From positions 577,449 through 641,448 of the forward strand of contig CP065013.1 in the NCBI GenBank assembly GCA_016700315.1: a stretch of 64,000 nucleotides of DNA. The letters run 5' to 3'. The stretch comes from Candidatus Saccharimonadota bacterium (GTDB lineage Bacteria > Patescibacteriota > Saccharimonadia > Saccharimonadales > SZUA-47). Of this stretch, positions 1-64,000 are shown piece after piece. The notes beneath the pieces were generated by a model. The model worked only from the letters and a program-made list of their open reading frames with translations. It searched no databases and had not been told where the DNA came from. Position numbers and translations under genes: made by a program. Position 1 is the first letter of the stretch; each line of letters begins with the position of its first letter.

Positions 1-1
1 T

Positions 2-181
2 AAACTTAAGAAGATTGGCATGATACCAATCCAACGCAGCGTTTTTGTTCATCCAGATCCATGTCGAGATGAGGTTTTATTGGCAGCCGACCACTTTAGC
101 ATAAGGCGTTTCGTAAGCTACATCGAAACAACACACCTAGAGAACGACAAAGCCCTTAAACCGCGCTTCAATTTAAAGTAA
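2..181 (+). CDS. 3' end of a CDS entering from upstream of the window (hypothetical protein, C-terminal ...IQRSVFVHPDP... segment)
   Basis: Frame 2 is open from position 2 to TAA at 179-181. It is absent from the ORF track because there is no start in the window. A 12-bp-stem hairpin follows at 227-268. Confidence 0.35.
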   Translation, partial: KLKKIGMIPIQRSVFVHPDPCRDEVLLAADHFSIRRFVSYIETTHLENDKALKPRFNLK

Positions 182-298
182 TACCTTACTAATACCTGAT
201 TTAGGCCTAAAACTATCCAAAATAATCCGTGTTCCTATGATCTGCTATAGCGGGTGATAGGAACACGGGGTGAATAAAAAACAGGGGAGGAGTGGGAG

Positions 299-307
299 TG
301 GTATAAT
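299..307 (+). promoter_or_regulatory. Extended -10 promoter (TGgTATAAT) for ruvA; the spacing implies a leaderless mRNA
   Basis: TGGTATAAT at 299-307, with ATG at 314 only 6 nt downstream. The same TATAAT-N7/8-ATG geometry occurs at 33455/33468 and 39289/39303. Confidence 0.4.
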
Positions 308-313
308 TTGAGT

Positions 314-892
314 ATGATTGCAAGTTTGAGAGGAGTCGTTGCCGAAGTTATCGAGGGAGCTGTAGTTTTGGACGTTGGTGGTGTTGGGTATGGATTGAGA
401 GTTTGCTTGAATGATCTGGCTAAACTTTCAATTGGAAGAGAGGCAAAAGTTTATATCTATGAGCACATACGTGAGGATATGCACGATTTGTTTGGTTTTG
501 TTGAACAGAGCACTAAGAACTTATTTGTACAACTTTTGAGTGTTAAAAACGTCGGCCCAAAGGTTGCGCAAGCGATCTTGGATATAGGGAACGAAGGCGA
601 AGTCAGATTGGCGATTGCTAATGGCGACGTTCGTATGCTTCAATCGGCAAAAGGTGTCGGCAAACGAGCGGCTGAGCAGGTTGTGGTGGAGCTAAGAGAC
701 AAAGTCGGTGCGCCTGTTGGTGAGGGTGCCGAAAATGTCGTAGGGCGCGCGGGCACTGGCAGAATGGACGAGGCCGCGCAAGCACTTGTTGCATTAGGGT
801 ATAGTGAAGCCGATGCCCAGGCCGCTCTTTCTGGTATTAATGAAACTCTCCCAACCGAAACACGAATTAAACAAGCTTTGAAAAAAAAGTAA
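314..892 (+). CDS. ruvA: Holliday junction branch migration complex subunit RuvA
   Basis: N-terminus MIASLRGVV..VLDVGGVGYGL, helix-hairpin-helix segments (KNVGPKVAQAIL, GVGKRAAEQVVVEL) and a C-terminal domain III-like tail. The track ORF starts at TTG 308; ATG 314 is preferred. Confidence 0.9.
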   Translation: MIASLRGVVAEVIEGAVVLDVGGVGYGLRVCLNDLAKLSIGREAKVYIYEHIREDMHDLFGFVEQSTKNLFVQLLSVKNVGPKVAQAILDIGNEGEVRLAIANGDVRMLQSAKGVGKRAAEQVVVELRDKVGAPVGEGAENVVGRAGTGRMDEAAQALVALGYSEADAQAALSGINETLPTETRIKQALKKK

Positions 893-900
893 GTCTAGCC

Positions 901-1476
901 ATGGAAAAATCAAAAAGCGATAAACTAGTTTCTTATAGTAATTTAGTCAAGGCATTTGCAGTAGGAATAACTATTGCAAGGCTGCCGATTGCTGATAACA
1001 TTGCGCGTGACGTGAAAAACGGTAAGAGTATTCGAAGAAAGATGGGTGTTTTTGTACTTGCTGATGTACTAGACGGAGTTGTGTCTAGAAGGCTTGATGT
1101 AGAAACTTCAACTCGTCGCGGCTTGGACTCTGTGGTGGACAGAATCAGTATTGTTAGAGTAGCCTGCGAAGTTGCTAAAAAAAATATCGATTCTCGACCA
1201 AAACTAGCCGTTATGGCTTGTGCTGAGCTTATAGGAGCTACGGCAAATTTGATACACACAAGGAGAAGCGGAGAAATTCTACATTCGTCAGGGATACACA
1301 AAATAGATTCTTTAGGGACTGCTCTTTATGGACTAATGGCAGCGGAAGATAACCCCTCTCAACGTATAACCGGATCTATCATCTGCGCAGTAAAATGGGT
1401 TTGTGCGGCGGACTTCATCGGTAATGCTATGCATCCGCGTGGTTTCGTCGACGAAAACGGCATAAGACATATCTAA
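901..1476 (+). CDS. CDP-alcohol phosphatidyltransferase-like protein (weak assignment)
   Basis: 191 aa. Contains DG(x2)SR...G..D(x3)D (ADVLDGVVSRRLDVETSTRRGLDSVVDR), resembling the CDP-OH phosphatidyltransferase signature. It is less hydrophobic than typical family members. Confidence 0.35.
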   Translation: MEKSKSDKLVSYSNLVKAFAVGITIARLPIADNIARDVKNGKSIRRKMGVFVLADVLDGVVSRRLDVETSTRRGLDSVVDRISIVRVACEVAKKNIDSRPKLAVMACAELIGATANLIHTRRSGEILHSSGIHKIDSLGTALYGLMAAEDNPSQRITGSIICAVKWVCAADFIGNAMHPRGFVDENGIRHI

Positions 1477-1512
1477 CAAGTAACTGCTACAATTAACATA
1501 GATGAAATTATC

Positions 1513-1547
1513 TATCAACTATCAACTATCAACAATCAACTATCGAA
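1513..1547. repeat. Heptanucleotide tandem repeat (TATCAAC), about 5 copies
   Basis: tatcaac tatcaac tatcaac aatcaac tatcgaa read directly. It lies in the intergenic region just upstream of ruvB. Confidence 0.9.
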
Positions 1548-1562
1548 ACCCGAAGGGTTTTT
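1546..1562 (+). terminator. Short hairpin plus T-run (AAACCC-GAA-GGGTTTTT) immediately before the ruvB ATG
   Basis: Inverted repeat read directly. The position 3 nt upstream of ATG 1566 makes the function ambiguous (terminator or translational element). Confidence 0.3.
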
Positions 1563-1565
1563 GGT

Positions 1566-2606
1566 ATGGCGATTGAGAGAATTGTAACGCCGGAGCCAGA
1601 TGAGCAAGAAAGCCGTGAAGAACAGCGGATGGATAATGTGCTGCGGCCAAAAAACTTTAATGAATACGTCGGCCAAGATAGGATAAAAAACAATCTTCAG
1701 CTGGCAATAAAGGCTGCCAAAAAACGCAAAGAAGCACTCGACCACATCTTGCTTTATGGGCCACCTGGTTTGGGTAAGACGACACTCGCGACAATTATTG
1801 CAAACGAGATGGGCGCTCAGATACGAGTTACATCGGGCCCAGCAATCGAACGGGCAGGTGATTTGGCGAGCTTGCTCACAAACCTACAGGATGGTGACGT
1901 GCTATTTATTGATGAAATTCACCGCCTCAATAGATCGGTTGAAGAGGTACTTTATTCGGCGATGGAAGATTATGCAATCGACATCATGCTCGGCAAGGGG
2001 CCAAGCGCGCGCTCGCTTAGGTTGGATATTCCCAAATTCACTCTGATTGGTGCAACTACTAGAACTGGAGCGTTGGCTGCACCTTTGCGCGATAGATTTG
2101 GTATGCTGCACCGCTTAGAGTTTTATAAACCAGATGAAATATCACAGATTGTTAACCGTTCCGCAGAGCTGCTTGGCAGTAAGATCAATCAAGAGGCAGC
2201 CGCAATGCTCAGCCACCGTTCGCGGCTGACTCCGCGTATTGCCAATCGTCTACTAAAACGTGTACGTGATTTTGCCGACGTCAACGGAGATGGGATCATT
2301 GATACCAAAATCACTGTAGAGGCTCTGAAATTGCTCGAGATCGATGAACTAGGACTTGATCCCGCCGACAGGCTGCTACTGAGTGCAATTATAGACAATC
2401 ACGGCGGCGGGCCGGTAGGGCTCAATACTCTGAGCGCTGTCTTGGGTGACGAAATGACAACAATCGAAGACTTTTATGAGCCATATCTGATGCAGATAGG
2501 TTTGGTCGAACGGACTCCGAGGGGCCGAAAGGTAACGCCTAAGGCATATAAACATCTAGGCAAAGACCAAAAAAGTAAGCAGGATTCGCAAGCAAGCTTG
2601 CTATAA
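1566..2606 (+). CDS. ruvB: Holliday junction DNA helicase RuvB
   Basis: 346 aa. AAA+ Walker A motif GPPGLGKTT, Walker B motif LFIDEIHRL, and a conserved RuvB C-terminal winged-helix region. Confidence 0.97.
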
Positions 2607-2608
2607 TA

Positions 2609-3451
2609 TTGTTAATGGATCCGGAACCACTAAATACAGCTAGAAAAACGGGAGACAACGGCTACAAGCTACCGCCATACATGCAGGATTCACCCGCTAA
2701 GACAGATAAAGAACAGATATTTGAGTCGCAAGTCGAGGCTGCAAAGGCAGCCGAAGATATTCCTCATCCCTTCTTCCCGGAAGGTGGTGGCCCAAGTGAT
2801 ACACCAAAACTGCCCGCCGAGCCTTTAATGGCCACTCAAGATGGACTAAAAAAGCACCGAGAAGAGGCTAGTGCTCGACTAAGTAGTATGGGGCGTAAGT
2901 TTTTTGATTTGATTGAGTACGATGAAAACGAACAATTGGTTCTCGAAATCCGTAAACACCCCTTTGGTCTGCTTATTATTTGGGTGGTTGGCATATTTGT
3001 TTCGCTAATTCTGCTCTTTATTCCGATACTGGTTGCTGCGTTTTTGTCCAGCACAAACGTAGTAGGTATTTCTGCCGCATCAGTTAGCTCGGCGCAAGTT
3101 ATACTTTTTGTGGTCGGTATAGTTTTAGGTATAAGTGGATTAGTCGTGACCTTTATCAATTCTATTCTTTATAAAAATAATGTGATTTTTGTGACGAGCG
3201 AGAAGCTAGCTCAGATTGTTTATACCAGCCTTTTTAATCGAAAAATATCACAGCTAAGCATAGGCGATCTACAAGATGTGACGGTCAGACAGAAAGGTAT
3301 ATTTCCTAGGGCGTTTAACTTTGGCACGCTGACTATTGAAACGGCAGGTGAACAATCTAATTTAATTTTTAATTACGTGCCTGCGCCATATGATAGTTCA
3401 AAATTAATTGTTGGCGCACACGAAGCCAATCTACATCGTTACGGTAATTAA
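2609..3451 (+). CDS. Membrane protein with a bacterial PH (bPH_2/YdbT-like) domain
   Basis: 280 aa. The segment LVLEIRKHPFGLLIIWVVG is followed by two TM helices and a C-terminal region typical of DUF304/bPH proteins. Confidence 0.6.
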   Translation: MLMDPEPLNTARKTGDNGYKLPPYMQDSPAKTDKEQIFESQVEAAKAAEDIPHPFFPEGGGPSDTPKLPAEPLMATQDGLKKHREEASARLSSMGRKFFDLIEYDENEQLVLEIRKHPFGLLIIWVVGIFVSLILLFIPILVAAFLSSTNVVGISAASVSSAQVILFVVGIVLGISGLVVTFINSILYKNNVIFVTSEKLAQIVYTSLFNRKISQLSIGDLQDVTVRQKGIFPRAFNFGTLTIETAGEQSNLIFNYVPAPYDSSKLIVGAHEANLHRYGN

Positions 3452-3501
3452 TCTGGAGCAATTTGTAGCTAACAATTTAGCATGCAGTTAAACATAATAT
3501 G

Positions 3502-3536
3502 TACTGGATACTGGATACTGGATACTGGGTACTACT
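3502..3536. repeat. Heptanucleotide tandem repeat (TACTGGA), about 5 copies
   Basis: tactgga x3, then tactggg and tactact. Located at the convergent gene junction. Confidence 0.9.
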
Positions 3537-3840
3537 CGGTGAATGGGTTTGTGCGGTTGCTCGGCAGTTGCTGGTTAACTTGTACTTCTACATCGCTAAG
3601 ATCGTTACGAAGCTGTTCGGCAAATTTATAGTCAATCGTTTGAAAGTTATTTAGTTCTTTTTGTTTGCTATCGTAAGTTGTTTCGTTACGCTGCGGAGAT
3701 AATAACTTCTGAGAAGTAGTTGTGGTATAACCGATTGCGACAGCTGTCATTACCACAAAGATTATCAGACGGTGACGAACAAAGAAGTCGGCAGTTTTTT
3801 TTAGCTTTTTGCCAAAGTCTGCCGGTAACGAAAGTTTCAT
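3532..3840 (-). CDS. Small single-TM protein, last gene of the pilus operon (function unknown)
   Basis: 102 aa with one TM helix (LIIFVVMTAVAIGY). Its start overlaps the pilO-like stop by 4 nt. Confidence 0.55.
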   Translation of the reverse strand: MKLSLPADFGKKLKKTADFFVRHRLIIFVVMTAVAIGYTTTTSQKLLSPQRNETTYDSKQKELNNFQTIDYKFAEQLRNDLSDVEVQVNQQLPSNRTNPFTE

Positions 3841-4430
3841 TTTGTAGCTCCTGCCGGTTTTAGGTATGTCTTTAGCGACAATGAGATGCTCTCAATGTCA
3901 GAAGGGTTGGTGGCACTAGGGGTTAGTTGTATGTTGTCGACGGTTATGATACGTTTGTTTTTTTCGATCTGTCCTAGAAAGTCCAGTAATTTTGTGTAAG
4001 GAATAGATTTCAACTGAATTGTAAAAGGGTATTCGTAAACTTCTGGTACGGATTTACTTTTTATTGCCCCTGATAGTGCGTCTGGTTTTGCGTTGCCGGA
4101 GAAAGAGATCGTTGATATTGAGCTAACAGGTAGGCCTGCCTCACTAGTAGCGGTATAGAGGAAGTCAGCAACTAACTCACCTTGTCTTTTATCTATCGGC
4201 AGAACTTCATTTACTAGCACTTTTAGTTGTTCTAAGTCTTTAGTGTTAGAACTAGAGGATTTTATGCGTTGGATAACGTCAACTTGGGCATCTTTTTCCG
4301 CCATTTTTTCACTAAGTTCAAGTGATTTCTTACTTAAGAACTTAGTGCCGTTGTAAATTGCTCCGACTGCGGCAGCGACACTCAAAGTGAGTAAGGCGAT
4401 CATGACAATAAAGAATTTTTTGGCGCTCAT
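3837..4430 (-). CDS. pilO: Type IV pilus assembly protein PilO-like
   Basis: 197 aa. N-terminal TM anchor, coiled-coil and C-terminal alpha/beta region. Sits after pilM and pilN with 4-nt overlaps. Confidence 0.6.
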   Translation of the reverse strand: MSAKKFFIVMIALLTLSVAAAVGAIYNGTKFLSKKSLELSEKMAEKDAQVDVIQRIKSSSSNTKDLEQLKVLVNEVLPIDKRQGELVADFLYTATSEAGLPVSSISTISFSGNAKPDALSGAIKSKSVPEVYEYPFTIQLKSIPYTKLLDFLGQIEKNKRIITVDNIQLTPSATNPSDIESISLSLKTYLKPAGATK

Positions 4431-5041
4431 TGTGCTGCTCCAGTTGCGGTTGGCTTGGCAGTAGAAGCACCTTTGAGCGCAACTACGATGCTAATACTGT
4501 AGGGGTAAGCTAAGGCGGTTCCTGTAGTGGGTGTACCTCCACCAGTGCCTTGTTCGGATGTACCGCTTACGTTTATGATGTCTGCGGACTGAAAGAGAGA
4601 GGAGTTGACTAGGTTAGCTCTAATAATCGGGGCTAGCTCCTGTGTTTTGGTGCGGAATGATAGCTGTAAAGGCTCGTCTTTGTTGCCAGTTAAAGACAAG
4701 CTAGTAAGTATTGCACCAGGCGGGATCACGCCTCCAATCTCGGGTATTATCTTTGAGAATTGTACTTCACCCGTATAGAGCTTCTTGATAATGGCAAGTT
4801 GCTTAGCCGTTTCGTCTATCTGCTTTCTGGCGTCATCTAGGCTTGCTATCTGATTACTGTTTTCAGAAATTTGTTTTTCTACCTTTGATTTCTCACTTTT
4901 GATGCGCATCCAAGAGAAAGCAATTATAGAGGAGCTAACTAAAGCAACAGCAAAGACCCACAAGCTTGCAGCGAGGGTTTTACGGTTTAGTCGTCCGTAG
5001 CGCCTTTCGTCTCGGGTTTTGTTTGGTAGAAGGTTTATCAT
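4427..5041 (-). CDS. pilN: Type IV pilus assembly protein PilN-like
   Basis: 204 aa. The N-terminus MINLLPNK...R is followed by a TM helix and a coiled-coil, which is typical of PilN. Confidence 0.7.
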   Translation of the reverse strand: MINLLPNKTRDERRYGRLNRKTLAASLWVFAVALVSSSIIAFSWMRIKSEKSKVEKQISENSNQIASLDDARKQIDETAKQLAIIKKLYTGEVQFSKIIPEIGGVIPPGAILTSLSLTGNKDEPLQLSFRTKTQELAPIIRANLVNSSLFQSADIINVSGTSEQGTGGGTPTTGTALAYPYSISIVVALKGASTAKPTATGAAQ

Positions 5042-6104
5042 TGCGAAAGCTCCTTAGCAGTTACCAAACTAAGGCCTCCGGCTGTAGTAAAAAGTGTTGT
5101 CTCGAGCTCATGCGGAGGCTGTAGCTTACCAAAAGTTAGATTGCTCCATGGGGCACAAAGTCTCGCAGGTATACGAATATGGCTGGTTATATAGGTTGCC
5201 AAACCTGGTAAGTTAGCACCGCCGCCAAGAACAATTATCTGCCCAATTTGCCTGTCACTTTCTGTTCGTTCAGCGTAGTAACGGACGAATTTCTTGATTT
5301 CACTAATAAGTTTGTTGAGCTCGGGAGTAAGCGCATCCACAATCTCGTCTTGCTTCTTACTTTTTTCTAAGCCGTAACGTGTTTTGATACTGTGTGCTTG
5401 CTGTTCGGTGAGTCCTAGTTTGTCGGCAATTAGTTTGGTGATATTTTCACCGCTACAGCTCACTGTACTGGTTGCACGTATAGTATTGTTGTCGTAAACA
5501 GACAAATCACACGCTGTAGAGCCAAAATCGACTATTAGCGTCCCAACGTCATGAGCTTCAGCTTGTGCAACCATTCGTGACACAGCAAATATGTTTGGTT
5601 CAACAAGTGCTATCTCTAGTCCTAATAGGTCAAAAACAGTGGTGTAGGAGTCGACAATTTCTTTTGGGCAAGCAACAATTTGAATCTCTTGGCCACCGTC
5701 CGGTAGTTGGTGGCTAACGATGTAGTCGTAATAAAGATCGTCAATTGGTACCGGAATGGATTGTTCGGCTTCTAGTTTTACGGCTGTAGCAACCTCTTTT
5801 GATCCATTTTCGGGAGAGTGATTATTCGGCTAAAACTATGTTCATTCGGTAGCGAAATAGCTGCTCGCTTGGTTGTAATCTGTCCAACTAGCTCTTTGGC
5901 AAAAAGCCCATAAGTCTGTTTTGCGATCTCAATCGGGTCAACCACTCGACCGTTGACGATTGCATCTGGGTTAAATTTGGTCGATCCGTAGCCCGTTACG
6001 ACCGGCAACTTGTCTGACCAATCTATTTGCATAACTTTTATAGAACTTCGACCGATGTCGAAGCCAAATATTGATCTGTCTTTATATATTAGTCTATTGC
6101 CCAC
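5038..6104 (-). pseudogene. pilM: Type IV pilus assembly ATPase-like protein PilM, split by a 1-nt frameshift
   Basis: The N-terminal ORF 5778-6104 (FGFDIGRSSIKVMQI) and the C-terminal ORF 5038-5583 are both actin-like PilM parts. The C-terminal frame stays open up to 5796 (EVATAVKLEAEQSIPVPIDDLYYDY...). One extra A in the A4 run (plus-strand T-run 5797-5800) would restore a single ORF. Confidence 0.8.
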
Positions 6105-6141
6105 CTTAATACCTTCGATAATATTGTATCATGATTGAGTC

Positions 6142-7731
6142 TTAAGGCGACGTTATTATTTCGTGCCAAGCCAGTATGTTATAAGAACCTGTTATTGGGA
6201 AAAATGGTGGTGGTGCGTACTGTAAATTGTAGTCATATTGAGTACTGTTGTTAAGAATGCCTGTTATGTAGTGACCCGAGTAGCTTACTGCATTTCCGCA
6301 AGGTCCGCCTAACTGCCAAGTCCATGTCCAACTTTGCCTAGAAGCTACTGCTCCATAGTAAGTAAAAGTTTGGTTAGCAGATGTCCAACCCTTTGTGCAT
6401 GTAGAGCCAGCACTCCTATAATACAGTGGGTATATTACACTACCCGTTTGTGATATTACGGCTGCATCTACTTCGAAGTTAAAATTGCCACTAGCAGGTG
6501 GCGCATATGGCGATAATACAACGTCGCCTTCAGTAATTAGCCCTAGGGCATCTGAGCCATTTTTTTGACTATACACAATATCGTCTGCAATAGTAATGTG
6601 CGTTGTGCTTGCGGTTGCTAGTCTACCTGCGCCAATCGTCAGTCTACCTTTAAATGTGCTGTTTGAACGCACCCATACATTATCCTCGGCAAATATTATG
6701 CCACTTGTAGGAATTGCAATATTGCTGGCAACACTAACTCGTGTAAGCGCTGTTAGATAAGTTGAATTCGTGTCTGTTTCAGCGTTTACCTGCGAAAGGT
6801 TGTATGTGTTGTCATTGTTTAACTCGATTAAGTACCCCTTGCTGATTGAGTATGTCCCGCTAGTGCTTCGTTGTGGTAAGTATGCAGCAGTCCTAGTAGT
6901 TGGGGTCTGAGTGCAAGCATTCGCTTGTGAGGCTAAGGCTGAGGTGGCTGGGTCAACTTTGAACGCTTCTTTTTTTATTGTGCATAAATCCCCGCTAATT
7001 TTATTGAAATCTACGCTTGGCATTGGGTAAAGCCAATCTGTTTTTGGGCGAGTATTGCAGTTTACTGGAGTTATTATGCTGCTGCTGCACCATACGCCTG
7101 GGTGTGACGAGCCGTCACCACCTAGAGAGACTGGTGGGTTGTAGGTTGTGTTTGCGCTAGATACGTCTGTAGAGCTTGAGCCATCCATGCGTACGCCTTG
7201 GTTTGAATGAACTGGCCCATTCGCACTCTCAGTAGATCCAAACCACAGGGCAGTGTCGGAAACAACACTATAGTTTGCGAAAGAGGGCGAGCCAATTTTT
7301 GCCTCGATAGTTCTCGTTGTCTTGCCAGAATTTGTATTACCAATCGAGGTAATTGTTGCAATAGTAGATCCGCTTCCCTGGGGATTAACCCAGATAGTAA
7401 AAGTACCTTGTTTTTTAGCATTGTCGTCAATGTAGTTGTGTGTGTAAGGGCCATAACCAAGCTTAGGGTCAGGTGTTGCTGGGGTAGTGCCACCATCTTT
7501 AAAATCGGTAGGGTTATGGCTTAGGTGCCATAGGTAGTAGTTGACACCAGCCTCTGCAATATTGAAAGCTTTTTGACTTTCTAGGCTTTTAGAAGCACTA
7601 CTAGATGTCAAATTAATCATGCTCAGTATGGCAACCATAAGTATCGAGAAGACAACTAGCATACCCAGAAGCGTGACTGTCATAAAACCACTTTTTATAA
7701 CGGTCTTTGTGTTTTTGTGAATAATTTTCAT
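6142..7731 (-). CDS. Large PilX-like pilus-associated protein or minor pilin
   Basis: 529 aa. N-terminal hydrophobic segment, then QKAFNIAEAGVNYYLWHL (PilX_N-like AEAG motif). Located within the pilin gene block. Confidence 0.55.
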   Translation of the reverse strand: MKIIHKNTKTVIKSGFMTVTLLGMLVVFSILMVAILSMINLTSSSASKSLESQKAFNIAEAGVNYYLWHLSHNPTDFKDGGTTPATPDPKLGYGPYTHNYIDDNAKKQGTFTIWVNPQGSGSTIATITSIGNTNSGKTTRTIEAKIGSPSFANYSVVSDTALWFGSTESANGPVHSNQGVRMDGSSSTDVSSANTTYNPPVSLGGDGSSHPGVWCSSSIITPVNCNTRPKTDWLYPMPSVDFNKISGDLCTIKKEAFKVDPATSALASQANACTQTPTTRTAAYLPQRSTSGTYSISKGYLIELNNDNTYNLSQVNAETDTNSTYLTALTRVSVASNIAIPTSGIIFAEDNVWVRSNSTFKGRLTIGAGRLATASTTHITIADDIVYSQKNGSDALGLITEGDVVLSPYAPPASGNFNFEVDAAVISQTGSVIYPLYYRSAGSTCTKGWTSANQTFTYYGAVASRQSWTWTWQLGGPCGNAVSYSGHYITGILNNSTQYDYNLQYAPPPFFPITGSYNILAWHEIITSP

Positions 7732-8324
7732 AGGTTAGTTTTCCTATTTCTAAGGCTTACAGAAGTGTAAATAATAACTGGTTCTTTATGTGCGCTGTCT
7801 GTATTTGTCGCAAGAGTTACCTTAATCCCTTTTATTGTATGTAGGTCACTTATAGGTAGAGTAATGGGGTTTCCGACACTGTCTAGGTAAGTAAATAGGT
7901 TAACGCCCGCTATAGTAGCGTATTCCTGGATTATTATATATGTTTTATTGGTTGAAGGAATAAGCGACCCTGTAGGTGGGTTTGCGGTCATCTGAGTGAC
8001 ATCCGCAAGCAACGATTTACCGTCCACAGATTTGTAATACCTGATTTGCGAAACATAAGTATCTGCTGGCGAGAAATAAGCGTATACGGTAATTTCATCA
8101 GCACTTACAGACAAAATGTCGGATAGACCTCTTAGTGTACGAGCGATACGTTGTGATTGCACAGAAGCATCTGTAAATCTCTGTGTGTCAGAGCTTAGAT
8201 TAAGATATTGGCGAATCGATGAACCAAAAAAGCTATAAACTGTTAACGAGAGTATTGTACTAATGGCAATTACTACTAATAACTCAACCATGCTAAAGCC
8301 AGATTTAACCGTTCTCATACTCAT
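7728..8324 (-). CDS. Minor pilin with a prepilin-type N-terminal cleavage/methylation domain
   Basis: 198 aa. The KSGFSMVELLVVIAI motif (G/FxxxE) was read directly. Confidence 0.8.
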   Translation of the reverse strand: MSMRTVKSGFSMVELLVVIAISTILSLTVYSFFGSSIRQYLNLSSDTQRFTDASVQSQRIARTLRGLSDILSVSADEITVYAYFSPADTYVSQIRYYKSVDGKSLLADVTQMTANPPTGSLIPSTNKTYIIIQEYATIAGVNLFTYLDSVGNPITLPISDLHTIKGIKVTLATNTDSAHKEPVIIYTSVSLRNRKTNL

Positions 8325-9889
8325 GGTGTTATGATTGGCCCTCCAATCGTAGCTCCTGCAGGTATTGTTAACGTATTGCCGCCACTGGTTATTACTAATC
8401 CCGTGTTGCCGGCAATAACACCGCTAAGATTTGCCGTACACGTAATTGATGTACCTGCAGCAGAGCCAGTGCAGCTAGCCGTATATAAATTTGAACCCTG
8501 AGATATCTTTACAGTTGTAGAGCACGATGCCGGATTGCTGCTGCATGGCAGATTTACACCAGTTAGAGTGAAGGCAAAATTATTTAGTACGCCTGAAGAC
8601 AGGGACTCTGTGGATGGTGTCATATCTGTTAGGCGAGGATAAGAAGAGTTAGTAGAAAAAATTAATCTGACTTTCTGCAAGTATTCATTGCCTCCAAAAG
8701 CAAAAGTAGTTGATGGCGGGCTTGAAGAAATGTAAGACGGTATTGTAATTGGGTTCAATACATCAGTGCCAGCGTAGGGCGCTGCTGCTAGCAAGTAGTA
8801 GGTTGTGCTACCAATCTTACAGTTTGAAGACCCATTATCTCCACATGCGAAGTAAGGTCCCGGTGCCAAGTCGGTCAATACAAAGTTACCGTTTGAGTCC
8901 GTCGTGGGTCTGTTGTCGCTCGGACTGAAATTGTCAAAATAATAACTAGTGTTGGCTGTTGAGGTATACTTTTTGTAACCGCCCTTCACATATACTTTTA
9001 AGTTATTAATCGGATTGCCAGCCGTATCGACCGCTTCAGCTAGTAAGCTGTAAGTGCCTTGAGGCAACAGTGTGAGTGTTGATGAAGAAGATTGCTGAGA
9101 AATCAACTGTAGATTAGAGTAGATTGGTTGTAAGCTACCAGACGGGGCGATTGTGCTGAGAGTAGAGTAGCCACTAAGGCTAGCGGTAATTTTGTAGTCG
9201 TAACCTGATGTATCTGGAGGTAGCCCGTAGAAAATCGCCACACCGTTACTATCTGTCGAATCATTGACGTTAATATTGGGATTAAGACTTGTGTTGGCAA
9301 CTGCTACATTCACGCCTGAAAGTGGGTTGCCGCTTGCATCAATAACCTTGATAAACATTGCACCAGTGTTGCTAGCTGTTTCGGCAACTCTTGCAGAAAT
9401 TTTTGTATCAATCTCTGCCAATACCAAGCCTTTAGCAGACTTAACTTTTACATTGGCTGTCTTATAGTCGGCGGCGTTCGTGTCGGTTGCGGGGGCCCCA
9501 GCTGGAGCGGGTTGGTTTTGGCAGTAAAGATTTTTTAAGGTCACAGTAGGGTAATAGCCGCAACCGTCAAACGCATCATCTACATAGTTGATGCTCGTAG
9601 ACGTGGTATAGGTGAAATTATTGATAGTTGTACTAAAGCTTGCGGGTAGTGGGTTTGTGGCCACGATACTGCCACCTACAACTGCCAGTGAGTTGTAGGG
9701 TAGTGACTTTAGATACTCTATCTGATTGTTCGCCAACACAGTTGCCTCGGCTTTAAGCCTGGATGTTAGGGCGGATTGCACCATGGTTGCATAAAATAAA
9801 AGAACTGATGTTGCCATAGCCGATAGGATAGCGATACTAACTAATACCTCGACAATTGAAAAACCTGCTTTAGTTTTATTTTTCCCCAT
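8321..9889 (-). CDS. Large minor pilin (prepilin N-terminus) with a carboxypeptidase-regulatory-like beta-sandwich region
   Basis: KAGFSIVEVLVSIAIL prepilin motif. The internal segment VIDASGNPLSGVNVAVAN...DSNGVAIFYGLPP resembles a CarboxypepD_reg fold. I chose the start at MGKNK because the track's upstream extension to 9934 runs into the pilA terminator. Confidence 0.7.
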   Translation of the reverse strand: MGKNKTKAGFSIVEVLVSIAILSAMATSVLLFYATMVQSALTSRLKAEATVLANNQIEYLKSLPYNSLAVVGGSIVATNPLPASFSTTINNFTYTTSTSINYVDDAFDGCGYYPTVTLKNLYCQNQPAPAGAPATDTNAADYKTANVKVKSAKGLVLAEIDTKISARVAETASNTGAMFIKVIDASGNPLSGVNVAVANTSLNPNINVNDSTDSNGVAIFYGLPPDTSGYDYKITASLSGYSTLSTIAPSGSLQPIYSNLQLISQQSSSSTLTLLPQGTYSLLAEAVDTAGNPINNLKVYVKGGYKKYTSTANTSYYFDNFSPSDNRPTTDSNGNFVLTDLAPGPYFACGDNGSSNCKIGSTTYYLLAAAPYAGTDVLNPITIPSYISSSPPSTTFAFGGNEYLQKVRLIFSTNSSYPRLTDMTPSTESLSSGVLNNFAFTLTGVNLPCSSNPASCSTTVKISQGSNLYTASCTGSAAGTSITCTANLSGVIAGNTGLVITSGGNTLTIPAGATIGGPIITP

Positions 9890-9923
9890 AATACTTATGT
9901 TTAAATTATACGCTTCAATTTCA

Positions 9924-9953
9924 CAAAAAAACACCCCTGATTTACAGAGGTGT
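9924..9953 (-). terminator. Rho-independent terminator or attenuator after pilA
   Basis: On the minus strand: ACACCTCTG-TAAAT-CAGGGGTGT followed by a T7 run, directly downstream of the pilA stop. Confidence 0.6.
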
Positions 9954-9975
9954 TTCGTGTGAAGTTTAACTATAT

Positions 9976-10500
9976 TTAGTTAAGGCTCTTCTTTAGGTAG
10001 ACGCCGCTATCACCAGTAAGTGCTGCCTCATTACCAATCCGCTTTTCAACGAAAGCCTTGAGTTCGTATTTGGAACAAGAAGTGGGTACTGCCGGAGTAC
10101 TCGGGGCGGTAGTAGCGGATGAACAGTCATAGGCGTCGTATCTATATTCGCCAGAATTGCCTGGGTTAGTCGTTGAGGCCGCTGCTCCAGTAGAGAATGA
10201 GCTAGTAATAACAACATTATCTGCATCTTGGATTGAGCCTTCGTCCATACCGGGTAACAATGTTGTTATCGATGCGATGGTTAGAGCTTCATTGGGGTAG
10301 CCACCCTTTTCGTTGTAATATTCTTCGAGCTTACCGTGAATGTTGTTGATGTCCGTTCTGCGTTGAGAGTCGCGAGCCTTGGCTTGTGCACCCTGGAAGT
10401 TATTTAGTACTAGTAGTGCAAGGATAGCAATGATAGCAATCACGATCAAAAGTTCGATGATAGTGAAGCCTTGTTTGATGACTTGTTTGGTCTTGAGCAT
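9976..10500 (-). CDS. pilA: Type IV major pilin
   Basis: 174 aa. Has the KQGFTIIELLIVIAIIAILA prepilin signature. Small size and a downstream terminator are typical of a major pilin. Confidence 0.85.
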   Translation of the reverse strand: MLKTKQVIKQGFTIIELLIVIAIIAILALLVLNNFQGAQAKARDSQRRTDINNIHGKLEEYYNEKGGYPNEALTIASITTLLPGMDEGSIQDADNVVITSSFSTGAAASTTNPGNSGEYRYDAYDCSSATTAPSTPAVPTSCSKYELKAFVEKRIGNEAALTGDSGVYLKKSLN

Positions 10501-10596
10501 TGGAGCCCACCTCCGTTTTTTACTTATTTAATATCTACAAATCTAACTATATCAAAAAGCTTACGCTTTGCAATAGCTTTTTTGCCTGGACGCGAT

Positions 10597-11808
10597 CTAG
10601 ATCTGATTGCTTAGATTGCTGATTGGTCCGATAACAGATGCTGCAATAAGCCCCACCATCGCACCCATTACCACAATCATCACAGGCTCAAGTATTGAAC
10701 TCAGTCCATCTACGGCGGCGTCTACCTCTTCCTCGTAGAAGTCGGCGACTTTCAGCAGGACTGTATCGGTCTGACCAGTTTCTTCTCCAATCGACAGCAT
10801 TTGCGCCACAATTGGTGGAAAGATTTTGCTATTGGAAAGTGGCTCACTGAACTGTTTACCATTGGCGACTTCTTTGGCAGCCGCCGCCAGCTCATCTTCT
10901 AGTACACTGTTGCCTATGGCCTTAGAGGTAATGTCGATGGCGTCCAATACGCTGACACCAGCGCTCATGAGGCTTGCGAAAATTCGCGAGAATCTCGCAA
11001 CCGCTATCTTGATAATTATTGTCTTGATTGCTGGTGTCTTGAGTAGTATTTGGTCTCTTTTGCGTCTGCCATCTGGTGTTTTTAGGAATCTTCTTAAAAG
11101 GTATACACCGACGACAACTACCGTAATGTGTATATACCAAAATTTGGTCAAAAAGTTACTAATATCGAGCATAATTTTTGTCATTGTCGGCAGCTCGCCA
11201 CCGTTGGTAAGGTCTTTAATGATTTTGCCAATTTTTGGGACTGCTACAGTCATAAGACCGATAAAAACAGCAGTTGTAATTCCAATTAATACCGTAGGGT
11301 AGGTCATGGCACTTTTGAATTTAGTCTTTATACGTTCATCTTTTTCCTGCTGCGTAGCAAGTTTTTTCAAGATTTCATCCAAAATCCCTCCAGCTTCACC
11401 AGCTGCAACCATATTTATGTATACAGGTGAAAATACGCTTGGGTGTTTGGCTAAAGAATCTGCAAAATTAGTCCCGCTCTCAACATCTTTGCTTACCTCA
11501 GAGATGTGAGTTTTGAAAATTTCACTCTCTGTCTGATTCTGCAAAGTAGCAAGGCTTCTGACCAGAGGTACGCCGGCATTTATCATTGTTGCTAATTGTC
11601 TAGTAAAAACGGTAATGTCTTTGGACTTAACTTTTTTCTTTGTTAGTGAACTCAAAAAGTTGTTGCCGCCGCCTGCTTTTTTGATCGATACTGGTCTGAG
11701 TCCTTGTTTTGCTAGTAGCGCGCCGAGTGCGGCTTCACTAGCAGAATCGGCGGTGCCTTGGCGTTGTTTGCCGTTTTTGTCAACAGCGTTATACGTAAAT
11801 TTTGGCAT
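10597..11808 (-). CDS. pilC: Type IV pilus platform protein PilC (GspF family)
   Basis: 403 aa. Two GspF-type repeats with three TM segments. Adjacent to pilB. Confidence 0.9.
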   Translation of the reverse strand: MPKFTYNAVDKNGKQRQGTADSASEAALGALLAKQGLRPVSIKKAGGGNNFLSSLTKKKVKSKDITVFTRQLATMINAGVPLVRSLATLQNQTESEIFKTHISEVSKDVESGTNFADSLAKHPSVFSPVYINMVAAGEAGGILDEILKKLATQQEKDERIKTKFKSAMTYPTVLIGITTAVFIGLMTVAVPKIGKIIKDLTNGGELPTMTKIMLDISNFLTKFWYIHITVVVVGVYLLRRFLKTPDGRRKRDQILLKTPAIKTIIIKIAVARFSRIFASLMSAGVSVLDAIDITSKAIGNSVLEDELAAAAKEVANGKQFSEPLSNSKIFPPIVAQMLSIGEETGQTDTVLLKVADFYEEEVDAAVDGLSSILEPVMIVVMGAMVGLIAASVIGPISNLSNQI

Positions 11809-11809
11809 T

Positions 11810-13582
11810 TTATTCCCTCGTTACTCTCAAAATTTCCTCAATGCTTGTCATTCCAAGTAAAGCCTTAATCAGGCCGTCTAACTGCATTGTCAGCATGCCT
11901 TCTTTAATCGCTTGGTTCTGGATTTCTTCGCTTGTTGCTGCGCCTACAATCATTTTTTGAACATCAGTCGTGTTTTTCAGTACTTCATAAATGCCCATTC
12001 TGCCCTTGTAGCCGGTGTGGTCTTGAGGTAAATTGGTTTTGGGGCGGTATAGCTGTATCTTGGTTGTTTTTGGCTTGCCGAAAGTTTCTTGAGCCGACTG
12101 CATTAGTTTAACGATGTTTTCCCAGTCCTGCTTCGACTTTAGCCCGAAGACTCGCTCGATCTCTTTTATCTCAGACTGGCTAGGTTCGTAAGCTTCACAG
12201 TCATCGGCAACCAATCGACGGACCAAGCGTTGCCCTATCACAACCCGAACAACACTGGCGATCAAAAACGGTTCAATGCCCATATCAAGAAGACGTGGCA
12301 GACAAGTTGCGGCATTGTTAGTGTGAAGTGTGCTGAAAACTAAGTGACCGGTTAGGGCTGCCTGTACGCCTAGGCCCGCTGTTTCTCCATCACGAATCTC
12401 ACCAACCATGATTATATTTGGGTCTTGACGTAGTAGGGCCCTGAGACCGGCAGCAAAGGTCATGCCTGCGACAGGGTTAACCTGAGTTTGGTTCACTCCT
12501 TCAAGCTTGTACTCTACCGGGTCCTCAATTGTGGAGATGTTAACATCCGGTTTGTTGAGGATGTGAAGCACGCTGTGCAAAGTGGTCGATTTGCCTGAGC
12601 CCGTTGGTCCGGTAACCAGTATCATGCCGTGTGGCTGACGGCTGGCGTCTTGAATGTCGGCCAGTGCTTTGCCCCAAAAGCCAAGTTTCTCGAGCGACAG
12701 CGGCTCGCTGGATTCGTCCAAGATACGCATAACAACTTTCTCGCCTTCGGCAATTGGTAGGGTGCTGACGCGGAAGGCAAAAATTCTGCCGTTCATATTT
12801 ATCTTGAAGCGTCCGTCTTGCGGTGCGCGGCGTTCATCGATTTTGAGGTTGGCCAATATTTTGACACGGCTGACCAGAGCGCTCATTGTGCGCTTCGGCA
12901 ATCGATTGGCTTCTCGCAGTACGCCGTCGATACGGTAACGGATTTGCAGATGCTTGTCACGAGGCTCAATGTGTATATCACTGGCGCCGGCTTTGACGGC
13001 ATACTCGATGATAAGGTTTACGGTCTGTGCGATCGGCGAGTCTTCTGCAACATCTTCGGCTTTGACACCTTCGTCGTCTTCGTCATCATCAGCGCTTGCT
13101 CCGGCGTCTGTCATAACTTTGCTGATTTCGCTACCGATATTGCCCCGATACTGGTCGAGAGCGGACAGAATGTTGTTGTGAGTAGCCATGTATATTTCGA
13201 TGTTTTGGCCAAAGACTTTGTGCAAAATGTCGATTGCTTGGAGATCATCGGGGTCTTCCATCGCCACTTTGCGAGGTGAATCTTTAACGTCTAGGCTACC
13301 CTCGAAAACGACCATGTTGTAAAGTTTGGCGATGTTCTCAGGAATCTGCCGGATAACTTCTCGGCTTAATTCTTTGACGTTAATATCGACAAAGGGCACG
13401 CCAATTTCCTCGGCATAAATTTTGGTAAGCTCTGAGTCGCTTACTAAGTTTTTCTGTACTACCAGCAGTTGAAGTGGTAGCTTTTCGGCTAAGGCTTCCT
13501 CTTCAAGGGCCGCGAAATCTTCGGTTTTGATCTTACCAGCTTTGGTTAGAAGCTGTTTTACGGTTGCATCACTGATTCTCAT
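11810..13582 (-). CDS. pilB: Type IV pilus assembly ATPase PilB (GspE family)
   Basis: 590 aa. Walker A motif GPTGSGKST, Asp and His boxes, and an N-terminal MshEN/GspE_N-like domain. Confidence 0.92.
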   Translation of the reverse strand: MRISDATVKQLLTKAGKIKTEDFAALEEEALAEKLPLQLLVVQKNLVSDSELTKIYAEEIGVPFVDINVKELSREVIRQIPENIAKLYNMVVFEGSLDVKDSPRKVAMEDPDDLQAIDILHKVFGQNIEIYMATHNNILSALDQYRGNIGSEISKVMTDAGASADDDEDDEGVKAEDVAEDSPIAQTVNLIIEYAVKAGASDIHIEPRDKHLQIRYRIDGVLREANRLPKRTMSALVSRVKILANLKIDERRAPQDGRFKINMNGRIFAFRVSTLPIAEGEKVVMRILDESSEPLSLEKLGFWGKALADIQDASRQPHGMILVTGPTGSGKSTTLHSVLHILNKPDVNISTIEDPVEYKLEGVNQTQVNPVAGMTFAAGLRALLRQDPNIIMVGEIRDGETAGLGVQAALTGHLVFSTLHTNNAATCLPRLLDMGIEPFLIASVVRVVIGQRLVRRLVADDCEAYEPSQSEIKEIERVFGLKSKQDWENIVKLMQSAQETFGKPKTTKIQLYRPKTNLPQDHTGYKGRMGIYEVLKNTTDVQKMIVGAATSEEIQNQAIKEGMLTMQLDGLIKALLGMTSIEEILRVTRE

Positions 13583-13755
13583 GACTTGTTGGTTTTAGTC
13601 CCACCGCTTATGTTTATCTGCGATTAATAATATCATTTTTTCTGCAAATTCGCGCCTTTTTGTATTGGATTTTGCAGTATTTAATGTGCTCATGCTTGTA
13701 GTGCTAGAGCTGGTTGCTATACTGAGATTAAGTAATTTAAAGAGGGAAGTAAATT

Positions 13756-14778
13756 ATGGCTGAAAAGGCTAAAAAAACTATGGGTGATACATCAGAAGAG
13801 GGTGGCAAGATCAAGGCATTAGGGCTGGCGATTGATCAGATCGAGAAGTCATTTGGCAAAGGTGCAATTATGAAGCTTGATGGCAGCACCCACGTCAATG
13901 TTGAAACAGTCCCAACTGGTGCGTTGTCTTTGGATTTGGCACTTGGGGGAGGCATACCGAAGGGTCGAATCATCGAAATTTACGGGCCGGAGTCCAGCGG
14001 TAAAACTACACTCACACTCCATGCTGTGGCTGAGTTTCAGAAACGCGGTGGTGTTGCGGCTTTTGTCGATGCTGAGCATGCCCTTGATCCACAATATGCT
14101 GGCCGACTCGGCGTCAATTTGGAGCAGCTACTGGTAAGTCAGCCCGATAGCGGTGAACAGGCTCTTGAGATTGTTGAGACGCTGGTACGCTCGAATGCGG
14201 TTGACTTGATCGTGGTTGACTCTGTTGCAGCTCTTGTTCCGCAAGCTGAAATCGAAGGAGACATGGGCGACAGCCACATGGGTCTTCAGGCTCGTTTGAT
14301 GAGCCAGGCTCTGCGCAAGCTGACGGCGATTATTAGCAAAAGCAAATGCACAGTTATTTTCATCAACCAGCTGCGTATGAAGATTGGGGTGATGTTTGGT
14401 AACCCAGAGACTACCACAGGCGGAAATGCTCTCAAGTTCTATGCCTCGGTTCGTCTAGATATTCGCAGAATCTCACAGATCAAGACGGCAGAATCCGTCA
14501 TCGGTAACCGAGTACGCGTTAAGGTAGTCAAAAACAAGATCGCACCGCCATTCCGTGAAGCCGAGTTCGACATTATGTATAACGAAGGTATTAGTACTGC
14601 CGGCGATGTATTAGACCTAGCAACAGCAGCCGAAATCGTCGAAAAAAGCGGTGCTTGGTTTGCTTATAATGGTGAAAAAATTGGTCAAGGCCGCGAAGCG
14701 GCCAAGCAATACCTCAAAGAAAATCCAAAAGTCCTCGCCGAACTAGACAAAAAAGTCCGCGAAAAGCATACAGCATAG
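13756..14778 (+). CDS. recA: Recombinase RecA
   Basis: 340 aa. GPESSGKTT Walker A motif, with L1 and L2 regions conserved. AGAGGGA Shine-Dalgarno upstream. Confidence 0.98.
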
Positions 14779-14783
14779 CCAAA

Positions 14784-15224
14784 ATGAGAGCAGTAAATCA
14801 TGGGCTAACCGGCGCGGCAATAGCCGTTGTTGCTAGACAGCCAGCTCTAGCAATCCCGCTGGCGTTTGCTAGCCACTTCTTATGCGATGCCATCCCCCAT
14901 TCAGGCACCGGTGATTTGTCAGTTCGTGATCCGAAGTTTCTCAAAATTCTTTATTTAGATATGGCATTAGCAGTGGTTACTACTCTCATTGTAGCTGCTA
15001 TTTGGAAACAGTACTGGTGGTCGGTGATTTCTTGTGCTTTTTTAGCAGCCAGCCCAGATTTAATGTGGTTATATTACAGATATTTACACACTGACAAAAC
15101 TCATGGGGTTCTAGCTAGCTTTCATAAAAAAATCCAATGGTCAGAAACTTTCAGAGGCTATTATTTAGAAGCGGTGTGGTTTGTAGTATTTTTTGGTGGT
15201 TTAGTTTATTTTGGTATTAGATGA
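14784..15224 (+). CDS. Small multi-TM membrane protein, paralog 1 (conserved SHFxxDxxPH motif; possible metal site)
   Basis: 146 aa. N-terminus NHGLTG...ASHFLCDAIPHSG. Paralogous to the next gene. Confidence 0.6.
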   Translation: MRAVNHGLTGAAIAVVARQPALAIPLAFASHFLCDAIPHSGTGDLSVRDPKFLKILYLDMALAVVTTLIVAAIWKQYWWSVISCAFLAASPDLMWLYYRYLHTDKTHGVLASFHKKIQWSETFRGYYLEAVWFVVFFGGLVYFGIR

Positions 15225-15658
15225 CAGGTTTAAACCACTCTTTAACAGGCAGCCTCATAAGTGTATTTTTGCCTGTGTCTGTAGCAGTTCCAGCAGCGTT
15301 TGTTAGCCACTTCGTTCTTGACTCATTGCCTCACTTTGGTGAAATTTTTGAAAAACGAAAACGGCTTTCAAAAACCGTTTGGACCATAGACATCACTCTG
15401 AGTGTAGTTTTTAATCTGTTTTTGCTAGTCAATAATCATTGGCTCATCTTGCTATGTTCATTAGTTGCGATGTCGCCGGATTACGCCTGGGTTTATAGAT
15501 TCACAGTTCAGGAGAAGTTTGGCAAAATGCCGCCTAAGCCCGAAAATAAATTTAATCGATTCCATGTCTCAATTCAAAAATTTGAAAGACGTTGGGGATT
15601 GATAATTGAGGTTATTTGGTCTGTGACCGCGTACATTTTATTAAGAAAATACCTATGA
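15221..15658 (+). CDS. Small multi-TM membrane protein, paralog 2
   Basis: 145 aa. N-terminus NHSLTG...VSHFVLDSLPHFG. Overlaps the neighbouring genes by 4 nt on both sides. Confidence 0.6.
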   Translation: MTGLNHSLTGSLISVFLPVSVAVPAAFVSHFVLDSLPHFGEIFEKRKRLSKTVWTIDITLSVVFNLFLLVNNHWLILLCSLVAMSPDYAWVYRFTVQEKFGKMPPKPENKFNRFHVSIQKFERRWGLIIEVIWSVTAYILLRKYL

Positions 15659-16254
15659 TAGTTACCAGTCTCAAAGAACAAGTTAAGAACAAGGATAGGG
15701 TTAGCGTTTTTGTTGATTCTAAGTACAGCTTTTCATTGACAATATCAGAACTACTCGACACTAAGCTGAAGGTAGGGCAGGAGATAGATGAAGTAAAACT
15801 TAAAAGTCTCAAAAAACTTAGCGACGATGGAAAGCTGCGCATGAGAGTGCTTGAGTGGCTGACAATTCGGCCGCATTCGGAGCGCGAGCTAAGAGATTAT
15901 TTATACCGCAAAAAGGTCGAAAAAGAACAGATTGAGCAGCTAGTTGAATATGTCCAAGCCAAGGGTTATCAAAATGACGAGTATTTTGGGAAGTGGTTTG
16001 CCGAAGGTCGCTTGCGCAAAAATAAATCATGGCGAGCTGTTCAGGCTGAGCTAAAGGCTAAGGGCATTTCCCTGGTAACTATACAAAGTATAGCAAGTGA
16101 GCTTAATTCGGCTAAAAACGACTCTGAAGCGCTTCAGAAACTGATTGACAAAATGTCAAATAAGTCTCGTTACCAAAATAAGCAAAAATTAATTCAGTAT
16201 TTAATTTCTAAAGGCTTTAGCTACACAGATATAAAGGATAACCTGAATAGTTAA
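15655..16254 (+). CDS. recX: RecA regulator RecX
   Basis: About 199 aa from ATG 15655 (ATGA overlap with the upstream stop). Has the three-helix repeat architecture typical of RecX. The track ORF begins earlier, at 15616. Confidence 0.75.
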   Translation: MIVTSLKEQVKNKDRVSVFVDSKYSFSLTISELLDTKLKVGQEIDEVKLKSLKKLSDDGKLRMRVLEWLTIRPHSERELRDYLYRKKVEKEQIEQLVEYVQAKGYQNDEYFGKWFAEGRLRKNKSWRAVQAELKAKGISLVTIQSIASELNSAKNDSEALQKLIDKMSNKSRYQNKQKLIQYLISKGFSYTDIKDNLNS

Positions 16255-16258
16255 TAGC

Positions 16259-16564
16259 TTATTCGTATTCTAGGGGCGTAATTGAACGGTGCCATACTTC
16301 AAAAGCATCACCGTGAGCCCAGAGCCTTGTCAGTACCGAACCAAATTTTTTAAGATCTTTATGGCTGGGTCGCTGATAGGCCCTCTCAAACGCTAACTGA
16401 ATAAAATCACCGACAGTTTGTCTGTGCCCACCGTAGGCGCGCTCTAGGTCTTCACAAAAATCAGCGAAACCTACTGCTTCTTGTACAGTTTCTGGCAGCG
16501 TATCGTCTGCATTGTTTTGTTGACAGAACCTAACAAACTCACCGATATCTTTTTTTAGCTTCAT
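16259..16564 (-). CDS. Hypothetical protein
   Basis: 101-aa ORF with no recognisable motif. Confidence 0.45.
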   Translation of the reverse strand: MKLKKDIGEFVRFCQQNNADDTLPETVQEAVGFADFCEDLERAYGGHRQTVGDFIQLAFERAYQRPSHKDLKKFGSVLTRLWAHGDAFEVWHRSITPLEYE

Positions 16565-16636
16565 TATAACTCCTCGGGGTTTATTATCGTCTTGTTACAA
16601 ACATTTTGCAAGCGTAAGCAATTTATTGTATGGAAA

Positions 16637-17158
16637 CTAAATACTAGCTCGGGCTGGTATGCCAGCGCCTACTTTGTCTAGGGTGTCGCGGACGGTAATT
16701 TGGCGGTCAGTAATGTTTAAGATCTGGCTGCGGCCAATAACTTTGTCACTGGCTGCAAAACCTTTAATACCTCTCGGGGTGACGTAAAGTTTTTGGATCA
16801 TCATGCTGTCTTTGTCAAAGCTAAAGTCACTAACCTTGCCTAGAACCTGCCTTGACTCTGTCACGACGTTTTTCTTGAGGAGTTGAAAATTGATTTTTAA
16901 GGTCTTTTGCATCCGTACAAGATCTTCGGCTGGCGTCATGGCGGTGTGGTCATTGACGGCCAAGCCAAGCTGGCTGAACTCTCGTACTTGGCTTTCTGGA
17001 AGGACCAACTCCTCGCCGCTAAATCGGTCGACAGCATACCAACCCTCAATTTTGAGGTTATTGGGGTTAATAATTGGTGCCCTCGCGGTGCCGACTACCT
17101 GGCCGTTTCTAAGCGAGAGAATCTCACGCCTGAACAATAATTGCGATAAAAACAGCAT
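16637..17158 (-). CDS. PRC-barrel-like domain protein
   Basis: Two repeats of the PRC-barrel style (LRNGQVVGT...IEGWYAV and VLGKVSDFSFD...IQKLYV). I chose the start at MLFLSQ; the track ORF extends to 17314. Confidence 0.5.
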   Translation of the reverse strand: MLFLSQLLFRREILSLRNGQVVGTARAPIINPNNLKIEGWYAVDRFSGEELVLPESQVREFSQLGLAVNDHTAMTPAEDLVRMQKTLKINFQLLKKNVVTESRQVLGKVSDFSFDKDSMMIQKLYVTPRGIKGFAASDKVIGRSQILNITDRQITVRDTLDKVGAGIPARASI

Positions 17159-17210
17159 AACCTCATTATACAAGCTCACCAACCCGCCCACCATCATCAA
17201 GTTCAATGAC

Positions 17211-17242
17211 GACATAAAAACCACTATCGTGGTTTTTATGTC
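17211..17242. promoter_or_regulatory. Perfect 14-bp-stem hairpin in a divergent intergenic region
   Basis: GACATAAAAACCAC-TATC-GTGGTTTTTATGTC read directly. Function unknown. Confidence 0.3.
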
Positions 17243-17353
17243 GTATTTAAGATGTGAAATTGAGGTATGAGCATTGTGATTATGGTTAAAAATGTATAGT
17301 TGTGCAAAAAACAATTTTATAATTTACTCTTTAAGAATATATTTTAACTTAGG

Positions 17354-18901
17354 ATGATGTTTCGGAGGGTAATTACTGGAATTTTCGTACTTGGGCTGGC
17401 GGTAACACCGCTGGCTGCTGTGGCTGTGGATCTTGAGCCTAGCGCGACAAAGCAGTTGCTGATAACAGAGTTACAAACTACAGGCAAAAACGATGACGGC
17501 AGCAGTGCTGCCACCAAGGAATTCATCGAACTTTATAATACTTCCGAGGTGGGCTTGGATCTTAGCTCAATACGCCTACAATCTCTTTCGGCTACAGGCT
17601 CTACGTGGTTGTTTCTGAACCCCACCTTACCCGTGACTGGTTGGCTCGCGCCCCAAGACCACTTACTGCTTGCAACCACAGATTACTTAGCAGAAGAAGC
17701 CGACTTTTTTTACTCGGCAAAGCTTGCTGAAGTTGGCGGGCATGTCCGTGTTGTTAGAGTAAATCCTGATGACGCAACTGTGGTTCTTGAAGTTTTGGAT
17801 ACTCTAGGATGGGGGACGGCCTTGCAGCCCGAGACGGTGGCGGCCGCCAAGCACATCGCCGGTCAGAGCCTTCAAAGACAAATAGATGAAATAGGGAAGT
17901 ATGTTGATACCGACAATAACCAGTCAGACTTTCTTTCGACAATCACACCAGACCCCCAAAGCAGAAAGCTGGAATACACACCACCAGTTGACGATGAAGA
18001 TCCGCCAGTTGATGACGGCAGTGGTAGCGGTGATACGGACGGCGACACCGGTAGTGACTCAGGCGATGGTGATGACGCTGGTGAGACAGGAAATGGCGGC
18101 GGTACAGAGAATGATGGAGGCAGCACAGATAACAGCGGAGAGACAGGTGGTGGCTCTGGCGGTACCGGCGGAACTCCTGCTCCAAGTCCAAAATCCCTAA
18201 AACCTCTTCTTCTAAGTGAACTTTTGCCTAATCCAGCCAGTCCGCAAAATGACAGTAGTGACGAATATGTCGAAATATATAATCCAAATGATGAAGCAGT
18301 TAAGTTGGACGGTTGGTATATCGAAACCGGCAAAAGCTTTTCCTACCGAGTTTATCTAGACGGCAAAACCATCGGTGCCGGTGGCTATCTGACCATAACT
18401 TCCGGAGAGACGAGTTTGACTTTGTCAAACACGGCTGGCGCGGCGCGGTTGGTTGACGATGGTGGCGTAACAATCAGTGAAGCCGATCTTTATGAGGAGG
18501 CCAAGCCTGGCGAAGCTTGGGCCGAAATTAATGGGGTATGGCAGTGGACGACTACGGCAACACCACTGCTGCCTAATGTTCTGACGTCAAGAGTCGAGCT
18601 CGTGTCTGCACCTAAAGTAGCCGCCAAGAAAACCGCCGCAAAAAAGGCTACTACTTCGTCTGCTAAAACTGCATCGGCTAAAACAACTTCCAAAAAGACA
18701 ACTACTTCGCCCGGGCGACAGATATTTCAGGCACCTTCAGAAGACGGACAAGTTTTGCCGGTTAATCCGGTCGTGCTTGCCACCGTCGGTGCTAGCGCGC
18801 TAGTCTATATGGTGTATGAATATCGACAAGACTTTCGTAATCGTATCCAAAAGCTCCGACGATACCGAGAACTTCGCCGAGCAGCTCGGTCGCAAGCTTA
18901 A
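17354..18901 (+). CDS. Secreted, membrane-anchored protein with two lamin-tail domains (LTD)
   Basis: 515 aa with a signal peptide. LTD motifs: LLITELQT...KEFIELYNTSEVGLDLSSIRL and LLLSELLPNP...DEYVEIYNPNDEAVKLDGWYI. Also has an acidic, D/G/S/T/E-rich linker, a K/T/A/S-rich tail and a C-terminal TM helix. Confidence 0.8.
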   Translation: MMFRRVITGIFVLGLAVTPLAAVAVDLEPSATKQLLITELQTTGKNDDGSSAATKEFIELYNTSEVGLDLSSIRLQSLSATGSTWLFLNPTLPVTGWLAPQDHLLLATTDYLAEEADFFYSAKLAEVGGHVRVVRVNPDDATVVLEVLDTLGWGTALQPETVAAAKHIAGQSLQRQIDEIGKYVDTDNNQSDFLSTITPDPQSRKLEYTPPVDDEDPPVDDGSGSGDTDGDTGSDSGDGDDAGETGNGGGTENDGGSTDNSGETGGGSGGTGGTPAPSPKSLKPLLLSELLPNPASPQNDSSDEYVEIYNPNDEAVKLDGWYIETGKSFSYRVYLDGKTIGAGGYLTITSGETSLTLSNTAGAARLVDDGGVTISEADLYEEAKPGEAWAEINGVWQWTTTATPLLPNVLTSRVELVSAPKVAAKKTAAKKATTSSAKTASAKTTSKKTTTSPGRQIFQAPSEDGQVLPVNPVVLATVGASALVYMVYEYRQDFRNRIQKLRRYRELRRAARSQA

Positions 18902-19298
18902 GGGTGGCGAGACGATTGAACTCATTAGTGATTTAGGCGGAGGAAAAACTACTTTTGTGCGCGGTTTGGCGCGCGGGGCGAGAAGTAGCGATATAGTTGC
19001 AAGCCCGACTTTTGTTATTGAGAAGCAGTATGTTTGCCCAAAATTTTTGATTCAGCACTTTGACCTTTATCGTTTAGGTGGCGATGAAAGGCTAATTCAG
19101 CAGACATTGCATGAGTCAATTGAAGAAGGTAGTGTGGTGGTGGTTGAATGGGCGAGCCAGGTGCCAGGGGCATTAGAAGTAAGTAGGTTGAAAGTGGAGC
19201 TTCGGCGTACGCCAGACTCTGAAGACTCTCGAGAGATACTCTGCACTTTCCCCGGGGGCTTGGCATATTTATTTGAAGGGTTTTTAGCAGTAAGATGA
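18816..19298 (+). CDS. tsaE: tRNA t6A biosynthesis ATPase TsaE
   Basis: 160 aa. P-loop LISDLGGGKTTFVRG and the SPTF motif. The start at 18816 overlaps the upstream gene by 86 nt. Confidence 0.8.
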   Translation: MNIDKTFVIVSKSSDDTENFAEQLGRKLKGGETIELISDLGGGKTTFVRGLARGARSSDIVASPTFVIEKQYVCPKFLIQHFDLYRLGGDERLIQQTLHESIEEGSVVVVEWASQVPGALEVSRLKVELRRTPDSEDSREILCTFPGGLAYLFEGFLAVR

Positions 19299-19684
19299 TT
19301 TTAGGCATTAGGACTGACAAGCCAGAATCGGAACTTTGGTTGGCGGATGCAGCGGGCAAGTTGGTTGAAGTTTATAAGTGGCAAGCTCACCGTCAACTGG
19401 CTGAGACAATACATCTTGAGATGCGAAATCTATTGAGTAGGCACGAAAGTGATCTTCAAAGTTTGACTGGCATTGTTGGCTTTTTGGGGCCTGGTTCATT
19501 TACTGGGCTGAGGATAGGCTTGAGTGTCGCGAATGCGCTAGCTTACGGCTTAGGAATCCCGATTGCTGGCCGCGAAGATGATCACTGGTTTGAAAAAGGC
19601 GTAGTGGATCTAGGGAATGAGCCTCGTGAGCCGCTGACCCCTAATTACGGGGCGCCTGTTCACATTACGGAGCAAAAAAAGTGA
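19295..19684 (+). CDS. tsaB: Short TsaB-like protein (t6A biosynthesis, N-terminal domain only)
   Basis: 129 aa. ILGIRT... and GPGSFTGLRIGLSVANALAYGLGIPI are typical of TsaB/YeaZ. It is truncated relative to the canonical length of about 230 aa. Confidence 0.7.
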   Translation: MILGIRTDKPESELWLADAAGKLVEVYKWQAHRQLAETIHLEMRNLLSRHESDLQSLTGIVGFLGPGSFTGLRIGLSVANALAYGLGIPIAGREDDHWFEKGVVDLGNEPREPLTPNYGAPVHITEQKK

Positions 19685-19849
19685 TTGTCGGATTTAGCCG
19701 GCTAACGATATAATGTATTTAAGATTTCGGAGTTTTGAGATCTTATACTGATTATTTAAATTAATTTTTGATTTCCTACCGTTATCTCTTAGCTAATGAA
19801 GTGATAGTGATGCTCTGTGGAAATAGGTAGTAGATAGAAAGGGACTATT

Positions 19850-21364
19850 ATGGGTCCAGAAGTTATTATCGCAGCTGTTGTGGCTGCTATTGCGGGCTAT
19901 GGTGCAAGCACTGTTTCAAGCAAAAAAAAGCTAGGTAACGTCGAAGAAGAAGCGGCAAAGCAGGCCGACAAAGCCAAGAAAGAAGCTGCAAAAGTTATCG
20001 CTGACGCAAAAGAAAAGGCGGCAGAGCTAGCTGACGAAGCACGCAGAGAAGACCAGAAAAGACGAAACGAAACAAAAGAGATAGAAAAGCGTTTATTAGC
20101 CCGAGAAGAGTCTCTAGACAAAAAACTAGACGAAATCGATAAACGAAGCGAGAAGCTTCGAACCTCTGAAACAGAGGTAGAAGAGCTAAAAAACGAGATT
20201 CGTGACATTCGCGTTAAGCAGCAAGAAAAACTCGAGAAGATTGCTGGTCTCAAAAAGACAGAAGCAGCCGAGAAGCTAATGCAGATGACCGAGCGTGACA
20301 TAAAGCACGATCTCGAGGGGTTGGTTGCTAAGCTGCAAAACGAAGCCAAAGATAATGCCGAAGAACTAGCTACGACAGTTATTGTTCAGGCCATGGAGAG
20401 AATGGCAAGTGAGGTTACAGCCGAGCGCACAGTCACAGCGCTCAAGCTTGAAGACGAGGAAATGAAAGGCCGCATTATCGGTAAAGAGGGTCGTAACATT
20501 CAGGCGCTTCAGCGCGCTACTGGCGTTGACATTATGGTTGACGACACTCCAGGCATGATTATTCTTTCTAGCTTTGATCCAGTCAGGCGAGAAGTTGCTC
20601 GCAAAACCATGGAAATGTTGATGAAGGACGGTCGTATTCACCCAGGTAGGATCGAAGAAATCGTCGACAAAGCCCAAAAAGAAGTCCAAAAGGAAATCAC
20701 ACGCGCCGGTGAAGACGCTGCTCGAGAAGTAGGTATCATTGGTATTCCTAAGGAGGTGTTGCAGCTTCTTGGTGAGCTGAAGTTCCGTACTAGCTACGGC
20801 CAGAACGTGCTTAAGCACTCTACCGAAATGGCGCACATGGCTGGGATCTTGGCCGAGCAGCTTGGCGCTAACGTCAAGACAGCTAAGTATGCAGCTCTTA
20901 TCCATGACATGGGCAAGGCTCTCACTCACAAAATGGAAGGCAAACACCACCACATTAGTGGTGAAATGGCTCGTAAATACGGCGTGCCAGAAGAAGTTGC
21001 GCAAGCAGCCGAGCAACATCACGATGACGTTGAGGCCACAAGTGTCGAAGCTGTAATTATTCGAGTAGTCGACGCGATTAGTGCTTCCCGCCCTGGTGCA
21101 AGGAACATCAGTGCCGAAAACTTCGCTGAGCGCATGCGGGATCTTGAAAATACAGCGCTCACTTTTGAAGGTATCGACAAAGCCTATGCCATTAGCGCTG
21201 GCCGTGAAGTACGAGTTTTTGTTAAGCCAACCGCGATTGATGATCTTGGAGCAATCAAATTGGCCCGAGATATTGCTACAAAAATTGAGAGTACCATGCA
21301 GTATCCTGGTACGATCAAGGTGAATGTCATTCGTGAAACCCGTGCCATAGAGTTCGCCAAGTAG
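19850..21364 (+). CDS. rny: Ribonuclease Y
   Basis: 504 aa. N-terminal TM helix, long coiled-coil, a KH domain (GRIIGKEGRNIQAL) and an HD domain (HDMGKA...HH). Confidence 0.95.
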   Translation: MGPEVIIAAVVAAIAGYGASTVSSKKKLGNVEEEAAKQADKAKKEAAKVIADAKEKAAELADEARREDQKRRNETKEIEKRLLAREESLDKKLDEIDKRSEKLRTSETEVEELKNEIRDIRVKQQEKLEKIAGLKKTEAAEKLMQMTERDIKHDLEGLVAKLQNEAKDNAEELATTVIVQAMERMASEVTAERTVTALKLEDEEMKGRIIGKEGRNIQALQRATGVDIMVDDTPGMIILSSFDPVRREVARKTMEMLMKDGRIHPGRIEEIVDKAQKEVQKEITRAGEDAAREVGIIGIPKEVLQLLGELKFRTSYGQNVLKHSTEMAHMAGILAEQLGANVKTAKYAALIHDMGKALTHKMEGKHHHISGEMARKYGVPEEVAQAAEQHHDDVEATSVEAVIIRVVDAISASRPGARNISAENFAERMRDLENTALTFEGIDKAYAISAGREVRVFVKPTAIDDLGAIKLARDIATKIESTMQYPGTIKVNVIRETRAIEFAK

Positions 21365-21427
21365 CAGGCTGTAGATATCTGACGGCACACTACTTGATCC
21401 ACCAAGTAATTTTAACTACAAATCTAG

Positions 21428-21963
21428 ATGAAAAAAATATATTTCATGAGGCATGGGCAAAGTGAAGCAAATGCGGCCAAACTTGTAGCGGGCGGTGGAC
21501 TGGATAGTCCTTTGACCAGACTAGGAATGGAGCAAGCGGCCAAAGTCGGCCGGCAACTGAAAGACAAAAAATACAGCTGATAGTCAGCTCGCCGATGAAG
21601 CGAGCCTACCATAGTGCAGTGGTTCTGGCTAATGAACTGGGCTATCCCGCAGATAAGATAGTTTTGAGTGATTTTTTCAGAGAGAGGCACTTGGGCGATC
21701 TGACGGGAAAGCCTCATGACGAGGTTCAGCTCTACTTTGATATAAATGCCACACCACCCGGTGGTGAAAGTACTGAGCAGGTTTATGCGAGAATTATTGA
21801 GGGCTTATCATGGCTAAAGACTCTTGAGGCCGATAGGATTTTGGTTGTTAGCCACGGTGGACCGGGTCGAATGCTGCGAGCAATTTATCGTGACGAGCAA
21901 CATCGGACAATTAATTCATTAGCATCGATCGGCAACGCCGAGTTGCTGGAGGTAGACTTGTGA
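21428..21963 (+). pseudogene. Histidine phosphatase (phosphoglycerate mutase-like) family gene with a 1-nt frameshift
   Basis: The N-terminus MKKIYFMRHGQSEAN (RHG motif) stops at TGA 21578. The family sequence continues in the next frame (IQLIVSSPMKRA...VVSHGG). One extra A in the A6 run at 21566-21571 restores the frame. Confidence 0.8.
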
Positions 21964-22283
21964 GCGATTCGCTCAATAGTTTACAGAAGCGCATAGATGA
22001 CATTCTCCAACAGTACGAGAAGCCTTATTGGGGTCCATTAAGCAATGTCGCGCGACTAGCCGAGGAAGTTGGCGAAGTGGCACGAGTCATTAACCACCGA
22101 TATGGTGATAAGCCAAAGAAGTCTAACGAGAAAGCCGATGACCTTGAAGACGAACTTGCCGATGTGCTGTGGACGGTTATTTGCCTTGCTAACCAAGAAG
22201 GAATAGATCTTGATCATGGCATTCAGAGGTCCATAGACAAATTGCTTATTAGAGACAAGGAGAGGTTTAAGAAGAAGTTATGA
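21960..22283 (+). CDS. MazG-like nucleotide pyrophosphohydrolase
   Basis: 107 aa. LAEEVGEVARV...EDELADVLWTVICLAN is the EExxE...ExxD MazG motif. Confidence 0.85.
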   Translation: MSDSLNSLQKRIDDILQQYEKPYWGPLSNVARLAEEVGEVARVINHRYGDKPKKSNEKADDLEDELADVLWTVICLANQEGIDLDHGIQRSIDKLLIRDKERFKKKL

Positions 22284-22891
22284 ATTACGAAATAGAAGCT
22301 AAGTTTTTGAATATCAACATCGAAGAGATTAGAACAAAGCTTACACAGGCTGGAGGTAGTTGCCTAAAGCCTATGCGTTTGATGCGACGGGCGATGTTCG
22401 ACTATCCTGACGGAAGATTTCAAAAAAGTGTCAAAAACAAAGAACAGTTTTCGGAACGCCTAAGAGTTCGCGATGAAGGCGACAAAGTCACGATCACTTA
22501 CAAAAAATCTAACCGTACAAATTATGCTCACGAACTCGAAACGACCGTTGGAGATTACGATGCAATGATAGAGCTACTTTTGGCGGTTGGGTTTAAAGTA
22601 TTCAGTTATCAAGAATCTAGGCGAGAGACCTGGCAGCTGGGTCAAGTAGAGGTCGTTATCGATGAATGGCTATGGCTGCCAAGTTACATCGAAATCGAAG
22701 CCGAAAGCGAAGAATTAGTTAAAGATGCAGCAGCTAGACTGGCACTTGATTGGGCCGATGCAAAATTCGGCAGTGTCGACACAGCCTACAGGGAAAAATA
22801 CAAAAAGATGAAACCAGGGGAGAGTGTAGGCGAGCTGGCCGAAGTTTGTTTTGACGCACCACTACCCCAATTCTTCATCGATAGGCAGTAA
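22280..22891 (+). CDS. CYTH-domain protein (class IV adenylate cyclase / triphosphatase family)
   Basis: 203 aa. Starts with the YEIEAKF ExExK motif. Confidence 0.8.
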   Translation: MNYEIEAKFLNINIEEIRTKLTQAGGSCLKPMRLMRRAMFDYPDGRFQKSVKNKEQFSERLRVRDEGDKVTITYKKSNRTNYAHELETTVGDYDAMIELLLAVGFKVFSYQESRRETWQLGQVEVVIDEWLWLPSYIEIEAESEELVKDAAARLALDWADAKFGSVDTAYREKYKKMKPGESVGELAEVCFDAPLPQFFIDRQ

Positions 22892-22957
22892 CTTTTTCCG
22901 TAGATGCCAGCATTTGTGTTGGCTGTAATTTTTAAGTATAATTATCTCTGTTATATT

Positions 22958-22995
22958 CGGGAGTGGCGCTAGTAAGGCAAGCGCGGGCGGTTTGA
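22958..22995 (+). other. 5' fragment of a tRNA-Pro paralog, broken in the anticodon loop
   Basis: CGGGAGTGGCGC..GCGCGGGCGGTTTGA aligns with positions 1 to about 35 of the intact tRNA-Pro at 23175. It has its own upstream TATAAT at 22937-22942. Confidence 0.7.
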
Positions 22996-23150
22996 GTGAG
23001 AAGTGCCAGTGGCTCCGCCAGCTGGCGGATTGCAAGGCCGGAAACAGATTTTGAACCTGTTCAAAGTATGTTGAAGCGGGGCCGAGGCATGGCTGGCCAT
23101 AGGCTACCGTGATCGTGATCGTGGTCGTAAAGTCGCAAGTCGTGTAACGA
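22996..23150 (+). ncRNA. GTGAGAA-type tRNA-linked structured element, copy E1 (long subtype)
   Basis: Motifs in order: GTGAGAAGTGCCAGTGG, CTCCGCC-AGCT-GGCGGAT, GCAAGG, GGAAAC, hairpin TTGAA-CCTG-TTCAA, GTTGAAGCGGGGCCGAG. Collinear with copy E2. Confidence 0.55.
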
Positions 23151-23174
23151 ACTTTTTAGTTATAATGTATTTAT

Positions 23175-23251
23175 CGGGGAGTGGCGCAGTTTGGTAGCGC
23201 GGGCGGTTTGGGACCGTCAGGTCGCAGGTTCAAATCCTGTCTCCCCGACCA
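23175..23251 (+). tRNA. tRNA-Pro (anticodon TGG), CCA encoded
   Basis: Cloverleaf folded by hand: acceptor CGGGGAG/CTCCCCG, D stem GCGC/GCGC, anticodon loop TTTGGGA, T arm GCAGG-TTCAAAT-CCTGT. TATAAT at 23161-23166. Confidence 0.95.
23243..23251 (+). repeat. Left direct repeat (attL core) CCCCGACCA inside the tRNA-Pro 3' end
   Basis: Identical 9-mer at 33229-33237; the extended match is 11 of 13. Confidence 0.7.
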
Positions 23252-23354
23252 GAGAAGTCTTACTCAAACTCCCGGCTTGCCCGTCCTCACTGGACGGCAA
23301 GCCGGGAGTTTCTGTTTCCGGGGCTTCGTGCCTCATTCGCCGACGGCAGTCCTC

Positions 23355-23627
23355 GCGGCCGAGCCGTCTCGCTTCACGTTCCATGTGCACGATCTGCCGG
23401 AACGGCTCGTTGATGTCGTCGGCCACGACCTGATGGCGGTGGATGTAGATCTTGTTGAATACTGCCTGGTTGAGCTGGCGTCGCCCTGAGTCCGTCAGCT
23501 TCCCGTATAGCCCTGATGGCTTGGCGAGCAGGTCGAGGATGAAGTTGATCAGCTCTGCTCCTACTTGGATGTCGGAGTTCAGTCCGGCAAGCTCGTCTCG
23601 CAAGCGCTGGCGGTGCGCGGCTGCTCG
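23355..23627 (-). pseudogene. C-terminal remnant of a large serine recombinase-like gene
   Basis: The segment ...LLAKPSGLYGKLTDSGRRQLNQAVFNKIYIHRHQVVADDINEPFRQI... matches my recollection of the C-terminal tail of actinobacterial recombinase family proteins. There is no catalytic N-terminal part upstream. Confidence 0.45.
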
Positions 23628-23830
23628 GTGATCAGCTCGATCGGCACTGCCGGTCCGACCACGTGATGGAGGCTCAGTAGTCGGTTGGCTTGCCGCTCGG
23701 CGATCTGAAGCGCCTCTCCCAGGGTCAGGACGCGGGAGGGCATCAGCGAACGCAGCTGCTTCAGCGTGCTCTCCGTCGTGCCGTGGCGGGCAACTTCGCT
23801 GTTGGTTGGGTGGTTGATGCAGACAGCGCT
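23579..23830 (-). pseudogene. Fragment of an XRE-HTH / ImmA(IrrE)-like gene
   Basis: ...EVARHGTTESTLKQLRSLMPSRVLTLGEALQIAERQANRLLSL...PIELI resembles the end of an HTH domain plus an ImmA/IrrE N-terminus. It is truncated after about 60 aa. Confidence 0.3.
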
Positions 23831-23949
23831 CGTCAGGCGCAACGCCGAGCCGATGATAGATACCAAGAGGCTGGCAACACGGCAGTTGGTGGACTGAGTG
23901 ACATCGAGATGCGGATTGGCCAGCTGCAGGACTTCGAGAGAGCCGGCTG

Positions 23950-24807
23950 ATGGCGACCCACGAGAGCATTGATCGTCTGAGTTACGAAACACGGCATTTG
24001 GCCGACGTGGTCGCCCAGTCCGCAGGGCTGTGGCGTGATCAAGCGTCGGAGCACATCCACAAGCGGTATCTCCGGCCTCATGCGTCCGCCGCTGCGGGGA
24101 TTCTCGAAGGCCTGGCCGAGCAGGATGAGCACGACAGTGCCGCAAGCAACCATGCCGAGGAGGCATACGGCTACCAGCAACAGGCGTTTGCCGTTGTCGA
24201 GGTCGTCAACGCTGAAGTCGACCGGGCGAAGCGTCACGAGCAATCTGCCCACAGCTTCCTAGACCAGACTCTCCGGCACGAGCAGACCGTCGGACAGATC
24301 GAAACCAAGTTTCGATCACTCATCGACCAGGCGAACCATTCATGCAACGGGTGCCCTGGGCATGCCGGGCAAGTTGCGCCGAGTGTCGTCCTGCCTCGAC
24401 GGGTCGATCAGCTTGCGTCGGTCCCGACCCCTCAATCGAGCGCTTCAGCCGAAGCCGACTTTGCGCGTGCGACCGGACGTAACTATGGAGCAGCAGCAGA
24501 GCTCACGGTTGGTGGGCGCAAGTTTGTTCGAACATCAGACGAGGCTGGCCCCTCAGTGGGCTCCTTACATCCTGCTATGCAGGAGGTGCTGGATCGAGTG
24601 CCCGAAGGTCAGCAGTCTAAAACACATGGAAAGTGTGCCGAGATATGGGCTATCAGTGACGCGCTCCACGAGGGTATTGACCCCAGCGGAGGGTCGATCC
24701 ATGCCACTCAGATTGGCGACCGTGGAAGGCTTAAGCATGGGGACACCAAAGGCAACTGCTCATCTTGCAGCTGGGTCCGCAAGGAATTTGGAATTGCGCA
24801 CGCCTGA
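23950..24807 (+). CDS. Polymorphic-toxin-like protein with a C-terminal cytidine-deaminase-fold (YwqJ/SCP1.201-like) domain
   Basis: 285 aa. Helical N-terminal region of about 130 aa. The C-terminus carries HGKCAEIWAISDAL (a CAE zinc/catalytic motif) and GNCSSCSWV (CxxC). Confidence 0.5.
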   Translation: MATHESIDRLSYETRHLADVVAQSAGLWRDQASEHIHKRYLRPHASAAAGILEGLAEQDEHDSAASNHAEEAYGYQQQAFAVVEVVNAEVDRAKRHEQSAHSFLDQTLRHEQTVGQIETKFRSLIDQANHSCNGCPGHAGQVAPSVVLPRRVDQLASVPTPQSSASAEADFARATGRNYGAAAELTVGGRKFVRTSDEAGPSVGSLHPAMQEVLDRVPEGQQSKTHGKCAEIWAISDALHEGIDPSGGSIHATQIGDRGRLKHGDTKGNCSSCSWVRKEFGIAHA

Positions 24808-24810
24808 TGT

Positions 24811-25284
24811 GTGGTAGAATTGATTCAAACTATGATTGACTATGACAGACTCTATAACGCGGCGCTAATGGCCGGCGAGGCGGAATCAGAAGCTGTGTAT
24901 CAACGGCTCATGCAGATTGCAACGAGAACCTTTGGGCCGCTTTCTGGAGAACTTCCAGTCGAGCTCCGACCCCACTTCGCAGACGCCAGGGCTTGCTGGT
25001 TAATGGGTGAGCCGATTGATCTAGAACCTGCAAGGATTCACTGTTGGCAATATCTGAAGGACCATGGCATAACCTACGACAACTTCAGAGAGAACCGTCT
25101 CACCGGAATAATACGAATCCTCATCTGCCTGCTGTACAGCTATGAAGCAAGCCTAGCAACGACTCCTGCAGGTATAGGCGAAGCATCTGACAATATTGCT
25201 TGGTTCTTCAACGAGCTGGGTGACAATGCGATTCAATTGGCTCTACCTCCAAACACCACTGCCGACTCGCCCGGTGCGGGCTGA
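24811..25284 (+). CDS. Candidate cognate immunity protein
   Basis: 157 aa. Starts 3 nt after the toxin stop. Locally lower GC than its neighbours. No recognisable motif. Confidence 0.4.
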   Translation: MVELIQTMIDYDRLYNAALMAGEAESEAVYQRLMQIATRTFGPLSGELPVELRPHFADARACWLMGEPIDLEPARIHCWQYLKDHGITYDNFRENRLTGIIRILICLLYSYEASLATTPAGIGEASDNIAWFFNELGDNAIQLALPPNTTADSPGAG

Positions 25285-25294
25285 CGACTCTTCG

Positions 25295-25806
25295 ATGCTC
25301 TCATTAGATTCTTCGTTCTCTCGAGACGGGATGAATTCAAACTGGATCGGATCATTCGGCGAGCAGTGGTTTGGAACGATGTGTATCGCGTCTCGCTGCA
25401 TTCATTCGAAACCTAATCAGGACACGGCAGGTTTTGACTTTCTGGTCACAGACCAGCAGAGCGAGACGATCCGAGTTCAAGTCAAAGCGACCGAACAGCC
25501 ACAATGGCGTGACGGAAGCTTGGCCTTCGACCTTGACGTCGCCACATACGACAAGCTCAGACAAGGCACAACCCCCGGATTTCTGGTGGTTGTCGTCCTG
25601 CACCGCAGGCTCGAGGTGATCGCGCGTCACTTCGGCCGTGGGTTGTCGTGCGCGCCTCAGGATACTGGCTTCGGTTGGGTGGTCTACCGCCGACGAACAA
25701 CGCCTCCACGATCACTGTGCGACTCCCCTCTGGCAACATGCTGACGCAAGATCAGGTGCCGTTGCTGTTTCCTGCCGAAGGGGGTGTGCAAAGTGAGCGA
25801 GGATGA
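25295..25806 (+). pseudogene. DUF4365-like PD-(D/E)xK nuclease-fold gene with a frameshift near 25600
   Basis: GSFGEQWF...DTAGFDFLV...IRVQVKAT matches the DUF4365 motif pattern. After ...FLVVVVLH the expected continuation (RPWVVVRASGYWLRLGGLPPTNNASTITVRLPSGNMLTQDQV) is in the neighbouring frame, ending at TGA 25804-25806. Confidence 0.5.
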
Positions 25807-26908
25807 TGTCCTTGTAAGTCCCAAGTCTTTGACCAGCTACTTCTTACGCACACCGGATTGGAGCGTGGCCGTCACGAACGATCGACGCACCATCTTTGAG
25901 CATGTGAGTGGTCAGCGCGCCTTTGTGCCGGGATCGGTAGAGGTGGATTATGCCGAACTTGTTGCCGCGGCCGTCGTCAGCATCGCGGCAGCGGAGAGCC
26001 GAGACGAGCAGGATGTGTGGAGCTCGCTGCTCTGGCAGCGTCGTGATCATCTCCAGGTTCGTCGCCTCACCGCGGATGCGTCGGTATCGCTAGCAACCGG
26101 CTTGGAGATGCACGAGGCTTTGCAAGACCTCATCATTGCTGCGACTAGGTCGTCGATTGCTCCGAACGCACATCATCGCGGCCGTCGGCCGGCAGCCGTC
26201 GATCGATACGTGGAGCAGGTTCGACTCATCCCGTCATTGCCGGGAAGTTTCGTAGTCCGAGCACTTCTTCCGGTTGAACCGCTGTCGGACGACCCACAGC
26301 TGGAATTGGAGGGCTCGGCTATCGCGGTTCCGGAACACAGAGCAGTATCGGACCTTCTGATGAAGGCAACGCGAGTGGCGGTGGCGACGGCGTCGGCAAT
26401 CTCAGGCGGAGGAGAGCTCAATTCGTGGGACGCCGCCGTACCCCAAGGCGTGAGCTCAAATCTCTGTGATGCGTTGGCGCGGCTCACTGGCGGCGGCAGC
26501 GAGGCCATGACCACTGAACTCAGTGTCGGCAGGGCCTGGCAGTCGGGCGTCTCGGATTCCGACATGGTCAGTATCCCCGCCGGGGCATCGCCGGGCCTGG
26601 AGGTTGGCGGTGTGTACTTGCGCTCTCAGTCGGAGCAGCTGGAGATCAGAGCTACCGGCCTAGTCGTCAAGCTTCATCGAGAGAATCAACTTGGTGCGGG
26701 TGAGGTAACGATCCGTGGTGTGATTGAGGGGGCAGACGACTCCGGACGTTCACGTACTGTCAAGGTTCCACTCGACGAGTTGAGCTACAACGAGGCAGTC
26801 CTTGCACATAGGGCCGGTCGCCCAGTCACCGCACGGCTCCAGGTTGTGCCCGGTCCGTCAGGACTTGTCGTTCAGCACGTGCGAAACTGGCGGGTGATCG
26901 ATGACTGA
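25784..26908 (+). CDS. Hypothetical protein, partner of the DUF4365-like gene
   Basis: 374 aa with a GTG start that overlaps the restored upstream gene end. No motif recognised. Confidence 0.5.
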   Translation: MCKVSEDDVLVSPKSLTSYFLRTPDWSVAVTNDRRTIFEHVSGQRAFVPGSVEVDYAELVAAAVVSIAAAESRDEQDVWSSLLWQRRDHLQVRRLTADASVSLATGLEMHEALQDLIIAATRSSIAPNAHHRGRRPAAVDRYVEQVRLIPSLPGSFVVRALLPVEPLSDDPQLELEGSAIAVPEHRAVSDLLMKATRVAVATASAISGGGELNSWDAAVPQGVSSNLCDALARLTGGGSEAMTTELSVGRAWQSGVSDSDMVSIPAGASPGLEVGGVYLRSQSEQLEIRATGLVVKLHRENQLGAGEVTIRGVIEGADDSGRSRTVKVPLDELSYNEAVLAHRAGRPVTARLQVVPGPSGLVVQHVRNWRVIDD

Positions 26909-27093
26909 TATGCGTAGCGACGGGATGCCCTCAGCCGAGCGCTCGTTCGGCTTCAGTTCGTGGTCGATGGTCTGTTGCCCGGGATCGGACGGCAGGTACG
27001 CGAATCGACTGGACTGCCGCACCGGGCACAGCTCAGCCGGTCAACGATCTATATTCGCTACGGGCACTAGGCCGTGGCTCTGGGGAATCAAAA

Positions 27094-27879
27094 ATGAAAA
27101 CCAAACTTGTTCGGCAACTGGTGACGTCTGTTGCTTCGTGGGCGACGTTGCTCGGCTTCGCCCTGGTGTTCAAAGACCCGGCAAGGTCGTTTTCAATTGG
27201 TTGGGTTCTATTGATTGCCTTGAGTGTTGCAGCCCTGTCGGTGAACCTTCTTTACGATGTTAAAGAATATCGAGCCAATCGCTCGCGGATTTTTAAAGAA
27301 GATAAGAACGATAAGTCCAAAAAAGATCGCGAAATCCAGCGCTACATGATTGCCTGGATCAAGTCGGGTGGAAGAACAACGATTCTTACGCGTGACATGT
27401 CCTGGCTAAACGAAGAGGCGCGAGATGAGCTAACCAAAAAGGCCAAGACTGGAGATTTGACCATCCTTGCCCAGGAGCCTGGTGAGGGGGACATACAGGA
27501 GCTTGCGAGACAGGGTGCCCAGGTATACTATTATGGTATGAAAGGCTTTGTTCCTCAGTCGCGGTTCACGATAATCAACGATTCCAAGTTGGGTGCGTGT
27601 GTTTTGATCGGACGTCCAGACAACCAGAACCACGTGATCGAAAAGTACTCAGATCCGATGTCGCCCGTCATTTCGCTGGCAAAGGACCTCGCCGGGTATG
27701 TCAAGAAGTCGCAGAAAAAGCCAAAGAAGAAGTCTCTGCGGCTTACTAAAGATAGCGGGTCAACGGGAGATGTTCGACACGTGAGTGGCAACGGGATGCC
27801 GGAGCCGCTCGATAGCGCCGCCTGTGAAGCATCCGAGCTAACTCAACCCACCTCCGACACCCCAGCGAGCGAACAATGA
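27094..27879 (+). CDS. Two-TM membrane protein with a cytoplasmic domain of unknown function
   Basis: 261 aa. Two N-terminal TM helices, a K-rich linker and a globular domain (IAWIKSGGRTTILTRDMSWL...SRFTIIND...GACVLIG). The layout is reminiscent of a PLD-like fold, but the HxK motif is absent. Locally lower GC. Confidence 0.55.
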   Translation: MKTKLVRQLVTSVASWATLLGFALVFKDPARSFSIGWVLLIALSVAALSVNLLYDVKEYRANRSRIFKEDKNDKSKKDREIQRYMIAWIKSGGRTTILTRDMSWLNEEARDELTKKAKTGDLTILAQEPGEGDIQELARQGAQVYYYGMKGFVPQSRFTIINDSKLGACVLIGRPDNQNHVIEKYSDPMSPVISLAKDLAGYVKKSQKKPKKKSLRLTKDSGSTGDVRHVSGNGMPEPLDSAACEASELTQPTSDTPASEQ

Positions 27880-28667
27880 TCGACCTGGCGGGTGATACAC
27901 GACCTATACGTATGCGGCCGGTTCGGCCTCCCACGCGAGCCGAAGTCTGCGCTCGTTGGGACCTTATTGCCGAGGAACGTGACGGTCAGATCAGAAGTGG
28001 CGTAGATATCAGTATGCGACACGTGATTATCCCTGGGGTCGTTGGGTTGATAAGGAGCGCCCAGCTGGGGAGGCAGACCCGGGTACTCGATGTGGGTTGC
28101 GGGAGCGGTTACTTGACCGAACGTCTCGCTCGGAGGTTTGACACAGTGCTTGGAATAGACCCGTCAGCGCTGTCGATCGAGCTGGCACGTGCTCAACCTA
28201 CGAGAGCGAGCTATATTCAGAGATGGGTTGAGGAAATGTCCGATGACCAACAGTTTGATCTGGTCGTGGCTAATATGGTTTTCATGGATACCCCAGACCT
28301 GGAGTCTACTGTTTCTGCTATTGATCGGTTGGTTGTTCCAGGCGGAACCGTAGTGATCAGCGTCCTGCATCCATGCCATTGGCCATATTACTGGGGCTAC
28401 GCCTATGAAGATTGGTTCGAATACCCAAAGGAAGTTGCCATCGAAGCCACTTTCAGAATTACGAAGGCCATTAGTGAAGTGGAGACCTTTCATTTCCATC
28501 GCCCATTGGAAAGATATTCGGACGTTCTATGCAATCGGGGATTCCTCATAGAAAGATTCGTTGAGCTAATGCCTTCGGCCAAAGTTGCACGGCAATACGG
28601 TACGACTCCGGCTCGCTTTCCTCGATTTCTCGCGGTTCTGGCAAGCAAACCTGAATTACGCGACTGA
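27876..28667 (+). CDS. Class I SAM-dependent methyltransferase
   Basis: 263 aa with motif I VLDVGCGSGYL. ATGA overlap with the upstream gene. Confidence 0.8.
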   Translation: MIDLAGDTRPIRMRPVRPPTRAEVCARWDLIAEERDGQIRSGVDISMRHVIIPGVVGLIRSAQLGRQTRVLDVGCGSGYLTERLARRFDTVLGIDPSALSIELARAQPTRASYIQRWVEEMSDDQQFDLVVANMVFMDTPDLESTVSAIDRLVVPGGTVVISVLHPCHWPYYWGYAYEDWFEYPKEVAIEATFRITKAISEVETFHFHRPLERYSDVLCNRGFLIERFVELMPSAKVARQYGTTPARFPRFLAVLASKPELRD

Positions 28668-29230
28668 CAGAGGCAATTCTGTCCGGGTCGAAGCTGATCA
28701 GTGGTGGCAGATTTGGTCGATGGAGCGTTGCGGGTATGCATGCGCTCGGCGTGGGGGCGGTCCGGACCCCTTTGCCGCCGCCAGGCGCATGCTGGGCCCC
28801 CCCATGGAACAACTTCACACGCATTTCCACGCCGGGCCGTAGAAACCGGGGCGAACGCCGGTTCTCATCTCGGCTCGTCTCTTCGCTGAGGGTTGAGCGG
28901 TGACGCCGACCAGGTTCTCGACCTGTTCGGCATAGAGCACGAGCCCGCAATCGGGCACAGTCCCGTGGTAGCGACGTTCAACCCCGTGGGCTTGCACGAT
29001 CGCAGACATGCGGTCACGGCTGATGCCTACGGAAGCGGCCGTCATCGGAACTTTGGAGGGACTTCGGATTTCACGGTGGAGTGAGCGTGCCGAGCAGGGC
29101 CCAGTTGGGGCGTCCGGCGTAGAGCAGTGACCGGATGCGGTAGTGCTCGAAGTTCCGGATCCCGAATGCGGCTCTACGCGGCCAACGCTGGGTTGCGGCC
29201 TCTGATTCTGTAGGTGGGGACGGTAGTCCA

Positions 29231-29515
29231 TTAGCCCCACAACGTGATGTCTTCGAAGAACGACTTGAGCGCCGACACGGTCCCGTGCTGGCGGGCGATC
29301 GACACCGGTCGCCCGTGGGCGCGTCGTCCTCGTGATGGTCGGGTGTGGTTCCAGGCCAGGAACTCCTCGATCATCTGCCGGTCGAGCTGGTCGAGGCCGG
29401 CGGTGTTGGGGTGGTGGTCGTGGAGCCACATGGCGAACAGCTCGAAGCTGTCGCAGCGGTCCTCGATCGTGGATGGTCGCAGCGTGGTCGAGCAGGCTTG
29501 GAGGTAGCGGTTCAT
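29231..29515 (-). pseudogene. N-terminal SAM-like domain fragment of a tyrosine recombinase
   Basis: MNRYLQACSTTLRPSTIEDRCDSFELFAMWL...IEEFLAWN...VSALKSFFEDITLWG matches phage-integrase N-terminal SAM-like domains. A stop follows WG, and no catalytic domain is recognisable downstream. Confidence 0.5.
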
Positions 29516-29545
29516 TGAACGTGACCCGGAATCCTGGACACGGGG

Positions 29546-30436
29546 TTATGCCAGATTCGGTTGTCCGTGGTCGTGGCGCCATTGGTCAGCGTACTCGGCT
29601 GGGGTGAGGTGGCCGAGGCCGGTCTGGTGGCGTTGCCGGTTGTAGAACACCTCGATGAACTCGAACAAGTAGGCGTGACACTCGGCGCGGGTCGGGAACC
29701 AGATGCTGCCGCGGATCCAGGCGATCTCGACCTTGAGCCTGGCCCAGGCGGTCTCCATCGCGGCGTTGTCGAACGCGTCGCCGGTCGACCCGAACGAGAG
29801 CTGCATGTCGGCGTTCCCGGCAGCGAACGCGAAGTCGAGCGACGTGTACTGCGACCCCTTGTCCGAGTGATGGATCACGTCGCCCGGGTGGCCGGTGCGG
29901 GCCAACGCCATCGTCAACGCCGACACCACGAGAGCGGCGTCCTGGCGGCCGGCGGTGTCCCAGCCGACGATCCCACGATGGAACAGATCCCGGATCCCAG
30001 CGAGATACAGCTTGCCCTCACCGGTCGGGAACTCGGTGATGTCCGCGACCCACCGCTGGTTCGGGGCGACCGCACGGAAGTCGCGGCTCAACAGGTCCGG
30101 GACACCACCGGCATCAGGGCGCCCACGCCGCCACTTCTTGCTGGCGTGTGCGCCGACCAGGCCGTTTGCGCGCATCAACCGGGCGACATGGGACCGGGCG
30201 ACCCGATGCCCGCGGCGTTGCAACTGCCCGAGCATCCGCGGCACCCCATAGGTCTTGCGTGACCGGGCATAGATGTCACGGATCGTCACGAGCAGCGCCT
30301 CGTCGGTGATGTCGCGAGCTGACGGCTTGCGGGTCAGCCACGCGTAGAACGACGAGCGTGGGATCTCGGCGAGTTCACACATCCGCTTGACCGGCAGCTC
30401 GGTCATGTTGTCCTGGACGAAGCGGAAGCGGATCAC
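29546..30436 (-). CDS. IS3-family transposase OrfB (DDE integrase core)
   Basis: 296 aa. WVADITEF...HHSDKGSQYTS...DNAAMETAW contains the DDE/rve motifs. Confidence 0.92.
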   Translation of the reverse strand: MIRFRFVQDNMTELPVKRMCELAEIPRSSFYAWLTRKPSARDITDEALLVTIRDIYARSRKTYGVPRMLGQLQRRGHRVARSHVARLMRANGLVGAHASKKWRRGRPDAGGVPDLLSRDFRAVAPNQRWVADITEFPTGEGKLYLAGIRDLFHRGIVGWDTAGRQDAALVVSALTMALARTGHPGDVIHHSDKGSQYTSLDFAFAAGNADMQLSFGSTGDAFDNAAMETAWARLKVEIAWIRGSIWFPTRAECHAYLFEFIEVFYNRQRHQTGLGHLTPAEYADQWRHDHGQPNLA

Positions 30437-30729
30437 CTCATCGTCTCTCGGGCAAAATATGCGGCCGCCCGACGCAGGATCTCGGTGTCGGTCTCCAACT
30501 CGATCACCTGCCGACGCAACCGGCGCAACTCGTCACGCTCGGACTCCGTCAACTCGTCCGGATCAGCCGCCCGCTGCGTCGCGTCACGGGCCTGCTTGAC
30601 CCAGTTCCACAACGTCCCCTCGCTGATCCCCAACGAACGCGCCACCTCCGCGATCGGGCGCCCCGAGTTCTTCACCAACTCGAGCGCGTCCCGACGAAAC
30701 TTCTCCGGATACTTGCTTGGACGCCCCAT
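30433..30729 (-). CDS. IS3-family transposase OrfA (HTH)
   Basis: 98 aa. KYPEKFRRDALELV..GRPIAEVARSLGISEGTLWNWVKQ plus a leucine-zipper-like tail. Confidence 0.9.
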   Translation of the reverse strand: MGRPSKYPEKFRRDALELVKNSGRPIAEVARSLGISEGTLWNWVKQARDATQRAADPDELTESERDELRRLRRQVIELETDTEILRRAAAYFARETMR

Positions 30730-30797
30730 GACGGGCTCCTTCCTACACGGTCTCCCGCGTAATCAGGTGTCCAAGAAACCGGGTCACGTTCACATCA

Positions 30798-31148
30798 CTA
30801 GAGCGATTCGGGTTGCGGCACCCGGGCGAGCTGGTCGGCGAGGCTGCGATGCCGGGTGTTGGGGTGTGGCGGCTGGTCGTCGAGCAGACCGAGCTGGAAG
30901 CACACCTGCTGCAACGCTCGCAGTCGTCCGTGGAGGACGCGGCGATGGTTCGTGGTCACTGTCGTTGACGCGTCAAGCGCCGTGGTCGTCGACGCGAACA
31001 CCGCGGCGTCGACGTCGTCGAGTCGACGGTTGCTGGTCAAGCAGACGAACGCGAGGCCGATCACACAGACCTGGTCGATCCAGCTGTCGCCCCAACCGAG
31101 CTGGCGGCCGACCAGCAGCGCGCACATGCGCCTAGGATCCGTTTCCAA
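30798..31148 (-). CDS. Hypothetical ORF upstream of the recombinase fragment (uncertain in GC-rich DNA)
   Basis: 116-aa ORF whose stop lies 2 nt before the ATG (30795-30793) that the IS target duplication copies. No motif recognised. Confidence 0.25.
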   Translation of the reverse strand: METDPRRMCALLVGRQLGWGDSWIDQVCVIGLAFVCLTSNRRLDDVDAAVFASTTTALDASTTVTTNHRRVLHGRLRALQQVCFQLGLLDDQPPHPNTRHRSLADQLARVPQPESL

Positions 31149-31301
31149 GCAGGGGCTCCTCGAGACTCAACGACTTCGAACACCGCTGAGAATCACAGAG
31201 CCCCTGTATCGCGTCGCGGATCACCTACGCGGCGATCAACCCACCCTCAGATCCGAAGCGCCACTTTGGAACCTCACCGAGTCAGGCGCTCGCCACCTCC
31301 C

Positions 31302-32378
31302 TCACGCATCGCCGCCCAGCGGCACACTCCCGTCGGCGAACGCCTCGAGCGTCAACGTAGGATCCGACAGAGCGCCCAACGTCGCCCAGCGTTCCCTGGT
31401 GAAGTCCATCACCGTCTGAGCCTGAGGCGGGTTCAGTTCGCTGAGATCGCCACCAAGCTCTGCCAGCACCGTCCACGTGGTGGGCGGAAGGTCGAAGAAG
31501 GACAGGTAAGCGTCATAGGTCTTGGCGCGCTCCTCACGAGCTGAGGCAGCGAACATCGCGACGTACTGTTCTCTGGTCAGGAACCTGAACTCACAACGCT
31601 CCACCACCTCGTGGAACACCCGGCTACCGGGTTGTGAGTCACCAGTCTGAGGATCCTCAAACTGTTGCGTGAACCGGACGGCGGCAGCCACATTGCCGAT
31701 GTATTTCTCCGGCGTCGAGAACTGCTCGACCACTGGAACAGCGGTTGTGACGCCTGTGTCACCCGGCGCTACAGACGTCGTTGTCGACACCGACTCCGTG
31801 GTCGCCTCACCGTCTCGGTTCTTGAAGTCAGGGAAGAGCACCGACCCCTCCACCCACTTCAACGGCTCATCTTGCAAACAGAATCGACCCTCGCTGACCG
31901 CGGCATTCGCATCGATACGCTCCCACAACCGCTTCGATACGTCCTCGAGCGACAACGTCGAACTCGTCACGGCCTTGGTGGATTTAGTTGTGCCGCCTCC
32001 GTTGTTACTTCCGCCGCCGTTATTGCCGCCATTGTTACCACCGCCATTACCACCGCCTTGTGGCTTAGTGGTTGTGGTGCGAGGTGGCTTTACCTTTGTT
32101 GTGGAAGGGTTGTTGACAATACTGGTTTCCGTACAAATACCATTATCGTCCCAATTCACGCAGACACTCCCAGCAGGTCTCATACCCTCTACCTGAACCG
32201 GTGCGGCTTCTACAGCTTTGGGCTCGCTAGCTACTTTTGCTCCAGTTACCAATGCTACGCCTGCAAGTACAGCGCCAACTTTAGCCCCAAAACCTCTTTT
32301 TTCTTTTGTCTTAGCCATAGGCATAGCACCCATCTCTGGGGATCGTGATAATTCGTTGCTTCTGTTGCTTGCACTCAT
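31302..32378 (-). CDS. Secreted or anchored hypothetical protein with a G/N-rich linker
   Basis: 358-aa ORF. The likely start is MAKTKEKRGFGAKVGAVLAGVALV, at about 32318. Contains a GGGNGGGNNGGNNGGGSNNGGG low-complexity tract. Confidence 0.5.
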   Translation of the reverse strand: MSASNRSNELSRSPEMGAMPMAKTKEKRGFGAKVGAVLAGVALVTGAKVASEPKAVEAAPVQVEGMRPAGSVCVNWDDNGICTETSIVNNPSTTKVKPPRTTTTKPQGGGNGGGNNGGNNGGGSNNGGGTTKSTKAVTSSTLSLEDVSKRLWERIDANAAVSEGRFCLQDEPLKWVEGSVLFPDFKNRDGEATTESVSTTTSVAPGDTGVTTAVPVVEQFSTPEKYIGNVAAAVRFTQQFEDPQTGDSQPGSRVFHEVVERCEFRFLTREQYVAMFAASAREERAKTYDAYLSFFDLPPTTWTVLAELGGDLSELNPPQAQTVMDFTRERWATLGALSDPTLTLEAFADGSVPLGGDA

Positions 32379-32776
32379 GGCTTTCTGCTCCTTACCTGAG
32401 CCTTGGGGGTTACGCTCAGATGATTAGTTAGCTTAACTTTGGCCTAGCAGCGCTAGCGGGCATTTTTACTGTCCCGTGCTGACTGCCTGTACCGATCCGT
32501 TTTTGGCGCGTTTTAAGCGTTCGGGCTCTAAGTCCGTCCTGAGCCGCCTCAACAGGCGACTCAGGACGGCCAACCCCCCAGCACCCCCGCCCATCTCTCC
32601 GACACCCTCCATCAAAATCATCGCCTCGCGCACCACGACCCACCAGACAGAACCTCCGACCCTGCCACCCGAGGTCCACCTCAACTCTCACCACACAGCC
32701 CTCCTGCAGCCTCTGCGAGCTTCACACGGCGTCCGACAGAATCACCGATGAGAACGTAACGCATCGCAGCTGCACA

Positions 32777-33226
32777 TCAACCGCCACCAGCCTGGCCACC
32801 TGGATCGCCCACCGCCCCAGCCGACAACAGGGCTTCTCTCGCCCGCTTGCGAGCCCGGATCAGGGTCGTACGACCCATTCCCAGCACAGTTGCAGTCGCC
32901 GTCACGTTCAACCCCGCCGCCGACAGCTCGGCAGCGCGCCGCATGTCCACCACCAACGACTGGTGATACCGGCGATCGACACCGCGCCCCGCCAGGATCT
33001 TCGAGACGGTCCCCCGATTGATCCCGAATCGCCTCGACAACTCATCAATCGTCGCCCCCGACACGTACGCCTCGGCAAGACGATCCCTGTCCGAACCAGA
33101 CAGAGCAGCTCGAACCCGGGCAGGAACCACCACGCGCTCGACCTCATCCGTCTCATCCCGCAACGGTAACCCAACCAGCCGCTGAACGAGTTGCCCCCGG
33201 TACCCGAAGTTTGAGTAACGGCGCAT
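32777..33226 (-). CDS. Helix-turn-helix DNA-binding protein (two HTH units) abutting the right island end
   Basis: ATIDELSRRFGINRGTVSKIL and NVTATATVLGMGRTTLIRARKRA. ATG at 33226 is preferred over the track's TTG at 33238. Confidence 0.55.
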   Translation of the reverse strand: MRRYSNFGYRGQLVQRLVGLPLRDETDEVERVVVPARVRAALSGSDRDRLAEAYVSGATIDELSRRFGINRGTVSKILAGRGVDRRYHQSLVVDMRRAAELSAAGLNVTATATVLGMGRTTLIRARKRAREALLSAGAVGDPGGQAGGG

Positions 33227-33228
33227 CA

Positions 33229-33237
33229 CCCCGACCA
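33229..33237 (+). repeat. Right direct repeat (attR core) CCCCGACCA
   Basis: Identical to 23243-23251. Confidence 0.7.
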
Positions 33238-33276
33238 ACTAATGAATCCAGCATTCTTGCTGGGTTTTTTAGTTGG
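33238..33276 (+). terminator. Displaced native tRNA-Pro terminator
   Basis: CCAACTAA..CCAGCA-TTCT-TGCTGG-GTTTTTT-AGTTGG. It has the same architecture (CCA, A-rich arm, hairpin, T-rich arm, TGG) as the terminators after tRNA-Arg, tRNA-Lys and tRNA-Arg at 42714, 50694 and 53409. Confidence 0.7.
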
Positions 33277-33467
33277 TTATGAATAACTCGAATCTTCGAC
33301 CGACAAGAGGTCGAAAGCCAGGATTGCCAGTTGTAGTTATAAAAATTCGAATCTTTATCAGTAAATTCAGGTTTTGCACATTAACTATCTGTTAGAGGAC
33401 AGTCATCTTTTCCCCAATAAGTTTGGTGATAGCTCACTTTGCCAAGAGATAGGCTATAATTTTATTT

Positions 33468-34919
33468 ATGATTGAAGACAAACGAATAGGTATGCTCGTT
33501 GGCTTGGCGATTGGTGATACGCTCGGTATGCCTTTAGAGTTTAAACAGCGAGGCACTTTTACGCCGTTAGAAACGCTTGCTGAAGGTGGACCTTTTAATT
33601 TACCCCTCGGCTATTGGACTGACGATACGTCAATGGCTCTGTGCTTAGCTGATAGTATTCTTGCGAAACAAGGCTACGATTCTTATGACGTTATGGATCG
33701 TTATGTTGATTGGCAAGATAATGGTTATAGAAGTTCAACAGGCGTTTGTTTTGACATTGGCAATCAGGTGTCTTCGGCGATAGGTCACTATAAAGCTCAA
33801 CCCGAAGTAGTTATTGACGAACAAAGAACTGAATCGGCTGGTAATGGTTGTATTATGCGGCTTGCACCAGTTGTGATTGCTTCAATGGCAGCAAATAATA
33901 GTCTAAAGCGGACTATGCAACTTGCCGCTATTAGTGGTAGAGAAACTCACTATTCTACTCTTGCCGAAGAAGCAACAGCTCTATTCGCTGGTTTGCTTTT
34001 TAATGCTGTGAGTGCAACTAACAAAGATGATGTGTTGCAAATGCGCACGACGGCAACGCAAGATACGCAGTTAATTACAGTCGTCAATAAAGCGAACCAA
34101 AAGACGGCAGATGAGTTAAAGCCTACGGGCTATATACTGGACACGTTGGAAGTAGCTGTCTGGGCTTTCATGACTACTAACAACTTCAAAGAGGGTGCAC
34201 TCAAAGCGGTTAACTTAGGAGGTGATTCAGATACGATTGGTGCTGTTTACGGTCAGCTCGCAGGTGCATATTACGGTTTAGCTGGCATACCGCAAGAGTG
34301 GCTTGAGCAGCTTTATGATTATAGCGATATAGTAAAATTAGCGGAGCAGCTGACTGGTATTAAGACCTTTGGAATTATTAGAACACGATTCGCCGAAGAT
34401 AAAGATGATAAGCGAGTACAATTAGAAAATAAGGAGAACCCGATGGCTGACGACAACCAACCACAAGAACCACTAACAGATGAAGATAAAGCTGTGTTGA
34501 AATCATGGAGTAATGTTGGCTCGCCAGGACCAGCACCTACAACACCCTTTGTGCCTACTGAGGAGCAAAGGCAGCAGTTTAAGCCCATCAACACCCCTAA
34601 GACAATAGCTGTAAATTGGAAGCTTGACCAAGAAACATATAAGCGTTTACAACTTGGTCATTTGGCTCACGAAATGGAAGATAAGTGGAACGTCTATATG
34701 GAAGATAACACTGTACATCTTCACCGAAGTTGGACAGGCATGGAGCTGTTTCGCTTTACTTTACAGCCAGCAGACAATGATACTTACACGGTTAGCCAAT
34801 TTGAAGTAGAGCAAGACCCAGAGCGATACACCGAAACAGATGAGCAAGCGATCCGTGATACGCTAAGCGAAGTATTTCAGGCAGTGCTTGGCGTAGCATT
34901 ATCTAAAACAAAAGTGTAA
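33468..34919 (+). CDS. ADP-ribosylglycohydrolase-family protein fused to an uncharacterised C-terminal domain
   Basis: 483 aa. IGMLVGLAIGDTLGMPLEF, YWTDDTSMALCLA and GGDSDTIGAVYGQLAGAYYG are ARH signatures. About 150 extra C-terminal residues carry no motif I recognise. Confidence 0.8.
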   Translation: MIEDKRIGMLVGLAIGDTLGMPLEFKQRGTFTPLETLAEGGPFNLPLGYWTDDTSMALCLADSILAKQGYDSYDVMDRYVDWQDNGYRSSTGVCFDIGNQVSSAIGHYKAQPEVVIDEQRTESAGNGCIMRLAPVVIASMAANNSLKRTMQLAAISGRETHYSTLAEEATALFAGLLFNAVSATNKDDVLQMRTTATQDTQLITVVNKANQKTADELKPTGYILDTLEVAVWAFMTTNNFKEGALKAVNLGGDSDTIGAVYGQLAGAYYGLAGIPQEWLEQLYDYSDIVKLAEQLTGIKTFGIIRTRFAEDKDDKRVQLENKENPMADDNQPQEPLTDEDKAVLKSWSNVGSPGPAPTTPFVPTEEQRQQFKPINTPKTIAVNWKLDQETYKRLQLGHLAHEMEDKWNVYMEDNTVHLHRSWTGMELFRFTLQPADNDTYTVSQFEVEQDPERYTETDEQAIRDTLSEVFQAVLGVALSKTKV

Positions 34920-35129
34920 TTACGATTCAAATTCTTCGTCATTGTATAATAGGTTTTTTAACAGGGGTGGTCGGGAAAAGCACTAACAATTGACAAGCGC
35001 TTATCTTGCTAAGAAAATGACACTACCCCTGTTAGGGTATGTCGCTCAAGGTAGATTGTACGACACAATAAATTAGCATATAAGTAAGTATTGCATAAAG
35101 GTGTTAAGTGTAGTATAATATAGCACCTA

Positions 35130-36485
35130 ATGAGAGTTTCAATAGCACCCGAAGCACTTATAGATAGTCAAGTTGCCGATAGTGAAGTTGGCGACCTTTT
35201 TCAGCGTGATGTAACTATTTCGCAACAGCCTAGCCAAGACGGTGGTTATGATTACTCCCTTATCTTTAAGGGTGGTTCTCTTGCTCCTGAAACAGCATAC
35301 GGAGTAATGCGTGTTGCAGCACCTTATGATGGACAATTTGAAACACCAAGAGATGTAATTGCCGATTGGCAAGAGCCAGATAATCACACTACCGAAGCTA
35401 AAGAACGAATAGTAAGACACGAACGATTGCTTGGTCAGAACTGGCACGACTTTATGATTTCACGACCTGTGTTTATGGAAGTAGTTGAAGCAGTACCACA
35501 GCTTGATATAAACGAACAAGAAGTTCGCCCAATTACCGAACCAGATGAATTAGCAAGTTTTGCAGCAGCATATCTAGTTAATCCTAATGACGCAGAAACT
35601 GCCCTAAAGATATTGAGTAACGCAGGAGTTGATAAAAAGCATACAACAGCTATTTGGAACTCAATACGACCATTTCTAGTATCGCCACCAAGAGGTTCAT
35701 TCAGTATGGATTTCCATTACAGGCTTGGTGATAATGCACAAGAAACCGCTGACGCTATCAAACAAATGCTATCCGAATTACCTAAAACTGTTACAAAGAA
35801 GGTCGTAAATGCAACGGTTAAGCCAGCAATCGTACTAGACAGTTTCGGTTTGAAGGAGCTTGATTACAATACTGGTAGATATAAAACCAAACTTATAATA
35901 CCTTCGTCTTTCTTTGGTGAACGATATTGTGTCCAAGCTAAACGAGATGAAGAAGGCAACGTAACAGCCGTGCCATTTGCAAGAGAGGGTTACACTCATA
36001 AATCGGGGTTATGGCTGATACCAGAATGGGACAGTTTTACAGAATGGGAACAGAATGGCACTGTACGAAAAACAGCAACTTTAACGAATCCTGCTTTTAA
36101 CGATAGCTACGGTTATGGCTACAGACCAATGCTTTTAGCAGACCGTGCTGTTCAACGAGGAAGTTTGCGTTCTGCTCCCACCGCTCCACTTGTTAAGCCT
36201 GAAATACGTTGGCGTACAAATGCTGACGGCAACCAACGTGAGTTTGTTTTAGATGATGAGCAAAGAGAAGTTCAGGGTCGGCGTATTGTAAGAAGCGGTA
36301 TTTTTGGAGTTATCTTAGCTGCTGCTGCACAGCCAGATATAACGAGAACTTGGCCTGAAAGAATCCATAATCAAATTATGGGTGTTGCACAATTACCAGT
36401 GCTTGCACTTATACAAAGAGAACAGCTTGCTAATGGTGGCTTACTGGCAAGAGCAGAAAAACTTGTCTCCACGATTAGTAAATAA
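35130..36485 (+). CDS. Hypothetical protein (451 aa)
   Basis: Long ORF with TATAAT at 35114-35119. No motif recognised. Confidence 0.6.
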   Translation: MRVSIAPEALIDSQVADSEVGDLFQRDVTISQQPSQDGGYDYSLIFKGGSLAPETAYGVMRVAAPYDGQFETPRDVIADWQEPDNHTTEAKERIVRHERLLGQNWHDFMISRPVFMEVVEAVPQLDINEQEVRPITEPDELASFAAAYLVNPNDAETALKILSNAGVDKKHTTAIWNSIRPFLVSPPRGSFSMDFHYRLGDNAQETADAIKQMLSELPKTVTKKVVNATVKPAIVLDSFGLKELDYNTGRYKTKLIIPSSFFGERYCVQAKRDEEGNVTAVPFAREGYTHKSGLWLIPEWDSFTEWEQNGTVRKTATLTNPAFNDSYGYGYRPMLLADRAVQRGSLRSAPTAPLVKPEIRWRTNADGNQREFVLDDEQREVQGRRIVRSGIFGVILAAAAQPDITRTWPERIHNQIMGVAQLPVLALIQREQLANGGLLARAEKLVSTISK

Positions 36486-36784
36486 AACTGGTTCAAACCC
36501 ATATTGGTTAATGATATTTAATAGGCATATATTTTGCCTTTGATCTGATAAGAGCCTTCGACTCATCTATCGCAGCTATAATCGTTGCAGTTTTTTCGTA
36601 TGTTTTCTGTGCCCCACGCTTTGTTTAGGTGCGTATTAAAAAAGTCAGGTATAAGTTAAAAACTATTCACCTTTGGCAAGGCTAGAAACGATTTAACATT
36701 TATTCACGAAAGCTTTTCTTGGGTGTTTTATTTTAACGGGGGTTGTTCTATATTAAAGATATTAAGTAATTAGGGAGTGATGCC

Positions 36785-37354
36785 ATGGAATGGTTTAAAA
36801 AACACAAAATAGTAACAGTTATACTCGCACTGGTATTACTCGTCGGTATTGCAGGAGCGACGGGGGGATCCAAGAAGTCCTCAGACAACTCAAACAAGTC
36901 TAGCAGCAGCGCTAAACAAAGTAATGAAAAGACTTACAAGTTCGACGATAGGGCAGATAAACAAAATAAAGACGTAGAAGTACTGCCAGGCGAAGCTGCG
37001 ACCGTTGACGGGGTTAAGATGACGCTTACCAATGTCGAAGTTAAGACATCACTCAGTGATTTTGAAACTGCCGCAAGCGGTAAGACATACGTCCTAGCAG
37101 ATGTGGCACTTGAAAACACAAACAAAGACACGAAGCCTTATAACGTTTTTAACTTTAGAATTCAAACAGCCGGGGGACAAGTGTTAGACGGTACGTTTTC
37201 TACAGTAGCTAATCTGGGTTCTGGAGATATGGTTGCTGGCGGAAAGGCCTCTGGCAAAATAGTTTTTGAGGTTCCGGTCGAAGATGGGCATCAGTATGTG
37301 ATCTGGAAGCCAAATGCATTCAATGCAGACCGTGCCGTTGTAAGAGTTAAGTAA
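36785..37354 (+). CDS. DUF4352-like secreted or anchored protein
   Basis: 189 aa. N-terminal TM helix, S/K-rich linker and an immunoglobulin-like domain (VDGVKMTLTNVEV...YVLADVALENTNKDTKPYNVFNF). Confidence 0.6.
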   Translation: MEWFKKHKIVTVILALVLLVGIAGATGGSKKSSDNSNKSSSSAKQSNEKTYKFDDRADKQNKDVEVLPGEAATVDGVKMTLTNVEVKTSLSDFETAASGKTYVLADVALENTNKDTKPYNVFNFRIQTAGGQVLDGTFSTVANLGSGDMVAGGKASGKIVFEVPVEDGHQYVIWKPNAFNADRAVVRVK

Positions 37355-39209
37355 GTATCTTTTCAAGGACGTTTTCGTGGCGTTTCCAAGGCCCGTGGGC
37401 GCGTAGGGCATAGATCATTACAACGACGTCGACTAGCTCCTGAACGGCAGCGCCAGACACTGGTGAGAACTTACCGGTTGAATAAACTAACATGAGGCCC
37501 ACACTGATACATATACCGAGCAAAATAGCTTGCTTAGCAATCTTGAAAGTATCTTTTGCGATTTTGTAACTTTCAGCGACTTTAGCAAGAGAATCTAACA
37601 TTACTACCACGTCCGCAGATTCGCTTGCGGCAGTTGAGCCACGTGCTCCGAGTGCAATGCCTACATCGGCTGCCGCAAGCGTTGGTGCATCGTTGACACC
37701 ATCACCGACCATAGCCACTAGTCGTTTTGACTCATCAAGACTTTTGAGTGTGTGCAGTTTATCACTAGGTAGGGCGTCGGCGTGAACTACGGAGATACCG
37801 ACTTTCTCGGCAATTTGCTTTGCCGCATTATGGTTATCTCCCGTTAGCATCAACGAGTCTCGCATGCCTAGTTTTTTTAGAGTTAACAGGGTGCTTTTTG
37901 TCTCGGCGCGTAGCTGATCGGCAAATTCAAAAATAGCCGCTAGCTTGCCGTCGATCGCCAAAAAAGCAGCGGTTGAGCTGGCCTCATGGGATTTGGGCAC
38001 TGTAACTTTGTGCTTAATCATTAGACCGTGTTTGCCGATCATCACCTTTTTGCTGCCTTGATTGGCGAGTATCCCGAAGCCGCTTTCTTCGTGCACGGCA
38101 CTAACTTTGGGAAAGGTTAACTTTAGCTCGCGTGCTTTATCGACTATAGTCTTGGCTAGAATATGATTGGAACCTTCCTCTAATGCGGCAGCCAGGGCGA
38201 CTACTTGATTTTGTTCGTAGCCTTTCAACACTTTAATAGCTGCTAGCTCTGGTACGCCGTGAGTTAGTGTGCCGGTTTTGTCGAACGCAAAAGTTTTTAC
38301 GCGGGCCAAACGTTCCAGTGACGAACCGTTTTTGACAATGATACCGTGTTTGGCAGCCCGACTCATGCCGCTGACGAGGGCTATTGGCGCTCCCAGCAGT
38401 AACGGGCACGGGGTAGCAACTACTAGTACTTGCAAGAACCTTAGCCACTGCCCACCTGAAATATAAAGAGCGGCGAAGGCTATCGCGAAAGAGATTGCTG
38501 TAAATACAACCGAGTAACGATCGGCCATGCGGATAAATCGGGCTTTGCTAGAAGTGGCTTCTTTAACTAGCTGAATAATCTGCTCATACTGGCTGTTTTT
38601 GGAAGTTTTTAGGGCTTTTGCTTTGATGAGTTTGGTTCCGTTGACTGAGCCAGAAAGTAGGTCATCTCCTTTTTTGTGTTCGACCGGCATCGGCTCTCCA
38701 GTAAGGGCGGACTCGTCAAAGCTCGAGCTTCCCTCGACAATTTGGGCATCAACTGCCACCACATCACCAGGCTTGATAATTAGTATGTCACCTACAATTA
38801 CTTCCGAAACTTTGATAGTCAGGGTCTTGCTGCCTCTTTCTACTGTGGCGGTTTTCGGGGCGCGCTCGAGTAGGCTATTTAGTTCGCGTTTGGCTCGAGT
38901 TTCTGCGTAGTTCTCAAGCGCCTCTCCGCTGGTGAGCATTACCACGATCAACGCCGCTGTAACGTATTCACCGAGTAGCAGCGCTGTCGCGATTGCCGTA
39001 ACTGCTAGCAGATCAATACCGAGTTCGCCTTCAAAAACGTTTTTTATCATCTCATAGGCCATTGGCAGTACTTGCATGCTAGCGCTGAGACCCAGAATCC
39101 AGTTGCCGGCGGTTTTGTAACCTAAGACGTAGCTAGCAATACCGACAGTAAAAGAACTTATAGCAAAAAAGGCCGGTTTGTATTCAAAATCTTTCCATTT
39201 TTTTGGCAT
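37347..39209 (-). CDS. Heavy-metal translocating P1B-type ATPase (no N-terminal metal-binding domain)
   Basis: 620 aa with TGEP, TPC(P) in TM6, DKTGTLT and GDGVNDAP motifs. Confidence 0.9.
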   Translation of the reverse strand: MPKKWKDFEYKPAFFAISSFTVGIASYVLGYKTAGNWILGLSASMQVLPMAYEMIKNVFEGELGIDLLAVTAIATALLLGEYVTAALIVVMLTSGEALENYAETRAKRELNSLLERAPKTATVERGSKTLTIKVSEVIVGDILIIKPGDVVAVDAQIVEGSSSFDESALTGEPMPVEHKKGDDLLSGSVNGTKLIKAKALKTSKNSQYEQIIQLVKEATSSKARFIRMADRYSVVFTAISFAIAFAALYISGGQWLRFLQVLVVATPCPLLLGAPIALVSGMSRAAKHGIIVKNGSSLERLARVKTFAFDKTGTLTHGVPELAAIKVLKGYEQNQVVALAAALEEGSNHILAKTIVDKARELKLTFPKVSAVHEESGFGILANQGSKKVMIGKHGLMIKHKVTVPKSHEASSTAAFLAIDGKLAAIFEFADQLRAETKSTLLTLKKLGMRDSLMLTGDNHNAAKQIAEKVGISVVHADALPSDKLHTLKSLDESKRLVAMVGDGVNDAPTLAAADVGIALGARGSTAASESADVVVMLDSLAKVAESYKIAKDTFKIAKQAILLGICISVGLMLVYSTGKFSPVSGAAVQELVDVVVMIYALRAHGPWKRHENVLEKILT

Positions 39210-39302
39210 TTTTAGTCTCTCTTCCTTTAGTCTAATTATAGTTCAATACCTCTAGTTTATAAAAGCCTGTAAGCAACGCGAAAAGAGGTATAATAACAAT
39301 TA

Positions 39303-39482
39303 ATGACTGCTAAAAAACAAATAAGAACAAAACGAAGCAAGAACCAAAGCCATAAAAGAAAACTAAAAAACGGGGTAAGCTTTGAGGGTTTTGCTAGCCT
39401 TTATATGTGCCAGCATAACAATCTTGAGGCAGCGGTTAAAGAAACGTTTGCTGCATATGAGTTAGGATTCGGGCTAAAATGA
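39303..39482 (+). CDS. Small basic protein (59 aa), possibly translationally coupled to kup
   Basis: ATG at 39303, 8 nt after TATAAT (39289-39294). Its TGA overlaps the kup ATG (ATGA). It is below the ORF-track size cutoff. Confidence 0.35.
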   Translation: MTAKKQIRTKRSKNQSHKRKLKNGVSFEGFASLYMCQHNNLEAAVKETFAAYELGFGLK

Positions 39483-41401
39483 ACAAGTCAAAAAGATTAG
39501 GTATGTCCGGCCTAGGCGTTGGAGCGCTAGGTATAGTTTACGGCGACATTGGTACCTCGCCGCTCTATGCGGCTAACCAGATATTCTTCGGTCACACCGG
39601 TGTTTCGCACAATTCGCAGTCGATTATCGGAGTTATTTCCCTAATTCTTTGGACGCTAGTAATAGTCATCGCAGTAAAATACATGAGCTTGGTGCTGCGA
39701 GCTGACAACGCAGGCGAAGGAGGTGTTTTTGCTTTTTTCGGGCAACTTCATCAGCACGCTGGTAAACGTTCGACCAAAATAATGCTAGTTCTGCTAATCT
39801 TAGCTGCTGGATTTTTATATGGTGATGGTTTGATTACGCCAGCGATTAGCGTTCTTTCGGCGACAGAAGGCTTGCAGGTAGTTAATGCAAGTTTTGCAAG
39901 CTATGTTTTGCCAGCTACCCTAGTGATTTTGACACTTTTATTTGCTTTCCAGCACAAAGGTACGGCTCGGGTTGGTTCTGTTTTTGGTCCTGTAATGCTG
40001 CTGTGGTTCAGCGTAATTGCTGGTTTGGGCCTCGTTCAAATAGTTAAGAATCCGAGTGTGCTAGAAGCAATTAATCCACTTAAAGCGGTTGATTTTATCA
40101 GACATTCTGAGCTTCATAAAACTTTCTTGATTTTTGGCTCAATTGTTTTGGTAGTGACGGGCGGTGAAGCTGTGTTTGCTGACGTTGGGCATTTCGGCAA
40201 AGCGCCGATTCGGCTCGGCTGGTTTTACGTTGTGATGCCCGCACTGCTACTAAACTACATGGGTCAGGGGGCATTACTCTTAAGCGGGCAGCCGGTTTTG
40301 GGGGGTAGCATTTTTTACAGTATGGTGCCAAGTGGTCTACTGTTACCAATGGTGATACTGGCCACTCTGGCGACGATTATCGCTAGTCAGGCACTAATCT
40401 CTGGGGCATTCTCGCTAACCTCTCAAGCCATAGCTCTTGACCTACTGCCTAAGCTGCGCAAAAACTACACTAACCTTAAGCGTGAGGGACAGGTGTATTT
40501 GAACTTCGTCAACTGGACGCTTTATCTTGGTTGTGTGCTGATAGTTCTCGCTTTTCGAACGAGCGGCGCTTTGGCTTCGGCTTATGGATTGGCTGTATCG
40601 TTCGATATGGTGGTGACCAGTCTGGCGATGATCTTTGTTGTTAGGCAAATTTGGCGCTGGAATTTACCTAAGACATTGTTAGTTTGGTTGCCTTTATTAG
40701 CAATTGATCTGTTGTTCTTGAGCGCTAATTCACTTAAGTTTAGGAGTGGCGGCTATATCCCGCTAGCTATTGGGGTTACGTTATTCTTCTTGATGATAAC
40801 CTGGCAATGGGGTAGGCGAAAAGTGCTCAGCGGCTACATGGCCGATCGACAGCAGACGGTAGGAGATCTTATCAAACTACAAGAACAGAGTAATGAAATG
40901 TTCCCAAAGCCGGTGCTAGTGCTGACAGGTACGCTAGTTAATCAATCAAGTGATCTGGTTCCAGCCCAGCTACAGTTGTTCTATGACGAGTTTAAGGCAT
41001 TGCCGAAGCGACTAGTCGTATTGACGGTCTCTACACTTCACACCCCGAAGATAAATAAAAATGATCGTTTTCGCTACACATGGTTTAGAAGCGAGGCTGA
41101 GCAGGAGTTTTTGAGTATTCAGGCACGCTTCGGTTACATGGAAAGAGTAAGTGTTCCGCAAATCTTGGAGCAGATTAGCCAGTTTGGCGATTTAGAAATA
41201 TTGGGTAATCTAGACGATTGGGTGGTGCTAGCTGGTCGTGACCGATTGTCGCTCGGCTCTGGGGTTACGTCTTGGTGGTATAGGTTGCGATACGGCGTTT
41301 TCAAGTTTATGAACCATACAACGCTACCGACTTATGAATTTTATGGTTTGTCGGAAGATTTACGACTAGTTGTGCAGAATATTCCGGTGAGGTTTAATTG
41401 A
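39479..41401 (+). CDS. kup: KUP/HAK/KT family potassium transporter
   Basis: 640 aa. GALGIVYGDIGTSPLYA signature, with about 12 TM segments. Confidence 0.95.
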   Translation: MNKSKRLGMSGLGVGALGIVYGDIGTSPLYAANQIFFGHTGVSHNSQSIIGVISLILWTLVIVIAVKYMSLVLRADNAGEGGVFAFFGQLHQHAGKRSTKIMLVLLILAAGFLYGDGLITPAISVLSATEGLQVVNASFASYVLPATLVILTLLFAFQHKGTARVGSVFGPVMLLWFSVIAGLGLVQIVKNPSVLEAINPLKAVDFIRHSELHKTFLIFGSIVLVVTGGEAVFADVGHFGKAPIRLGWFYVVMPALLLNYMGQGALLLSGQPVLGGSIFYSMVPSGLLLPMVILATLATIIASQALISGAFSLTSQAIALDLLPKLRKNYTNLKREGQVYLNFVNWTLYLGCVLIVLAFRTSGALASAYGLAVSFDMVVTSLAMIFVVRQIWRWNLPKTLLVWLPLLAIDLLFLSANSLKFRSGGYIPLAIGVTLFFLMITWQWGRRKVLSGYMADRQQTVGDLIKLQEQSNEMFPKPVLVLTGTLVNQSSDLVPAQLQLFYDEFKALPKRLVVLTVSTLHTPKINKNDRFRYTWFRSEAEQEFLSIQARFGYMERVSVPQILEQISQFGDLEILGNLDDWVVLAGRDRLSLGSGVTSWWYRLRYGVFKFMNHTTLPTYEFYGLSEDLRLVVQNIPVRFN

Positions 41402-42045
41402 TGATCCGGATTCTGCCATCGCTGATCGCAGTGATACCGCTTTTTGCTTTTGGCCTAGTCGCCGAGCAGCTATGGCGTAAAAAGATCATGCAGGGTGAAC
41501 TTGGGAGAAAGCTAGTGCACATTTTATTTGGCATATGGATAGCTTTTTGGCCTTTGTTTATTAGTTTTAACGAAATCGTTTTTCTGTGCATATTGATGTT
41601 TTTTGGTACTCTACTATTTCGTTTTTTGCCGCTAATACATGTAGGCTATGATGTGCCTCGTAAAACCATCGGGCAGTATATCTACCCACTCTCAATTGCT
41701 ATTCTAGCATTTTTGGCTAGGGAAAACTGGCAGTTTACTTTGGCGGTTTTGGTACTGGCAATCCCAGACGGAATGGCGGCAATAATTGGGGGCCATTTTG
41801 GCAAAAAGGCTATAATGTATAGAGTTTATAATCATACAAAAACGGTTCAGGGAACCGCAAGTTATTTCTTGCTTACGATGGCAATCTTTACAATTTTCAA
41901 AACGATTGGTGATTTTGATGTGTTGTCTTGGATTAGCATTTTTGTGTTTACTGGAATTGCTACGTTATTAGAGAATGTTCTTGCGTATGGATTAGATAAT
42001 TTAGTGATCCCCGTGGCTTTGATGGCAGTACTAAGATTTTTATAA
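41398..42045 (+). CDS. CTP-dependent polyprenol/diacylglycerol kinase-like membrane protein (CdsA/dolichol kinase superfamily)
   Basis: 215 aa, multi-TM. PDGMAAIIGGHFGKK...KTVQGTASYF resembles the C-terminal catalytic motif of this superfamily. Confidence 0.55.
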   Translation: MMIRILPSLIAVIPLFAFGLVAEQLWRKKIMQGELGRKLVHILFGIWIAFWPLFISFNEIVFLCILMFFGTLLFRFLPLIHVGYDVPRKTIGQYIYPLSIAILAFLARENWQFTLAVLVLAIPDGMAAIIGGHFGKKAIMYRVYNHTKTVQGTASYFLLTMAIFTIFKTIGDFDVLSWISIFVFTGIATLLENVLAYGLDNLVIPVALMAVLRFL

Positions 42046-42048
42046 TTG

Positions 42049-42225
42049 AAACAAAAAATGCCGACACTTGATTTCGGCATTTTGGTTTATAGCGAAGCAA
42101 GCTCTAGGGAAGCTAAAAAAACAAAACTCAATTCCGATTGAGTTTTGAGAAGGAGAAGCTGCTCAAGCGTAAACAAAAAATGCCGACACTTGATTTCGGC
42201 ATTTTGGTTTATAGCGAAGCAAGCT
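42049..42225. repeat. Duplicated 55-bp unit (42049-42103 and 42171-42225) containing a terminator hairpin, downstream of tRNA-His
   Basis: AAACAAAAAATGCCGACACTTGATTTCGGCATTTTGGTTTATAGCGAAGCAAGCT occurs twice, 122 bp apart. The spacer carries the hairpin CAAAACTCAA-TTCCGA-TTGAGTTTTG (42122-42147). Confidence 0.9.
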
Positions 42226-42231
42226 TCGACG

Positions 42232-42307
42232 TGGGGCGAATGAAGGGAATCGAACCCTCGTCTTCGGAACCACAACCCGACGTTCTAACCGTTGAACTAC
42301 ATTCGCC
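42232..42307 (-). tRNA. tRNA-His (anticodon GTG) with encoded G-1 and CCA
   Basis: Hand-folded: G-1 plus GCGAATG/CATTCGC acceptor, anticodon loop TTGTGGT, T arm GAGGG-TTCGATT-CCCTT, discriminator C. Confidence 0.93.
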
Positions 42308-42388
42308 ACGACTATAAATACTGTGTTATTTTATCACCTACCCCTGTATTTTGCTAGCGATTTTTGCTACAATCATTTGGTGATACTC

Positions 42389-42440
42389 GCCCCGGTAGCT
42401 CAAGGGACTCGGAGCGATGGGCTTCTATCCCACAGGTCGG
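42389..42440 (+). other. 5' fragment of a tRNA-Arg(TCT) paralog, broken in the T stem
   Basis: GCCCCGGTAGCTCAAGGGACTCGGAGCGATGGGCTTCTATCCCACAGGTCGG. The anticodon arm is identical to the intact gene at 42637 but the D loop differs. TACAAT lies upstream at 42368-42373. Confidence 0.7.
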
Positions 42441-42600
42441 GTGAGAAAGTCCAGTGGATCCGCCAGCTGGCGGATCGCAAGGACGGAAACTGATTTACTG
42501 CTTGCAGTAAGTAAGTTGAGGCGGAGCCGAGACTCGGCTATATCCGCCTAAGGCGGATTACCGAGATCGTGGCGAGAATCAGATTTATGTTGGGTTTATA
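42441..42600 (+). ncRNA. GTGAGAA-type tRNA-linked structured element, copy E2 (long subtype)
   Basis: Motifs in order: GTGAGAAAGTCC-AGTG-GATCCGCC-AGCT-GGCGGATC-GCAA-GGAC, GGAAAC, hairpin TACTG-CTTG-CAGTA, GTTGAGGCGGAGCCGAG. Confidence 0.55.
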
Positions 42601-42636
42601 TAATTTGAACCCCTGTTATAATATACTTCGGTACCT

Positions 42637-42713
42637 GCCCCGGTAGCTCAGTGGATTAGAGCGATGGGCTTCTATCCCACAGGTCGGGGGTTCGAATCCC
42701 TCCCGGGGTACCA
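42637..42713 (+). tRNA. tRNA-Arg (anticodon TCT), CCA encoded
   Basis: Hand-folded: acceptor GCCCCGG/CCGGGGT, anticodon loop CTTCTAT, T arm GGGGG-TTCGAAT-CCCTC. Confidence 0.93.
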
Positions 42714-42751
42714 ATAATAATACCTCAGCTTGTCTGAGGTATTATTATTGG
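42714..42751 (+). terminator. tRNA-Arg(TCT) terminator hairpin
   Basis: AATAATAATACCTCAG-CTTGT-CTGAGGTATTATTATTGG. Confidence 0.75.
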
Positions 42752-42999
42752 TTATATTGGTGGATTAGAACGCCCGACCAAAAAGGTCGGGGTGAGAAAG
42801 TCCAGTGGATCCGCCAGCTGGCGGATCGCAAGGAAACAAACTCTTGAAAACTTGTTTTCAAAGATGTTTTTTCGGGTGAGACGATTCAGTGAATCGTCGC
42901 AAGGACTATTGTCTGATTTCAAACTTGTTTGAAGAAAGACAAAGTCGGGGTCGCTGAAAGTGACCGCCGAAGGTGAGTCGAATCCCTCCCGGGGTACCA
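42752..42999 (+). pseudogene. Composite pseudo-tRNA-Arg(TCT): degenerate 5' part, element E3 (42792-42977), then a perfect 22-nt tRNA 3' end
   Basis: GGTGGATTAGAACG..AAGGTCGGG, then GTGAGAAAGTCC...GGTCGC-TGAAA-GTGACC..GGTGAG, then TCGAATCCCTCCCGGGGTACCA. A second terminator follows at 43000-43039. Confidence 0.65.
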
Positions 43000-43150
43000 A
43001 TAAAAATACCTTAGCTTGTCTAGGGTACTTTTTTTATTGTTTATCTTAACGGATTCGAACACCGGAGCTAAAGAGTTAGATTAAAGTTTTATGTGAGATA
43101 GATTTTGACGGGTTTTGTGCTAACATTTAAGCATAAGCGAGGAGACTAAC

Positions 43151-44491
43151 GTGGACGAAAAACAAGACTTAACTGCTAAAGCAGATAATGTCCAAGCAAG
43201 TAACAGTGATAATAATGAAACTAGTAATCCGGATAACGAGATATCACAATTGGGGCAGCCTTCAACGGCAATTAGTTCAAGTGCATCATCCCCAAAGAAG
43301 TTCAACAAAAGTAAAGTTTATGTGCTGACCTTAATCGGTCTAATTGCCGTAGGGGTTGTGCTGTGGCTATTGGTTTTTAATAATCCCAAAAAAGCCGAAG
43401 CACCAGTTAGTAATGTCACGACAGACACAAATTCTGCACAGGTTACATCTAATCAGCCAGCCCAGAAGAAAATCAGTGCCGATAAAATTATCTATGCATA
43501 TTCAAACTCGGGCGCTAATGACTTGAAGATTTACAGCCGGTCCGCAGGCGGCGGTGACAAGAAGGAGCTTCTCAATTTTACCGCGGGTGAAATCATGGAG
43601 AGCTACAGCGTTCGAGGCCAGAGCATTGCCCTTGCTATTACTGGTGGTAGCCCTAAGGGACTCAAAATAATGTTTAGTTCGGACGGTGGAGTAACCTTCA
43701 AGCCGATCTATCAGAAGGCAAACTCCGAGCTACAGGTAACAAGCTTGATGCTGTCGGACGATGCTACCTCTCTTACAATGGCCTTACTCGAAACGCCAGC
43801 TTCCAAAAATAAAGTCTACGAGGTGCCTCTTGATGGTTCAGGTTCAATAAAAGAGCTATTCACAGCTGCTACAGCGGGAGTAGCGATGTATTCTTACAGC
43901 ACAAAAGCATCGTCAATTGTTTTCTCGGAAGGTTGCTGGAACTGTGATGGCTTCAACAACAAAGAAATATTTTCTTACGATATAAACGCTAAAGCCAGGA
44001 AGTCGCTATATCAATCACCAATCGGTGGCCTTTCTCTAGGAGTAACAAGTGACGGTACTGAAATGATCGTGGCTGAAGGTTCAAAATATACAGGTCCTCC
44101 ATCTGAAGGTTTAGGTGGACCGATTACTCAACCCCCTTACAAATTTATATCTGTCAATATTAAATCTGGGGATAAAAAACAAGTAGGTGAAACCAATGAC
44201 AAAGTCCAGGATGTAGCGTACATCTCTAACGTTCAACCGTATTATGTAAGTGACAAAAAAGTAGTGGAATTAGTTAGCACGCCGGTGACAAAATTTGAAG
44301 CCGATAAACAAATTTCAGAAGCTGCATACGTGTCGGACACGGAAGTAGTCGTAGCGACTGGGGTTGCCGACGCTTATGGATACATAAAAGACTATAGCTT
44401 AAGCACCTTCAAACTAACTGACAAATCAATCATCAAAGTGCTAGAAGGTGATCAGCAAACAACTATTATCGGTGTTACCTCTACAAAATAA
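43151..44491 (+). CDS. Membrane-anchored extracytoplasmic hypothetical protein
   Basis: 446 aa with a GTG start. Low-complexity N-terminus, one TM helix (VYVLTLIGLIAVGVVLWLLVF), and a beta-rich C-terminal region. Confidence 0.65.
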   Translation: MDEKQDLTAKADNVQASNSDNNETSNPDNEISQLGQPSTAISSSASSPKKFNKSKVYVLTLIGLIAVGVVLWLLVFNNPKKAEAPVSNVTTDTNSAQVTSNQPAQKKISADKIIYAYSNSGANDLKIYSRSAGGGDKKELLNFTAGEIMESYSVRGQSIALAITGGSPKGLKIMFSSDGGVTFKPIYQKANSELQVTSLMLSDDATSLTMALLETPASKNKVYEVPLDGSGSIKELFTAATAGVAMYSYSTKASSIVFSEGCWNCDGFNNKEIFSYDINAKARKSLYQSPIGGLSLGVTSDGTEMIVAEGSKYTGPPSEGLGGPITQPPYKFISVNIKSGDKKQVGETNDKVQDVAYISNVQPYYVSDKKVVELVSTPVTKFEADKQISEAAYVSDTEVVVATGVADAYGYIKDYSLSTFKLTDKSIIKVLEGDQQTTIIGVTSTK

Positions 44492-44831
44492 CAATGCAAG
44501 ACCCTACCAAATTTTGACCACTTGATTGGCAAAATTTAGGTAGGGTTGGAGTTGATTCACTGGCATTAGCCAGTGCTGCTATCTTCAAGGGGGTCCCCAA
44601 ACAATTCCGATTGTTTGGGGTAGAGGAGGAACAATGCAAGACCCTACCAAATTTTGACCACTTGATTGGCAAAATTTAGGTAGGGTTGGAGTTGATTCAC
44701 TGGCATTAGCCAGTCTGCTACAGGGGTCCCCAAACAATTCCGATTGTTTGGGGTAGAGGAGGAACAATGCAAGACCCTACCAAATTTTGACCACTTGATT
44801 GGCAAAATTTAGGTAGGGTTGGAGTTGATTC
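44490..44831. repeat. Tandem repeat of 140 + 133 + 69 (partial) bp, abutting the 3' end of tRNA-Gly
   Basis: The unit AACAATGCAAGACCCTACCAAATTTTGACCACTTGATTGGCAAAATTTAGGTAGGGTTGGAGTTGATTC... recurs at 44490, 44630 and 44763. Each full unit carries the hairpin CCCCAAACAA-TTCCGA-TTGTTTGGGG. Confidence 0.92.
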
Positions 44832-44836
44832 CGACG

Positions 44837-44911
44837 TGGTGCGGGTAGAGAGAATCGAACTCTCCTCTCAAGTTTGGAAAACTTGCATTCTAGCCGATGA
44901 ACTACACCCGC
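44837..44911 (-). tRNA. tRNA-Gly (anticodon TCC), CCA encoded
   Basis: Hand-folded: acceptor GCGGGTG/TACCCGC, anticodon loop TTTCCAA, T arm GAGAG-TTCGATT-CTCTC. Confidence 0.93.
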
Positions 44912-44947
44912 AACAGAGGTAATTATAGCACTATAAATTTGTCTTTT

Positions 44948-46477
44948 CTAGCTTATATCACTTTGAATGGTGATTCTTGCTCCCAAAGAGTTTAGTCTGG
45001 AGGCTAAATCTTCGTAACCACGATTTATGGTGTATATATTTCTAAGAGTGGATTTTCCTGGCGCTGCCAACATTCCGATCAATAGCATTACGGCTGGACG
45101 AATCCCGCTAGGACAGACAACATCACCCGCTCGCCAACGAGTTGGGCCATTGACGTAAACCCGGTGAGGATCCGCCAACTCAAGCTCGACACCAATCTTT
45201 TTGATCTCGGTAAACATTAGGGCTCGGTCTTCGTAGACCCAGTCGTGTATCAATGTGCGGCCGTTTGCCACAGCGCAAATGGGGACGAAATACGGCAAGT
45301 TGTCTATATTCAATCCTGTGCTAGGAAGCGGGTGTATTTTCTCGCCGGGCGCTTTGAGCTTGCCGCCGTGTTTATATATTTTTATATCCGCGAGATTGGT
45401 ATAGCCGTTTTCGGCTTTATAAGCGGACAAAACCTCATATTTTAGCCCCATTTTTTCAAGTTTTAGCATCTCTAATTCTAGAAAATCGATAGGTGAGCGC
45501 TTGATAGTTACCGAAGAGTCGGTGGTGATAGCTGCGGCGATGAAAGTCATGGCTTCAACAGGATCTTCGCTAGGAGAGTACGAAATGTTTTTCTTGATAT
45601 ATTTATGACCATGAACACGCAGTGTTGGTGTGCCTATTCCGTCTATGCGAACACCAAGTCTCTGTAGGAATAGGCAGGTGTCTTGCACCATGTAGTTGCT
45701 GCTGGCGAGTTTAATAACAGTTTCGCCTTCAAAAGTGGCTGCTGCAATCAGAGCGTTTTCGGTAGTAGTGTCACCCGTTTCGTAAAGAACTATGTCCCGG
45801 TTTGGTAAATGCATTTTCCCGCTGATTTGATAATGTCCGGTTTTTGCTTCGATCTTTGCGCCAAACTCCTCGAGGGCATAGATATGGGGTAGAACCGTTC
45901 TTTTACCTAGCTCACAACCGCCTGCATAAGGAATCCTAAGATTGGGGTATTCACGCATAAGCGCACCGACGAACATAATAACCGTTCGAGTCTTACGCGC
46001 TGCATTTTCGTTCATTTTGTCGAGCAGTAGTTTTTGGGGGCGGCGGATTTCTAGGTCGTTGCCGGGCAGCCATTTAATTTGTACGCCTATACTCTGCAGA
46101 ACTTCTATAATTCGGTTTACTTCCTCGATCCTAGCCACCGATTTGAGTTTGGTAACACCGTAATTGATTAGACTGGCACAGAGAATAGCTACCGCAGCGT
46201 TTTTGCTAGTTTTGACAGTTATCTCACCTTTTAGTTCGTGGCCACCTTCTATTTTGAGATTGATCGCACCGCTGGTCTCTACTTTGACGAGTGGTTTTTG
46301 AAGGACTTCACTGATGCGAGCTAACATGTCTAGAGAGAGGTTCTGCTTTCCCTTCTCGATACGATTAACCGCTGACTGGCTGGTGCCAAGTGCTTCGGCA
46401 AAAGCAGTCTGTGTCATCTCACGTTCTTGCCTTAGGTTGGTAATTAGTTGTCCGATTTTTTGGTTTGTGTCATTCAT
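44948..46477 (-). CDS. murA: XRE-type HTH domain fused to UDP-N-acetylglucosamine 1-carboxyvinyltransferase (MurA)
   Basis: 509 aa. The first 65 aa or so form an XRE HTH (MTQTAFAEALGTSQSAVNRIEKGKQN). The rest has the MurA/EPSP-synthase fold with YAGGCELGKRTV (active-site Cys loop). Confidence 0.85.
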   Translation of the reverse strand: MNDTNQKIGQLITNLRQEREMTQTAFAEALGTSQSAVNRIEKGKQNLSLDMLARISEVLQKPLVKVETSGAINLKIEGGHELKGEITVKTSKNAAVAILCASLINYGVTKLKSVARIEEVNRIIEVLQSIGVQIKWLPGNDLEIRRPQKLLLDKMNENAARKTRTVIMFVGALMREYPNLRIPYAGGCELGKRTVLPHIYALEEFGAKIEAKTGHYQISGKMHLPNRDIVLYETGDTTTENALIAAATFEGETVIKLASSNYMVQDTCLFLQRLGVRIDGIGTPTLRVHGHKYIKKNISYSPSEDPVEAMTFIAAAITTDSSVTIKRSPIDFLELEMLKLEKMGLKYEVLSAYKAENGYTNLADIKIYKHGGKLKAPGEKIHPLPSTGLNIDNLPYFVPICAVANGRTLIHDWVYEDRALMFTEIKKIGVELELADPHRVYVNGPTRWRAGDVVCPSGIRPAVMLLIGMLAAPGKSTLRNIYTINRGYEDLASRLNSLGARITIQSDIS

Positions 46478-46510
46478 AATGGGTCAATTATATCACAAAG
46501 AGTATAAAAT

Positions 46511-46599
46511 TAGTAGTTAGTAGTTAGTAGTTAGTAGTTAGTAGTTAGTAGTTAGTAGTTAGTAGTTAGTAGTTAGTAGTTAGTAGTTAGTAGTTAGTA
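46511..46599. repeat. Heptanucleotide microsatellite (TAGTAGT), about 12.7 copies
   Basis: Read directly. It starts 34 bp upstream of the HTH-murA start codon. Confidence 0.95.
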
Positions 46600-46631
46600 T
46601 CATGTATAAAGTATGAACTCGCACCTAGAGC

Positions 46632-46808
46632 CTAATCACTCTAACCTCTAACCTATAACCTAATCCTGCCTCTTGGCTCTTCCATAGACCTTAAACTATA
46701 AACTATCAATCTGAGCCCGCACTCTTTCCTTAATCCTTAATCAACTTTCCACAACCCCATATGTTCTTCAAAGCTTTAGTAAAGAAGGATTGTCCATTGT
46801 CCATTGTC
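46632..46808. repeat. Series of short degenerate heptamer arrays (CTAACCT x3, TAAACTA x2-3, CCTTAAT x2, ATTGTCC x3)
   Basis: Blocks at 46641-46668, 46692-46712, 46728-46741 and 46788-46808. The last block ends 3 nt before TATAAT at 46812-46817, upstream of glyA. Confidence 0.8.
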
Positions 46809-46883
46809 CATCTATAATATGCTTATGATCTGACACAAGTGGGAGACCGGTTATATTAATTTTTACGTTTAGGAGGGTACCCC

Positions 46884-48149
46884 ATGGCTAATGTAGACAA
46901 AAAAATTGAAGAATTAATCAAAAAAGAAATTGCTCGTCAGACAGACGGGCTAGAAATGATACCTAGCGAGAACCACACGTCAGCAGCGGTTCTGAACGCA
47001 CTTGGTTCGCGCCTAACTGACAAATATTCTGAGGGCTACCCTGGAATGCGCTACTACGGTGGTTGTCAGGTTGTAGACGAAGTAGAGAATCTAGCGCGCG
47101 ATCTTGCTAAAGAATTATTTGGTTCAACCCATGCAAACGTACAAGCTCACTCTGGTTGCCCAGCAAATCTAATAACCTATTATGCAATTATGGATCCGGG
47201 TGATACGCTAATGGGCCTTAGCCTGACTCACGGCGGCCATATGACTCACGGTTTGAAGCTGAACTTTTCGAGCACTTTTTACAATAGTGTTCAGTATCAC
47301 ACCGACAAAAACGGCTACGTCGATATTGACGAAATGTACAAACTAGCTCGTGAGCATAAGCCAAAAGTAATTATGACTGGTGGTAGCGCCTATGCTCGTG
47401 TTTACGAATGGGCCAAGTATAAAGAAGTTGCTGATGCCGTTGGCGCCTGGATGATTGCCGATATGAGCCATGTCGCCGGGCTAGTAGCCGGCGGTGTTTA
47501 CCCAAGTCCGGTTGGTATAGCCGATGTCGTGACAACGACTACCCACAAGACACTTCGCGGGCCGCGTGGTGCACTGATACTTTGTAACGGAAATCCAAGC
47601 AATCCACTCAAAAAACCTGAGCGGACTAGGGAAAACCTACCCAGCCTCATTGATCGAGCGCTGATACCTGGGTTACAGGGAGGTCCGCACAATCACCAGA
47701 CTGCTGCGATTGCAGTTGCACTAGGCGAGGCTTTGCAGCCAGAGTTTAAAACCTATGCAAAACAAGTGGTAAAAAACGCCAAAAAACTGGCCGACATACT
47801 CCAATCTAAAGGTTTTGAGCTGGTGACAGGCGGAACTGACTCACACTTGCTTTTGCTTGATCTGACAAATAAAAATATCAGCGGAAAAGACGCCGAAAAA
47901 GCTTTGAGTAAAGCGGGTATAACGGTTAACAAAAATACTATCCCGTATGATCCAAGAAGCCCGTTTGATCCGAGTGGTATCAGGCTAGGTACTCCTGCGC
48001 TAACTACGCGCGGTATGAAAGAGGCTGAAATGGAGTTGGTTGCAGGCTGGATCCAGCAAGCAGTCGAGAATGCTGATGACGAAACGCTACTAAAAAATCT
48101 ACATCAACAAATCACGGCTTTTGCAGCGGGTTTTCCTCTGCCGAACTAG
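46884..48149 (+). CDS. glyA: Serine hydroxymethyltransferase
   Basis: 421 aa. The PLP-lysine region TTTTHKTLRGPRG is present. AGGAGG Shine-Dalgarno upstream. Confidence 0.97.
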   Translation: MANVDKKIEELIKKEIARQTDGLEMIPSENHTSAAVLNALGSRLTDKYSEGYPGMRYYGGCQVVDEVENLARDLAKELFGSTHANVQAHSGCPANLITYYAIMDPGDTLMGLSLTHGGHMTHGLKLNFSSTFYNSVQYHTDKNGYVDIDEMYKLAREHKPKVIMTGGSAYARVYEWAKYKEVADAVGAWMIADMSHVAGLVAGGVYPSPVGIADVVTTTTHKTLRGPRGALILCNGNPSNPLKKPERTRENLPSLIDRALIPGLQGGPHNHQTAAIAVALGEALQPEFKTYAKQVVKNAKKLADILQSKGFELVTGGTDSHLLLLDLTNKNISGKDAEKALSKAGITVNKNTIPYDPRSPFDPSGIRLGTPALTTRGMKEAEMELVAGWIQQAVENADDETLLKNLHQQITAFAAGFPLPN

Positions 48150-48822
48150 GTCCCCAGAGGTTTATTGGATTACCTAAAATGGAATCTTTTGGTGAAAAGT
48201 AAAGGTTAAAAACCGCCCTTACATTTGCACCAAGTTCGCGGATTGTCTGACTAACTCGCGCTTTGTCACTTTTTGAGGCATAGCCGTAAGCTTCAATACC
48301 GAACGCACGGCATAGGTAGATTGCACGTGCTAAATGCGTCCGCTGTGAAATCAGAACTGCTTTGGTGACGCCGAATATTTTTCGAGCTCGTTCGCAAGAT
48401 TCAAAGGTTGAAAAACCCGCAAAATCTGGCTGTAAGACATCATCTGGAATTTGGTAAGTTTGGTCAAGGTATTTATACATTGCCTGAGGTTCGTTGTAGT
48501 CGGCGAAGCGGTTATCGCCACTGACAATTATTTTGTCAATTTTGCCAGACAAATATAGTTCGGCGGCGGCGTCTAGCCTGTCACGCAGTAGCGGGCTTGG
48601 TCGACTATCGTATACTCCTGCACCAAAGACGATTGCTACTCTTTTTTCAGTCAGTTTGTTTCCAACATCACTGGGTGTGCTTAAGATGAATTTGTCATTT
48701 TGTCCAACAATGATCGCTGAGGCTGTGACCAAAAGCACCACGGCAAAAAAACAATAACTAATAACCACTAGGCCGATGCTAGAGCGTTTACTAAGCGTTG
48801 GTTTTTCAAATTTCATACTCAA
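48112..48822 (-). CDS. SanA/YdcF (DUF218) family protein
   Basis: 236 aa. N-terminal TM helix, then VAIVFGAGV...PSPLLRDRLDAAAELYLSGKIDKIIVSGDN. The 3' end overlaps the glyA 3' end by 38 nt (convergent genes). Confidence 0.65.
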   Translation of the reverse strand: MSMKFEKPTLSKRSSIGLVVISYCFFAVVLLVTASAIIVGQNDKFILSTPSDVGNKLTEKRVAIVFGAGVYDSRPSPLLRDRLDAAAELYLSGKIDKIIVSGDNRFADYNEPQAMYKYLDQTYQIPDDVLQPDFAGFSTFESCERARKIFGVTKAVLISQRTHLARAIYLCRAFGIEAYGYASKSDKARVSQTIRELGANVRAVFNLYFSPKDSILGNPINLWGPSSAEENPLQKP

Positions 48823-48824
48823 GT

Positions 48825-49841
48825 CTATGGGACCAGTTCTGGTTCTTGGACTAAGTGCACATCAAATTTATGCCGGACGGTATCGACTATTCGGTCTCTA
48901 AATAATAATAGATCGCTAGTGCTTTTGGCTTTTTCATTAACCAAAACCAGAGGCTGTGAGGCCCATGTTGCCATACCAGTTTTAGGATCATGAAAATCCT
49001 TTAGACCTGCCTGGTCAATCAACCAAGCGGCAGACAATTTTACATTATTGTCATCAACGGGCCAGGAGGGCATAGTAGGGAACTCAGCTTTTAGTGCTTC
49101 GGCCTTTGTTCTGCTAACGATAGGATTAGCAAAAAACGAGCCATTGTTGGCGACTTTTGCGGGATCAGGCAGTTTTGATGAACGTATCGCGATTACTGCC
49201 TGTCTTATCTCTAGGGCTGATGGAGTCCTTATGCTTTTGGCGTTAAGGTAATCTTGTAGCGCAGGGTAAAATGGTGGGCGTGGTTCTTGCCGCGAAAGCC
49301 CAAAGGTCAGCTCCAGTATTATATAGCGGTTTTTTTGTGATGTTTTAAAAATGCTAGATCGATAAGCAAGTTCGCAGTCTTGATTTTGCAGGCAGACAAT
49401 CTTGTTTGTAGTGGTGTCGATAGCACTGAGCTCAATTAAGCTATGACTAATCTCGCTGCCGTAGGCCCCGACATTTTGGACTGGTGTGGCGCCGGCAGAG
49501 CCTGGTATTAGACTTAAAAATTCTAGGCCCGATAGGCCATTTTCAACAGAGTAGGCTACTGCCTCATCCCAGTTTTCACCAGCCGCTACTACTAGCTTAT
49601 TACCCTCGATTCTTTTACCTACGATATGGTTGATAATCACTAGTCCGTCAAAACCAGAGTCTTGCCACACAATGTTACTGCCACAACCAATTACGATGAA
49701 TTTTAATTCCTGGCTTTGAGCAAACTGCAAGGCCTCGATTACTTGATCAGCTGTCTGTATTTCCGTCAAAAAACGGGCGCGACCACCGAGCCGCATGGTG
49801 CTATACATAGCTAGGCTTATGTTTTCTTGAATATCTATCAC
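48825..49841 (-). CDS. murB: UDP-N-acetylenolpyruvoylglucosamine reductase
   Basis: 338 aa. Has an FAD-binding PCMH domain (TMRLGG...GCGSNIVW) and a MurB C-terminal domain. Confidence 0.9.
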   Translation of the reverse strand: MIDIQENISLAMYSTMRLGGRARFLTEIQTADQVIEALQFAQSQELKFIVIGCGSNIVWQDSGFDGLVIINHIVGKRIEGNKLVVAAGENWDEAVAYSVENGLSGLEFLSLIPGSAGATPVQNVGAYGSEISHSLIELSAIDTTTNKIVCLQNQDCELAYRSSIFKTSQKNRYIILELTFGLSRQEPRPPFYPALQDYLNAKSIRTPSALEIRQAVIAIRSSKLPDPAKVANNGSFFANPIVSRTKAEALKAEFPTMPSWPVDDNNVKLSAAWLIDQAGLKDFHDPKTGMATWASQPLVLVNEKAKSTSDLLLFRDRIVDTVRHKFDVHLVQEPELVP

Positions 49842-49876
49842 TTAAACATTATACCTAATGTGTTAAACTATGACTT

Positions 49877-50437
49877 ATGGGAAAAGATAAACCGCAGTTA
49901 GCTAGACTAGGCGAACTTATCAAATCTTTGAGGGAACAGGCAAATGAGACATTGTCTGATGTGTCCGATGCAATTGAAGTTGAAGAGGCCGAGATTGCCA
50001 AGTTAGAGAAGGGTGAGTTGAGGCCTGCAGAGGAAACACTGGATCTTTTAATCGGTCATTTTTCGCCTGCTCAGTCTGAAGAAGACAAAATCTGGGAACT
50101 GGCCGGGTTCAACGATTCACCTAAAGAATCAGATCAGAACATTCCTCATATGCAGATGATGACAATGACTCTTCTTCCTTTTGACCCTAGGATTGTCTAT
50201 AGCGATATGGTTCAAGTTTCAGTCAACAATCATGGGGTAGTCATGAACTTTATGCAGGTTGGTGGCTCTTTGGGGCCGAACAAACAACCGGTCGCTATTG
50301 CTCGGATTGGCATGAGCTTAGAGCATGCCAAAAGTGTAGTCAAGCTCTTAAGTAGCGCCATTGAGTCTAGTGAGCGAGGACCGCGACTTCTGGAAGGTGG
50401 TGCTACTACTGATCCAGGAGCAAGCAAAAAAAGTTGA
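49877..50437 (+). CDS. HTH (XRE-like) plus DUF3467-like protein
   Basis: 186 aa. N-terminus LGELIKSLREQANETLSDVSDAI...LEKGE. C-terminus VYSDMVQVSVNNHGVVMNFMQ...IARIGMSLEHAKSVVKLL. Confidence 0.5.
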   Translation: MGKDKPQLARLGELIKSLREQANETLSDVSDAIEVEEAEIAKLEKGELRPAEETLDLLIGHFSPAQSEEDKIWELAGFNDSPKESDQNIPHMQMMTMTLLPFDPRIVYSDMVQVSVNNHGVVMNFMQVGGSLGPNKQPVAIARIGMSLEHAKSVVKLLSSAIESSERGPRLLEGGATTDPGASKKS

Positions 50438-50506
50438 TTTTTCTCTGTTAAACTGCTAGTTTAGTACTAGTATTTCAAGGATTTGTTCTAGAAATTACAC
50501 AATTTT

Positions 50507-50616
50507 GCGAGAGGAATCGCAAAATTAAGAGGAAACGGCTTGGCGGGGGTGCCGGAATTGTTGAGTGAACTTGTTTCGTCAACGGTTCCGGCGCAAGCGC
50601 CATCACCCGTTGACGA
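50507..50616 (+). ncRNA. Highly structured leader directly upstream of tRNA-Lys; possible divergent relative of the GTGAGAA elements
   Basis: Nested stems: GCGA-GAGGAA-TCGC, CCGGAA...TTCCGG, CGTCAACGG...CCGTTGACG and GGCG-CAAG-CGCC. It shares the GGAAAC, ACTTGTTT and CGCAAG motifs with the family. Confidence 0.35.
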
Positions 50617-50693
50617 GGGGCCATAGCTCAGTTGGTTAGAGCATCTGCCTCTTAAGCAGAGTGTCCTGGGTTCAAGTCCCAGTGGCCCCTCCA
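50617..50693 (+). tRNA. tRNA-Lys (anticodon CTT), CCA encoded
   Basis: Hand-folded: acceptor GGGGCCA/TGGCCCC, anticodon loop CTCTTAA, T arm CTGGG-TTCAAGT-CCCAG. Confidence 0.95.
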
Positions 50694-50729
50694 AATAAAA
50701 AACCCAGCATGTCTGGGTTTTTTATTTGG
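50694..50729 (+). terminator. tRNA-Lys terminator hairpin
   Basis: AATAAAAAACCCAG-CATGT-CTGGGTTTTTTATTTGG. Confidence 0.75.
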
Positions 50730-50886
50730 AGGGTCTATAAGCTTCAACCCGGGGCACCCGGTTTCAGAGTGTCATGGGTGAGAAATGCCAGTGGCATTTC
50801 GGAAACGAATCTTCCGACAAAAACTTGTTTTTTGATCGCGAAGTTCGGGGGTCGCGGAACGTGACCAAGTCCCAGTGGCCCCTCCA
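50729..50886 (+). pseudogene. Composite pseudo-tRNA-Lys: degenerate 5' part, minimal element E4 (50778-50865), then a perfect 21-nt tRNA 3' end
   Basis: GAGGGTCTATAAGC..CAGAGTGTCATGG, then GTGAGAAATGCC-AGT-GGCATTTC GGAAAC.. CAAAAA-CTTG-TTTTTTG .. GGTCGC-GGAAC-GTGAC, then CAAGTCCCAGTGGCCCCTCCA. Confidence 0.65.
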
Positions 50887-50892
50887 ACTATC

Positions 50893-51360
50893 TTAGTCTT
50901 TTGTCCAAATTTCGAAATGATAGCTGAGGCCGTTCTCGGCTTTTGGGGCTGAGCTTGATTGAAGCTTGAAAGCCTTTGGTAGCTGTGGGAAGAACTTATC
51001 ACAGCTAAAATCAGCATCGATTCTTGTGATGTATACCTCGTCTGCGTGAGGTAGCGCCAACTCGTAAATCTCTTGGCCGCCAATAACCCAGAGATCGTTA
51101 GTAAAACTATCTATAAACTTTGTCGGATCTTTGATCCAAGTAACTCCAGGTTTTGCGGGTTGAGAACGTCGAGAACAAACGTAGTTATGGCTTTCGGGCA
51201 GAGCTCGGCCGATTGCATTGTGTGTATTGTGGCCTATGATAATACTTGAACCACGGATTCTATTATGAAAATAAGCTAGTTCGTTTGGCAGGCTCCACGG
51301 CATTCGGCCGTCCTTGGCAATGCCGCTTTTACTATCAACTGCCACGATTAGTCTTATCAT
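50893..51360 (-). CDS. folA: Dihydrofolate reductase
   Basis: 155 aa. Starts MIRLIVAVDSKSGIAKDGRMPWSLPNELAYF. Confidence 0.9.
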   Translation of the reverse strand: MIRLIVAVDSKSGIAKDGRMPWSLPNELAYFHNRIRGSSIIIGHNTHNAIGRALPESHNYVCSRRSQPAKPGVTWIKDPTKFIDSFTNDLWVIGGQEIYELALPHADEVYITRIDADFSCDKFFPQLPKAFKLQSSSAPKAENGLSYHFEIWTKD

Positions 51361-52205
51361 CTTACATCTAAACCGACTACTTCAAGTGTTATTGCTAAGG
51401 CTTTCTCGAAGGCACTACTTAAAGCTCTCATGGCCATTAGATTTGGCTCGAGGCTTTTCTGGTCGTTCGTAAGTCGAGTATTGTATTCAACTTGGAGGGA
51501 TTGGACGAAATTTCCGATACCCAAAGATTTAAGCTCTCCTGAGTTTCGGAGTGATGAATAGCGCTGAGTGGCATAGCCTCCCTTAAAGACATAATTCAAG
51601 CAAACATCACTTGCTAATCCTGCTAGTCCGAGTTGTTTGGAAAGCTCAAATCCCAGAGAGCGTAAAAGCTCAGGATTGCAGGTAACTAACTCATCGCCTA
51701 TTTCAGCAGTGTCGGGGAGACCGCGGTTACTCAAAATTATTGAAGGCATCATTACCGGTTTGCCGTCGTCGTTTATGGCTAGTTGCTTATTAGCGGTGTT
51801 ATGCCAAGATACCAGCAAGACTTTAGCGGGAGCTTCTTTCAGCTGGGAGATAATTGCATCGTGGTAAGGATTATAATACTTTTTACGAAGTACTCTTTGC
51901 TCTGATTTTGTTAGTTCTCGACCTGGTAGCCAGACATTGTTTCGGGGTTTGCCAAAGTCTTGGAGTGGAAATAGCTCTTCGTTATTTGGCGGTCGATTTG
52001 CATCACCAAGCGCGCGACTATGGCCAGATATAACCGTGGCTGTGGCATTAGTGGATGGAACAGTAAGTTCTGTGTCATAGTCAGAAAAGCGTCTAACATC
52101 GTTCGGCGAAAGCGCGCAGCGCTCAGCGAACCTATGCAAATTTGCACTGGCATGCTCAACCGTATAAATAACTGGATATTTTCCACTGCCCGCAATAACT
52201 ATCAT
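51357..52205 (-). CDS. N-formylglutamate amidohydrolase-family-like protein (weak assignment)
   Basis: 282 aa. The EHAS...SRALGDANRP...YYNPYHDAI...SWHN pattern resembles the FGase family. It occupies the position upstream of folA where thyA is often found, but it is not ThyA- or ThyX-like. Confidence 0.4.
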   Translation of the reverse strand: MIVIAGSGKYPVIYTVEHASANLHRFAERCALSPNDVRRFSDYDTELTVPSTNATATVISGHSRALGDANRPPNNEELFPLQDFGKPRNNVWLPGRELTKSEQRVLRKKYYNPYHDAIISQLKEAPAKVLLVSWHNTANKQLAINDDGKPVMMPSIILSNRGLPDTAEIGDELVTCNPELLRSLGFELSKQLGLAGLASDVCLNYVFKGGYATQRYSSLRNSGELKSLGIGNFVQSLQVEYNTRLTNDQKSLEPNLMAMRALSSAFEKALAITLEVVGLDVR

Positions 52206-52222
52206 TCATCTATAATAGAGCA

Positions 52223-53056
52223 ATGAACCGGACTAAAAAACAAAAATTTTTACAAAGTCTTCGGAAGTTGCCTCTTGGTTGGCTATTATCCTTCGTTATT
52301 AAACTAGGTTGGGCTGCAGTTTTTGGCGGGCTAATGCTTCTGGCTATCATAGTAACCCGATATGTTGAGCTACCATGGCTCGCAAGAGCAGACTGGCTTT
52401 TTTTGTGGGCTGTTGCCGTGCAGTTGGTACTTTTACTAACAAAACTGGAGAAGCCTCATGAGGTCATAACGATTTTTGTATTCCACCTTGTTGGCCTGGG
52501 CATGGAGATTTTTAAAACTTCAAATACAATCGGTTCGTGGCAATACTTAAGTGTTGGATTTTTCCATGCTGGCAACGTACCGCTATACTCTGGCTTTATG
52601 TACGCTTCGGTTGGTAGTTTTATAGCAAGAGCTTGGCGAGTGTTAGATCTAAAGTATACCAATAGCCCTAGAAAACTTCACTCTCTGCTTTTGGCTGTAG
52701 CTATCTATATAAACTTCTTCACGCATCATTACATTTTTGATTTCAGATGGCTGTTGTTAGCCTTAATGGCGCTATTTTATTGGCGCTGCGATATACATTA
52801 CAGGATCAATCAGAGACAGCATCATATGCCGTTCTTGCTGTCTGCGTTTTTGTCGGCATTTTTTATTTGGGTTGCAGAGAACATTGGTACATTCACTCAG
52901 AGCTGGCTATATCCCAGTCAGGAGCAGCATTGGCATTTTGTAAGCCTACAAAAACTTAGTGCCTGGCTGCTACTTATGTATATTAGCTTTGTTTTGATCG
53001 ACATACTGCATTATTTACGGCAGAAGCGTTTGGCAGAAAGACAACAGAAGTGCTAG
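52223..53056 (+). CDS. Multi-pass integral membrane protein (possibly DUF817-like)
   Basis: 277 aa with about 8 hydrophobic segments. The family name is from memory only. Confidence 0.5.
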   Translation: MNRTKKQKFLQSLRKLPLGWLLSFVIKLGWAAVFGGLMLLAIIVTRYVELPWLARADWLFLWAVAVQLVLLLTKLEKPHEVITIFVFHLVGLGMEIFKTSNTIGSWQYLSVGFFHAGNVPLYSGFMYASVGSFIARAWRVLDLKYTNSPRKLHSLLLAVAIYINFFTHHYIFDFRWLLLALMALFYWRCDIHYRINQRQHHMPFLLSAFLSAFFIWVAENIGTFTQSWLYPSQEQHWHFVSLQKLSAWLLLMYISFVLIDILHYLRQKRLAERQQKC

Positions 53057-53094
53057 TATAACAGAGGCTATACGGCTAGTTTAGGTTAACTACA

Positions 53095-53322
53095 AAAACA
53101 AAATTCCGATTTTGTTTTGAATAGCGACAAAACTTTATGGCTACCACTAGCGCACAAAATTCACATTTTGTACGTTTGAAAAGCCAGAAAGAATTGCAGC
53201 TAAATGTATTAGAAGCTGCTAACCCAAAACAAAATTCCGATTTTGTTTTGAATAGCGACAAAACTTTATGGCTACCACTAGCGCACAAAATTCACATTTT
53301 GTACGCTTGAAAAGCCAGAAAG
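53095..53322. repeat. Duplicated 97-bp unit (53095-53191 and 53226-53322, 1 mismatch) ending 9 nt upstream of tRNA-Arg(TCG)
   Basis: The unit contains the hairpins AAAACAAAA-TTCCGA-TTTTGTTTT and ACAAAAT-TCAC-ATTTTGT. Its reverse complement contains a D-arm-like GCGCTAGTGGTAGC. Confidence 0.9.
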
Positions 53323-53331
53323 TTTTGGAGA

Positions 53332-53408
53332 GCACCCGTAGCTCAGCGGATTAGAGCATCTGTCTTCGGAACAGAGGGTCGGCGGTTCGAATCCGTCCGG
53401 GTGTACCA
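53332..53408 (+). tRNA. tRNA-Arg (anticodon TCG), CCA encoded
   Basis: Hand-folded: acceptor GCACCCG/CGGGTGT, anticodon loop CTTCGGA, T arm GGCGG-TTCGAAT-CCGTC. Confidence 0.93.
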
Positions 53409-53446
53409 ACAAAAATTCCTCAGACTGTCTGAGGTATTTTTGTTGG
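53409..53446 (+). terminator. tRNA-Arg(TCG) terminator hairpin
   Basis: ACAAAAATTCCTCAG-ACTGT-CTGAGGTATTTTTGTTGG. Confidence 0.75.
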
Positions 53447-53550
53447 TAGTTCTGGCACAGAACCGCGAGCCGCCGTGGTCGGTTCGATAATCCCCCGTCA
53501 ACTTGTTGGCAGACGGGCGGATTATACCTAAGTAATCCGTCCGGGTGTAA
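53447..53550 (+). pseudogene. Degenerate pseudo-tRNA-Arg(TCG) with a 45-nt insertion in the T loop, flanked by a TAATCC duplication
   Basis: ...GTGGTCGGTTCGATAATCC, then CCCGTC-AACTTGTTGGCA-GACGGG..CTAAG, then TAATCCGTCCGGGTGTAACA. Confidence 0.55.
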
Positions 53551-53689
53551 CATTTCTGTACTTATACCTAACTTCCTATCCGTTTGTTTTGTTCATAATA
53601 GGTTAACTCCACAGAGCACCTTCTACGAGATTTGCACTTTCATCGTGCTATTGCTTGCATTGTGCCAACTGTATTGAAATAATAATTCC

Positions 53690-54259
53690 ATGCTTAGAAG
53701 TCTCGACATATCATCTTACCCCGCAACTCAAGAATTGCTACATGAGAGAGGTAGGCAAGATATTCTCGAAACCCTTGATCGATTTAACGAACAACTTGGC
53801 GAATTCTCTGAAGAGTTTGTTGTCATTGGAGGTGCTAACTTGGTTCTGCGTGGAATCAAAAGAACCACTGTTGATGTAGATATACTGGTCTCAGATGGAG
53901 TTTTCTACACAATGTCACAAATAGAAGGTGCGAAGATTAAATACCCTCCAAAAAGGGCAATTAACAATGGAGCAACCAACACTTCAGTATGGATCAATAC
54001 TGACTGGACGAAGATTCCAATAAGCGGAGCTACTGAAATGGGTGACGGATACTATCCTATTTCATATGCTATGTATGATGATGTAGACCTGGAGCTTTTT
54101 GGAGGCCATGCAGTAGCACCGCTAGACGATGTTTGGAAATCTAAAGTAGCATTGCAACGACCTAAAGATTTACCTGATTTGTATGTCATTGCAAAGCATA
54201 CTGGAAGGAGTATGCTCCTGCCTGCTCCCGTATATACTGGCCCGTTTCTAGATAGTTAA
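53690..54259 (+). CDS. Putative minimal nucleotidyltransferase-fold protein
   Basis: 189 aa. VVIGGANLVLRGIKRTTVDVDILV resembles the GS/GG...DxD motif of Pol-beta-type nucleotidyltransferases. It lies between repeated tRNA-Arg 3' ends. Confidence 0.45.
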   Translation: MLRSLDISSYPATQELLHERGRQDILETLDRFNEQLGEFSEEFVVIGGANLVLRGIKRTTVDVDILVSDGVFYTMSQIEGAKIKYPPKRAINNGATNTSVWINTDWTKIPISGATEMGDGYYPISYAMYDDVDLELFGGHAVAPLDDVWKSKVALQRPKDLPDLYVIAKHTGRSMLLPAPVYTGPFLDS

Positions 54260-54299
54260 CTGATTTTACTAGCAATTTTTTTCTAAGCTCGATAAGGAT

Positions 54300-54345
54300 G
54301 CTGTACCAACAAAAATACCTCAGACTGTCTGAGGTATTTTCGTGG
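54300..54345 (+). other. Orphan tRNA-Arg 3' tip (GCTGTACCA) plus a copy of the tRNA-Arg terminator
   Basis: GTACCAACAAAAATACCTCAGACTGTCTGAGGTATTTTCGTGG is near-identical to 53403-53446. Confidence 0.7.
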
Positions 54346-54587
54346 CTGTGATCGGCGGATTCGAATTGTCGGCCACTCAAAAGAGGGTCGGTGTGAGAAC
54401 TGCCTGTGGCAGTCCGGAAACGAATCTTCTCTTGCAAACTTGTTTGCAAAGATGAATTTTCGGGTGAGACGATTCAGTGAATCGTCGCAAGGACTATTGT
54501 CTGATTTCAAACTTGTTTGAAGAAAGACAAAGTCGGGGTCGCTGAAAGTGACCGCCGAAGGTGAGTCGAATCCGTCCGGCCGTACCA
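54346..54587 (+). pseudogene. Composite pseudo-tRNA-Arg(TCG): degenerate 5' part, element E5 (54393-54565), then a tRNA 3' end (2 mismatches)
   Basis: ..GGCGGATTCGA..AGAGGGTCGGT, then GTGAGAACTGCC-TGT-GGCAGTCC GGAAAC ... GGTGAG, then TCGAATCCGTCCGGCCGTACCA. The 3' 117 nt (54457-54573) are identical to 42869-42985. Confidence 0.65.
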
Positions 54588-54674
54588 AAAAAAGTTGTCA
54601 TTAGTTGTAGATACTTGTGAATATTAAACAACCTCCTGGTTTGGAGGCTGTTTAGTTTGATCTTAGAGCTTTGA

Positions 54675-55652
54675 TTAGTTGCTATAAAGATTTTTATTGA
54701 ATCTATCTGTTGATTCAATAATCTTAGCACAAGCTTGGATGCTCTCGCAGTCTGATTTTGAGTCAGCACATTTATATTTGTATCTGTCGCTAGAATCGAA
54801 GTAACAGTATTGAGATGACAGATTTGTGCTATTGGTTTTCAGGCCGCCTTTACTTCTTAAGCTCGTATTAAGAACCGCAATGTAAATACCCCAAAATAGT
54901 AGCATCAGTACAATAGTTAGCCAGTTTAACCAGTGGACTCTAGGCTTAGCCGTGCCAGCAGCTTTGTAAGCCTTAATCTGTTGGTAACGCGTGTCTACTC
55001 CTGAAACCCCGCCCACCATTGACGCTAAGCCACCAAAAGTCACTAGAGATTGCGCGAACATTACGCCCAGCATTTCTACTACGTGGTCTTTTGTTAGCTC
55101 CCAACTTGTTTTTAAGCTATCGATAGAACTAGTATTTTCGTTCACCAGTACGAATGGAGCTAAGCTGACTTTGGCACTTATGCAGGAAACTCCTGCAGCT
55201 CCCAATATGCCCACGATAATAGTGGCAAAGTTTGAACTTCCGAAGACAGAAATTAATGCCATTGTAACAAGGAAAATGACAAGAAAAAGCACTAGCTCTA
55301 AAACTATGATTAATATCATCCGGCCAACGTATGGCTTTGCTTGAACGGTCAAAGCTTCTTTGGCAGATAATTCTTTATCTTCACGGCTAGCTTTTAGAAT
55401 AAACATTGAGCCCAAAGAGGCACGTGCGGAGACAATTACTACCCCAATAAAGGCTGCCAACATAAATACAAAAACTAAACCACTGCTCCCTCGAGTAGCT
55501 ACTGCTAGCAGAATAGCTAACAGGTAAATACCCAAAAGCATCAACGTAGTTAGCACCAAAATTAATAGTGAAGACACCGGGTTGACAACCAGCGCCCTTC
55601 CTAGACCCACCGCACTGGCGGTAAATGGGTTTGATGTATATCTCTTACTCAT
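54675..55652 (-). CDS. Multi-pass membrane protein (hypothetical)
   Basis: 325 aa with about 6 TM segments and a Cys-rich C-terminal tail. Confidence 0.6.
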   Translation of the reverse strand: MSKRYTSNPFTASAVGLGRALVVNPVSSLLILVLTTLMLLGIYLLAILLAVATRGSSGLVFVFMLAAFIGVVIVSARASLGSMFILKASREDKELSAKEALTVQAKPYVGRMILIIVLELVLFLVIFLVTMALISVFGSSNFATIIVGILGAAGVSCISAKVSLAPFVLVNENTSSIDSLKTSWELTKDHVVEMLGVMFAQSLVTFGGLASMVGGVSGVDTRYQQIKAYKAAGTAKPRVHWLNWLTIVLMLLFWGIYIAVLNTSLRSKGGLKTNSTNLSSQYCYFDSSDRYKYKCADSKSDCESIQACAKIIESTDRFNKNLYSN

Positions 55653-55740
55653 AAAAAGCGCTCCTCCATTTATGACTTAAATATATGCTTAAAGAAACGA
55701 CGAATCAATAACAATAATTTAAAATGTTACAATAACAGAT

Positions 55741-56553
55741 ATGAAGGAATTAAATGGTCGTGAACTCTCGCTGTATATTAAAGAAAGACAGGCTCACGAG
55801 GTGCGAAGACTCAGACAGTCAAAGAAAGTTTTTCCAAAACTAGCAATAGTGCGCACTAATCCCGATCCGGTGGTGGATAGTTACATGAACCTTAAGCAAG
55901 CTTATGGTGCGGACATTCTGGTGGAAGTGGGTATTCATACTGTCAAGCAGGCAGACTGTATCGACACTATTAAAGAACTCAATGCAGACGACGACGTGCA
56001 CGCAATAATTGTGCAAATCCCTCTCCCTGATCCAAGCCAAACAGATGAGGTGCTTAACTCAGTTAGCCCCTCCAAAGACGTTGACGGTCTGGGTAAAAAT
56101 AGTCGTTTTGATCCGGCTACCCCAATGGCTATAAACTGGCTTTTGGCGGGCTACAACGTTGAACTTAGTGGTAAAAAAATAGTAATTGTAGGGCAAGGGC
56201 GCTTGGTAGGTAAACCTTTGGCAAAAATTTGGCGAGAATCGAACCTAGATGTAGAAGTTGCCGACAAGACTACCAATGATCTAGCAAACGTAGTCTCTAA
56301 AGCAGATGTTTTGGTGTCGGCGACAGGAGTACCTGGGCTAATAAAGCAAGAGATGATAATGCCGGGTATGACAATTGTCGATGCTGGAGTCGCTACAGAT
56401 AGTAACGGCCTAGTTGGCGATGTAGCTGCTGAGGTCCGTGAGCTAAAAGGCATCACAATAACTCCGGAAAAAGGTGGGGTAGGGCCACTTACAGTTTGTG
56501 CCTTGTTCGAAAATGTAATAACCGCCGCAAGAAATATTGCGGAAACTCAATGA
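55741..56553 (+). CDS. folD: Bifunctional methylenetetrahydrofolate dehydrogenase/cyclohydrolase
   Basis: 270 aa with typical FolD N- and C-terminal domains (VQIPLP, GVGPLTV). Confidence 0.93.
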   Translation: MKELNGRELSLYIKERQAHEVRRLRQSKKVFPKLAIVRTNPDPVVDSYMNLKQAYGADILVEVGIHTVKQADCIDTIKELNADDDVHAIIVQIPLPDPSQTDEVLNSVSPSKDVDGLGKNSRFDPATPMAINWLLAGYNVELSGKKIVIVGQGRLVGKPLAKIWRESNLDVEVADKTTNDLANVVSKADVLVSATGVPGLIKQEMIMPGMTIVDAGVATDSNGLVGDVAAEVRELKGITITPEKGGVGPLTVCALFENVITAARNIAETQ

Positions 56554-57212
56554 AAGATGAGTCAGGTTTCAGCGTAGGTGTTTTTGATTCTGGCGTCGGT
56601 GGTAAGAGCGTGGCCAATGCTATTGCGACCGCTATCCCTGAACTTAATATTATACTTCGTGAAGACAGTAAGAATTTACCTTATGGCAACAAAAGCCCCG
56701 AGACCTTACTTAGTTTGGTTACCCCGATCTTACAATCGATGGTGGAGGCAGGCTGCCAAGTCATAGTAGTAGCTTGTAACACGGTGACGACGACGATTAT
56801 TAATCAGCTCAGGGAGCGAATAGCTGTACCGCTCATCGGCATTGAACCAATGGTAAAGCCTGCCGCCGAAGCTTCTAGGTCAAAAACTATCGCAGTTTTT
56901 GCCACTCCGACAACTCTTGCAAGTAAACGTTACAAAGAATTGAAAGAAGACTTTGCCCAGGGTGTGGAAATAGTTGAGCCTGATTGTAGTAAGTGGTCGA
57001 AACTTATCGAGGATAATGCTATGGACAAAGCAGTAATCCAGAAAAATGTAGATGAAGGCCTGAGTAGGGGCGCAGACGTTTTTGTTTTAGCCTGTACACA
57101 CTATCATTGGATCGAAGATCGAATCAAGGCTGCGGCCAAAGGTAGAGCATTGGTGCTGCAGCCGCAGCCGGCAATAATAGCTAGACTCAAAACGGTCTTG
57201 AAGCAGCTATAG
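56550..57212 (+). CDS. murI: Glutamate racemase
   Basis: GVFDSGVGGKSV and VVACNTVTT motifs. ATG 56550 overlaps the folD stop (ATGA). The track ORF starts earlier, at 56496. Confidence 0.9.
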   Translation: MKDESGFSVGVFDSGVGGKSVANAIATAIPELNIILREDSKNLPYGNKSPETLLSLVTPILQSMVEAGCQVIVVACNTVTTTIINQLRERIAVPLIGIEPMVKPAAEASRSKTIAVFATPTTLASKRYKELKEDFAQGVEIVEPDCSKWSKLIEDNAMDKAVIQKNVDEGLSRGADVFVLACTHYHWIEDRIKAAAKGRALVLQPQPAIIARLKTVLKQL

Positions 57213-58517
57213 TTTTTCAACTTCTCTCGTAAACTGAGCGCCTCGATCTTTGTAGTCTCGAAACATGCCAAAACTTGCACAGGCAGGCGATAGCAGAACA
57301 ATGTCACCTTGTGAGCTAAACTGCTTTGCTTTAAGAACAATAGATTGCATGTTGTCGAGGCCTTCTTCAGTTATGGCGTTGTAGCCACGATCGCGGAGTA
57401 AGCTTGCAATGACTGGTCCGCGCTCACCTATAGCTATTACATGTTTGACGTTATTGCGTATTACTGCATCTGCTAACTCATCAAAGGGTACTCCTTTATC
57501 AGCACCCCCAAGTATAACCACTTTCGGGTTCGGGAAGGATCTGATAGCTGCGATAGCGGTTTCGGGAGTAGTCGAAAACGAATCATTATAATATTTGACT
57601 CCCTCAACTTCTTTAGTAAACTCTAGTCGCAAAGGCAAGCCAGTGAATGTAGTAACTACACTTTTTATAGCCTCTACATTACCATTAATTTTTTCGTATG
57701 TCGCACAGATTGCTGCACAAACATTCTCTATGTTGTGTGATCCAATTAGCGCGATATCAGAAATCTCACAAACCCGAGCGTCCCGAAAATAAATAGCGCC
57801 GTCATTGACCCAACAGTCGGCTTCATTGCCGCTTGAGTCATAACTAAGTTTGTTGTCGGTTAGTGCTATGTTGGCTACTCTGGCGCTTAGCTGGTTGTTG
57901 GAGTTATGAATCGTAACGTTATCACGGAGCTGGAATTTAAAGATGTTCTGCTTTGCCGAGATGTAATCGTTGAGATCGCTGTGCCAGTTGAGATGTTCTG
58001 GAACTACCATCAGGCAAACCGCAGTTTCTGGGCTATGGCGGACGTCACTAAGCTGGAAGCTGGACAGTTCCATGACAACGTAGTCAGAAACCGCGGCCTC
58101 TTCAAGTTTGTCTAGCATCGGAGTACCAATGTTGCCGCAGAGCACGACCTTTTTGCCACTCGCCTCAAGTATTTTAGATATTAGAGTACTTGTGGTGCCT
58201 TTACCTTTAGTACCTGTCACCCCTATGGTAGGTGTGATATTGTTCTCAAAAAAAATATTAACTGCGGTTGTGATTTTGCTTGATACATTAGGGTTTTTGT
58301 CTAGAATCGTCTGACGGTTCATACCGGGAGTGCGAACTATCACGTCAAAACTATCCAAATCTTCTAGGTAGCTAGGGCCGAGTCTGGAGGAAGATTCTAC
58401 CGGAACTTCAGCGTTTTCGTTTTGGTCGCAAATTGTAACCTCTTGGCCGCCCATACGCTGGAAATATCGGTAAACTGACTGATTCTCTACTCCGTAGCCG
58501 ACTATCGCAATCTTCAT
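57207..58517 (-). CDS. murD: UDP-N-acetylmuramoylalanine--D-glutamate ligase
   Basis: 436 aa. GVTGTKGKGTT P-loop and Mur ligase middle and C-terminal domains. Confidence 0.93.
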   Translation of the reverse strand: MKIAIVGYGVENQSVYRYFQRMGGQEVTICDQNENAEVPVESSSRLGPSYLEDLDSFDVIVRTPGMNRQTILDKNPNVSSKITTAVNIFFENNITPTIGVTGTKGKGTTSTLISKILEASGKKVVLCGNIGTPMLDKLEEAAVSDYVVMELSSFQLSDVRHSPETAVCLMVVPEHLNWHSDLNDYISAKQNIFKFQLRDNVTIHNSNNQLSARVANIALTDNKLSYDSSGNEADCWVNDGAIYFRDARVCEISDIALIGSHNIENVCAAICATYEKINGNVEAIKSVVTTFTGLPLRLEFTKEVEGVKYYNDSFSTTPETAIAAIRSFPNPKVVILGGADKGVPFDELADAVIRNNVKHVIAIGERGPVIASLLRDRGYNAITEEGLDNMQSIVLKAKQFSSQGDIVLLSPACASFGMFRDYKDRGAQFTREVEKL

Positions 58518-58538
58518 ACTTCTAGTATACAGTTTTTA

Positions 58539-58907
58539 CTAGCTAAGGTGTTTTTTCACCAGTTCAGTAACTTGTCTCGGTGTCATATTTGCCTTGACGA
58601 TAAAGGCTGAAACTCCTAGCTGCTTTATGATGTCGGGAGCTTCACTTTCACCCATGTTAGTCAGGATCACGACTTTCATGTCTTTTCCAAATTTACTGCT
58701 TCGGAGTTTTTTTAGCATTTCATCGCCGTTCATCTGAGGCATCATCAGATCAAGCAAAACTATGTCCGGCTCGAACTCTTCTATCAGCTTTAATCCTAAA
58801 AAACCGTTGTCTGCAGTATCGACTTTGTAGCCCTCAGCTTCAAACTTGATGCGGTACATCTGCGAAATTGCAGCGTCGTCTTCGATAATTGCTATTTTTT
58901 GTGCCAT
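58539..58907 (-). CDS. Single-domain response regulator (CheY-like receiver)
   Basis: 122 aa with DD...D(LLDLMMP)...K receiver signature residues. Confidence 0.9.
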   Translation of the reverse strand: MAQKIAIIEDDAAISQMYRIKFEAEGYKVDTADNGFLGLKLIEEFEPDIVLLDLMMPQMNGDEMLKKLRSSKFGKDMKVVILTNMGESEAPDIIKQLGVSAFIVKANMTPRQVTELVKKHLS

Positions 58908-58918
58908 ATTACGTTTTA

Positions 58919-59503
58919 TTATAACGCATAAATCGCGTCCATTACTTGATCTGGTGTTAATTTCTCTGGCGTTGAGCTGCTGCCCAACAGTTTAAAAGAA
59001 AGTTCGACTTCTTTGCCCTCCCAGTCTATGTGACAGAGTAAGAAATTCGGCTTTTCGACCGATTGGGCAATAGTAGTGACGCCTTTCTTTGCCGCTATTC
59101 GTTGTTTAGTTCTTTTGCCTTCAGGAAAGATCAACATGCTGTAGCCTTTATTTAGCGAGTTTACAGCCCCATCAACTCCAAAATTACGAAAATTCTTGTG
59201 TGGGTGAGAAGGGAAGCAGCCCATAAGGTACATCAGAGGCCTTTGCCAAGAAAAGTAGTAAATGTTTGCCGTCATAAAACGAATTGGCAGTAACTGACTA
59301 CGTAATTCTTTCGGTAGGTAGGAAATAATTACAAATGGATCCAGCTTGCTTCGGTGATTGGCAACTATTATTACGGGTTTATTAATGTTCGCGACTTTTA
59401 AGGGTTTATTGACTTTGATAGATATTTTTTTGTTTCTAACCAGCAGCTTTGTTGTAAGCGCGACTAACTTTTCTGTCAGACTGATGAGCGGGTTTGTTTT
59501 CAT
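58919..59503 (-). CDS. plsC: 1-acyl-sn-glycerol-3-phosphate acyltransferase family protein
   Basis: 194 aa with NHRSKLDP (HX4D) and FPEGKRT motifs. Confidence 0.8.
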   Translation of the reverse strand: MKTNPLISLTEKLVALTTKLLVRNKKISIKVNKPLKVANINKPVIIVANHRSKLDPFVIISYLPKELRSQLLPIRFMTANIYYFSWQRPLMYLMGCFPSHPHKNFRNFGVDGAVNSLNKGYSMLIFPEGKRTKQRIAAKKGVTTIAQSVEKPNFLLCHIDWEGKEVELSFKLLGSSSTPEKLTPDQVMDAIYAL

Positions 59504-59567
59504 CTTTTGTTTATATCTGTATACTTAGACTCATCATACAGAAAAATAAACATAACTACTAACAAAA

Positions 59568-60629
59568 ATGCCAAAAATAAAAATTCAACCACTAAACAAC
59601 AGGGTAACAATCTTACCAGAAAAAGCCACTAAAGGAGCTAAGGTTTTTAAGTGCTCGTATATTGATCCTTTTTCATCTGACAAAACTTCCAGAATTCATG
59701 ATGAGTCAAAGAGACTCAGTGATCATGCGGCAAAGCACTACCAGAAGCTTGGTATTCGGCCAAAGAGAACTAGCAGGGTAGACTGGACTAACCCTGCGAC
59801 AACAGAGATATTCGACAAGACTAAATTTCCTGCAATTCACCGCTGGCGAACCAAGTACGTTCCGACCGCAGAAGCGCTAATACCCCTACAGAGACCAGAT
59901 CTAGGAATGCTCTACGATGGAACTGTTTTATCTAATGAGGAAGCTGCTTGGTTTGCGCACACGCTAGATGCTATAGGTTTGAGGAGTCGCGCGGCAGTAA
60001 TGCAGGAAGTTTTAGCCCGAATCAGCAAAAAAGCTGAGTACAAAAACTGGCTTAGCTTAGCCAGCGGAGCAAGTTTGCCAATTCTACAGGCTGCAGTAGA
60101 GGTAAAAAAAAGTAACAAAGAGCCCTCGATAACAGCTGTAGATTACGACAAAAATGCACTGAAAATTTCTAAAAACTTAGCTTCGCAGTTTGACGTAAGA
60201 AAGTTTAAGATCTCTAGAGCAAACATCTTAGACGAAAAGTCGCTTCGTAAAGTTCTAAAAGACAAAAAATCAGATGTTGTAGAGATTCTCGGGCTCTTCG
60301 AGTACTTAAACGAAGAGGATTGGTTTTATAGGTACCACAAAGTAGTTGTAAGGTTTAAAAGGAAACTATTAGGTGCTAAAAATTTTCTAAATCTCGCATA
60401 CTCATTTGTTGATGTTGGAGGAGTCCTAATATTTGGCAATATGCTAGATAGCCACCCTCACCTCTCGTTTACTTTGGACGTTATCCAGTGGCCGCACATT
60501 AAACCTCGATCAATCAAAGAGGTGCTCGATATTGTCAAACACGCACAATTACCAGGCAAGTATGAAATTAGTATCTACTTACCAGAAGACGGTGTTTATG
60601 CACTGTATGTTTTACACAGAATAAGTTAG
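59568..60629 (+). CDS. Putative class I SAM-dependent methyltransferase-fold protein
   Basis: 353 aa. LSLASGASLPIL (a degenerate motif I), an acidic residue in AVDYD, and VLIFGNM (motif IV-like). Confidence 0.45.
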   Translation: MPKIKIQPLNNRVTILPEKATKGAKVFKCSYIDPFSSDKTSRIHDESKRLSDHAAKHYQKLGIRPKRTSRVDWTNPATTEIFDKTKFPAIHRWRTKYVPTAEALIPLQRPDLGMLYDGTVLSNEEAAWFAHTLDAIGLRSRAAVMQEVLARISKKAEYKNWLSLASGASLPILQAAVEVKKSNKEPSITAVDYDKNALKISKNLASQFDVRKFKISRANILDEKSLRKVLKDKKSDVVEILGLFEYLNEEDWFYRYHKVVVRFKRKLLGAKNFLNLAYSFVDVGGVLIFGNMLDSHPHLSFTLDVIQWPHIKPRSIKEVLDIVKHAQLPGKYEISIYLPEDGVYALYVLHRIS

Positions 60630-60654
60630 GATATAAGTATAAGAGGAATACGGT

Positions 60655-62826
60655 TTGCTGCGGTCAGGTTTGCTATTAACAGTCTCACTTCTCAATCTTT
60701 TGAGCGGTATTTTTGTATTATCAAACGGAACCCGTAAAGCATTAAATCGTCACTTTTTTTATCTTGCAGCTGCAGTTGCTGGTTGGGCTGGTGGGCTGGG
60801 ATTGTATTATATTGCTAACTCACCTGAACTAGTCTACTGGTCGATAAAAATTTTCTATCTGTCGGCAATAGCTATTAGTCACATAGTTCTACTCATGGCG
60901 ATTGATCGTGCCAATAAGATGAATAGCTTGCATAAAATCATTATTTTCTTTGTTTTTATTTCTATTAGCTTACCGATTATCATCGTAAAAGATTTTCTCG
61001 TAGTTTATGCTGAGCAGCTCGTGAACGGCACGTATTACAGCCTCGATCATTTAGGTTATCTACTCTACTCCTTGGTCTTTCTGATCGAATACTTTATGGC
61101 GGTATGGCTTATGGCCAAAAAACGCATAGCCTCGACGGATAGTTTGCTTAGGCAGCAACTGGACTATATGCTGCTCGCACTTGTGACTGCAGCAATTTTT
61201 GGTATAATTTTCAACCTTGTACTACCGTGGTTTGATAATTTCGCCTTCATATGGGTAGGGCCGATGTTCTCGATAGTATTCCTTGCATTTATTGGCATCG
61301 GAATCGGTAAAGCAAGTTTGTTCGATATTAGAAAGACGGTAGCCAGAGCAACAGCTTATACCTTTTCTCTTTCTTTGATAATACTTGTATACGGTGGTTT
61401 TGCGTACGTTATTGGCGAAAAGATTTTCAGTAGCAACCAGGCCAATACAACTGTCGTCAGGTTTATCTATACCATTTTTGCAGTAATAACCGCGGCGATC
61501 TTTACACCTTTGAAGCGTTTTTTTGATAAGGCAACAAATTTTATATTCTACAGGGATTCTTACAATTCTCAAGATCTACTAAACGAGTTTAACCAGTTGT
61601 TAGCTGTCACGGCAGATGTTGACACGCTACTCGGCTCAGCAGCAAGAATAATCCAAAAACATCTTAAGAGTGAATATGTAGTTTTCGGTTTACGTGAAAC
61701 AGAGCGCATGCCCCGTCGTCTAGTAGGTACTATCAAGAAATCGTATAAAGAAGAGGATTTAAGTGAGCTTCGTCGTCTAACAGTTCATATGAGCAACAGC
61801 ATAATAATTCGCGAACTTCTTGATAAGAATGATTCAGCTCAAGCAGGGATCTCAAAGATTCTAAAAAAATACTCCATTGAACTTTTGGCGCGTCTGGTCG
61901 ATAGACGGGATACTAAGCAGCAATCAAGCGGCTACCTACTGCTGGGCCCAAAAAAGAGCGGCAATAAATATACTAGTCAAGACGCTGAAGTGTTTGAGAT
62001 TATCGTTAACGAAATGGTCTTGGCAATCCAAAACGCATTGAGGTTTGAGGAAATTGAGCAGTTTAACGAGACTCTGCAGGAGAAGATATTTACTGCGACA
62101 CGTGAGTTGAAGCAGTCCAACGATAAACTTAGAGCATTAGACCAAGCCAAAGATGAATTTGTTAGCATGGCGAGCCATCAGCTTCGCACGCCTCTAACCA
62201 GCGTAAAAGGCTACCTCAGTATGTTGGCCGAAGGCGATGCCGGCAAGCTAAACCCGACGCAGCAGCAGTTCGTTGAGCAGTCTTTTGCAAGTAGTCAGCG
62301 CATGGTTTACTTGATTTCTGATCTGCTCAACGTTTCTAGGCTCAAGACTGGTAAGTTCGTGATAGAAAAGATTCCGACTAATCTTGCAAAGTTGATTGAT
62401 GAAGAGTTATCGCAGCTCAAAGGTGCATTCGATGCAAAACACCTCAAGTTAGCTACTAGCTTACCAGAGGATTTTCCAACAATTGAACTCGACGAAACTA
62501 AGATTAGACAAGTAGTAATGAACTTTGTTGACAATGCTATATATTACACCCCCGACGGAGGAAATGTGGACATTAAACTCGTAGTAACCAATAGAAAAAT
62601 CGAATTTACAGTTACAGATAGTGGGATTGGGGTACCAAAACACGTACAGCATCACCTATTCACGAAGTTTTACAGGGCAGATAATGCTCGCAAAATGCGA
62701 CCTGACGGGACTGGCATCGGTTTATTCATGGCGAAAAAAGTGATAACAGCGCAGGGCGGAAGTATAATATTCAGAAGTAGTGAGGGTAAGGGCAGTACCT
62801 TTGGTTTTAGCTTTCCTGTTGTATAG
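60655..62826 (+). CDS. Sensor histidine kinase with a multi-TM N-terminal sensor domain
   Basis: 723 aa with a TTG start. About 7 TM segments, a HisKA H-box (SHQLRTPLTS) and HATPase_c N/G boxes (NAIYYTP, DSGIGV, GTGIGL). Confidence 0.9.
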   Translation: MLRSGLLLTVSLLNLLSGIFVLSNGTRKALNRHFFYLAAAVAGWAGGLGLYYIANSPELVYWSIKIFYLSAIAISHIVLLMAIDRANKMNSLHKIIIFFVFISISLPIIIVKDFLVVYAEQLVNGTYYSLDHLGYLLYSLVFLIEYFMAVWLMAKKRIASTDSLLRQQLDYMLLALVTAAIFGIIFNLVLPWFDNFAFIWVGPMFSIVFLAFIGIGIGKASLFDIRKTVARATAYTFSLSLIILVYGGFAYVIGEKIFSSNQANTTVVRFIYTIFAVITAAIFTPLKRFFDKATNFIFYRDSYNSQDLLNEFNQLLAVTADVDTLLGSAARIIQKHLKSEYVVFGLRETERMPRRLVGTIKKSYKEEDLSELRRLTVHMSNSIIIRELLDKNDSAQAGISKILKKYSIELLARLVDRRDTKQQSSGYLLLGPKKSGNKYTSQDAEVFEIIVNEMVLAIQNALRFEEIEQFNETLQEKIFTATRELKQSNDKLRALDQAKDEFVSMASHQLRTPLTSVKGYLSMLAEGDAGKLNPTQQQFVEQSFASSQRMVYLISDLLNVSRLKTGKFVIEKIPTNLAKLIDEELSQLKGAFDAKHLKLATSLPEDFPTIELDETKIRQVVMNFVDNAIYYTPDGGNVDIKLVVTNRKIEFTVTDSGIGVPKHVQHHLFTKFYRADNARKMRPDGTGIGLFMAKKVITAQGGSIIFRSSEGKGSTFGFSFPVV

Positions 62827-62879
62827 ACAACTTTACAAATTTGTTTTTTTAGGGTATTATTAATCTCATAAGGAAGACT

Positions 62880-64000
62880 ATGAGACCACTAGGTTATTAT
62901 CAAAACGGATCCAACCGCCTGATATCCTCCACTAATGATCGTCATTTGAGTGTTGTTCCAGATTTTGATAGTGATAAGCAACGCGCTGACTGCAAGATTA
63001 TTTCTACTCCCGAACTAGAAATATGCGATTACGCAAGAATAGAAATGAGGCAGGTTTCTTATACCAACAAACAAGGCAAAGAAATTAAATATCTAAGTTA
63101 CTACGGAGCTGAATGTACCTCATATGATCAAGACGGTAGTCCAACTGGATACAGGCTCCATCGACTCAAGGCAATAGACGTAAAATCTCATTACCAAAGT
63201 TATGATTTTGATCGTCTTAATTCCCCCAATGTTTATACGGAATTTGACAGGGTGTCCCTCGATGTCCCTCAAGAAATAAAGATTTCTGGCTTTTTGATTG
63301 ATCTTGCCTTAAATCATTCAGAGAAACCCAGTAACTGGCTTGCACTTAGCTCTAATGGATCATTAAGTAGTAAAGTAGTGCCGTCAGAGGGTGGCGCACC
63401 GAACTCACAGTCACATAATGTGGTTAACCAGCAGGTTCCGAACGCACCGCCAACAAATGTCATAACCACCGTAATACCGCCAGTAGGTACTCCCAATTGG
63501 AATAATCAAGGTTTTTGGTCTAGGATAAAAGCAAGATTTGGTACTGGAGGTTCTGGTGGAAATAATGGCGGTGGAGGGCCAATTATCCCGAATGGTGGTG
63601 AAAGTTGGTGGCGCAGACCTCGCAAAAATCGATATTTACTTGCTGCCGCGCTTCTTACATCGATGGCAGTTATTGCTCACAATTGTGAAGGCGATAATAT
63701 TGATGGAAGTTTTGGAAAGCTTGACCTAGCAATACCTGTGACTACCACCCCTACTGAGACATCTACAACTATTTTGACTGAAGCGCCTCTGACCACCAAC
63801 ACTGAAGCTCCAACGACTACTACAAGTTTCACTACCACAACCGCAGAAGTCCATGTCGGTACTGCCACGACCGAGGTCCCAACCACCATCAAAGATTCTC
63901 CCACTACAACTACAACCGAGGAGCCCGCGTCAACCGTAGAAGTTACCACTACAACCATAGAGTTAGTTGAACCAGAGTTGGCCTATATGGAGCCAAACGT
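62880..64000 (+). CDS. Hypothetical protein, 5' partial (runs off the window end); TM segment and T/E/P-rich region
   Basis: ATG at 62880, preceded by AAGGAAG. The frame is open to the window end and is absent from the ORF track because no stop is present. Contains RYLLAAALLTSMAVIAH and a Thr-rich tract from about 63740. Confidence 0.6.
   Translation, partial: MRPLGYYQNGSNRLISSTNDRHLSVVPDFDSDKQRADCKIISTPELEICDYARIEMRQVSYTNKQGKEIKYLSYYGAECTSYDQDGSPTGYRLHRLKAIDVKSHYQSYDFDRLNSPNVYTEFDRVSLDVPQEIKISGFLIDLALNHSEKPSNWLALSSNGSLSSKVVPSEGGAPNSQSHNVVNQQVPNAPPTNVITTVIPPVGTPNWNNQGFWSRIKARFGTGGSGGNNGGGGPIIPNGGESWWRRPRKNRYLLAAALLTSMAVIAHNCEGDNIDGSFGKLDLAIPVTTTPTETSTTILTEAPLTTNTEAPTTTTSFTTTTAEVHVGTATTEVPTTIKDSPTTTTTEEPASTVEVTTTTIELVEPELAYMEPN

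Follow-up and report, generated by a model that had tools for sequence, protein, structure and literature searches.

tRNA Loci of the Window

The window, a stretch of 64,000 nucleotides of contig CP065013.1 from Candidatus Saccharimonadota bacterium, contains intact tRNA genes accompanied by truncated copies that carry short non-coding elements (E1 to E5, and a smaller insert, E6). All features described here lie on the forward strand, and the window genes neighboring the elements are housekeeping genes. At the tRNA-Pro locus, comparison with the intact gene at 23175 revealed a displaced 5′ tRNA part (positions 1–∼35; 22958–22994) with an altered D loop and its own −10-like box upstream. This part is followed by E1 (22996–23125), a long-form element whose first hairpin has an additional TCCGCCAGCTGGCGGA hairpin and which terminates in ..GATCGTGG. 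Reading of the sequence from 23125 to 23174 identified a diverged tRNA-Pro copy (positions ∼40–56) and then TTATAAT 5′ of the intact gene; a full sigma-70 consensus was not found in this interval. E1 also has a displaced 3′ tRNA piece (23125–23142), which was missed in the first-pass annotation. The intact tRNA-Pro (TGG) gene itself (23175–23251) was identified by ARAGORN and Rfam, as were the intact tRNA-Arg (TCT) and tRNA-Lys (CTT) genes described below.

The intact tRNA-Arg-TCT gene (42637–42713) has elements on both sides. Upstream, a displaced 5′ part (positions 1–∼51; 42389–42440), altered in its D loop but identical to the intact gene over its last 30 nt, precedes the long-form element E2 (42441–42573). 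The interval from 42574 to 42636 holds a short fold-back of the T arm (GGGTT..TTTGAACCCC), and the intact gene has a promoter-like site there (TTTATA-16-TATAAT with TG, 42595–42622). Downstream, a long hairpin including the CCA end, a degenerate inverted T-arm copy and a CCCGACC/GGTCGGG hairpin, the 3′ strand of which is a copy of tRNA positions 45–53, occupy 42714–42791, and a promoter-like TTGTCT-17-TATATT (42730–42758) lies ahead of E3. E3 consists of a module without the third hairpin (E3a, 42792–42871) and a complete module with this hairpin duplicated (E3b, 42876–42976). Repeat comparison placed a displaced 3′ tRNA part (T loop to CCA) at 42977–42999, and a terminator-like hairpin follows at 43007–43027.

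The intact tRNA-Lys gene (50617–50693) is followed by a terminator with a stem formed in part by the CCA end, and then by a degenerate inverted T arm and a copy of tRNA positions 40–53 (50694–50777). E4 (50778–50866) is a canonical short element; junction mapping placed it in place of T54-T55, and repeat comparison assigned 50866–50886 to the displaced 3′ tRNA-Lys part (C56 to A76). The intact tRNA-Arg-TCG gene (53332–53408) is followed by a terminator and a tRNA-Arg-TCG fragment (together 53409–53552, the fragment at about 53446–53552) carrying a sixth, smaller insert: E6 is a 44-nt hairpin with a AACTTGTT loop, located within the T loop of the fragment. Further downstream, a TGTACCA copy with terminator, a degenerate inverted T arm and a copy of tRNA positions ∼44–53 (54303–54392) precede E5, which comprises a module without the third hairpin (E5a, 54393–54463) and a complete module (E5b, 54464–54564). 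The displaced 3′ tRNA-Arg-TCG part (54565–54587; repeat comparison) has two differences from the intact gene.

The tRNA break points of the first-pass annotation, and its placement of E1 and E2 behind promoter-bearing 5′ fragments, hold at these loci. A tRNA 3′-end copy and a second terminator had been reported after each of E3 to E5; these statements also hold, except that E4 lacks the second terminator.

Membership and Fold of the Elements

The window sites were scored with a covariance model derived from 69 copies in other genomes, and this model recovered all five of the sites originally claimed. E4 gave 98 bits (E 1e-24). The first module of E5 scored 69 bits (over 54389–54494), with a partial match at 54499–54553 in E5b, and the second and first modules of E3 scored 67 and 38 bits, respectively. 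E2 scored 29 bits. Given the weak score of E1 (16 bits, E 0.016), its membership was also judged by its 78% identity to E2 across 99 nt and by the 93% identity of its middle 55 nt to the long-form copy of related strains (L091). E3b and E5b are 95% identical to each other. The five sites match their description, but the boundaries drawn for E3 and E5 each enclose two tandem modules; the sites correspond to seven modules of one family, with E1 and E2 representing a longer subtype.

The element is about 86–88 nt in length, and its core consists of three hairpins. In the alignment of the 69 copies, pairing holds in 97% of cells, and at 20 of 31 pairs both bases have undergone compensatory change. 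Its covariation score, 0.46, compares with 0.14 for shuffled and 0.03–0.08 for slid controls, and RNAalifold independently recovered the identical structure. The earlier proposal of a selected RNA fold is therefore strongly supported. One pair is a conserved G·U in 61 of the 69 copies, and 103 G·U pairs occur across the alignment compared with 17 A·C; on this basis, the fold was assigned to the tRNA-sense strand. The second hairpin has 17 pairs and a CUUG loop, and its base includes part of GGAAAC, which had been described as a free motif. The terminal hairpin (7 pairs, GAA triloop) had been considered specific to E3–E5. It is indeed absent from E1 and E2, but it belongs to the standard core and is otherwise missing only from the first modules of E3 and E5.

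The unpaired bases GUGA, GNAAR, GG and CUUG are highly conserved. The GTGAGAA heptamer by itself is not enriched (8 matches versus 8.5 expected), so the family is delimited by its fold rather than by this word. A search of Rfam, one of the checks proposed in the first-pass annotation, returned zero matches and assigned no known family. The element belongs to a superfamily with a common left end (G, then UGAGAA) and a hairpin with a C(A/U)GUG loop: the first 24–29 nt are exactly common to the long and short forms, and the same T-loop site is also taken by other modules having the identical first hairpin.

Distribution and tRNA Context

A single pattern scan of 185,579 species genomes yielded 71 further loci, nearly all in genomes titled Saccharibacteria or Saccharimonadia, confirming that the family extends beyond the window. 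Covariance model matches total 89, tandem arrays among them. Saccharibacteria host a hitherto undescribed family of ∼88-base, three-hairpin non-coding elements in copies of tRNA genes. Mean identity of the elements within genomes (0.78) is barely higher than that between genomes (0.75), which counts against a mobile nature.

The element is co-oriented with the adjoining intact tRNA gene, and at stereotyped distances from it, in each of the 53 classified loci. In 39 of these (class D), it is found 63–99 nt downstream, beyond the terminator of the intact gene; in the other 14 (class U), it lies within about 100 nt upstream, behind the original promoter. The adjoining tRNAs span about 15 amino acid families. 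Exactly 2 nt were replaced in 32 of 33 mappable insertions, most often T54-T55 of the T loop, and the base 5′ of the mapped junctions is always G. Rarer sites are the D arm or D loop and the anticodon loop of tRNA-Pro, and a single insertion was found in a non-tRNA hairpin loop. The element enters tRNA gene sequence in one orientation only. On the side toward the intact gene, target sequence is often present as an inverted, hairpin-forming copy; a hairpin directly adjoins the element there at 18 of the 39 class D loci and 8 of the 14 class U loci, compared with 17% at random positions.

None of the classified loci has the element inside a complete tRNA gene; each persisting copy lies in a redundant, truncated version of a tRNA gene, with an intact gene for that type of tRNA immediately adjacent. 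This arrangement bears on whether the element could be a tRNA intron, self-splicing or protein-spliced, as the first-pass annotation had suggested for a degenerate self-splicing lineage. Group I introns are abundant in the tRNA genes of Patescibacteria, and tRNA sequence is likewise interrupted in loops in the element family of this phylum. However, the group I introns exceed 200 nt and are precisely spliced from genes that are otherwise complete, which they interrupt at position 35/36 (PMC13011429). By contrast, the element has 88 nt, far below group I size, is without an Rfam intron match and resides in truncated copies. Given that two bases are replaced, removing it would yield a loop that lacks 2 nt. 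These observations contradict the intron interpretation, which we consider extremely unlikely.

A host-beneficial structured RNA, spread between tRNA loci by gene conversion rather than selfishly, would be consistent with the strong covariation, the invariant unpaired bases and the strict co-orientation. Such an RNA could affect the processing or stability of tRNA transcription units, act there as a decoy, or bind a protein as a small RNA. The tRNA promoters directly ahead of class U copies, which would also suit the ncRNAs from captured promoters suggested in the first-pass annotation, and the promoter-like site ahead of E3 point the same way. Moreover, E4 is retained in ∼10 of ∼10 strain contigs and is ∼99% identical in a relative whose adjoining DHFR protein is only 73% identical. 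Nevertheless, most class D copies follow a terminator too closely for a promoter to fit in between, many tRNAs are without the element, and the confinement to truncated pseudo-copies, the arrays and the occurrence of decayed or partial modules are not readily explained by a host function. A host RNA thus appears unlikely, also because 90-nt cores are 100% identical in three species at unrelated tRNA positions (the Pro-CGG T loop, the Pro-TGG D arm and the Leu-TAG T loop), beyond the reach of flank homology.

Movement through RNA was also considered, by ribozyme- or protein-assisted joining to tRNA loops or by a template-switching reverse transcriptase, with the chimeric cDNA then recombining at the gene. 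The targets are exposed loops of the folded tRNA, and the T-loop site (54–55) and the D-loop GGT site are in contact at the tRNA elbow; the sense-strand fold with its conserved G·U is also in keeping with this route. Duplicated tRNA segments mostly terminate exactly at mature ends (+1 or CCA), but selection on the replacement part predicts these boundaries equally. Class U units bear a new promoter, which is not derivable from RNA, no known ribozyme family was matched, and reverse transcriptases are absent near all copies. Group II introns, moreover, are reportedly missing from Patescibacteria (PMC13011429). Overall, an RNA route seems rather improbable.

Genomic Neighborhood and Strain Comparison

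Among the 150 ORFs nearest to the copies, no family of recombinases, transposases or reverse transcriptases recurs, and the pattern scan gave no match to the element in viral contigs. At L031, element units occasionally lie beside small cargo ORFs. The anticodon loop and the T loop are reportedly the classic integrase sublocations within tRNA genes, and the break points, the regenerated intact gene and the displaced fragment are features shared with integrative elements. In related strains, tRNA-Arg-TCG harbors a serine-recombinase island and tRNA-Lys an Mrr island. On this reading, which is quite doubtful, the elements would be end sequences left after deletion of larger integrative elements, such as prophages or islands encoding a tyrosine or serine integrase, which would have used the T loop or anticodon loop as attB and supplied the replacement tRNA part. 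Besides the missing integrase family and the viral result, no element of kilobase size is bordered by any of the 89 copies, with a spacing of 63–99 nt between copy and tRNA, and the element splits the T loop of the fragment rather than abutting an intact core. One identical element occurs in three different tRNAs, and the serine-recombinase island is joined at TGTACCA, not at the element.

The elements look mobile. A long-form unit at tRNA-Arg-TCG is present in L091–L094 and absent from the window, where the intact gene at 53332–53408 forms the empty site, and from L078/L083, with identical upstream flanks, so that the search for empty sites yielded an occupied/empty pair. This pair need not mark a new insertion, as it could also have arisen by loss of the unit or by homologous recombination that brought in an old allele. 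For the short element, neither an excised form nor a precise empty site was seen in the strain contigs.

Proposed Mechanism and Comparison with Known Systems

Among the options of the first-pass annotation, miniature mobile elements that use tRNA loops and bring replacement tRNA halves fit best, given the identical copies, the occupied/empty pair, the arrays and the stereotyped junction. Classical att-site integration, the other part of that option, is not established because no integrase is linked and the element lies inside the displaced-fragment loop, not beside an intact att core. We give about an even chance to the element being a trans-mobilized, non-autonomous, non-coding structured mobile element whose persistence is limited to redundant tRNA copies. 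The folded single strand (ssDNA on the lagging-strand template, or a transcript) would be acted on by an enzyme whose gene lies elsewhere in the genome, with the first hairpin as the putative recognition element. If insertion into a sole functional tRNA gene is lethal, only products keeping or regenerating the intact gene would survive. The intact gene might be kept via a coupled partial duplication or template switch; alternatively, a small unit carrying the matching tRNA part may recombine. Units would later be lost by recombination between direct repeats.

Against mobility, the conserved unpaired bases resemble those of a functional RNA, and the matching direct and inverted tRNA parts are not accounted for by any observed step. 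To our knowledge, a two-base replacement without target duplication or terminal inverted repeats fits no transposition chemistry, and we know of no enzyme or mechanism that accounts for the insertion.

Several known systems share features with the mobile element proposed here. Integrative elements with a tRNA attB are alike in their anticodon-loop and T-loop breaks, gene regeneration, fragment displacement and tandem arrays at tRNA genes, but the units described here are only about 190 bp and have no integrase, the element lies within the displaced-fragment loop, and identical copies serve many tRNAs. The Escherichia coli tyrT 178-bp repeats (rtT RNA) are also tandem units downstream of a tRNA, each ending in a tRNA 3′-end copy; their sequence and structure are unrelated, the Rfam RtT model does not match the element, and they have no loop-specific structured insert. 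Integron attC sites are similar in a one-strand fold kept by compensatory change, in arrays and in small cargo ORFs occasionally nearby, as at L031. Unlike attC, the element has no R/L core boxes and no IntI gene, its loops and junctions are invariant, and its target is a tRNA loop. REP/REPIN-RAYT systems and IS200/IS605-derived PATEs are likewise short, multicopy and non-coding, have hairpins beside a conserved 5′ tetranucleotide, and are strand-specific without terminal inverted repeats or target duplication; they are also mobilized in trans, through an enzyme that works on folded ssDNA, a further likeness that we infer for the element. By contrast, the element is known here without an associated HUH/RAYT gene, has three hairpins with RNA-like invariant junctions and targets a tRNA loop with removal of 2 nt, always alongside a partial tRNA duplication.

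Modules in the window and their relatives in other genomes

The five GTGAGAA-led stretches described in the first-pass annotation were all found in the window and have ordered sequence blocks in common. When compared with the larger family of this ~88-nt three-hairpin non-coding element (here termed E), the five sites (E1-E5) resolved into seven modules. E1 (22996-23125), upstream of tRNA-Pro, and E2 (42441-42573), upstream of tRNA-Arg-TCT, belong to a longer subtype (the long form). E3, downstream of tRNA-Arg-TCT, comprises two tandem modules (42792-42871 and 42876-42976); E4 (50778-50866), downstream of tRNA-Lys, is the canonical short form; and E5, downstream of tRNA-Arg-TCG, comprises two modules (54393-54463 and 54464-54564). 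Across 165 nt, a length that includes the tRNA piece that follows, the second module of E3 is 95% identical to that of E5. A small hairpin insert was also located in another tRNA-Arg-TCG fragment (~53446-53552). By itself, the GTGAGAA heptamer was not enriched within the window. Six tRNA genes were identified in the window by ARAGORN and Rfam, and the neighbouring coding regions are of a housekeeping type (Kup, a P-type ATPase, an EPSP-synthase-fold enzyme, SHMT, MurB, DHFR, FolD and a Mur ligase), together with a YwqJ-like deaminase and a DUF6036 nucleotidyltransferase. The ORF at 23950-24807, which encodes the YwqJ-like deaminase (toxin) domain, follows a short distance after tRNA-Pro.

A search for copies elsewhere, as that annotation had proposed, was performed with a three-motif pattern against one genome for each of 185,579 species and returned 71 loci, mainly from Saccharibacteria/Saccharimonadia. 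The record titles named Saccharibacteria or Saccharimonadia for nearly all of these loci and only "bacterium" or "Patescibacteria group" for a few; the database name of the DHFR adjoining E4 gives Candidatus Saccharibacteria as its source. A covariance model built on an alignment of 69 distinct short copies detected 89 copies across these 71 loci, some of them in tandem arrays with three or four members, and scored the window copies at 98, 69, 67, 38, 29 and 16 bits. Two pattern scans of viral contigs gave a single chance match within a coding region (L001) and then zero. The proposed Rfam scan has likewise been run: over three stretches, Rfam 15 returned tRNA only at gathering scores and nothing relevant up to an expectation value of E = 10, and thus contains no family that matches the element even at that level. 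Literature searches did not turn up a description of these elements.

Fold of the element

The core of E reads, 5' to 3', GUGA, hairpin 1, a five-base junction G-N-A-A-R, hairpin 2, GG and hairpin 3. Hairpin 1 consists of 8 pairs with an invariant closing C-G and a loop of AGU or UGU. Hairpin 2 has 17 pairs, three bulges and a CUUG loop, and its base occurs as two co-varying variants, CGAA:UUCG and GAAA:UUUC. Hairpin 3 has 7 pairs, a GAA triloop and one conserved G·U. Across 69 sequences, paired cells amounted to 97% compared with 79% after shuffling, and the covariation score was 0.46 compared with 0.14 for shuffled alignments and 0.03-0.08 for slid controls. The claim of a selected fold, made originally from the window copies, is borne out by the covariation expected of a structured RNA, with both-sided changes in 20 of 31 pairs; RNAalifold independently gave the identical structure with compensation in 21 of 32 pairs. 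E is a lineage-specific family with a strongly selected fold.

G·U wobbles totalled 103 as opposed to 17 for A·C, with 79 of the G·U contributed by just two columns, and because of this concentration the assignment of the tRNA-sense strand rests mainly on the conserved wobbles and the invariable orientation. The GAA triloop and the CUUG loop are stable both as RNA and as DNA, and the fold data are compatible with a transcript and with folded single-stranded DNA, without deciding between them. A host-beneficial RNA spread by conversion is an alternative that we regard as unlikely; the transcription signals for E amount to promoter-like consensus matches only.

Arrangement of E and tRNA genes

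E occurs in one orientation and is confined to redundant, partial copies of tRNAs that adjoin an intact gene. In every locus with a tRNA within reach, its strand is that of the nearest intact tRNA, to which it lies 63-99 nt downstream or up to ~100 nt upstream, and the tRNAs concerned represent ~15 amino-acid families. All 53 classified copies reside in truncated tRNA copies adjoining the intact gene; among them, E was never found inside a complete tRNA gene.

Two arrangements were distinguished. Where the truncated copy and E lie downstream of the intact gene (class D), the intact tRNA is followed by a terminator hairpin, the stem of which usually reaches into the CCA end, then by a degenerate inverted copy of the T arm and acceptor 3' strand, often by a hairpin with a 3' strand copying tRNA positions ~44-53, and then by E, tRNA positions 56-76 and often a second terminator. 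Where E lies upstream, behind the original promoter (class U), this promoter is followed by the tRNA 5' part up to the break, E, a few bases of continuing tRNA, an inverted copy of those bases containing a TTGAAC that serves as the -35 box, a TATAAT box and finally the intact tRNA. On the side of E that faces the intact gene, a perfect hairpin (5 pairs or more) directly adjoins the element in 18 of 39 copies of class D and in 8 of 14 of class U, compared with 17% of random positions; on the far side, this is so for 3 of the 39 class D copies. At a tRNA-Thr locus (L028), the acceptor strands of two displaced halves are mutually complementary and differ from the intact tRNA between them, and therefore an older gene was split by a segment including the present intact gene and E.

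The class U pseudo-copies (22958-22994 and 42389-42440 in the window; L021, L026, L004 and L071 elsewhere) differ from their intact genes in a clustered manner, in the D loop and anticodon loop, with the stems intact. These differences are possibly footprints of other inserts or the result of selection disabling the copy.

Insertion junctions

Here, the core was defined as TGAGA... through the end of hairpin 3, and its flanks were compared with the neighbouring intact gene. Exactly two bases are replaced by the core in 32 of 33 mappable insertions, and one base in the remaining case. The replaced pairs are TT (T54-T55) in 24 instances, GT in 6, CA in 1 and TG in 1, and a G invariably stands immediately 5' of the core. 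Further sites comprise the D-stem/position-26 junction of tRNA-Pro, tRNA-Thr and tRNA-Gly, the D-loop GGT of tRNA-Gln and tRNA-Glu, and the anticodon loop of tRNA-Pro (E1 of the window, L034 and L065). Neither target duplication at the mapped junctions nor terminal inverted repeats were observed, the ends TGAGAA.. and ..GTGAC not being inverted repeats of one another. We know of no counterpart to four features of E: that it replaces two nucleotides, that it is specific to tRNA loops, that its junctions are invariant in an RNA-like manner, and that a partial tRNA duplication always accompanies it.

The one non-tRNA site is a hairpin loop holding an array of three modules. In this locus (L066 7190-7700), the three E-type modules interrupt a hairpin of sequence CCTCTAGAGG..CTAGAGG, which matches no Rfam family and recurs uninterrupted after the array. 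Downstream of a tRNA-Phe, on the reverse strand of L062, two T-loop bases of a displaced 3' fragment are replaced by only 9 nt (GTGAAGCGA), which may be a footprint or a minimal insert.

These data bear on the proposal, one of three in the first-pass annotation, that E descends from a tRNA intron. Given that 53 of 53 copies lie in truncated tRNAs and that excision would leave two nucleotides missing in 32 of 33 cases, this proposal can practically be dismissed. The group I introns described in Patescibacteria tRNAs, at position 35/36, are distinct from E (PMC13011429). No match was found in Rfam 15 to group I or group II introns or to hammerhead, twister, pistol, hatchet, HDV-like or hairpin ribozymes. 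By eye, GUGA-GAA..GAAA resembles the hammerhead core CUGAUGA..GAAA; this likeness was rejected, as C3, N7 and the 15.1-16.1 pair are wrong and Rfam gave no match.

Related inserts in displaced tRNA fragments

Across the loci and the window, which together contain 115 tRNAs, 3' fragments were counted 52 times downstream and 5' fragments 26 times upstream. A crude signature of E marks 31 of the 3' and 14 of the 5' fragments, and most of the other fragments inspected also carry an insert at a tRNA loop. Among these other inserts are E variants with different loops, members of a second family (GGCGAAA, the first hairpin, ...CTTTGCTTGGCCGAACGAG...) and of a third, and further types. The first hairpin, nnGCC-(A/T)GT-GGCnn, is common to most such inserts, the left end TGAGAA preceded by G is common to some, and the long and short forms of E are exactly alike over their first 24-29 nt. 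We infer that the left end and first hairpin constitute a common recognition element. No displaced fragment with an uninterrupted T loop was observed, bar at most one unclear case beside a masked stretch (L023), which suggests, without proving it, that fragment formation and insertion are coupled.

Three tandem units of ~133-140 nt lie on the minus strand at 44450-44831, downstream of tRNA-Gly (44837-44911). Each contains a long hairpin (ccctacc..ggtaggg), a GCCAGTG motif, a piece resembling a tRNA 3' end (ctctacccca) and a hairpin pairing with that piece. They resemble degraded units of a similar type in which no E can be recognised. Downstream of tRNA-His on the minus strand (42049-42225), an exact 55-nt repeat with a terminator-like hairpin inside recurs at a spacing of 122 nt, and a tandem heptamer, (TTAGTAG)n, of ~16 copies separates two genes at 46496-46621.

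Neighbouring enzymes and islands

A Pfam scan was performed on the 150 ORFs nearest E in 55 loci and on 18 window ORFs. No Pfam family occurred more than four times among the 150 nearest ORFs, and neither recombinase, transposase nor reverse transcriptase was among the recurrent families of either set. A Y1 HUH transposase or RAYT was not seen in flanks of ~8 kb. An RNA-mediated route is in our estimation improbable. Fusion at CCA, as expected of retroviral-type tRNA priming, was not seen.

Descent from integrase-borne elements was also considered. The intact tRNA is regenerated and a displaced fragment flanks it, as for att remnants; against this, the spacing is only 63-99 nt and integrase families are not recurrent in the 150 nearest ORFs, and we consider such remnants quite improbable. 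Related strains do contain larger islands at the same tRNAs, with junctions elsewhere than E: in L083 (2790-8480), TGTACCA of tRNA-Arg-TCG forms the junction with a 5.6-kb island that encodes a large serine recombinase of 547 aa, and an island bearing Mrr separates tRNA-Lys from the E4 unit (E4 plus accompanying tRNA parts). In the window, the segment 53553-54302, between tRNA-Arg-TCG and E5, holds the DUF6036 nucleotidyltransferase ORF (53690-54259) and is bordered by ..TGTAACA on one side and TGTACCA plus terminator on the other. Because these borders match the junction of the L083 island, the ORF was rejected as cassette cargo and is probably a separate insertion, the remnant of such a serine-recombinase island.

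Evidence for mobility and strain comparison

Cores 100% identical over 90 columns were found in three species representatives at three different places, namely the Pro-CGG T loop and Pro-TGG D arm (both class U) and the Leu-TAG T loop (class D). Many further pairs of 92-99% identity link different tRNAs. Different variants coexist within one genome, the mean identity of 0.78 within genomes being little higher than the 0.75 between them.

In related strains (L091-L094), a long-form unit occupies tRNA-Arg-TCG in the order native upstream flank, tRNA 1-25, element, tRNA 28-43 with an altered loop, 36 unique bases and intact tRNA, the element replacing C26-A27. The window and strains L078/L083 have the same upstream flank without the unit. 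This is a true occupied/empty pair; the difference is compatible with gain, with loss between direct repeats or with transfer of an old allele, and does not show which. The mobile-element option of the first-pass annotation is upheld in part: identical copies in unrelated positions and species and one presence/absence difference favour it. No polymorphism of the short element was detected, the E4 unit being retained by all strain contigs examined; for the E1 and E2/E3 loci, the strain look-up gave no exact record for three neighbouring proteins.

Other differences between strains were noted. Between L091 (2501-3159) and the window (50730-51360), the DHFR proteins share only 73% identity, and the adjacent E4 unit plus 40 nt beyond shares ~99%, a pattern suggestive of a recombination mosaic here. 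In L073 (2640-4760) and L086 (404-2061), tRNA-Lys is missing from its usual spot just upstream of the E4 unit, which starts at CTCCA and the terminator; in its place is other DNA with a 258-aa ORF and an Mrr-type restriction endonuclease. A tRNA-Lys gene was not found on these contigs, which are short. Just upstream of tRNA-Arg-TCG in the window (53095-53330), a 105-nt segment is repeated at 131-nt spacing with 96% identity; the corresponding intergenic region of L087 is 131 nt shorter and may lack one copy.

Comparison with known elements and a possible mechanism

In behaviour, E is most like the REPIN/IS200-IS605-type miniature elements, being hairpin-defined, strand-specific and devoid of inverted repeats or target duplication. 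One hairpin lies 4 nt in from the left end and another occupies the right end, the fold is specific to the sense strand and the orientation is fixed; the loss of two nucleotides is atypical of that group. In consequences for tRNA genes, E resembles tRNA-targeting integrative elements. Several other classes were rejected. DDE-type (cut-and-paste) MITEs do not fit an element without terminal inverted repeats at which two target bases are lost rather than duplicated. For integron attC sites, the alignment has no RYYYAAC/GTTRRRY ends and an integrase was not found nearby. The junctions do not fit the GTTC/CTTG target of IS91, a serine-recombinase 2-bp crossover would keep the dinucleotide that E loses, and a long staggered-cut target duplication cannot account for repeat ends at tRNA ends.

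We give about an even chance to E being a trans-mobilised, non-autonomous element with its folded sense strand as substrate. Insertions in a sole functional gene would be purged, and only products retaining an intact gene would be seen. By one route, insertion would be coupled to local duplication or a template switch, at which the inverted target copies hint; by another, a ~190-bp unit with a matching tRNA part would recombine in. A more tentative possibility is that E and its relatives represent a new class of mobile element, in which folded RNA or single-stranded DNA would recognise tRNA loops (chiefly the elbow at T54-T55 or the D-loop GG) and replace two nucleotides by an undescribed chemistry, for example a ribozyme-like or new HUH-like reaction, with the same process yielding the host-saving tRNA duplication.

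The genomes of Saccharibacteria are ~1 Mb with single-copy tRNA genes, and nearly half of the tRNA genes in the examined loci have displaced fragments holding these modules. This makes the modules a major influence on tRNA loci, so far unrecognised, throughout a large lineage of uncultured bacteria. The precise two-nucleotide replacement at T54-T55 and the RNA-like conserved fold point to an undescribed mechanism of recognition of, and insertion into, tRNA loops, of interest to the study of mobile elements and potentially useful for site-specific insertion. For annotation, the units yield tRNA pseudo-fragments and break assemblies. In the relative carrying P0003, contigs stop ~50-190 nt after DHFR, in several cases within the E4 unit or shortly beyond it.

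Follow-up and report, generated by a model that had tools for sequence, protein, structure and literature searches.

A 64-kb stretch of the small, low-GC genome of a Saccharimonadales bacterium, i.e. a Saccharibacterium (the stretch as a whole is called the window here), carries about 10 kb of GC-rich DNA directly behind a tRNA-Pro gene. We ask how this DNA became joined to the tRNA gene, which recombinase could have placed it there, and where it came from. Most probably, positions 23252-33237 are what remains of a decayed integrative element that was driven by a large serine recombinase (LSR) and targeted the very end of tRNA genes.

A foreign island bordered by tRNA-Pro sequences

The GC content of 23252-33237 is 59.7%, compared with 44.1% elsewhere in the window, with both switches visible in a 200-bp profile, at about 23200-23300 and at about 33200. 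In tetranucleotide usage the island correlates at −0.33 with the remainder of the window, against values of 0.75-0.94 for 5-kb windows not overlapping it. The island is compositionally foreign, and both analyses agree with the composition switch that the initial annotation had placed at its two borders.

At the left border, an intact tRNA-Pro(TGG) gene (23175-23251, plus strand; ARAGORN, Rfam score 63 bits) ends with CCCCGACCA (23243-23251), the core copy of attL. The other copy (33229-33237) is the core of attR. As had been claimed, the sequence lies at both island ends, and it is found nowhere else in the 64 kb; 0.24 copies were expected, and 3 of 100 shuffles contained two or more. The right copy runs into a displaced native tRNA-Pro trailer, a terminator hairpin (33234-33277, plus strand, −31 kcal/mol) in which the ACCA of the tRNA pairs with a downstream TGGT. 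This design is common to tRNA-Arg(TCT), tRNA-Lys and tRNA-Arg(TCG) in the window, which bears out the reading of this segment as a native tRNA tail, and sister contigs L081 and L097 share the trailer with 99% identity. Behind tRNA-Pro itself, the place of the terminator is taken by a GC-rich hairpin with a perfect 16-bp stem (23266-23311), located inside the 3' end of a recombinase ORF and followed on the plus strand by a T-rich tract.

A 10-bp inverted repeat is present twice in the 64 kb, once per island border. The element-side arm of attL (P' arm, 23252-23269) consists of gagaagtc and TTACTCAAAC, with the repeat at 23260-23269. That of attR (P arm) consists of GTTTGAGTAA (33209-33218) and cggcgcatca, followed by the core, so that arm and core together span 33209-33237. 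Joined together, the island ends rebuild an attP of 47 bp whose 10-bp inverted repeats match perfectly; its order is GTTTGAGTAA, a 27-bp spacer containing the core, and TTACTCAAAC. When all junctions are compared, the crossover falls within CGAC.

Recurrence of the junctions in sister strains

We found both junctions again in a sister strain of about 97% identity, L097, whose independently assembled 43.5-kb contig (ENA ERZ27309396) has the gene order of the window from RecA through RNase Y, MazG and CYTH. It aligns with 23174-23615 at 94.8% and with 32960-33413 at 98.9%. The junction alignments differ by two substitutions at attL and one base at attR, all in the element part. Between these same junctions lies a different GC-rich interior of 3.5 kb. 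The comparison with sister genomes that the initial annotation had proposed thus establishes that the junctions at the tRNA-Pro 3' end are real and site-specific. The attL P' arm is identical in L097, L081 and L082; the attR P arm and core are identical in L097, and their layout is repeated at a second site in L082. In L082 (JGI 3300042202), about 19 nt of a Saccharibacterial tRNA-Pro end are fused to the same element arm, and L091 (JGI 3300042200) reproduces 24352-27388 with zero substitutions. In L081, another sister strain, the native trailer is the site of a different element, which is low in GC and whose Resolvase-domain gene is truncated where the contig stops.

A misjoin of a foreign high-GC contig into the Saccharibacteria contig, as might be suspected from the abrupt composition change at both borders and from five short-read Logan contigs with an identical right-flank gene that all end 39-198 nt upstream of this gene, before reaching the junction, is extremely improbable and refuted to the extent that public assemblies permit, because L097 independently has the same two junctions; in addition, the attL junction occurs again in L082, a 9-bp repeat should be too short to mislead an assembler, Saccharibacterial DNA lies on both flanks, with the right one beginning with the native trailer, and the breaks of the Logan contigs fit the strain variation seen directly at this site in L081 and L097.

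A serine recombinase gene that reads through the attachment site

The ORF adjoining attL (23217-23615, minus strand) comprises the last ~125 codons of an LSR gene; it reads through attL and stops within the tRNA (...SLSKTSLVGETGFEPAT*). An exhaustive HMMER search returned 391 relatives, among which the long ones (599-759 aa, with Resolvase, Recombinase and Zn_ribbon_recom domains) match the remnant at about residues 420-570, in line with its first description as a serine recombinase tail. Copies with 93-95% nucleotide identity are present in L081, L082, L083 and L097. There is no second LSR fragment elsewhere in the window, and searches of plasmids, phages, viral contigs and metagenome contigs with the tail returned nothing.

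At the opposite end lies a double-HTH module (32777-33226, minus strand; Pfam HTH_23/HTH_28). It had been listed as an HTH protein, and the HTH domains stand; it is the split-off C-terminal module of the LSR ORF, to which it belongs in the circular form. When the junction of the circle is rebuilt, for the window island as well as for a related element at locus L085, one uninterrupted ORF results in each case, in the order LSR, attP and a ~150-aa double-HTH module, so that integration would split the recombinase gene. Natural unsplit proteins with the LSR tail and HTH in one chain exist, namely P0119 (Recombinase, Zn_ribbon_recom and HTH_7, the last with E 8e-9) and P0011, the only two among the 150 best family representatives. 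The 27-bp attP spacer is divisible by three, which chance would give in one case of three.

The L085 element contains the closest LSR relative, P0004, which shares 60% amino acid identity by phmmer and, when compared with the window by tblastn, 54%; the P0004 gene itself carries a frameshift. P0004 is located at the end of an island of ~9.3 kb and 55-65% GC, and its ORF reads into tRNA-Pro(CGG). The P' arm is the same as that of the window (GTTTGAGTAAGACTTC..TGGTCGGGG, the attL arm being conserved as AAGTCTTACTCAAAC), and the far end, which shares the attR layout, reads TCGG, 12 nt and TTACTCAAAC with equal spacing, the direct repeat being 5 bp versus 9 bp in the window. An HTH homologue occupies the same place (44% amino acid identity, E 9e-23), and a hairpin with different stem bases the place equivalent to that of 23266-23311. 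The host flank has 70-74% GC, and the tRNA is neighboured by a pair of BagB/BagA-like ATPases (NF053621, with E 1e-99 but short of the curated cut-off). Judged from GC content and these two genes, the host genome looks actinobacterial. Among the 150 best representatives of the LSR family, at least 34 run on into tRNA sequence in reverse complement. Because the core is 9 bp long, the 47-bp attP has 10-bp inverted repeats and relatives reside at tRNA-Pro, the recombinase that fits the junctions is an LSR and not a tyrosine integrase.

A tyrosine recombinase pseudogene interrupted by IS3

The island also contains a tyrosine recombinase pseudogene in two pieces, both on the minus strand. The proximal one (30796-31565) covers the N-terminal region in changing frames and overlaps the terminal part of an ORF at 31302-32378. 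The distal one (29204-29515) corresponds to about residues 200-326 of a 647-aa homologue and is 38% identical over 129 aa to the integrase of Rhodococcus pDK3 (tblastn). Concatenated, they give a single contiguous alignment to about residues 110-326 of 647, lacking the catalytic domain. What had been called a recombinase tail is therefore the N-terminal and middle part, and the gene is internal cargo of which the front half is left. Between the pieces sits an apparently intact IS3-family element (29516-30792, minus strand) with 36-bp terminal inverted repeats, orfA (30433-30729) and orfB (29546-30436), and a clean 3-bp target duplication, CAT (29513-29515 and 30793-30795); the initial annotation had listed an IS3 element. 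Deletion of IS3 plus one CAT restores the recombinase reading frame. Since the tyrosine recombinase has lost its catalytic half and carries IS3, the island is immobile; as had been stated, no intact integrase remains, just the LSR tail and this fragment.

Integration at tRNA genes is typical of tyrosine integrases, 44.5% of which use them versus 4.9% of serine integrases (PMC7192596), and the pseudogene within the island could suggest a classical tRNA-targeting island or AICE that entered by way of this now IS3-split gene. We consider this very unlikely. The direct repeat has only 9 bp here and 5 bp in the L085 relative, and the inverted repeats are 27 bp apart, which by established att-site architecture would be too far for core-type sites. 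In addition, the pseudogene is not terminal but 2-4 kb from attR, none of the genes called in the L085 element, whose att arms are the same, is a tyrosine recombinase, and Pfam and PADLOC detected no rep or tra genes.

Other cargo

Homology to the sister-strain islands stops at 23615, and 23616-23949 is degenerate GC-rich DNA; an ImmA-like fragment considered there had no support from Pfam. Next comes a toxin-like protein whose C-terminal domain is a YwqJ-type deaminase (23950-24807, plus strand; PF14431, E 1.2e-8), 30-38% identical at the amino acid level to polymorphic toxin C-termini from Streptomyces plasmids and one Acinetobacter record. A small ORF directly 3' of it (24811-25284, plus strand) has no family match in Pfam or PADLOC. 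In the proposed deaminase toxin pair, the deaminase is upheld by Pfam, and only its position makes the ORF a candidate immunity protein.

In a DUF4365/PDC-M02A nuclease-like gene (25295-25744, plus strand; Pfam, PADLOC), a homopolymer at 25639 that differs by 1 nt shifts the frame of the window copy; in L091, which is otherwise identical, the gene is intact (158 aa). PDC-M02B (25784-26908, plus strand) is full length (PADLOC E 3e-61 over 11-373), and a 100% identical protein occurs in JGI 3300042200. The two form a candidate anti-phage defence pair, which is also found on a Gluconobacter plasmid. A predicted membrane protein of 261 aa (27094-27879, plus strand, 51% GC) belongs to no known family in Pfam or PADLOC and precedes a class I SAM-dependent methyltransferase (27876-28667, plus strand, 53% GC; Pfam Methyltransf_11/25, E ~2e-17). 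The G/N-rich ORF reported earlier is present at 31302-32378 (minus strand), with an N-terminal hydrophobic segment and no family match in Pfam or PADLOC. Its last ~88 codons align with the N-terminus of the tyrosine recombinase family.

Resident recombinases and the origin of the element

A resident low-GC Saccharibacterial serine recombinase might instead have captured or moved the GC-rich DNA in trans through the shared CGACCA core. Consistent with this, besides the Resolvase-domain gene at the native trailer in L081, at least six other Saccharibacteria species have homologues (39-66% amino acid identity) at a distance of 1-1.9 kb downstream of tRNA-Pro(TGG), and in L069 the homologue runs on into the tRNA. 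A GC block of 1.38 kb at another locus of L081 shares the P' arm, and the flank before it, ttttgagCGACCA, resembles the arm of the low-GC element, atcttgagCCGACCA. By contrast, both att arms are conserved at the high-GC L085 locus, where a GC-type LSR adjoins them and no match to the low-GC type of recombinase was detected, and the LSR tail and HTH module are one ORF through attP, which ties the arms to that LSR. A resident enzyme is thus an unlikely agent of the integration, and it may explain later rearrangements in L081 and L082.

We regard the integrating enzyme as the element's own LSR, and the element would have come from a high-GC bacterium, most likely a member of the Actinomycetota. 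The Actinobacteria-like origin first suggested for the island is probable, being favoured by the tyrosine recombinase, IS3 and L085 matches; it is no more than probable, as no near-identical donor sequence was found. Plasmid matches of the tyrosine recombinase (26-38% amino acid identity) are from Rhodococcus, Mycobacterium, Mycolicibacterium and Arthrobacter only. The sole full-length plasmid match of IS3 is from Iamia sp. (68.8% nucleotide identity over 1.25 kb), and Streptomyces is the most frequent genus among partial ones. The BagA/BagB-like pair at the L085 tRNA takes its name from proteins of Mycobacterium tuberculosis, and the island has kept 60% GC with no drift toward the 44% of its host. 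An actinobacterial signal does not extend to all of the cargo: the PDC-M02 pair has its best plasmid matches (25-28%) in Proteobacteria, and the GC content of three cargo genes is only ~51-53%. It is possible, though we do not favour it, that the donor was a high-GC bacterium outside the Actinomycetota, or that the element has long circulated in Saccharibacteria; the island would then be uninformative about the host of the epibiont, which had been put forward as a candidate donor. The closest LSR relative being just 54-60% identical, the missing clear actinobacterial signal in the PDC-M02 pair and the deaminase, the presence of an already diversified island across sister strains, and the GC content of the L085 element, which makes it foreign in its own host too, all point in that direction.

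A model for integration and decay

In the model we propose, the island ends would be joined as the 47-bp attP in a free circle, with attP inside the single ORF of LSR and double-HTH module. The LSR would recombine attP with the 3' end of tRNA-Pro(TGG), using CCCCGACCA as the shared core. The tRNA would be kept intact and gain the element hairpin at its terminator position, and the native trailer would be displaced by 10 kb. The recombinase ORF would be split at the same time, leaving the HTH module at attR and an LSR frame that continues into the tRNA at attL; this splitting could itself have a role. After integration, deletions left only the last ~125 LSR codons, and the internal tyrosine recombinase gene lost its catalytic half and was struck by IS3; sister strains hold different interiors inside the same two junctions. 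The junctions, att architecture, family relationships and gene decay are shown directly. Integration by an LSR encoded in cis is inferred, as is the activity of an LSR in a Saccharibacterium, because no intact copy is present in the window or in any sister strain. The island represents a well-documented example of DNA transfer across very distant bacteria.

Composition and Borders of the Island

The GC-rich island previously described at the 3′ end of a tRNA-Pro gene is real, and the main reading of the initial annotation is right. An intact tRNA-Pro(TGG) gene was found at 23175-23251 by both ARAGORN and Rfam, tRNAs being the sole Rfam matches in the window and related loci. The segment that follows it (23252-33237) has a GC content of 0.597, compared with 0.441 for the remaining window, and a 200-bp GC profile switches within about 100 bp of both borders. 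The tetranucleotide correlation between the island and the rest of the window was −0.33, against 0.75-0.94 for 5-kb windows lying outside the island. The proposed composition switch at both borders is thereby upheld, and both the sliding-window and the tetranucleotide analysis set the island apart from its surroundings. The 9-bp core CCCCGACCA, noted earlier as a repeat at both ends, occurs exactly twice in the 64 kb (23243-23251 and 33229-33237; expected count 0.24). Directly after its right copy lies a hairpin in which the ACCA of the tRNA pairs with a downstream TGGT. Because three other tRNA genes of the window carry a trailer of the same design, the identification of the right end as the displaced native tRNA tail is sound. 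What now comes after tRNA-Pro itself is a GC-rich hairpin of the island.

The tRNA trailers of the window (42637-42790, 50617-50770, 53332-53480 and 33228-33280) share an arrangement in which the 3′ ACCA and an A-rich run pair with a downstream T-rich run and TGGT around a short GC hairpin, with free energies of −31 to −43 kcal/mol. Just upstream of tRNA-Pro, an insert of about 216 bp (22955-23173) begins with a degenerate copy of the tRNA 5′ half (CGGGAGTGGCGC...AGCGCGGGCGGTTTG) that is broken at the anticodon. The gene and its degenerate copy are each preceded by a promoter-like AT-rich stretch of their own. Positions 22995-23173 are absent from the sister-strain contigs L097 and L098, and the insert may be the scar of another integration.

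Recipient Genome and Reality of the Junctions

The flanks encode RecA, PilB, RNase Y, a Kup transporter and a P-type ATPase. The RNase Y matches only MAGs of Saccharibacteria/Saccharimonadales (75-84% amino acid identity), in many of which RNase Y is followed within a few kb by tRNA-Pro(TGG). Among 80 species-level loci, no homologue of an island gene was found within 10 kb, except for one weak methyltransferase match (24% amino acid identity). In other species, further partial matches to tRNA-Pro lie downstream of that gene; they were considered as integration scars and rejected, as most are tRNA-Pro(CGG/GGG) genes; a match to GACCAGAGAAGTC in another locus, L012, is a chance palindrome at a gene's end. 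An exact-protein look-up returned no identical protein for the CYTH gene of the flank.

Both junctions were recovered in L097, an independently assembled contig of 43.5 kb (ENA ERZ27309396) with an identical RNase Y and about 97% identity from RecA through CYTH. Identity was 94.8% to window 23174-23615 (tRNA-Pro, attL and recombinase tail) and 98.9% to 32960-33413 (start of the HTH gene, attR and native trailer). The junction alignments differ by two substitutions at attL and one base at attR, all of them in the element part. Between the junctions, the interior of L097 is different (3.5 kb, 55-63% GC). In L082 (JGI 3300042202), about 19 nt of a Saccharibacterial-type tRNA-Pro end are fused to the same element arm. 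The junctions are therefore genuine, as had been claimed, and not those of a chimeric contig, with both reproduced in L097 and that of attL also in L082. L091 (JGI 3300042200) equals window 24352-27388 but for two single-base homopolymer differences. The differences between the window and this short-read contig, at 25639 (GGG versus GGGG) and 27089 (AAAAA versus AAAAAA), may reflect errors in the long-read consensus of the window's assembly instead of true mutations. In L081 (ENA ERZ15185725), the right flank is 99% identical and a different, low-GC insert occupies the same trailer. Cumulatively, sister contigs with the same junctions and varying inserts indicate the following: 1) the site is a strain-variable hot spot; and 2) the island is a real part of the population's genomes.

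The region to the right of the trailer (33414-37355) is likewise strain-variable. In the window it carries an ADP-ribosylglycohydrolase, a 451-aa ORF and a DUF4352 gene; its counterpart in L097 carries other genes (DUF3850, HAD hydrolase), and that in L081 an IS1595 transposase, an AAA_15/AAA_21 ATPase and a glyoxalase-family gene. An identical glycohydrolase is present on five short-read contigs, all of which end just before the junction.

Gene Content and Decay

From left to right, the island consists of attL, a hairpin with a perfect 16-bp stem (23266-23311), the remnant of a large serine recombinase (LSR) gene (last ~125 codons, 23217-23615, minus strand), degenerate DNA, a deaminase toxin with a small downstream ORF, a PDC-M02 pair, a membrane protein, a SAM methyltransferase, a tyrosine recombinase pseudogene with an IS3 element, a G/N-rich ORF, a double-HTH ORF and attR. 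The cargo listed in the initial annotation was largely recovered, including the HTH and G/N-rich ORFs and a deaminase toxin, which is of the YwqJ type and resembles the C-termini of Streptomyces polymorphic toxins and also one Acinetobacter record. An ImmA-like fragment considered at 23579-23740 had no Pfam support.

A DUF4365 gene and an adjacent 374-aa gene (25295-26908) were matched by both PADLOC profiles of PDC-M02 (A, DUF4365, E 2e-12; B, E 3e-61 over its full length), making the pair a candidate defence system of putative function. PDC-M02A is frameshifted in the window by the homopolymer at 25639 and is intact in L091. PDC-M02B is full length, and a 100% identical copy comes from an independent sample. 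Homologues are few (19 protein clusters), the nearest beyond the identical copy being 56% identical, and the gene pair also occurs on a Gluconobacter plasmid. Some of the island's cargo may still be in use.

The IS3 element, also named earlier, has 36-bp terminal inverted repeats starting TG...CA, a clean 3-bp CAT target duplication, orfA (HTH_Tnp_1) and orfB (HTH_21 and rve, the DDE domain). In these domains, repeats and duplication it resembles the IS3 family throughout, and nothing about the island copy is unusual. It splits the tyrosine recombinase pseudogene (29204-31565), the reading frame of which is restored by in silico excision of the element. Homology of the pieces is confined to residues ~110-326 of a 647-aa Rhodococcus integrase, and the catalytic half is absent. 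Of the two recombinase tails reported, the serine one thus stands and the tyrosine one is instead derived from a front half. With the serine recombinase down to about 125 codons and the tyrosine recombinase without its catalytic half, the island holds no intact integrase and is immobilised, as had been proposed. No recombinase capable of excising the island is left, and the IS3 element alone looks functional.

The serine recombinase gene is broken at three nearby but distinct points: at 23615 in the window, 18 nt further upstream in L083 (~337), and about 45 nt further in L081 (~3548), L082 and L097. The break in L083 is an in-frame fusion to the N-terminus of IS3 orfB. The combination of the same junctions with different interiors in the window and L097 suggests that a single old integration was later reshaped by deletions, IS activity and cargo exchange.

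A Serine Recombinase as the Probable Agent of Integration at tRNA-Pro

An exhaustive HMMER search with the minus-strand remnant retrieved 391 relatives. The long ones (599-759 aa) match it at about residues 420-570 and carry Resolvase, Recombinase and Zn_ribbon_recom domains, and are therefore large serine recombinases. Beyond the remnant of ~125 codons, no further fragment of such a gene, including its catalytic domain, was found in the window. As homologues of the remnant possess all three domains, the island derives from an LSR element and is no longer a functional member of that class.

Joining the two island ends rebuilds a 47-bp attP, which consists of GTTTGAGTAA (33209-33218), 10 nt, CCCCGACCA, 8 nt and TTACTCAAAC (23260-23269). 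Its 10-mer inverted repeats are separated by a 27-bp spacer and occur in the window at the two borders only. Both its size and its inverted-repeat half-sites are those of LSR elements (about 40-50 bp), and the same layout is present in L082 and L085, the latter being a high-GC locus that holds the closest related element. The recombinase of that element, P0004, is the closest relative of the remnant (60% amino acid identity, phmmer) and was found on seven contigs, including NCBI GCA_964477795.1. It lies at the end of an island of about 9.3 kb and 55-65% GC within a genome of 70-74% GC, and its ORF reads into tRNA-Pro(CGG) via the same arm as in the window (GTTTGAGTAAGACTTCaaTGGTCGGGG). The far end of that island has TCGG, 12 nt and TTACTCAAAC, in the spacing seen in the window. 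The cores are short, as in LSR elements (9 bp in the window and 5 bp, CCGAC, in L085). CGAC is common to all junctions seen, and we would place the crossover within it. Of the 150 best representatives of the family, at least 34 have an ORF that passes a conserved SSK..(M/L)V motif and then continues into the reverse complement of a tRNA.

A short core, widely spaced inverted repeats and the behaviour of the family fit a serine, not a tyrosine, integrase.

The P0004 gene (L085 9077-10921) is called as two ORFs (299 and 306 aa), the frame changing within the zinc-ribbon region. This change is identical on contigs from several samples, and therefore the P0004 copy is probably inactive too. A 90-nt 'tRNA-Pro' called by ARAGORN inside this ORF (10246-10335) is without Rfam support.

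Predicted Splitting of the Recombinase Reading Frame by Integration

When the right end of the island is joined to its left end, one uninterrupted minus-strand ORF results, reading ...SLSKTSLVG-VMRRYSNFGYRG..., followed by two HTH motifs and a stop. The ends of the L085 element likewise join into one ORF (...CLSKTSMVG-LLRRYSNSADQ...), and a homologous HTH ORF lies just inside its far end (44% amino acid identity, E 9e-23). Two natural proteins, P0119 and P0011, hold the recombinase tail and the HTH module in one chain. P0119, encoded on a 3-kb contig of 59% GC, has Recombinase, Zn_ribbon_recom and HTH_7 (E 8e-9) domains and reads ...GSISSVMVELLGRYANLSYQG... across an att-like stretch. In its called form P0119 is missing the N-terminal catalytic part, a stop in L101 standing between it and the ORF upstream. 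The HTH module itself had no significant match among solved structures. The rebuilt ORFs and the natural unsplit proteins indicate that attP lies inside the recombinase ORF in this LSR family. As predicted from these reading frames, integration detaches a C-terminal DNA-binding module from the recombinase; that the split controls directionality is a conjecture.

The hairpin in the 3′ coding region of the recombinase is conserved in the L085 element, its stem there being formed by other bases, and a T-rich tract comes after it on the tRNA strand. The hairpin may be read as a substitute for the displaced tRNA terminator.

A Native Low-GC Recombinase Family and GC Blocks at a Second Locus

The low-GC insert at the L081 trailer encodes a Resolvase-domain protein, cut by the contig end, at the same trailer junction (..atcttgagCCGACCA|ACTAAAG). 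Serine recombinases of this low-GC type were located at L081 10634-12449 and L069 16200-18019, and also in the loci L050, L070, L022, L021, L032, L071, L046, L010 and L006. At least six other species of Saccharibacteria carry a homologue (39-66% amino acid identity) at a distance of 1-1.9 kb downstream from tRNA-Pro(TGG), on the strand opposite the tRNA and with the 3′ end toward it; the L069 ORF reads into the tRNA. Saccharibacteria thus own native serine-recombinase elements at this tRNA end, and these might have been responsible for the original integration as well, a weak rival to insertion by the GC-type recombinase because both att arms of the island belong to the GC-type family. The native elements could have caused later rearrangements in L081 and L082.

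In L081, a 1.38-kb GC-rich block (2585-3965) with the same recombinase tail and P′ arm (the element-side arm at attL) occupies a second locus, situated to the right of the tRNA trailer at a distance of about 3 kb. Its counterpart in L082 (395-1775) shares its left junction, at a site corresponding to window 36552/36705. In L082, a stretch of about 19 nt from the end of tRNA-Pro is still attached to the block, and beyond it lies a second attR-like site (TTGGTCGGG, 12 nt and TACTCAAAC, ~1985-2015). These arrangements suggest tandem or translocated elements.

Origin of the Element

The element family is about 55-65% GC in both hosts and is foreign both in a Saccharibacterium of 44% GC and in a genome of 70-74% GC. 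Plasmid matches of the tyrosine recombinase fragment were only to Rhodococcus, Mycobacterium, Mycolicibacterium and Arthrobacter (26-38% amino acid identity). For the IS3 element, the sole full-length plasmid match was in Iamia (Acidimicrobiia; 68.8% nucleotide identity), and partial matches were commonest in Streptomyces, with some in Proteobacteria too. The neighbours of tRNA-Pro in L085 include a BagB/BagA-like ATPase pair and an Rv3143-like response regulator, with scores below the curated cut-offs; these families take their names from M. tuberculosis proteins. The PDC-M02 pair was without taxonomic signal. L083, a contig of 904 bp that is GC-rich throughout and has the same recombinase tail (92.7% nucleotide identity) joined to part of an IS3, may represent a donor lineage, and is too short to place.

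Against plasmids and phages, megablast of the whole island gave no match, distant blastn gave the IS3 element and one 111-nt match only, and tblastn of P0004 gave no match. A scan of viral and JGI metagenome collections with the recombinase tail also gave no match, and no near-identical donor was present in the plasmid, phage, viral and metagenome collections searched. We consider an origin of the element in Actinomycetota likely. From what is known of cultivated Saccharibacteria, the epibiont's own host would be a plausible donor.

Discussion

The island shares several features with the LSR elements of phiC31, Bxb1 and A118: Resolvase, Recombinase and Zn_ribbon_recom domains (in relatives of the remnant), a recombinase gene adjoining the att site, a very short attL/attR core, and an attP of about 50 bp with inverted-repeat half-sites. 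Unlike them, it targets the 3′ end of a tRNA gene, has its attP within the recombinase ORF, ahead of an additional double-HTH module at the C-terminus, and retains in the window a remnant of only ~125 codons. It had been assumed that serine integrases avoid tRNA genes. In 2020, a survey covering 2168 genomes placed 14 of 297 serine integrases at t(m)RNA genes and described such use as 'not reported previously' (PMC7192596).

SSV-type ('suicidal') integrases of archaeal viruses and plasmids provide the closest analogue in mechanism. SSV-type elements integrate into tRNA genes. Their tyrosine integrases have the recombination site within the ORF, such that integration leaves one part of the gene at either end of the element (PMC7253208). 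The island LSR shares with these integrases a site inside the ORF, here evident from the rebuilt ORFs of two elements and from P0119 and P0011, and a gene split by integration. However, the island enzyme is a serine recombinase, of an unrelated family and from another domain of life, so the resemblance is mechanistic and does not denote family membership. The split also differs in that the C-terminal HTH module alone is removed, whereas the catalytic and zinc-ribbon/coiled-coil parts stay in one piece.

A related arrangement exists in the mycobacteriophages BPs and Brujita, in which immunity is integration-dependent, attP lies inside the repressor gene and the integrase is a tyrosine recombinase. 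Common to both are an attP in coding sequence and a protein C-terminus altered by integration, an arrangement that would give a built-in switch between free and integrated states. In these phages the repressor is split, whereas in the island it is the serine recombinase itself, any regulatory effect of which is conjecture. pSAM2 of Streptomyces is a high-GC integrative element at the 3′ part of tRNA-Pro, as is the island, but its tyrosine integrase, long att identity segment and rep/tra genes have no equivalent here. In place of an AICE-type tyrosine integrase at the element end there is a pseudogene 1.7-4 kb from attR, related to a 647-aa family and lacking the catalytic half; only 9 bp are duplicated instead of a long tRNA 3′ segment; and no replication or FtsK-like transfer domains were found in the island ORFs scanned.

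Beyond the first reading, the present analysis adds a mechanism, with a serine and not a tyrosine recombinase, a tRNA target and a split ORF, and independent confirmation of both junctions. Tentatively, we propose an LSR family with tRNA ends as its target, related elements being found at a Saccharibacterial tRNA-Pro(TGG) and an actinobacterial-looking tRNA-Pro(CGG). Its attP within the ORF would make the split a switch between free and integrated states, the serine counterpart of the archaeal SSV type. The tRNA target would account for the entry of the element into a CPR genome from a distant phylum, possibly that of the epibiont's host.

Saccharibacteria are ultra-small epibionts with reduced genomes, and to our knowledge their acquisition of genes is poorly known. 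The island is an un-ameliorated 10-kb high-GC block with base-pair-exact junctions, reproduced independently, the mechanism of which is legible from sequence; it is usable as a marker with which to seek the donor, which may be the host, in the samples concerned (JGI 3300042200 and 3300042202, ENA ERZ27309396 and ERZ15185725, and SRR19554516). Its LSR family targets tRNA genes widely, and the same end of tRNA-Pro also serves a second family that is native to Saccharibacteria. An attP in the recombinase ORF that sheds a DNA-binding module, if true, would be a new control of serine-integrase directionality, of interest because serine integrases are genome-engineering tools. Both the cross-phylum transfer and the split serine integrase are worth following up.

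Follow-up and report, generated by a model that had tools for sequence, protein, structure and literature searches.

Why are 117 nucleotides perfectly identical at two tRNA-Arg loci whose flanking sequences are not? The question arises in a 64,000-nt stretch of the Candidatus Saccharimonadota contig CP065013.1 (hereafter the window), where one copy of the block lies downstream of tRNA-Arg(TCT) (42869..42985, + strand) and the other downstream of tRNA-Arg(TCG) (54457..54573, + strand, offset +11588).

Identity and bounds of the 117-nt block

An exact comparison of the two loci showed that 42869-42985 and 54457-54573 agree base for base over 117 nt, as the original prediction had it, and that the identity extends by 0 nt further to the left and by 0 nt further to the right. 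The two copies are part of a wider pair of repeats (42841-43005 and 54429-54593) with 95% identity over 165 nt, and no 25-mer of the block occurs in the rest of the window. The block had been described as running 8 nt into a common T-loop, and indeed its final 8 nt, TCGAATCC, are the T-loop remainder common to both tRNA-Arg genes. The 5′ parts of the two elements and the tRNA 3′ ends that follow them were also correctly described as different: past the block the acceptor 3′ strands read CTCCCGGGGTACCA and GTCCGGCCGTACCA, respectively, and upstream of it the first modules of the two elements, described below, are not alike. The claimed position relative to the tRNA genes stood in part. The second copy is downstream of tRNA-Arg(TCG) but does not directly adjoin it, as it lies about 1 kb off, behind a small insert and a 189-aa gene. 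The open reading frames at 42752..43000 and 54283..54588 had been judged spurious, in agreement with our search of 5.8 billion proteins, in which the 101-aa translation of 54283-54588 (- strand) matched only two other 'proteins', both lying over copies of the same element, one beside tRNA-Gln in another organism (L102) and one in a variant of the same locus (L103).

Perfect identity can also be an artefact of assembly or polishing, and 117 nt, a length that long reads span but the k-mers of short-read assemblers do not, makes collapse conceivable in principle. We checked this against contigs from other sequencing runs. The Logan contigs L099 and L100 carry the junction of the block with its TCT context and start 30 and 16 nt, respectively, ahead of the first TCT-specific base (window 42986), where the 30-nt distance equals k-1 for an assumed Logan k of 31. 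The left or right part of the block in its TCG context is found on L202, L203 and L103, and the tail of L203 ends on the last shared base. The starts of L099 and L100 and the end of L203 are as expected of a true repeat. A look-up of the adjacent 446-aa protein returned only contigs of about 1.5 kb, broken at the repeat. Since the block in its two contexts is reproduced in five other runs (SRR26222414, SRR34260825, DRR736404, SRR30183946 and SRR24750951), assembly collapse is very unlikely, and we consider an artefact extremely improbable.

A structured element inside broken tRNA copies

The block makes up the distal half of a structured element, here in a two-module copy, that has not been catalogued before and that we call E. 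The core of E, 87-91 nt long (about 90), reads 5′-TGAGAA...GTGAC-3′ and forms three helices. An 8-bp hairpin with an NGU triloop (hp1) is followed by GGAAA; a bulged 8-bp helix then encloses a variable hairpin, capped mostly by CUUG, and is followed by GG; the third helix (hp3) is a 7-bp hairpin, GGUCGCN-GAA-N'GUGACC, with a GAA triloop and an invariant G.U pair, which identifies the + strand as the one that folds. In an alignment of 19 E sequences 97.1% of the cells were paired and 17 of the 33 pairs had compensatory changes, while slid controls reached 27-43% pairing and none of 500 shuffles reached the observed values. With 47 distinct sequences, in an alignment itself fitted to the model, pairing was 95.4% and compensatory changes appeared at 32 of 33 pairs. 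Across the E alignments the slid controls gave 27-47% pairing, compared with 95-97% observed. Whole elements also fold much better than their shuffles (z from -5.4 to -5.7). There are two subtypes, CGGAAACGAAYCUUC and CGCAAGGACUAUUG, whose middle helices differ through compensatory changes.

The elements that contain the block are composites, in which a first module lacking hp3 is followed by a full module of the second subtype, hp3 and a half-repeat of hp3, so that two tandem 73-nt modules precede a terminal hairpin. The first copy of the block comprises the final 7 nt of module 1, all of module 2 (42876-42948), hp3 (42949-42965), the hp3 half-repeat (42966-42977) and the first 8 nt of the tRNA 3′ fragment; the second has the same anatomy. 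The first modules at the two Arg loci belong to different subtypes, and one of them includes a 16-nt palindrome insert that the other lacks. The suggestion of a modular element, with a variable 5′ hairpin and a conserved 3′ module, was borne out by the finding of the two-module build in other organisms, beside tRNA-Gln (L102) and flanking tRNA-Val on either side (L136), and by the occurrence of one- and two-module TCG copies across samples. As for the variable 5′ hairpin, its 3′ strand consists of variable-loop and T-stem sequence of the tRNA. A hairpin of this kind is found just upstream of many copies of E that lie downstream of a tRNA gene; its 3′ strand is the variable loop and 5′ T-stem strand of the tRNA itself, to which the 5′ strand is adapted in each case.

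We scanned metagenomes with a 21-base pattern taken from the terminal hairpin, and of the 93 stretches obtained 80 were examined. Fifty-three of these loci were false, 52 being a high-GC coding gene with the same 23-mer and one a chance match (L126). True copies are present on at least 27 metagenome contigs (39-48% GC; groundwater, soil and freshwater) and on one contig of an ENA assembly. A covariance model, R1, recovered 52 copies in the window and 36 loci, 51 of which were tabulated. At Rfam 15 gathering thresholds only tRNAs passed in the window and seven loci, with no family for E; in the permissive E-value mode (42350-43080, 22900-23260 and 50600-50900) the matches over E were far below the gathering thresholds. 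Neither of the two E core patterns was present in two specific scans of IMG/VR viral contigs, a looser motif scan of viral contigs gave 81 matches that were all due to chance, and blastn of a full 247-nt copy against phage and plasmid records returned no match. Our literature search yielded no description of such an element, although absence there is not proof of absence. E is a previously uncatalogued, strongly covarying family that is widespread in uncultured relatives.

The association of E with tRNA genes is tight. Of the 51 R1 copies, 35 are no more than 300 nt from a tRNA gene, a zone that takes up only 12% of the bases; 32 of these 35 are on the strand of the tRNA and three are antisense to it. 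In the window, on the 27 metagenome contigs and on the ENA contig, E is located inside a partial tRNA copy next to an intact gene; the exception is L181, where the target is a hairpin other than a tRNA and GG was replaced. The interrupted copy is always partial, and at least 14 tRNA species are represented among such broken copies in many uncultured bacteria. When 21 copies of E were checked by machine, the 9 nt on either side mapped to the neighbouring tRNA in 17, with exactly 2 nt absent between the two flanks. The site replaced most often is TT 54-55 of the T-loop (tRNA-Lys, Met, Ala, Leu and Arg, and, by eye, Ser); others are positions 25-26 (tRNA-Lys, Phe and Gly), a D-loop dinucleotide (tRNA-Glu) and, on the antisense strand, variable-loop nucleotides (tRNA-Phe, L149). 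The sites share the motif RG^NN^Y, and the junctions of E show 1-2 nt of microhomology. Two arrangements recur. In the downstream form an intact tRNA gene and its terminator are followed by a region of about 40 nt, E, and a tRNA 3′ fragment that runs from C56 to CCA, and in most such copies 68-91 nt separate the tRNA from E. In the upstream form a tRNA 5′ fragment, E and 10-28 nt more of the tRNA precede unrelated sequence with a -10 box and then the intact gene.

Within the window, the GTGAGA plus hairpin motif of E occurs seven times (0.23 expected), in all cases on the + strand beside + strand tRNAs: Pro, Arg-TCT (three), Lys and Arg-TCG (two). The simplest member is at tRNA-Lys(CTT) (50617..50890, +), where the tRNA (50617-50693) and its terminator are followed by an X region, a one-module E (50777-50866; 102.7 bits) replacing T54-T55, and a 3′ fragment (50867-50890). 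At tRNA-Pro, a broken 5′ copy (22958..23174, +) that reaches into the anticodon loop precedes a variant E (GTGAGA at 22996), a -10 box and then the intact gene (23175-23251, +). The tRNA-Arg(TCT) locus has both forms. Its intact gene (42637..42713, +; terminator hairpin 42709-42752) is followed by a broken copy with a two-module E (42753..42999, +), composed of a D-loop-like remnant, hairpin X:X' (CCCGACC 42773-42779, GGTCGGG 42785-42791; +), module 1 with the palindrome insert (42792-42875, +), module 2 with its hp3, and a 3′ fragment of the tRNA (42978-42999), behind which the terminator recurs in degenerate form (43000-43040, +). On the other side, an upstream broken copy (42389..42636, +) contains tRNA positions 1 to about 51 (42389-42440) and a variant E (GTGAGA at 42441; 26 bits), and ends with an extended -10 box, TGTTATAAT, right before the intact gene. 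With both forms present, the outer tRNA appears to be split by a unit of E, promoter, intact tRNA, terminator and E; L136 and L201 are nested in a similar way. All seven copies in the window lie on the G-rich strand, but a replication-strand bias found no clear support across loci, where only 18 of 28 had positive skew on the strand of E and the antisense copy of L149 had negative skew.

Comparisons with relatives allowed us to follow E at corresponding loci. At tRNA-Lys(CTT), the window, L165 and L127 are 80-87% identical in E and 89-95% in the tRNA; the spacer is 54-65% identical, compared with about 47% for random sequence, a level to which the identity falls further out. L165 retains part of the window's local gene order (SHMT 71% and EPSP synthase 62% identical). 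As to other gene content, we noted the type IV pilus proteins PilB and PilC, RNase Y and a lamin-tail-domain protein, and a sortase in relatives, which together would point to a Patescibacteria/Saccharibacteria-like organism; for a neighbouring DUF817 protein, reference genomes provided distant matches only, of at most 51% identity, in Devosia and Arthrobacter. A comparison of presence and absence had been proposed as a check, and it did reveal a difference: a relative represented by L197/L198, whose DUF6036 protein is 71% identical, carries E at tRNA-Arg(TCG) and none at tRNA-Arg(TCT), which indicates that the presence of E varies among relatives.

The TCG-side unit and its nucleotidyltransferase gene

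The region that contains the second copy of the block has a more elaborate build. The intact tRNA-Arg(TCG) gene (53332..53408, +; terminator 53404-53448) is followed by a T-loop insert of a second kind, the A-type insert (53449..53552, +), inside a tRNA-Arg(TCG) 3′ remnant that ends AATCCGTCCGGGTGTAACA, the 3′ fragment closing with AACA. A homologue of this insert lies beside tRNA-Trp in L204. Next come the gene for a 189-aa DUF6036 protein (53690..54259, +), GCTGTACCA with a copy of the terminator (54300-54345), and the broken tRNA-Arg copy with the two-module E (54345..54587, +), in which an X region (54345-54392) precedes module 1 (54393-54463), module 2 (54464-54536) and hp3 (54537-54553). 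The region ends with a 3′ fragment (54566-54587, +) that comes from another tRNA-Arg allele, its acceptor strand, CGGCCGT, being unlike that of the neighbouring gene; the acceptor-like pairing GTGGCTG/CGGCCGT of this copy is fully complementary.

Segments of the tRNA 3′ end form direct repeats at 42695-42713 and 42981-42999 and at 53390, 53534 and 54569, and they bound units of 193, 286, 144 and 1,035 nt in the window. The largest (53534..54568, +) has AATCCGTCCGG as direct repeats at its bounds and encodes the DUF6036 protein only, with no integrase or recombinase. In the 193-, 286- and 144-nt units there were no open reading frames of at least 80 aa other than spurious antisense frames over the element. 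On L103, L202 and L203, which come from three other runs, the 3′ end of E is joined through TCGAATCCGTCCGG to GTGTAACATTTCTG, the start of the gene unit in the window, and L203 closes on itself with a 19-nt overlap of its ends. These junctions indicate that this unit, about 960-1,035 nt long, exists either in circular form or as a tandem repeat, and the contigs fit both states equally. The TCG copy has two modules in L202, as in the window, and one in the samples of the same species represented by L103 and L203, where the single module is a hybrid in which 73 nt have been deleted between repeats of AAACTTGTTTG.

The encoded cargo protein belongs to Pfam DUF6036, with invariant G47, G48, D62 and D64 (the GG...DxD nucleotidyltransferase motif), and had a weak PADLOC match to AbiEii (E=0.004). 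Its AF2 model, which is confident (pLDDT 86.9), matched JHP933 and TM1012 best, and also MenT1 (probability 0.98, TM 0.50), all of these structural matches being weak (TM 0.44-0.55). From motif and model, the protein is predicted to have a minimal nucleotidyltransferase fold with the GG...DxD motif, similar to MenT and AbiEii. Homologues are encoded directly after tRNA genes or tRNA 3′ fragments on five other contigs (tRNA-Arg, Tyr and Trp), and many DUF6036 homologues are on contigs of about 1 kb. MenT toxins modify tRNA 3′ ends, and by analogy a functional link between the cargo and the adjacent RNA that bears a tRNA 3′ end is conceivable.

Origin of the identity and nature of the element

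The original prediction offered recent mobility or gene conversion as the source of the perfect identity, and the 117 identical bases with mismatched flanks and first modules of different subtype agree with it. A recent homologous exchange between the two Arg loci, by gene conversion or unequal crossing-over, is in our judgement very probably what made the blocks identical. The left limit of the identical tract is 7 nt inside module 1, and its right limit is the point at which tRNA-specific sequence sets in; the module 1 stretch beside the tract is homologous, with about 24 of 28 positions matching. These limits, inside module 1 and at the last shared T-loop base, favour conversion or crossing-over over a precise transposition of the unit. 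Since the first modules and the tRNA tails differ, the two loci are not fresh insertions of one element, and the polymorphism in module number demonstrates that recombination of this sort does occur in E. The homologous hairpin of the first module would have provided the left anchor of the exchange, and the T-loop bases common to both tRNAs the right one.

What E itself is can be answered with less confidence. Our best explanation, to which we give about an even chance, is that the block is the distal half of E and was recently exchanged, that the repeat-bounded units recombine, and that E is self-propagating with its fold under selection. The units between the tRNA 3′-end repeats would be small integrated units that lack an enzyme of their own and recombine through these repeats. 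E would be placed in exposed loops of tRNA sequence by an activity acting in trans, and a lineage with the insert would persist only where an intact copy of the tRNA exists, which would explain why each E is found beside one; selection would keep the fold intact. A self-propagating insert is favoured by the range of tRNA species and sites that carry E, in either orientation, by fixed ends at which precisely 2 nt are replaced, and by the gain or loss of E among relatives. Across 30 loci no recurring protein (recombinase, reverse transcriptase or other) was found near E, and we know of no recombination chemistry that swaps 2 nt without target duplication. Apart from the block and another near-identical stretch of 53 nt at 94%, the copies within the genome share short, partly similar stretches, unlike a recently active repeat. 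A bolder version, which we find doubtful, takes E for a folded RNA or single-stranded DNA that is written into exposed tRNA loops in place of 2 nt, a mobile entity with no protein gene that reads tRNA architecture and not a DNA word, and that persists because each insertion is locked beside the one functional gene for an essential tRNA; in a variant of it, E and the RNA with the tRNA 3′ end would act as partner or decoy of the MenT-like nucleotidyltransferase on a circularising 1-kb unit.

The near-equal conservation of E and the tRNA at the Lys(CTT) locus suggests selection in place, hence a possible host function, and it speaks for such a function no less than for a selfish element. E might accordingly be a structured RNA of the host that uses the leftover tRNA pieces as scaffold or cis partners, such as a mimic of the tRNA end or a processing or regulatory element co-transcribed with the tRNA; at the TCG unit it might serve the adjacent MenT/AbiEii-like enzyme as an RNA partner or decoy, and the identity of the blocks would reflect concerted evolution of two functional copies. 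We hold this as a tentative possibility. It would account for flanks that are randomised while E persists, also at the tRNA-Lys(CTT) of a relative with part of the local gene order, for the sense orientation of 32 of 35 copies, the stereotyped spacing in most downstream copies, the upstream hairpin adapted to each tRNA, the folding of whole elements relative to shuffles and the fully complementary acceptor-like pairing of the TCG copy, and the fold of the cargo and the position of its homologues right behind tRNAs or their 3′ fragments agree with it. Most downstream copies, however, lie behind a strong terminator and have no consistent promoter, the adjacent tRNA fragments can be decayed or come from another tRNA (L148, L122, L141 and L136), three copies are antisense, the nucleotidyltransferase is absent near most copies, and the exact replacement of 2 nt at six kinds of site is left unexplained.

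That replacement, at loop positions commonly modified in tRNAs, would be natural if the broken copies were retro-copies: a reverse transcriptase working on a mature tRNA or tRNA half would switch template to E RNA and back, skipping 2 nt, and the chimeric cDNA would recombine beside the parent gene. Such a route also fits the fixed ends of E, the motif and microhomology at the junctions, the strong sense bias, and outer ends that coincide with those of the mature tRNA (+1 in L146 and L160, CCA in most downstream copies). Still, we think it unlikely. Retro-pseudogenes ought to decay, yet E is conserved; the duplication reaches the terminator at two loci (window TCT and L130); L149 and L110 are antisense; and no reverse transcriptase was found near any locus or in the part of the window that was covered. 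We give slightly less credit again to the idea that the units are remnants of integrase-mediated islands at tRNA genes, with E as the arm region beside attP and the identity due to the same element having inserted twice. The direct repeats of the T-loop-to-CCA segment around the units, the end-to-end junction of the 1-kb unit and an unrelated high-GC island at tRNA-Pro are what islands of this kind would leave. Against them, the units measure 144-1,035 nt and lack an integrase, the stems covary freely, which is the mark of a folded single strand and not of protein half-sites, and the first modules of the two loci differ, so that one element did not insert twice. Nor do T-loop integrases yield the upstream copies with 5′ fragments, the insertions of E at positions 25-26 or in D-loops, or the one in a hairpin that is not a tRNA.

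E and its units share features with several described systems. Tyrosine-integrase islands and cis-mobilisable mini-elements reportedly occupy tRNA genes, with a T-loop sublocation class (the account is that of Williams from 2002). As in that class, an intact tRNA is followed by an element and a direct repeat from T-loop to CCA, several units can be nested or in tandem at one tRNA, and an end-to-end junction is detectable. Unlike these islands, the units here are short and integrase-free, their boundary element is a covarying fold, 2 nt of the tRNA are replaced, and arrangements with 5′ fragments or outside the T-loop also occur. In Caldiarchaeum subterraneum, archaeal tRNA genes are modelled as disrupted by an integrating mobile element (PMC3293823). 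There, too, inserted DNA separates a full tRNA gene from a fragment of the same tRNA, and natural populations are heterogeneous, but the insert is 1.8 kb long, encodes a recombinase and yields introns or split tRNAs (PMC3293823), whereas E is a 90-nt insert without a protein, in a copy that is unusable as a tRNA. Likewise, group I introns in patescibacterial tRNA genes are structured RNAs interrupting tRNA sequence in small-genome and probably related bacteria; they are 200+ nt long and self-splicing, and the gene whose anticodon loop they occupy is the only functional one (PMC13011429). E, in contrast, lacks one exon half, deletes 2 nt and always has an intact gene alongside.

E resembles REP-type palindromic elements and REPINs (PMC3116915), IS200/IS605-derived elements and small cyanobacterial repeats in being short, without a protein gene, reliant on hairpins, active through a single strand and long-lived. 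It differs from the REP/REPIN and IS200/IS605-derived elements in that we saw no conserved 4-5-nt target and no RAYT or TnpA, in its strict tie to tRNA sequence, in its three helices and in the divergence of copies within a genome. Very small dispersed repeats of cyanobacteria are said to land in hairpins of RNA genes, an observation attributed to Elhai et al. in 2008. Theta ribozymes, which are HDV-like and sit 3′ of phage tRNAs, share with tmRNA, YrlA and E a compact conserved fold that is physically tied to tRNA or tRNA-like sequence. Unlike them, E matches no such Rfam model and does not abut the intact tRNA, and unlike theta ribozymes its core patterns are absent from viral contigs and its full copy from phage records.

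Several other identities were considered and dropped. A tRNA-like RNA such as tmRNA or YrlA does not fit, as the T-loop is interrupted and ARAGORN and Rfam gave no qualifying match: ARAGORN reported no tmRNA in the window, and YrlA and permuted-tmRNA matches of 11-15 bits were off E and far below threshold. A split or permuted tRNA is excluded by joined fragments that are short by 2-3 nt, and a group I intron by the lack of any RF00028 match over E in the Rfam scans, by a tRNA half that is missing or degenerate, and by the 2 absent nucleotides. A hammerhead core is contradicted by covariation, which pairs the base that would have to be its G8, and the loop geometry is unfit for a k-turn; group II domain V and an integron attC were also set aside. 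A serine-recombinase crossover is contradicted by unequal dinucleotides at the two junctions. MITEs duplicate their target, whereas here 2 nt are replaced, and the GGTGAGA and GTGACC ends share at most an imperfect 6-nt inverted match. For an IS200/IS605-type element or REP, the 5′ flanks are too different (CCCAG, CTAGC, TAGAT, TTAGA and others), having in common only R-G before E and Y after it.

In practical terms, E accounts for spurious ORF calls and for contig breaks beside tRNA genes in these genomes, and the covariance model R1 can be used to annotate it. tRNA genes are classic landing pads of mobile DNA, whose known users are kilobase-sized and bring their own integrase, and the precise 2-nt replacement that is the signature of E is explained by no described mechanism. 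Should E prove mobile, it would define a mode of targeting structured RNA genes, and of resisting loss, that is new; as a functional RNA it would form a widespread uncatalogued RNA class at the tRNA loci of small-genome bacteria.

Inserts in E modules, broken tRNA copies and a non-tRNA hairpin

Three modules of E, the ~90-nt folded element found inside partial tRNA gene copies, carry in the window a separate tiny insert, the 16-nt palindrome TCCGCCAGCTGGCGGA, which includes a PvuII site (positions 23014-23029, 42459-42474 and 42810-42825). In another organism, a broken tRNA-Val copy bears the same palindrome in its D-loop (metagenome contig L136, 1779-1794). The palindrome appears to be a mini-insert in its own right, landing in the loops of E and broken-tRNA structures. 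E itself was also found in a hairpin that is not a tRNA, CCTCTAGTGGGGGTGGGCACCGCTAGAGG, for which there was no Rfam match. In this case (metagenome contig L181, 3150-3490) E replaces the GG of the hairpin loop, and here too an intact copy of the target lies downstream of the partial one, with a second E between them.

Repeats and a high-GC island at tRNA genes

Tandem repeats of 131-140 nt adjoin tRNA-Gly (three copies, 44450-44831) and tRNA-Arg(TCG) (two copies, 53095-53330), and a related single copy adjoins tRNA-His (42104-42148). Each repeat contains a hairpin of type CCCCAAACAATTCCGATTGTTTGGGG, always with the loop TTCCGA on the + strand, and the units on the tRNA-Gly side additionally contain GGAGGAACAATG followed by a 6-codon frame. 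At tRNA-His, encoded on the minus strand, a 55-nt block with the terminator of the gene is exactly duplicated, 122 nt apart (42049-42225).

Immediately after tRNA-Pro begins a high-GC island (23252-33400; GC 52-64% vs ~44% elsewhere), which encodes a YwqJ-like deaminase (23950-24807), an rve-type transposase (29546-30436) and a methyltransferase. At the other end of the island, no repeat of the tRNA-Pro 3′ segment was detected.

Elsewhere in the window, an EPSP-synthase-family protein (44948-46477) has an N-terminal Cro/C1-type helix-turn-helix domain, an unusual fusion that is kept in a partly syntenic relative (L165, 62% identity). A microsatellite of ~13 repeats of the 7-nt unit TTAGTAG (46510-46600) separates this gene from the SHMT gene.

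The A-type insert, the DUF6036 gene and the tRNA-Arg fragment

A second kind of T-loop insert, A-type, is a structured sequence of ~75 nt with two hairpins, unrelated to E. A tRNA 3′ remnant carries it inside its T-loop; it adjoins tRNA-Arg(TCG) in the window (53449-53552) and tRNA-Trp in another organism (L204, 300-452), and in both cases a DUF6036 gene is located just downstream (53690-54259 in the window). The protein encoded by the DUF6036 gene of the window belongs to the minimal nucleotidyltransferases, and its fold weakly resembles those of the JHP933, TM1012 and MenT1/AbiEii families. Homologues of it are directly preceded by tRNA genes, and many are found on ~1 kb contigs. In the TCG unit, which joins this gene to a two-module E, the broken tRNA-Arg copy has a fully complementary acceptor-like pair, GTGGCTG/CGGCCGT (54345-54351 with 54575-54581), which differs from GCACCCG/CGGGTGT of the neighbouring gene by compensatory changes. 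Hence either the fragment comes from another tRNA-Arg allele or its pairing is maintained.
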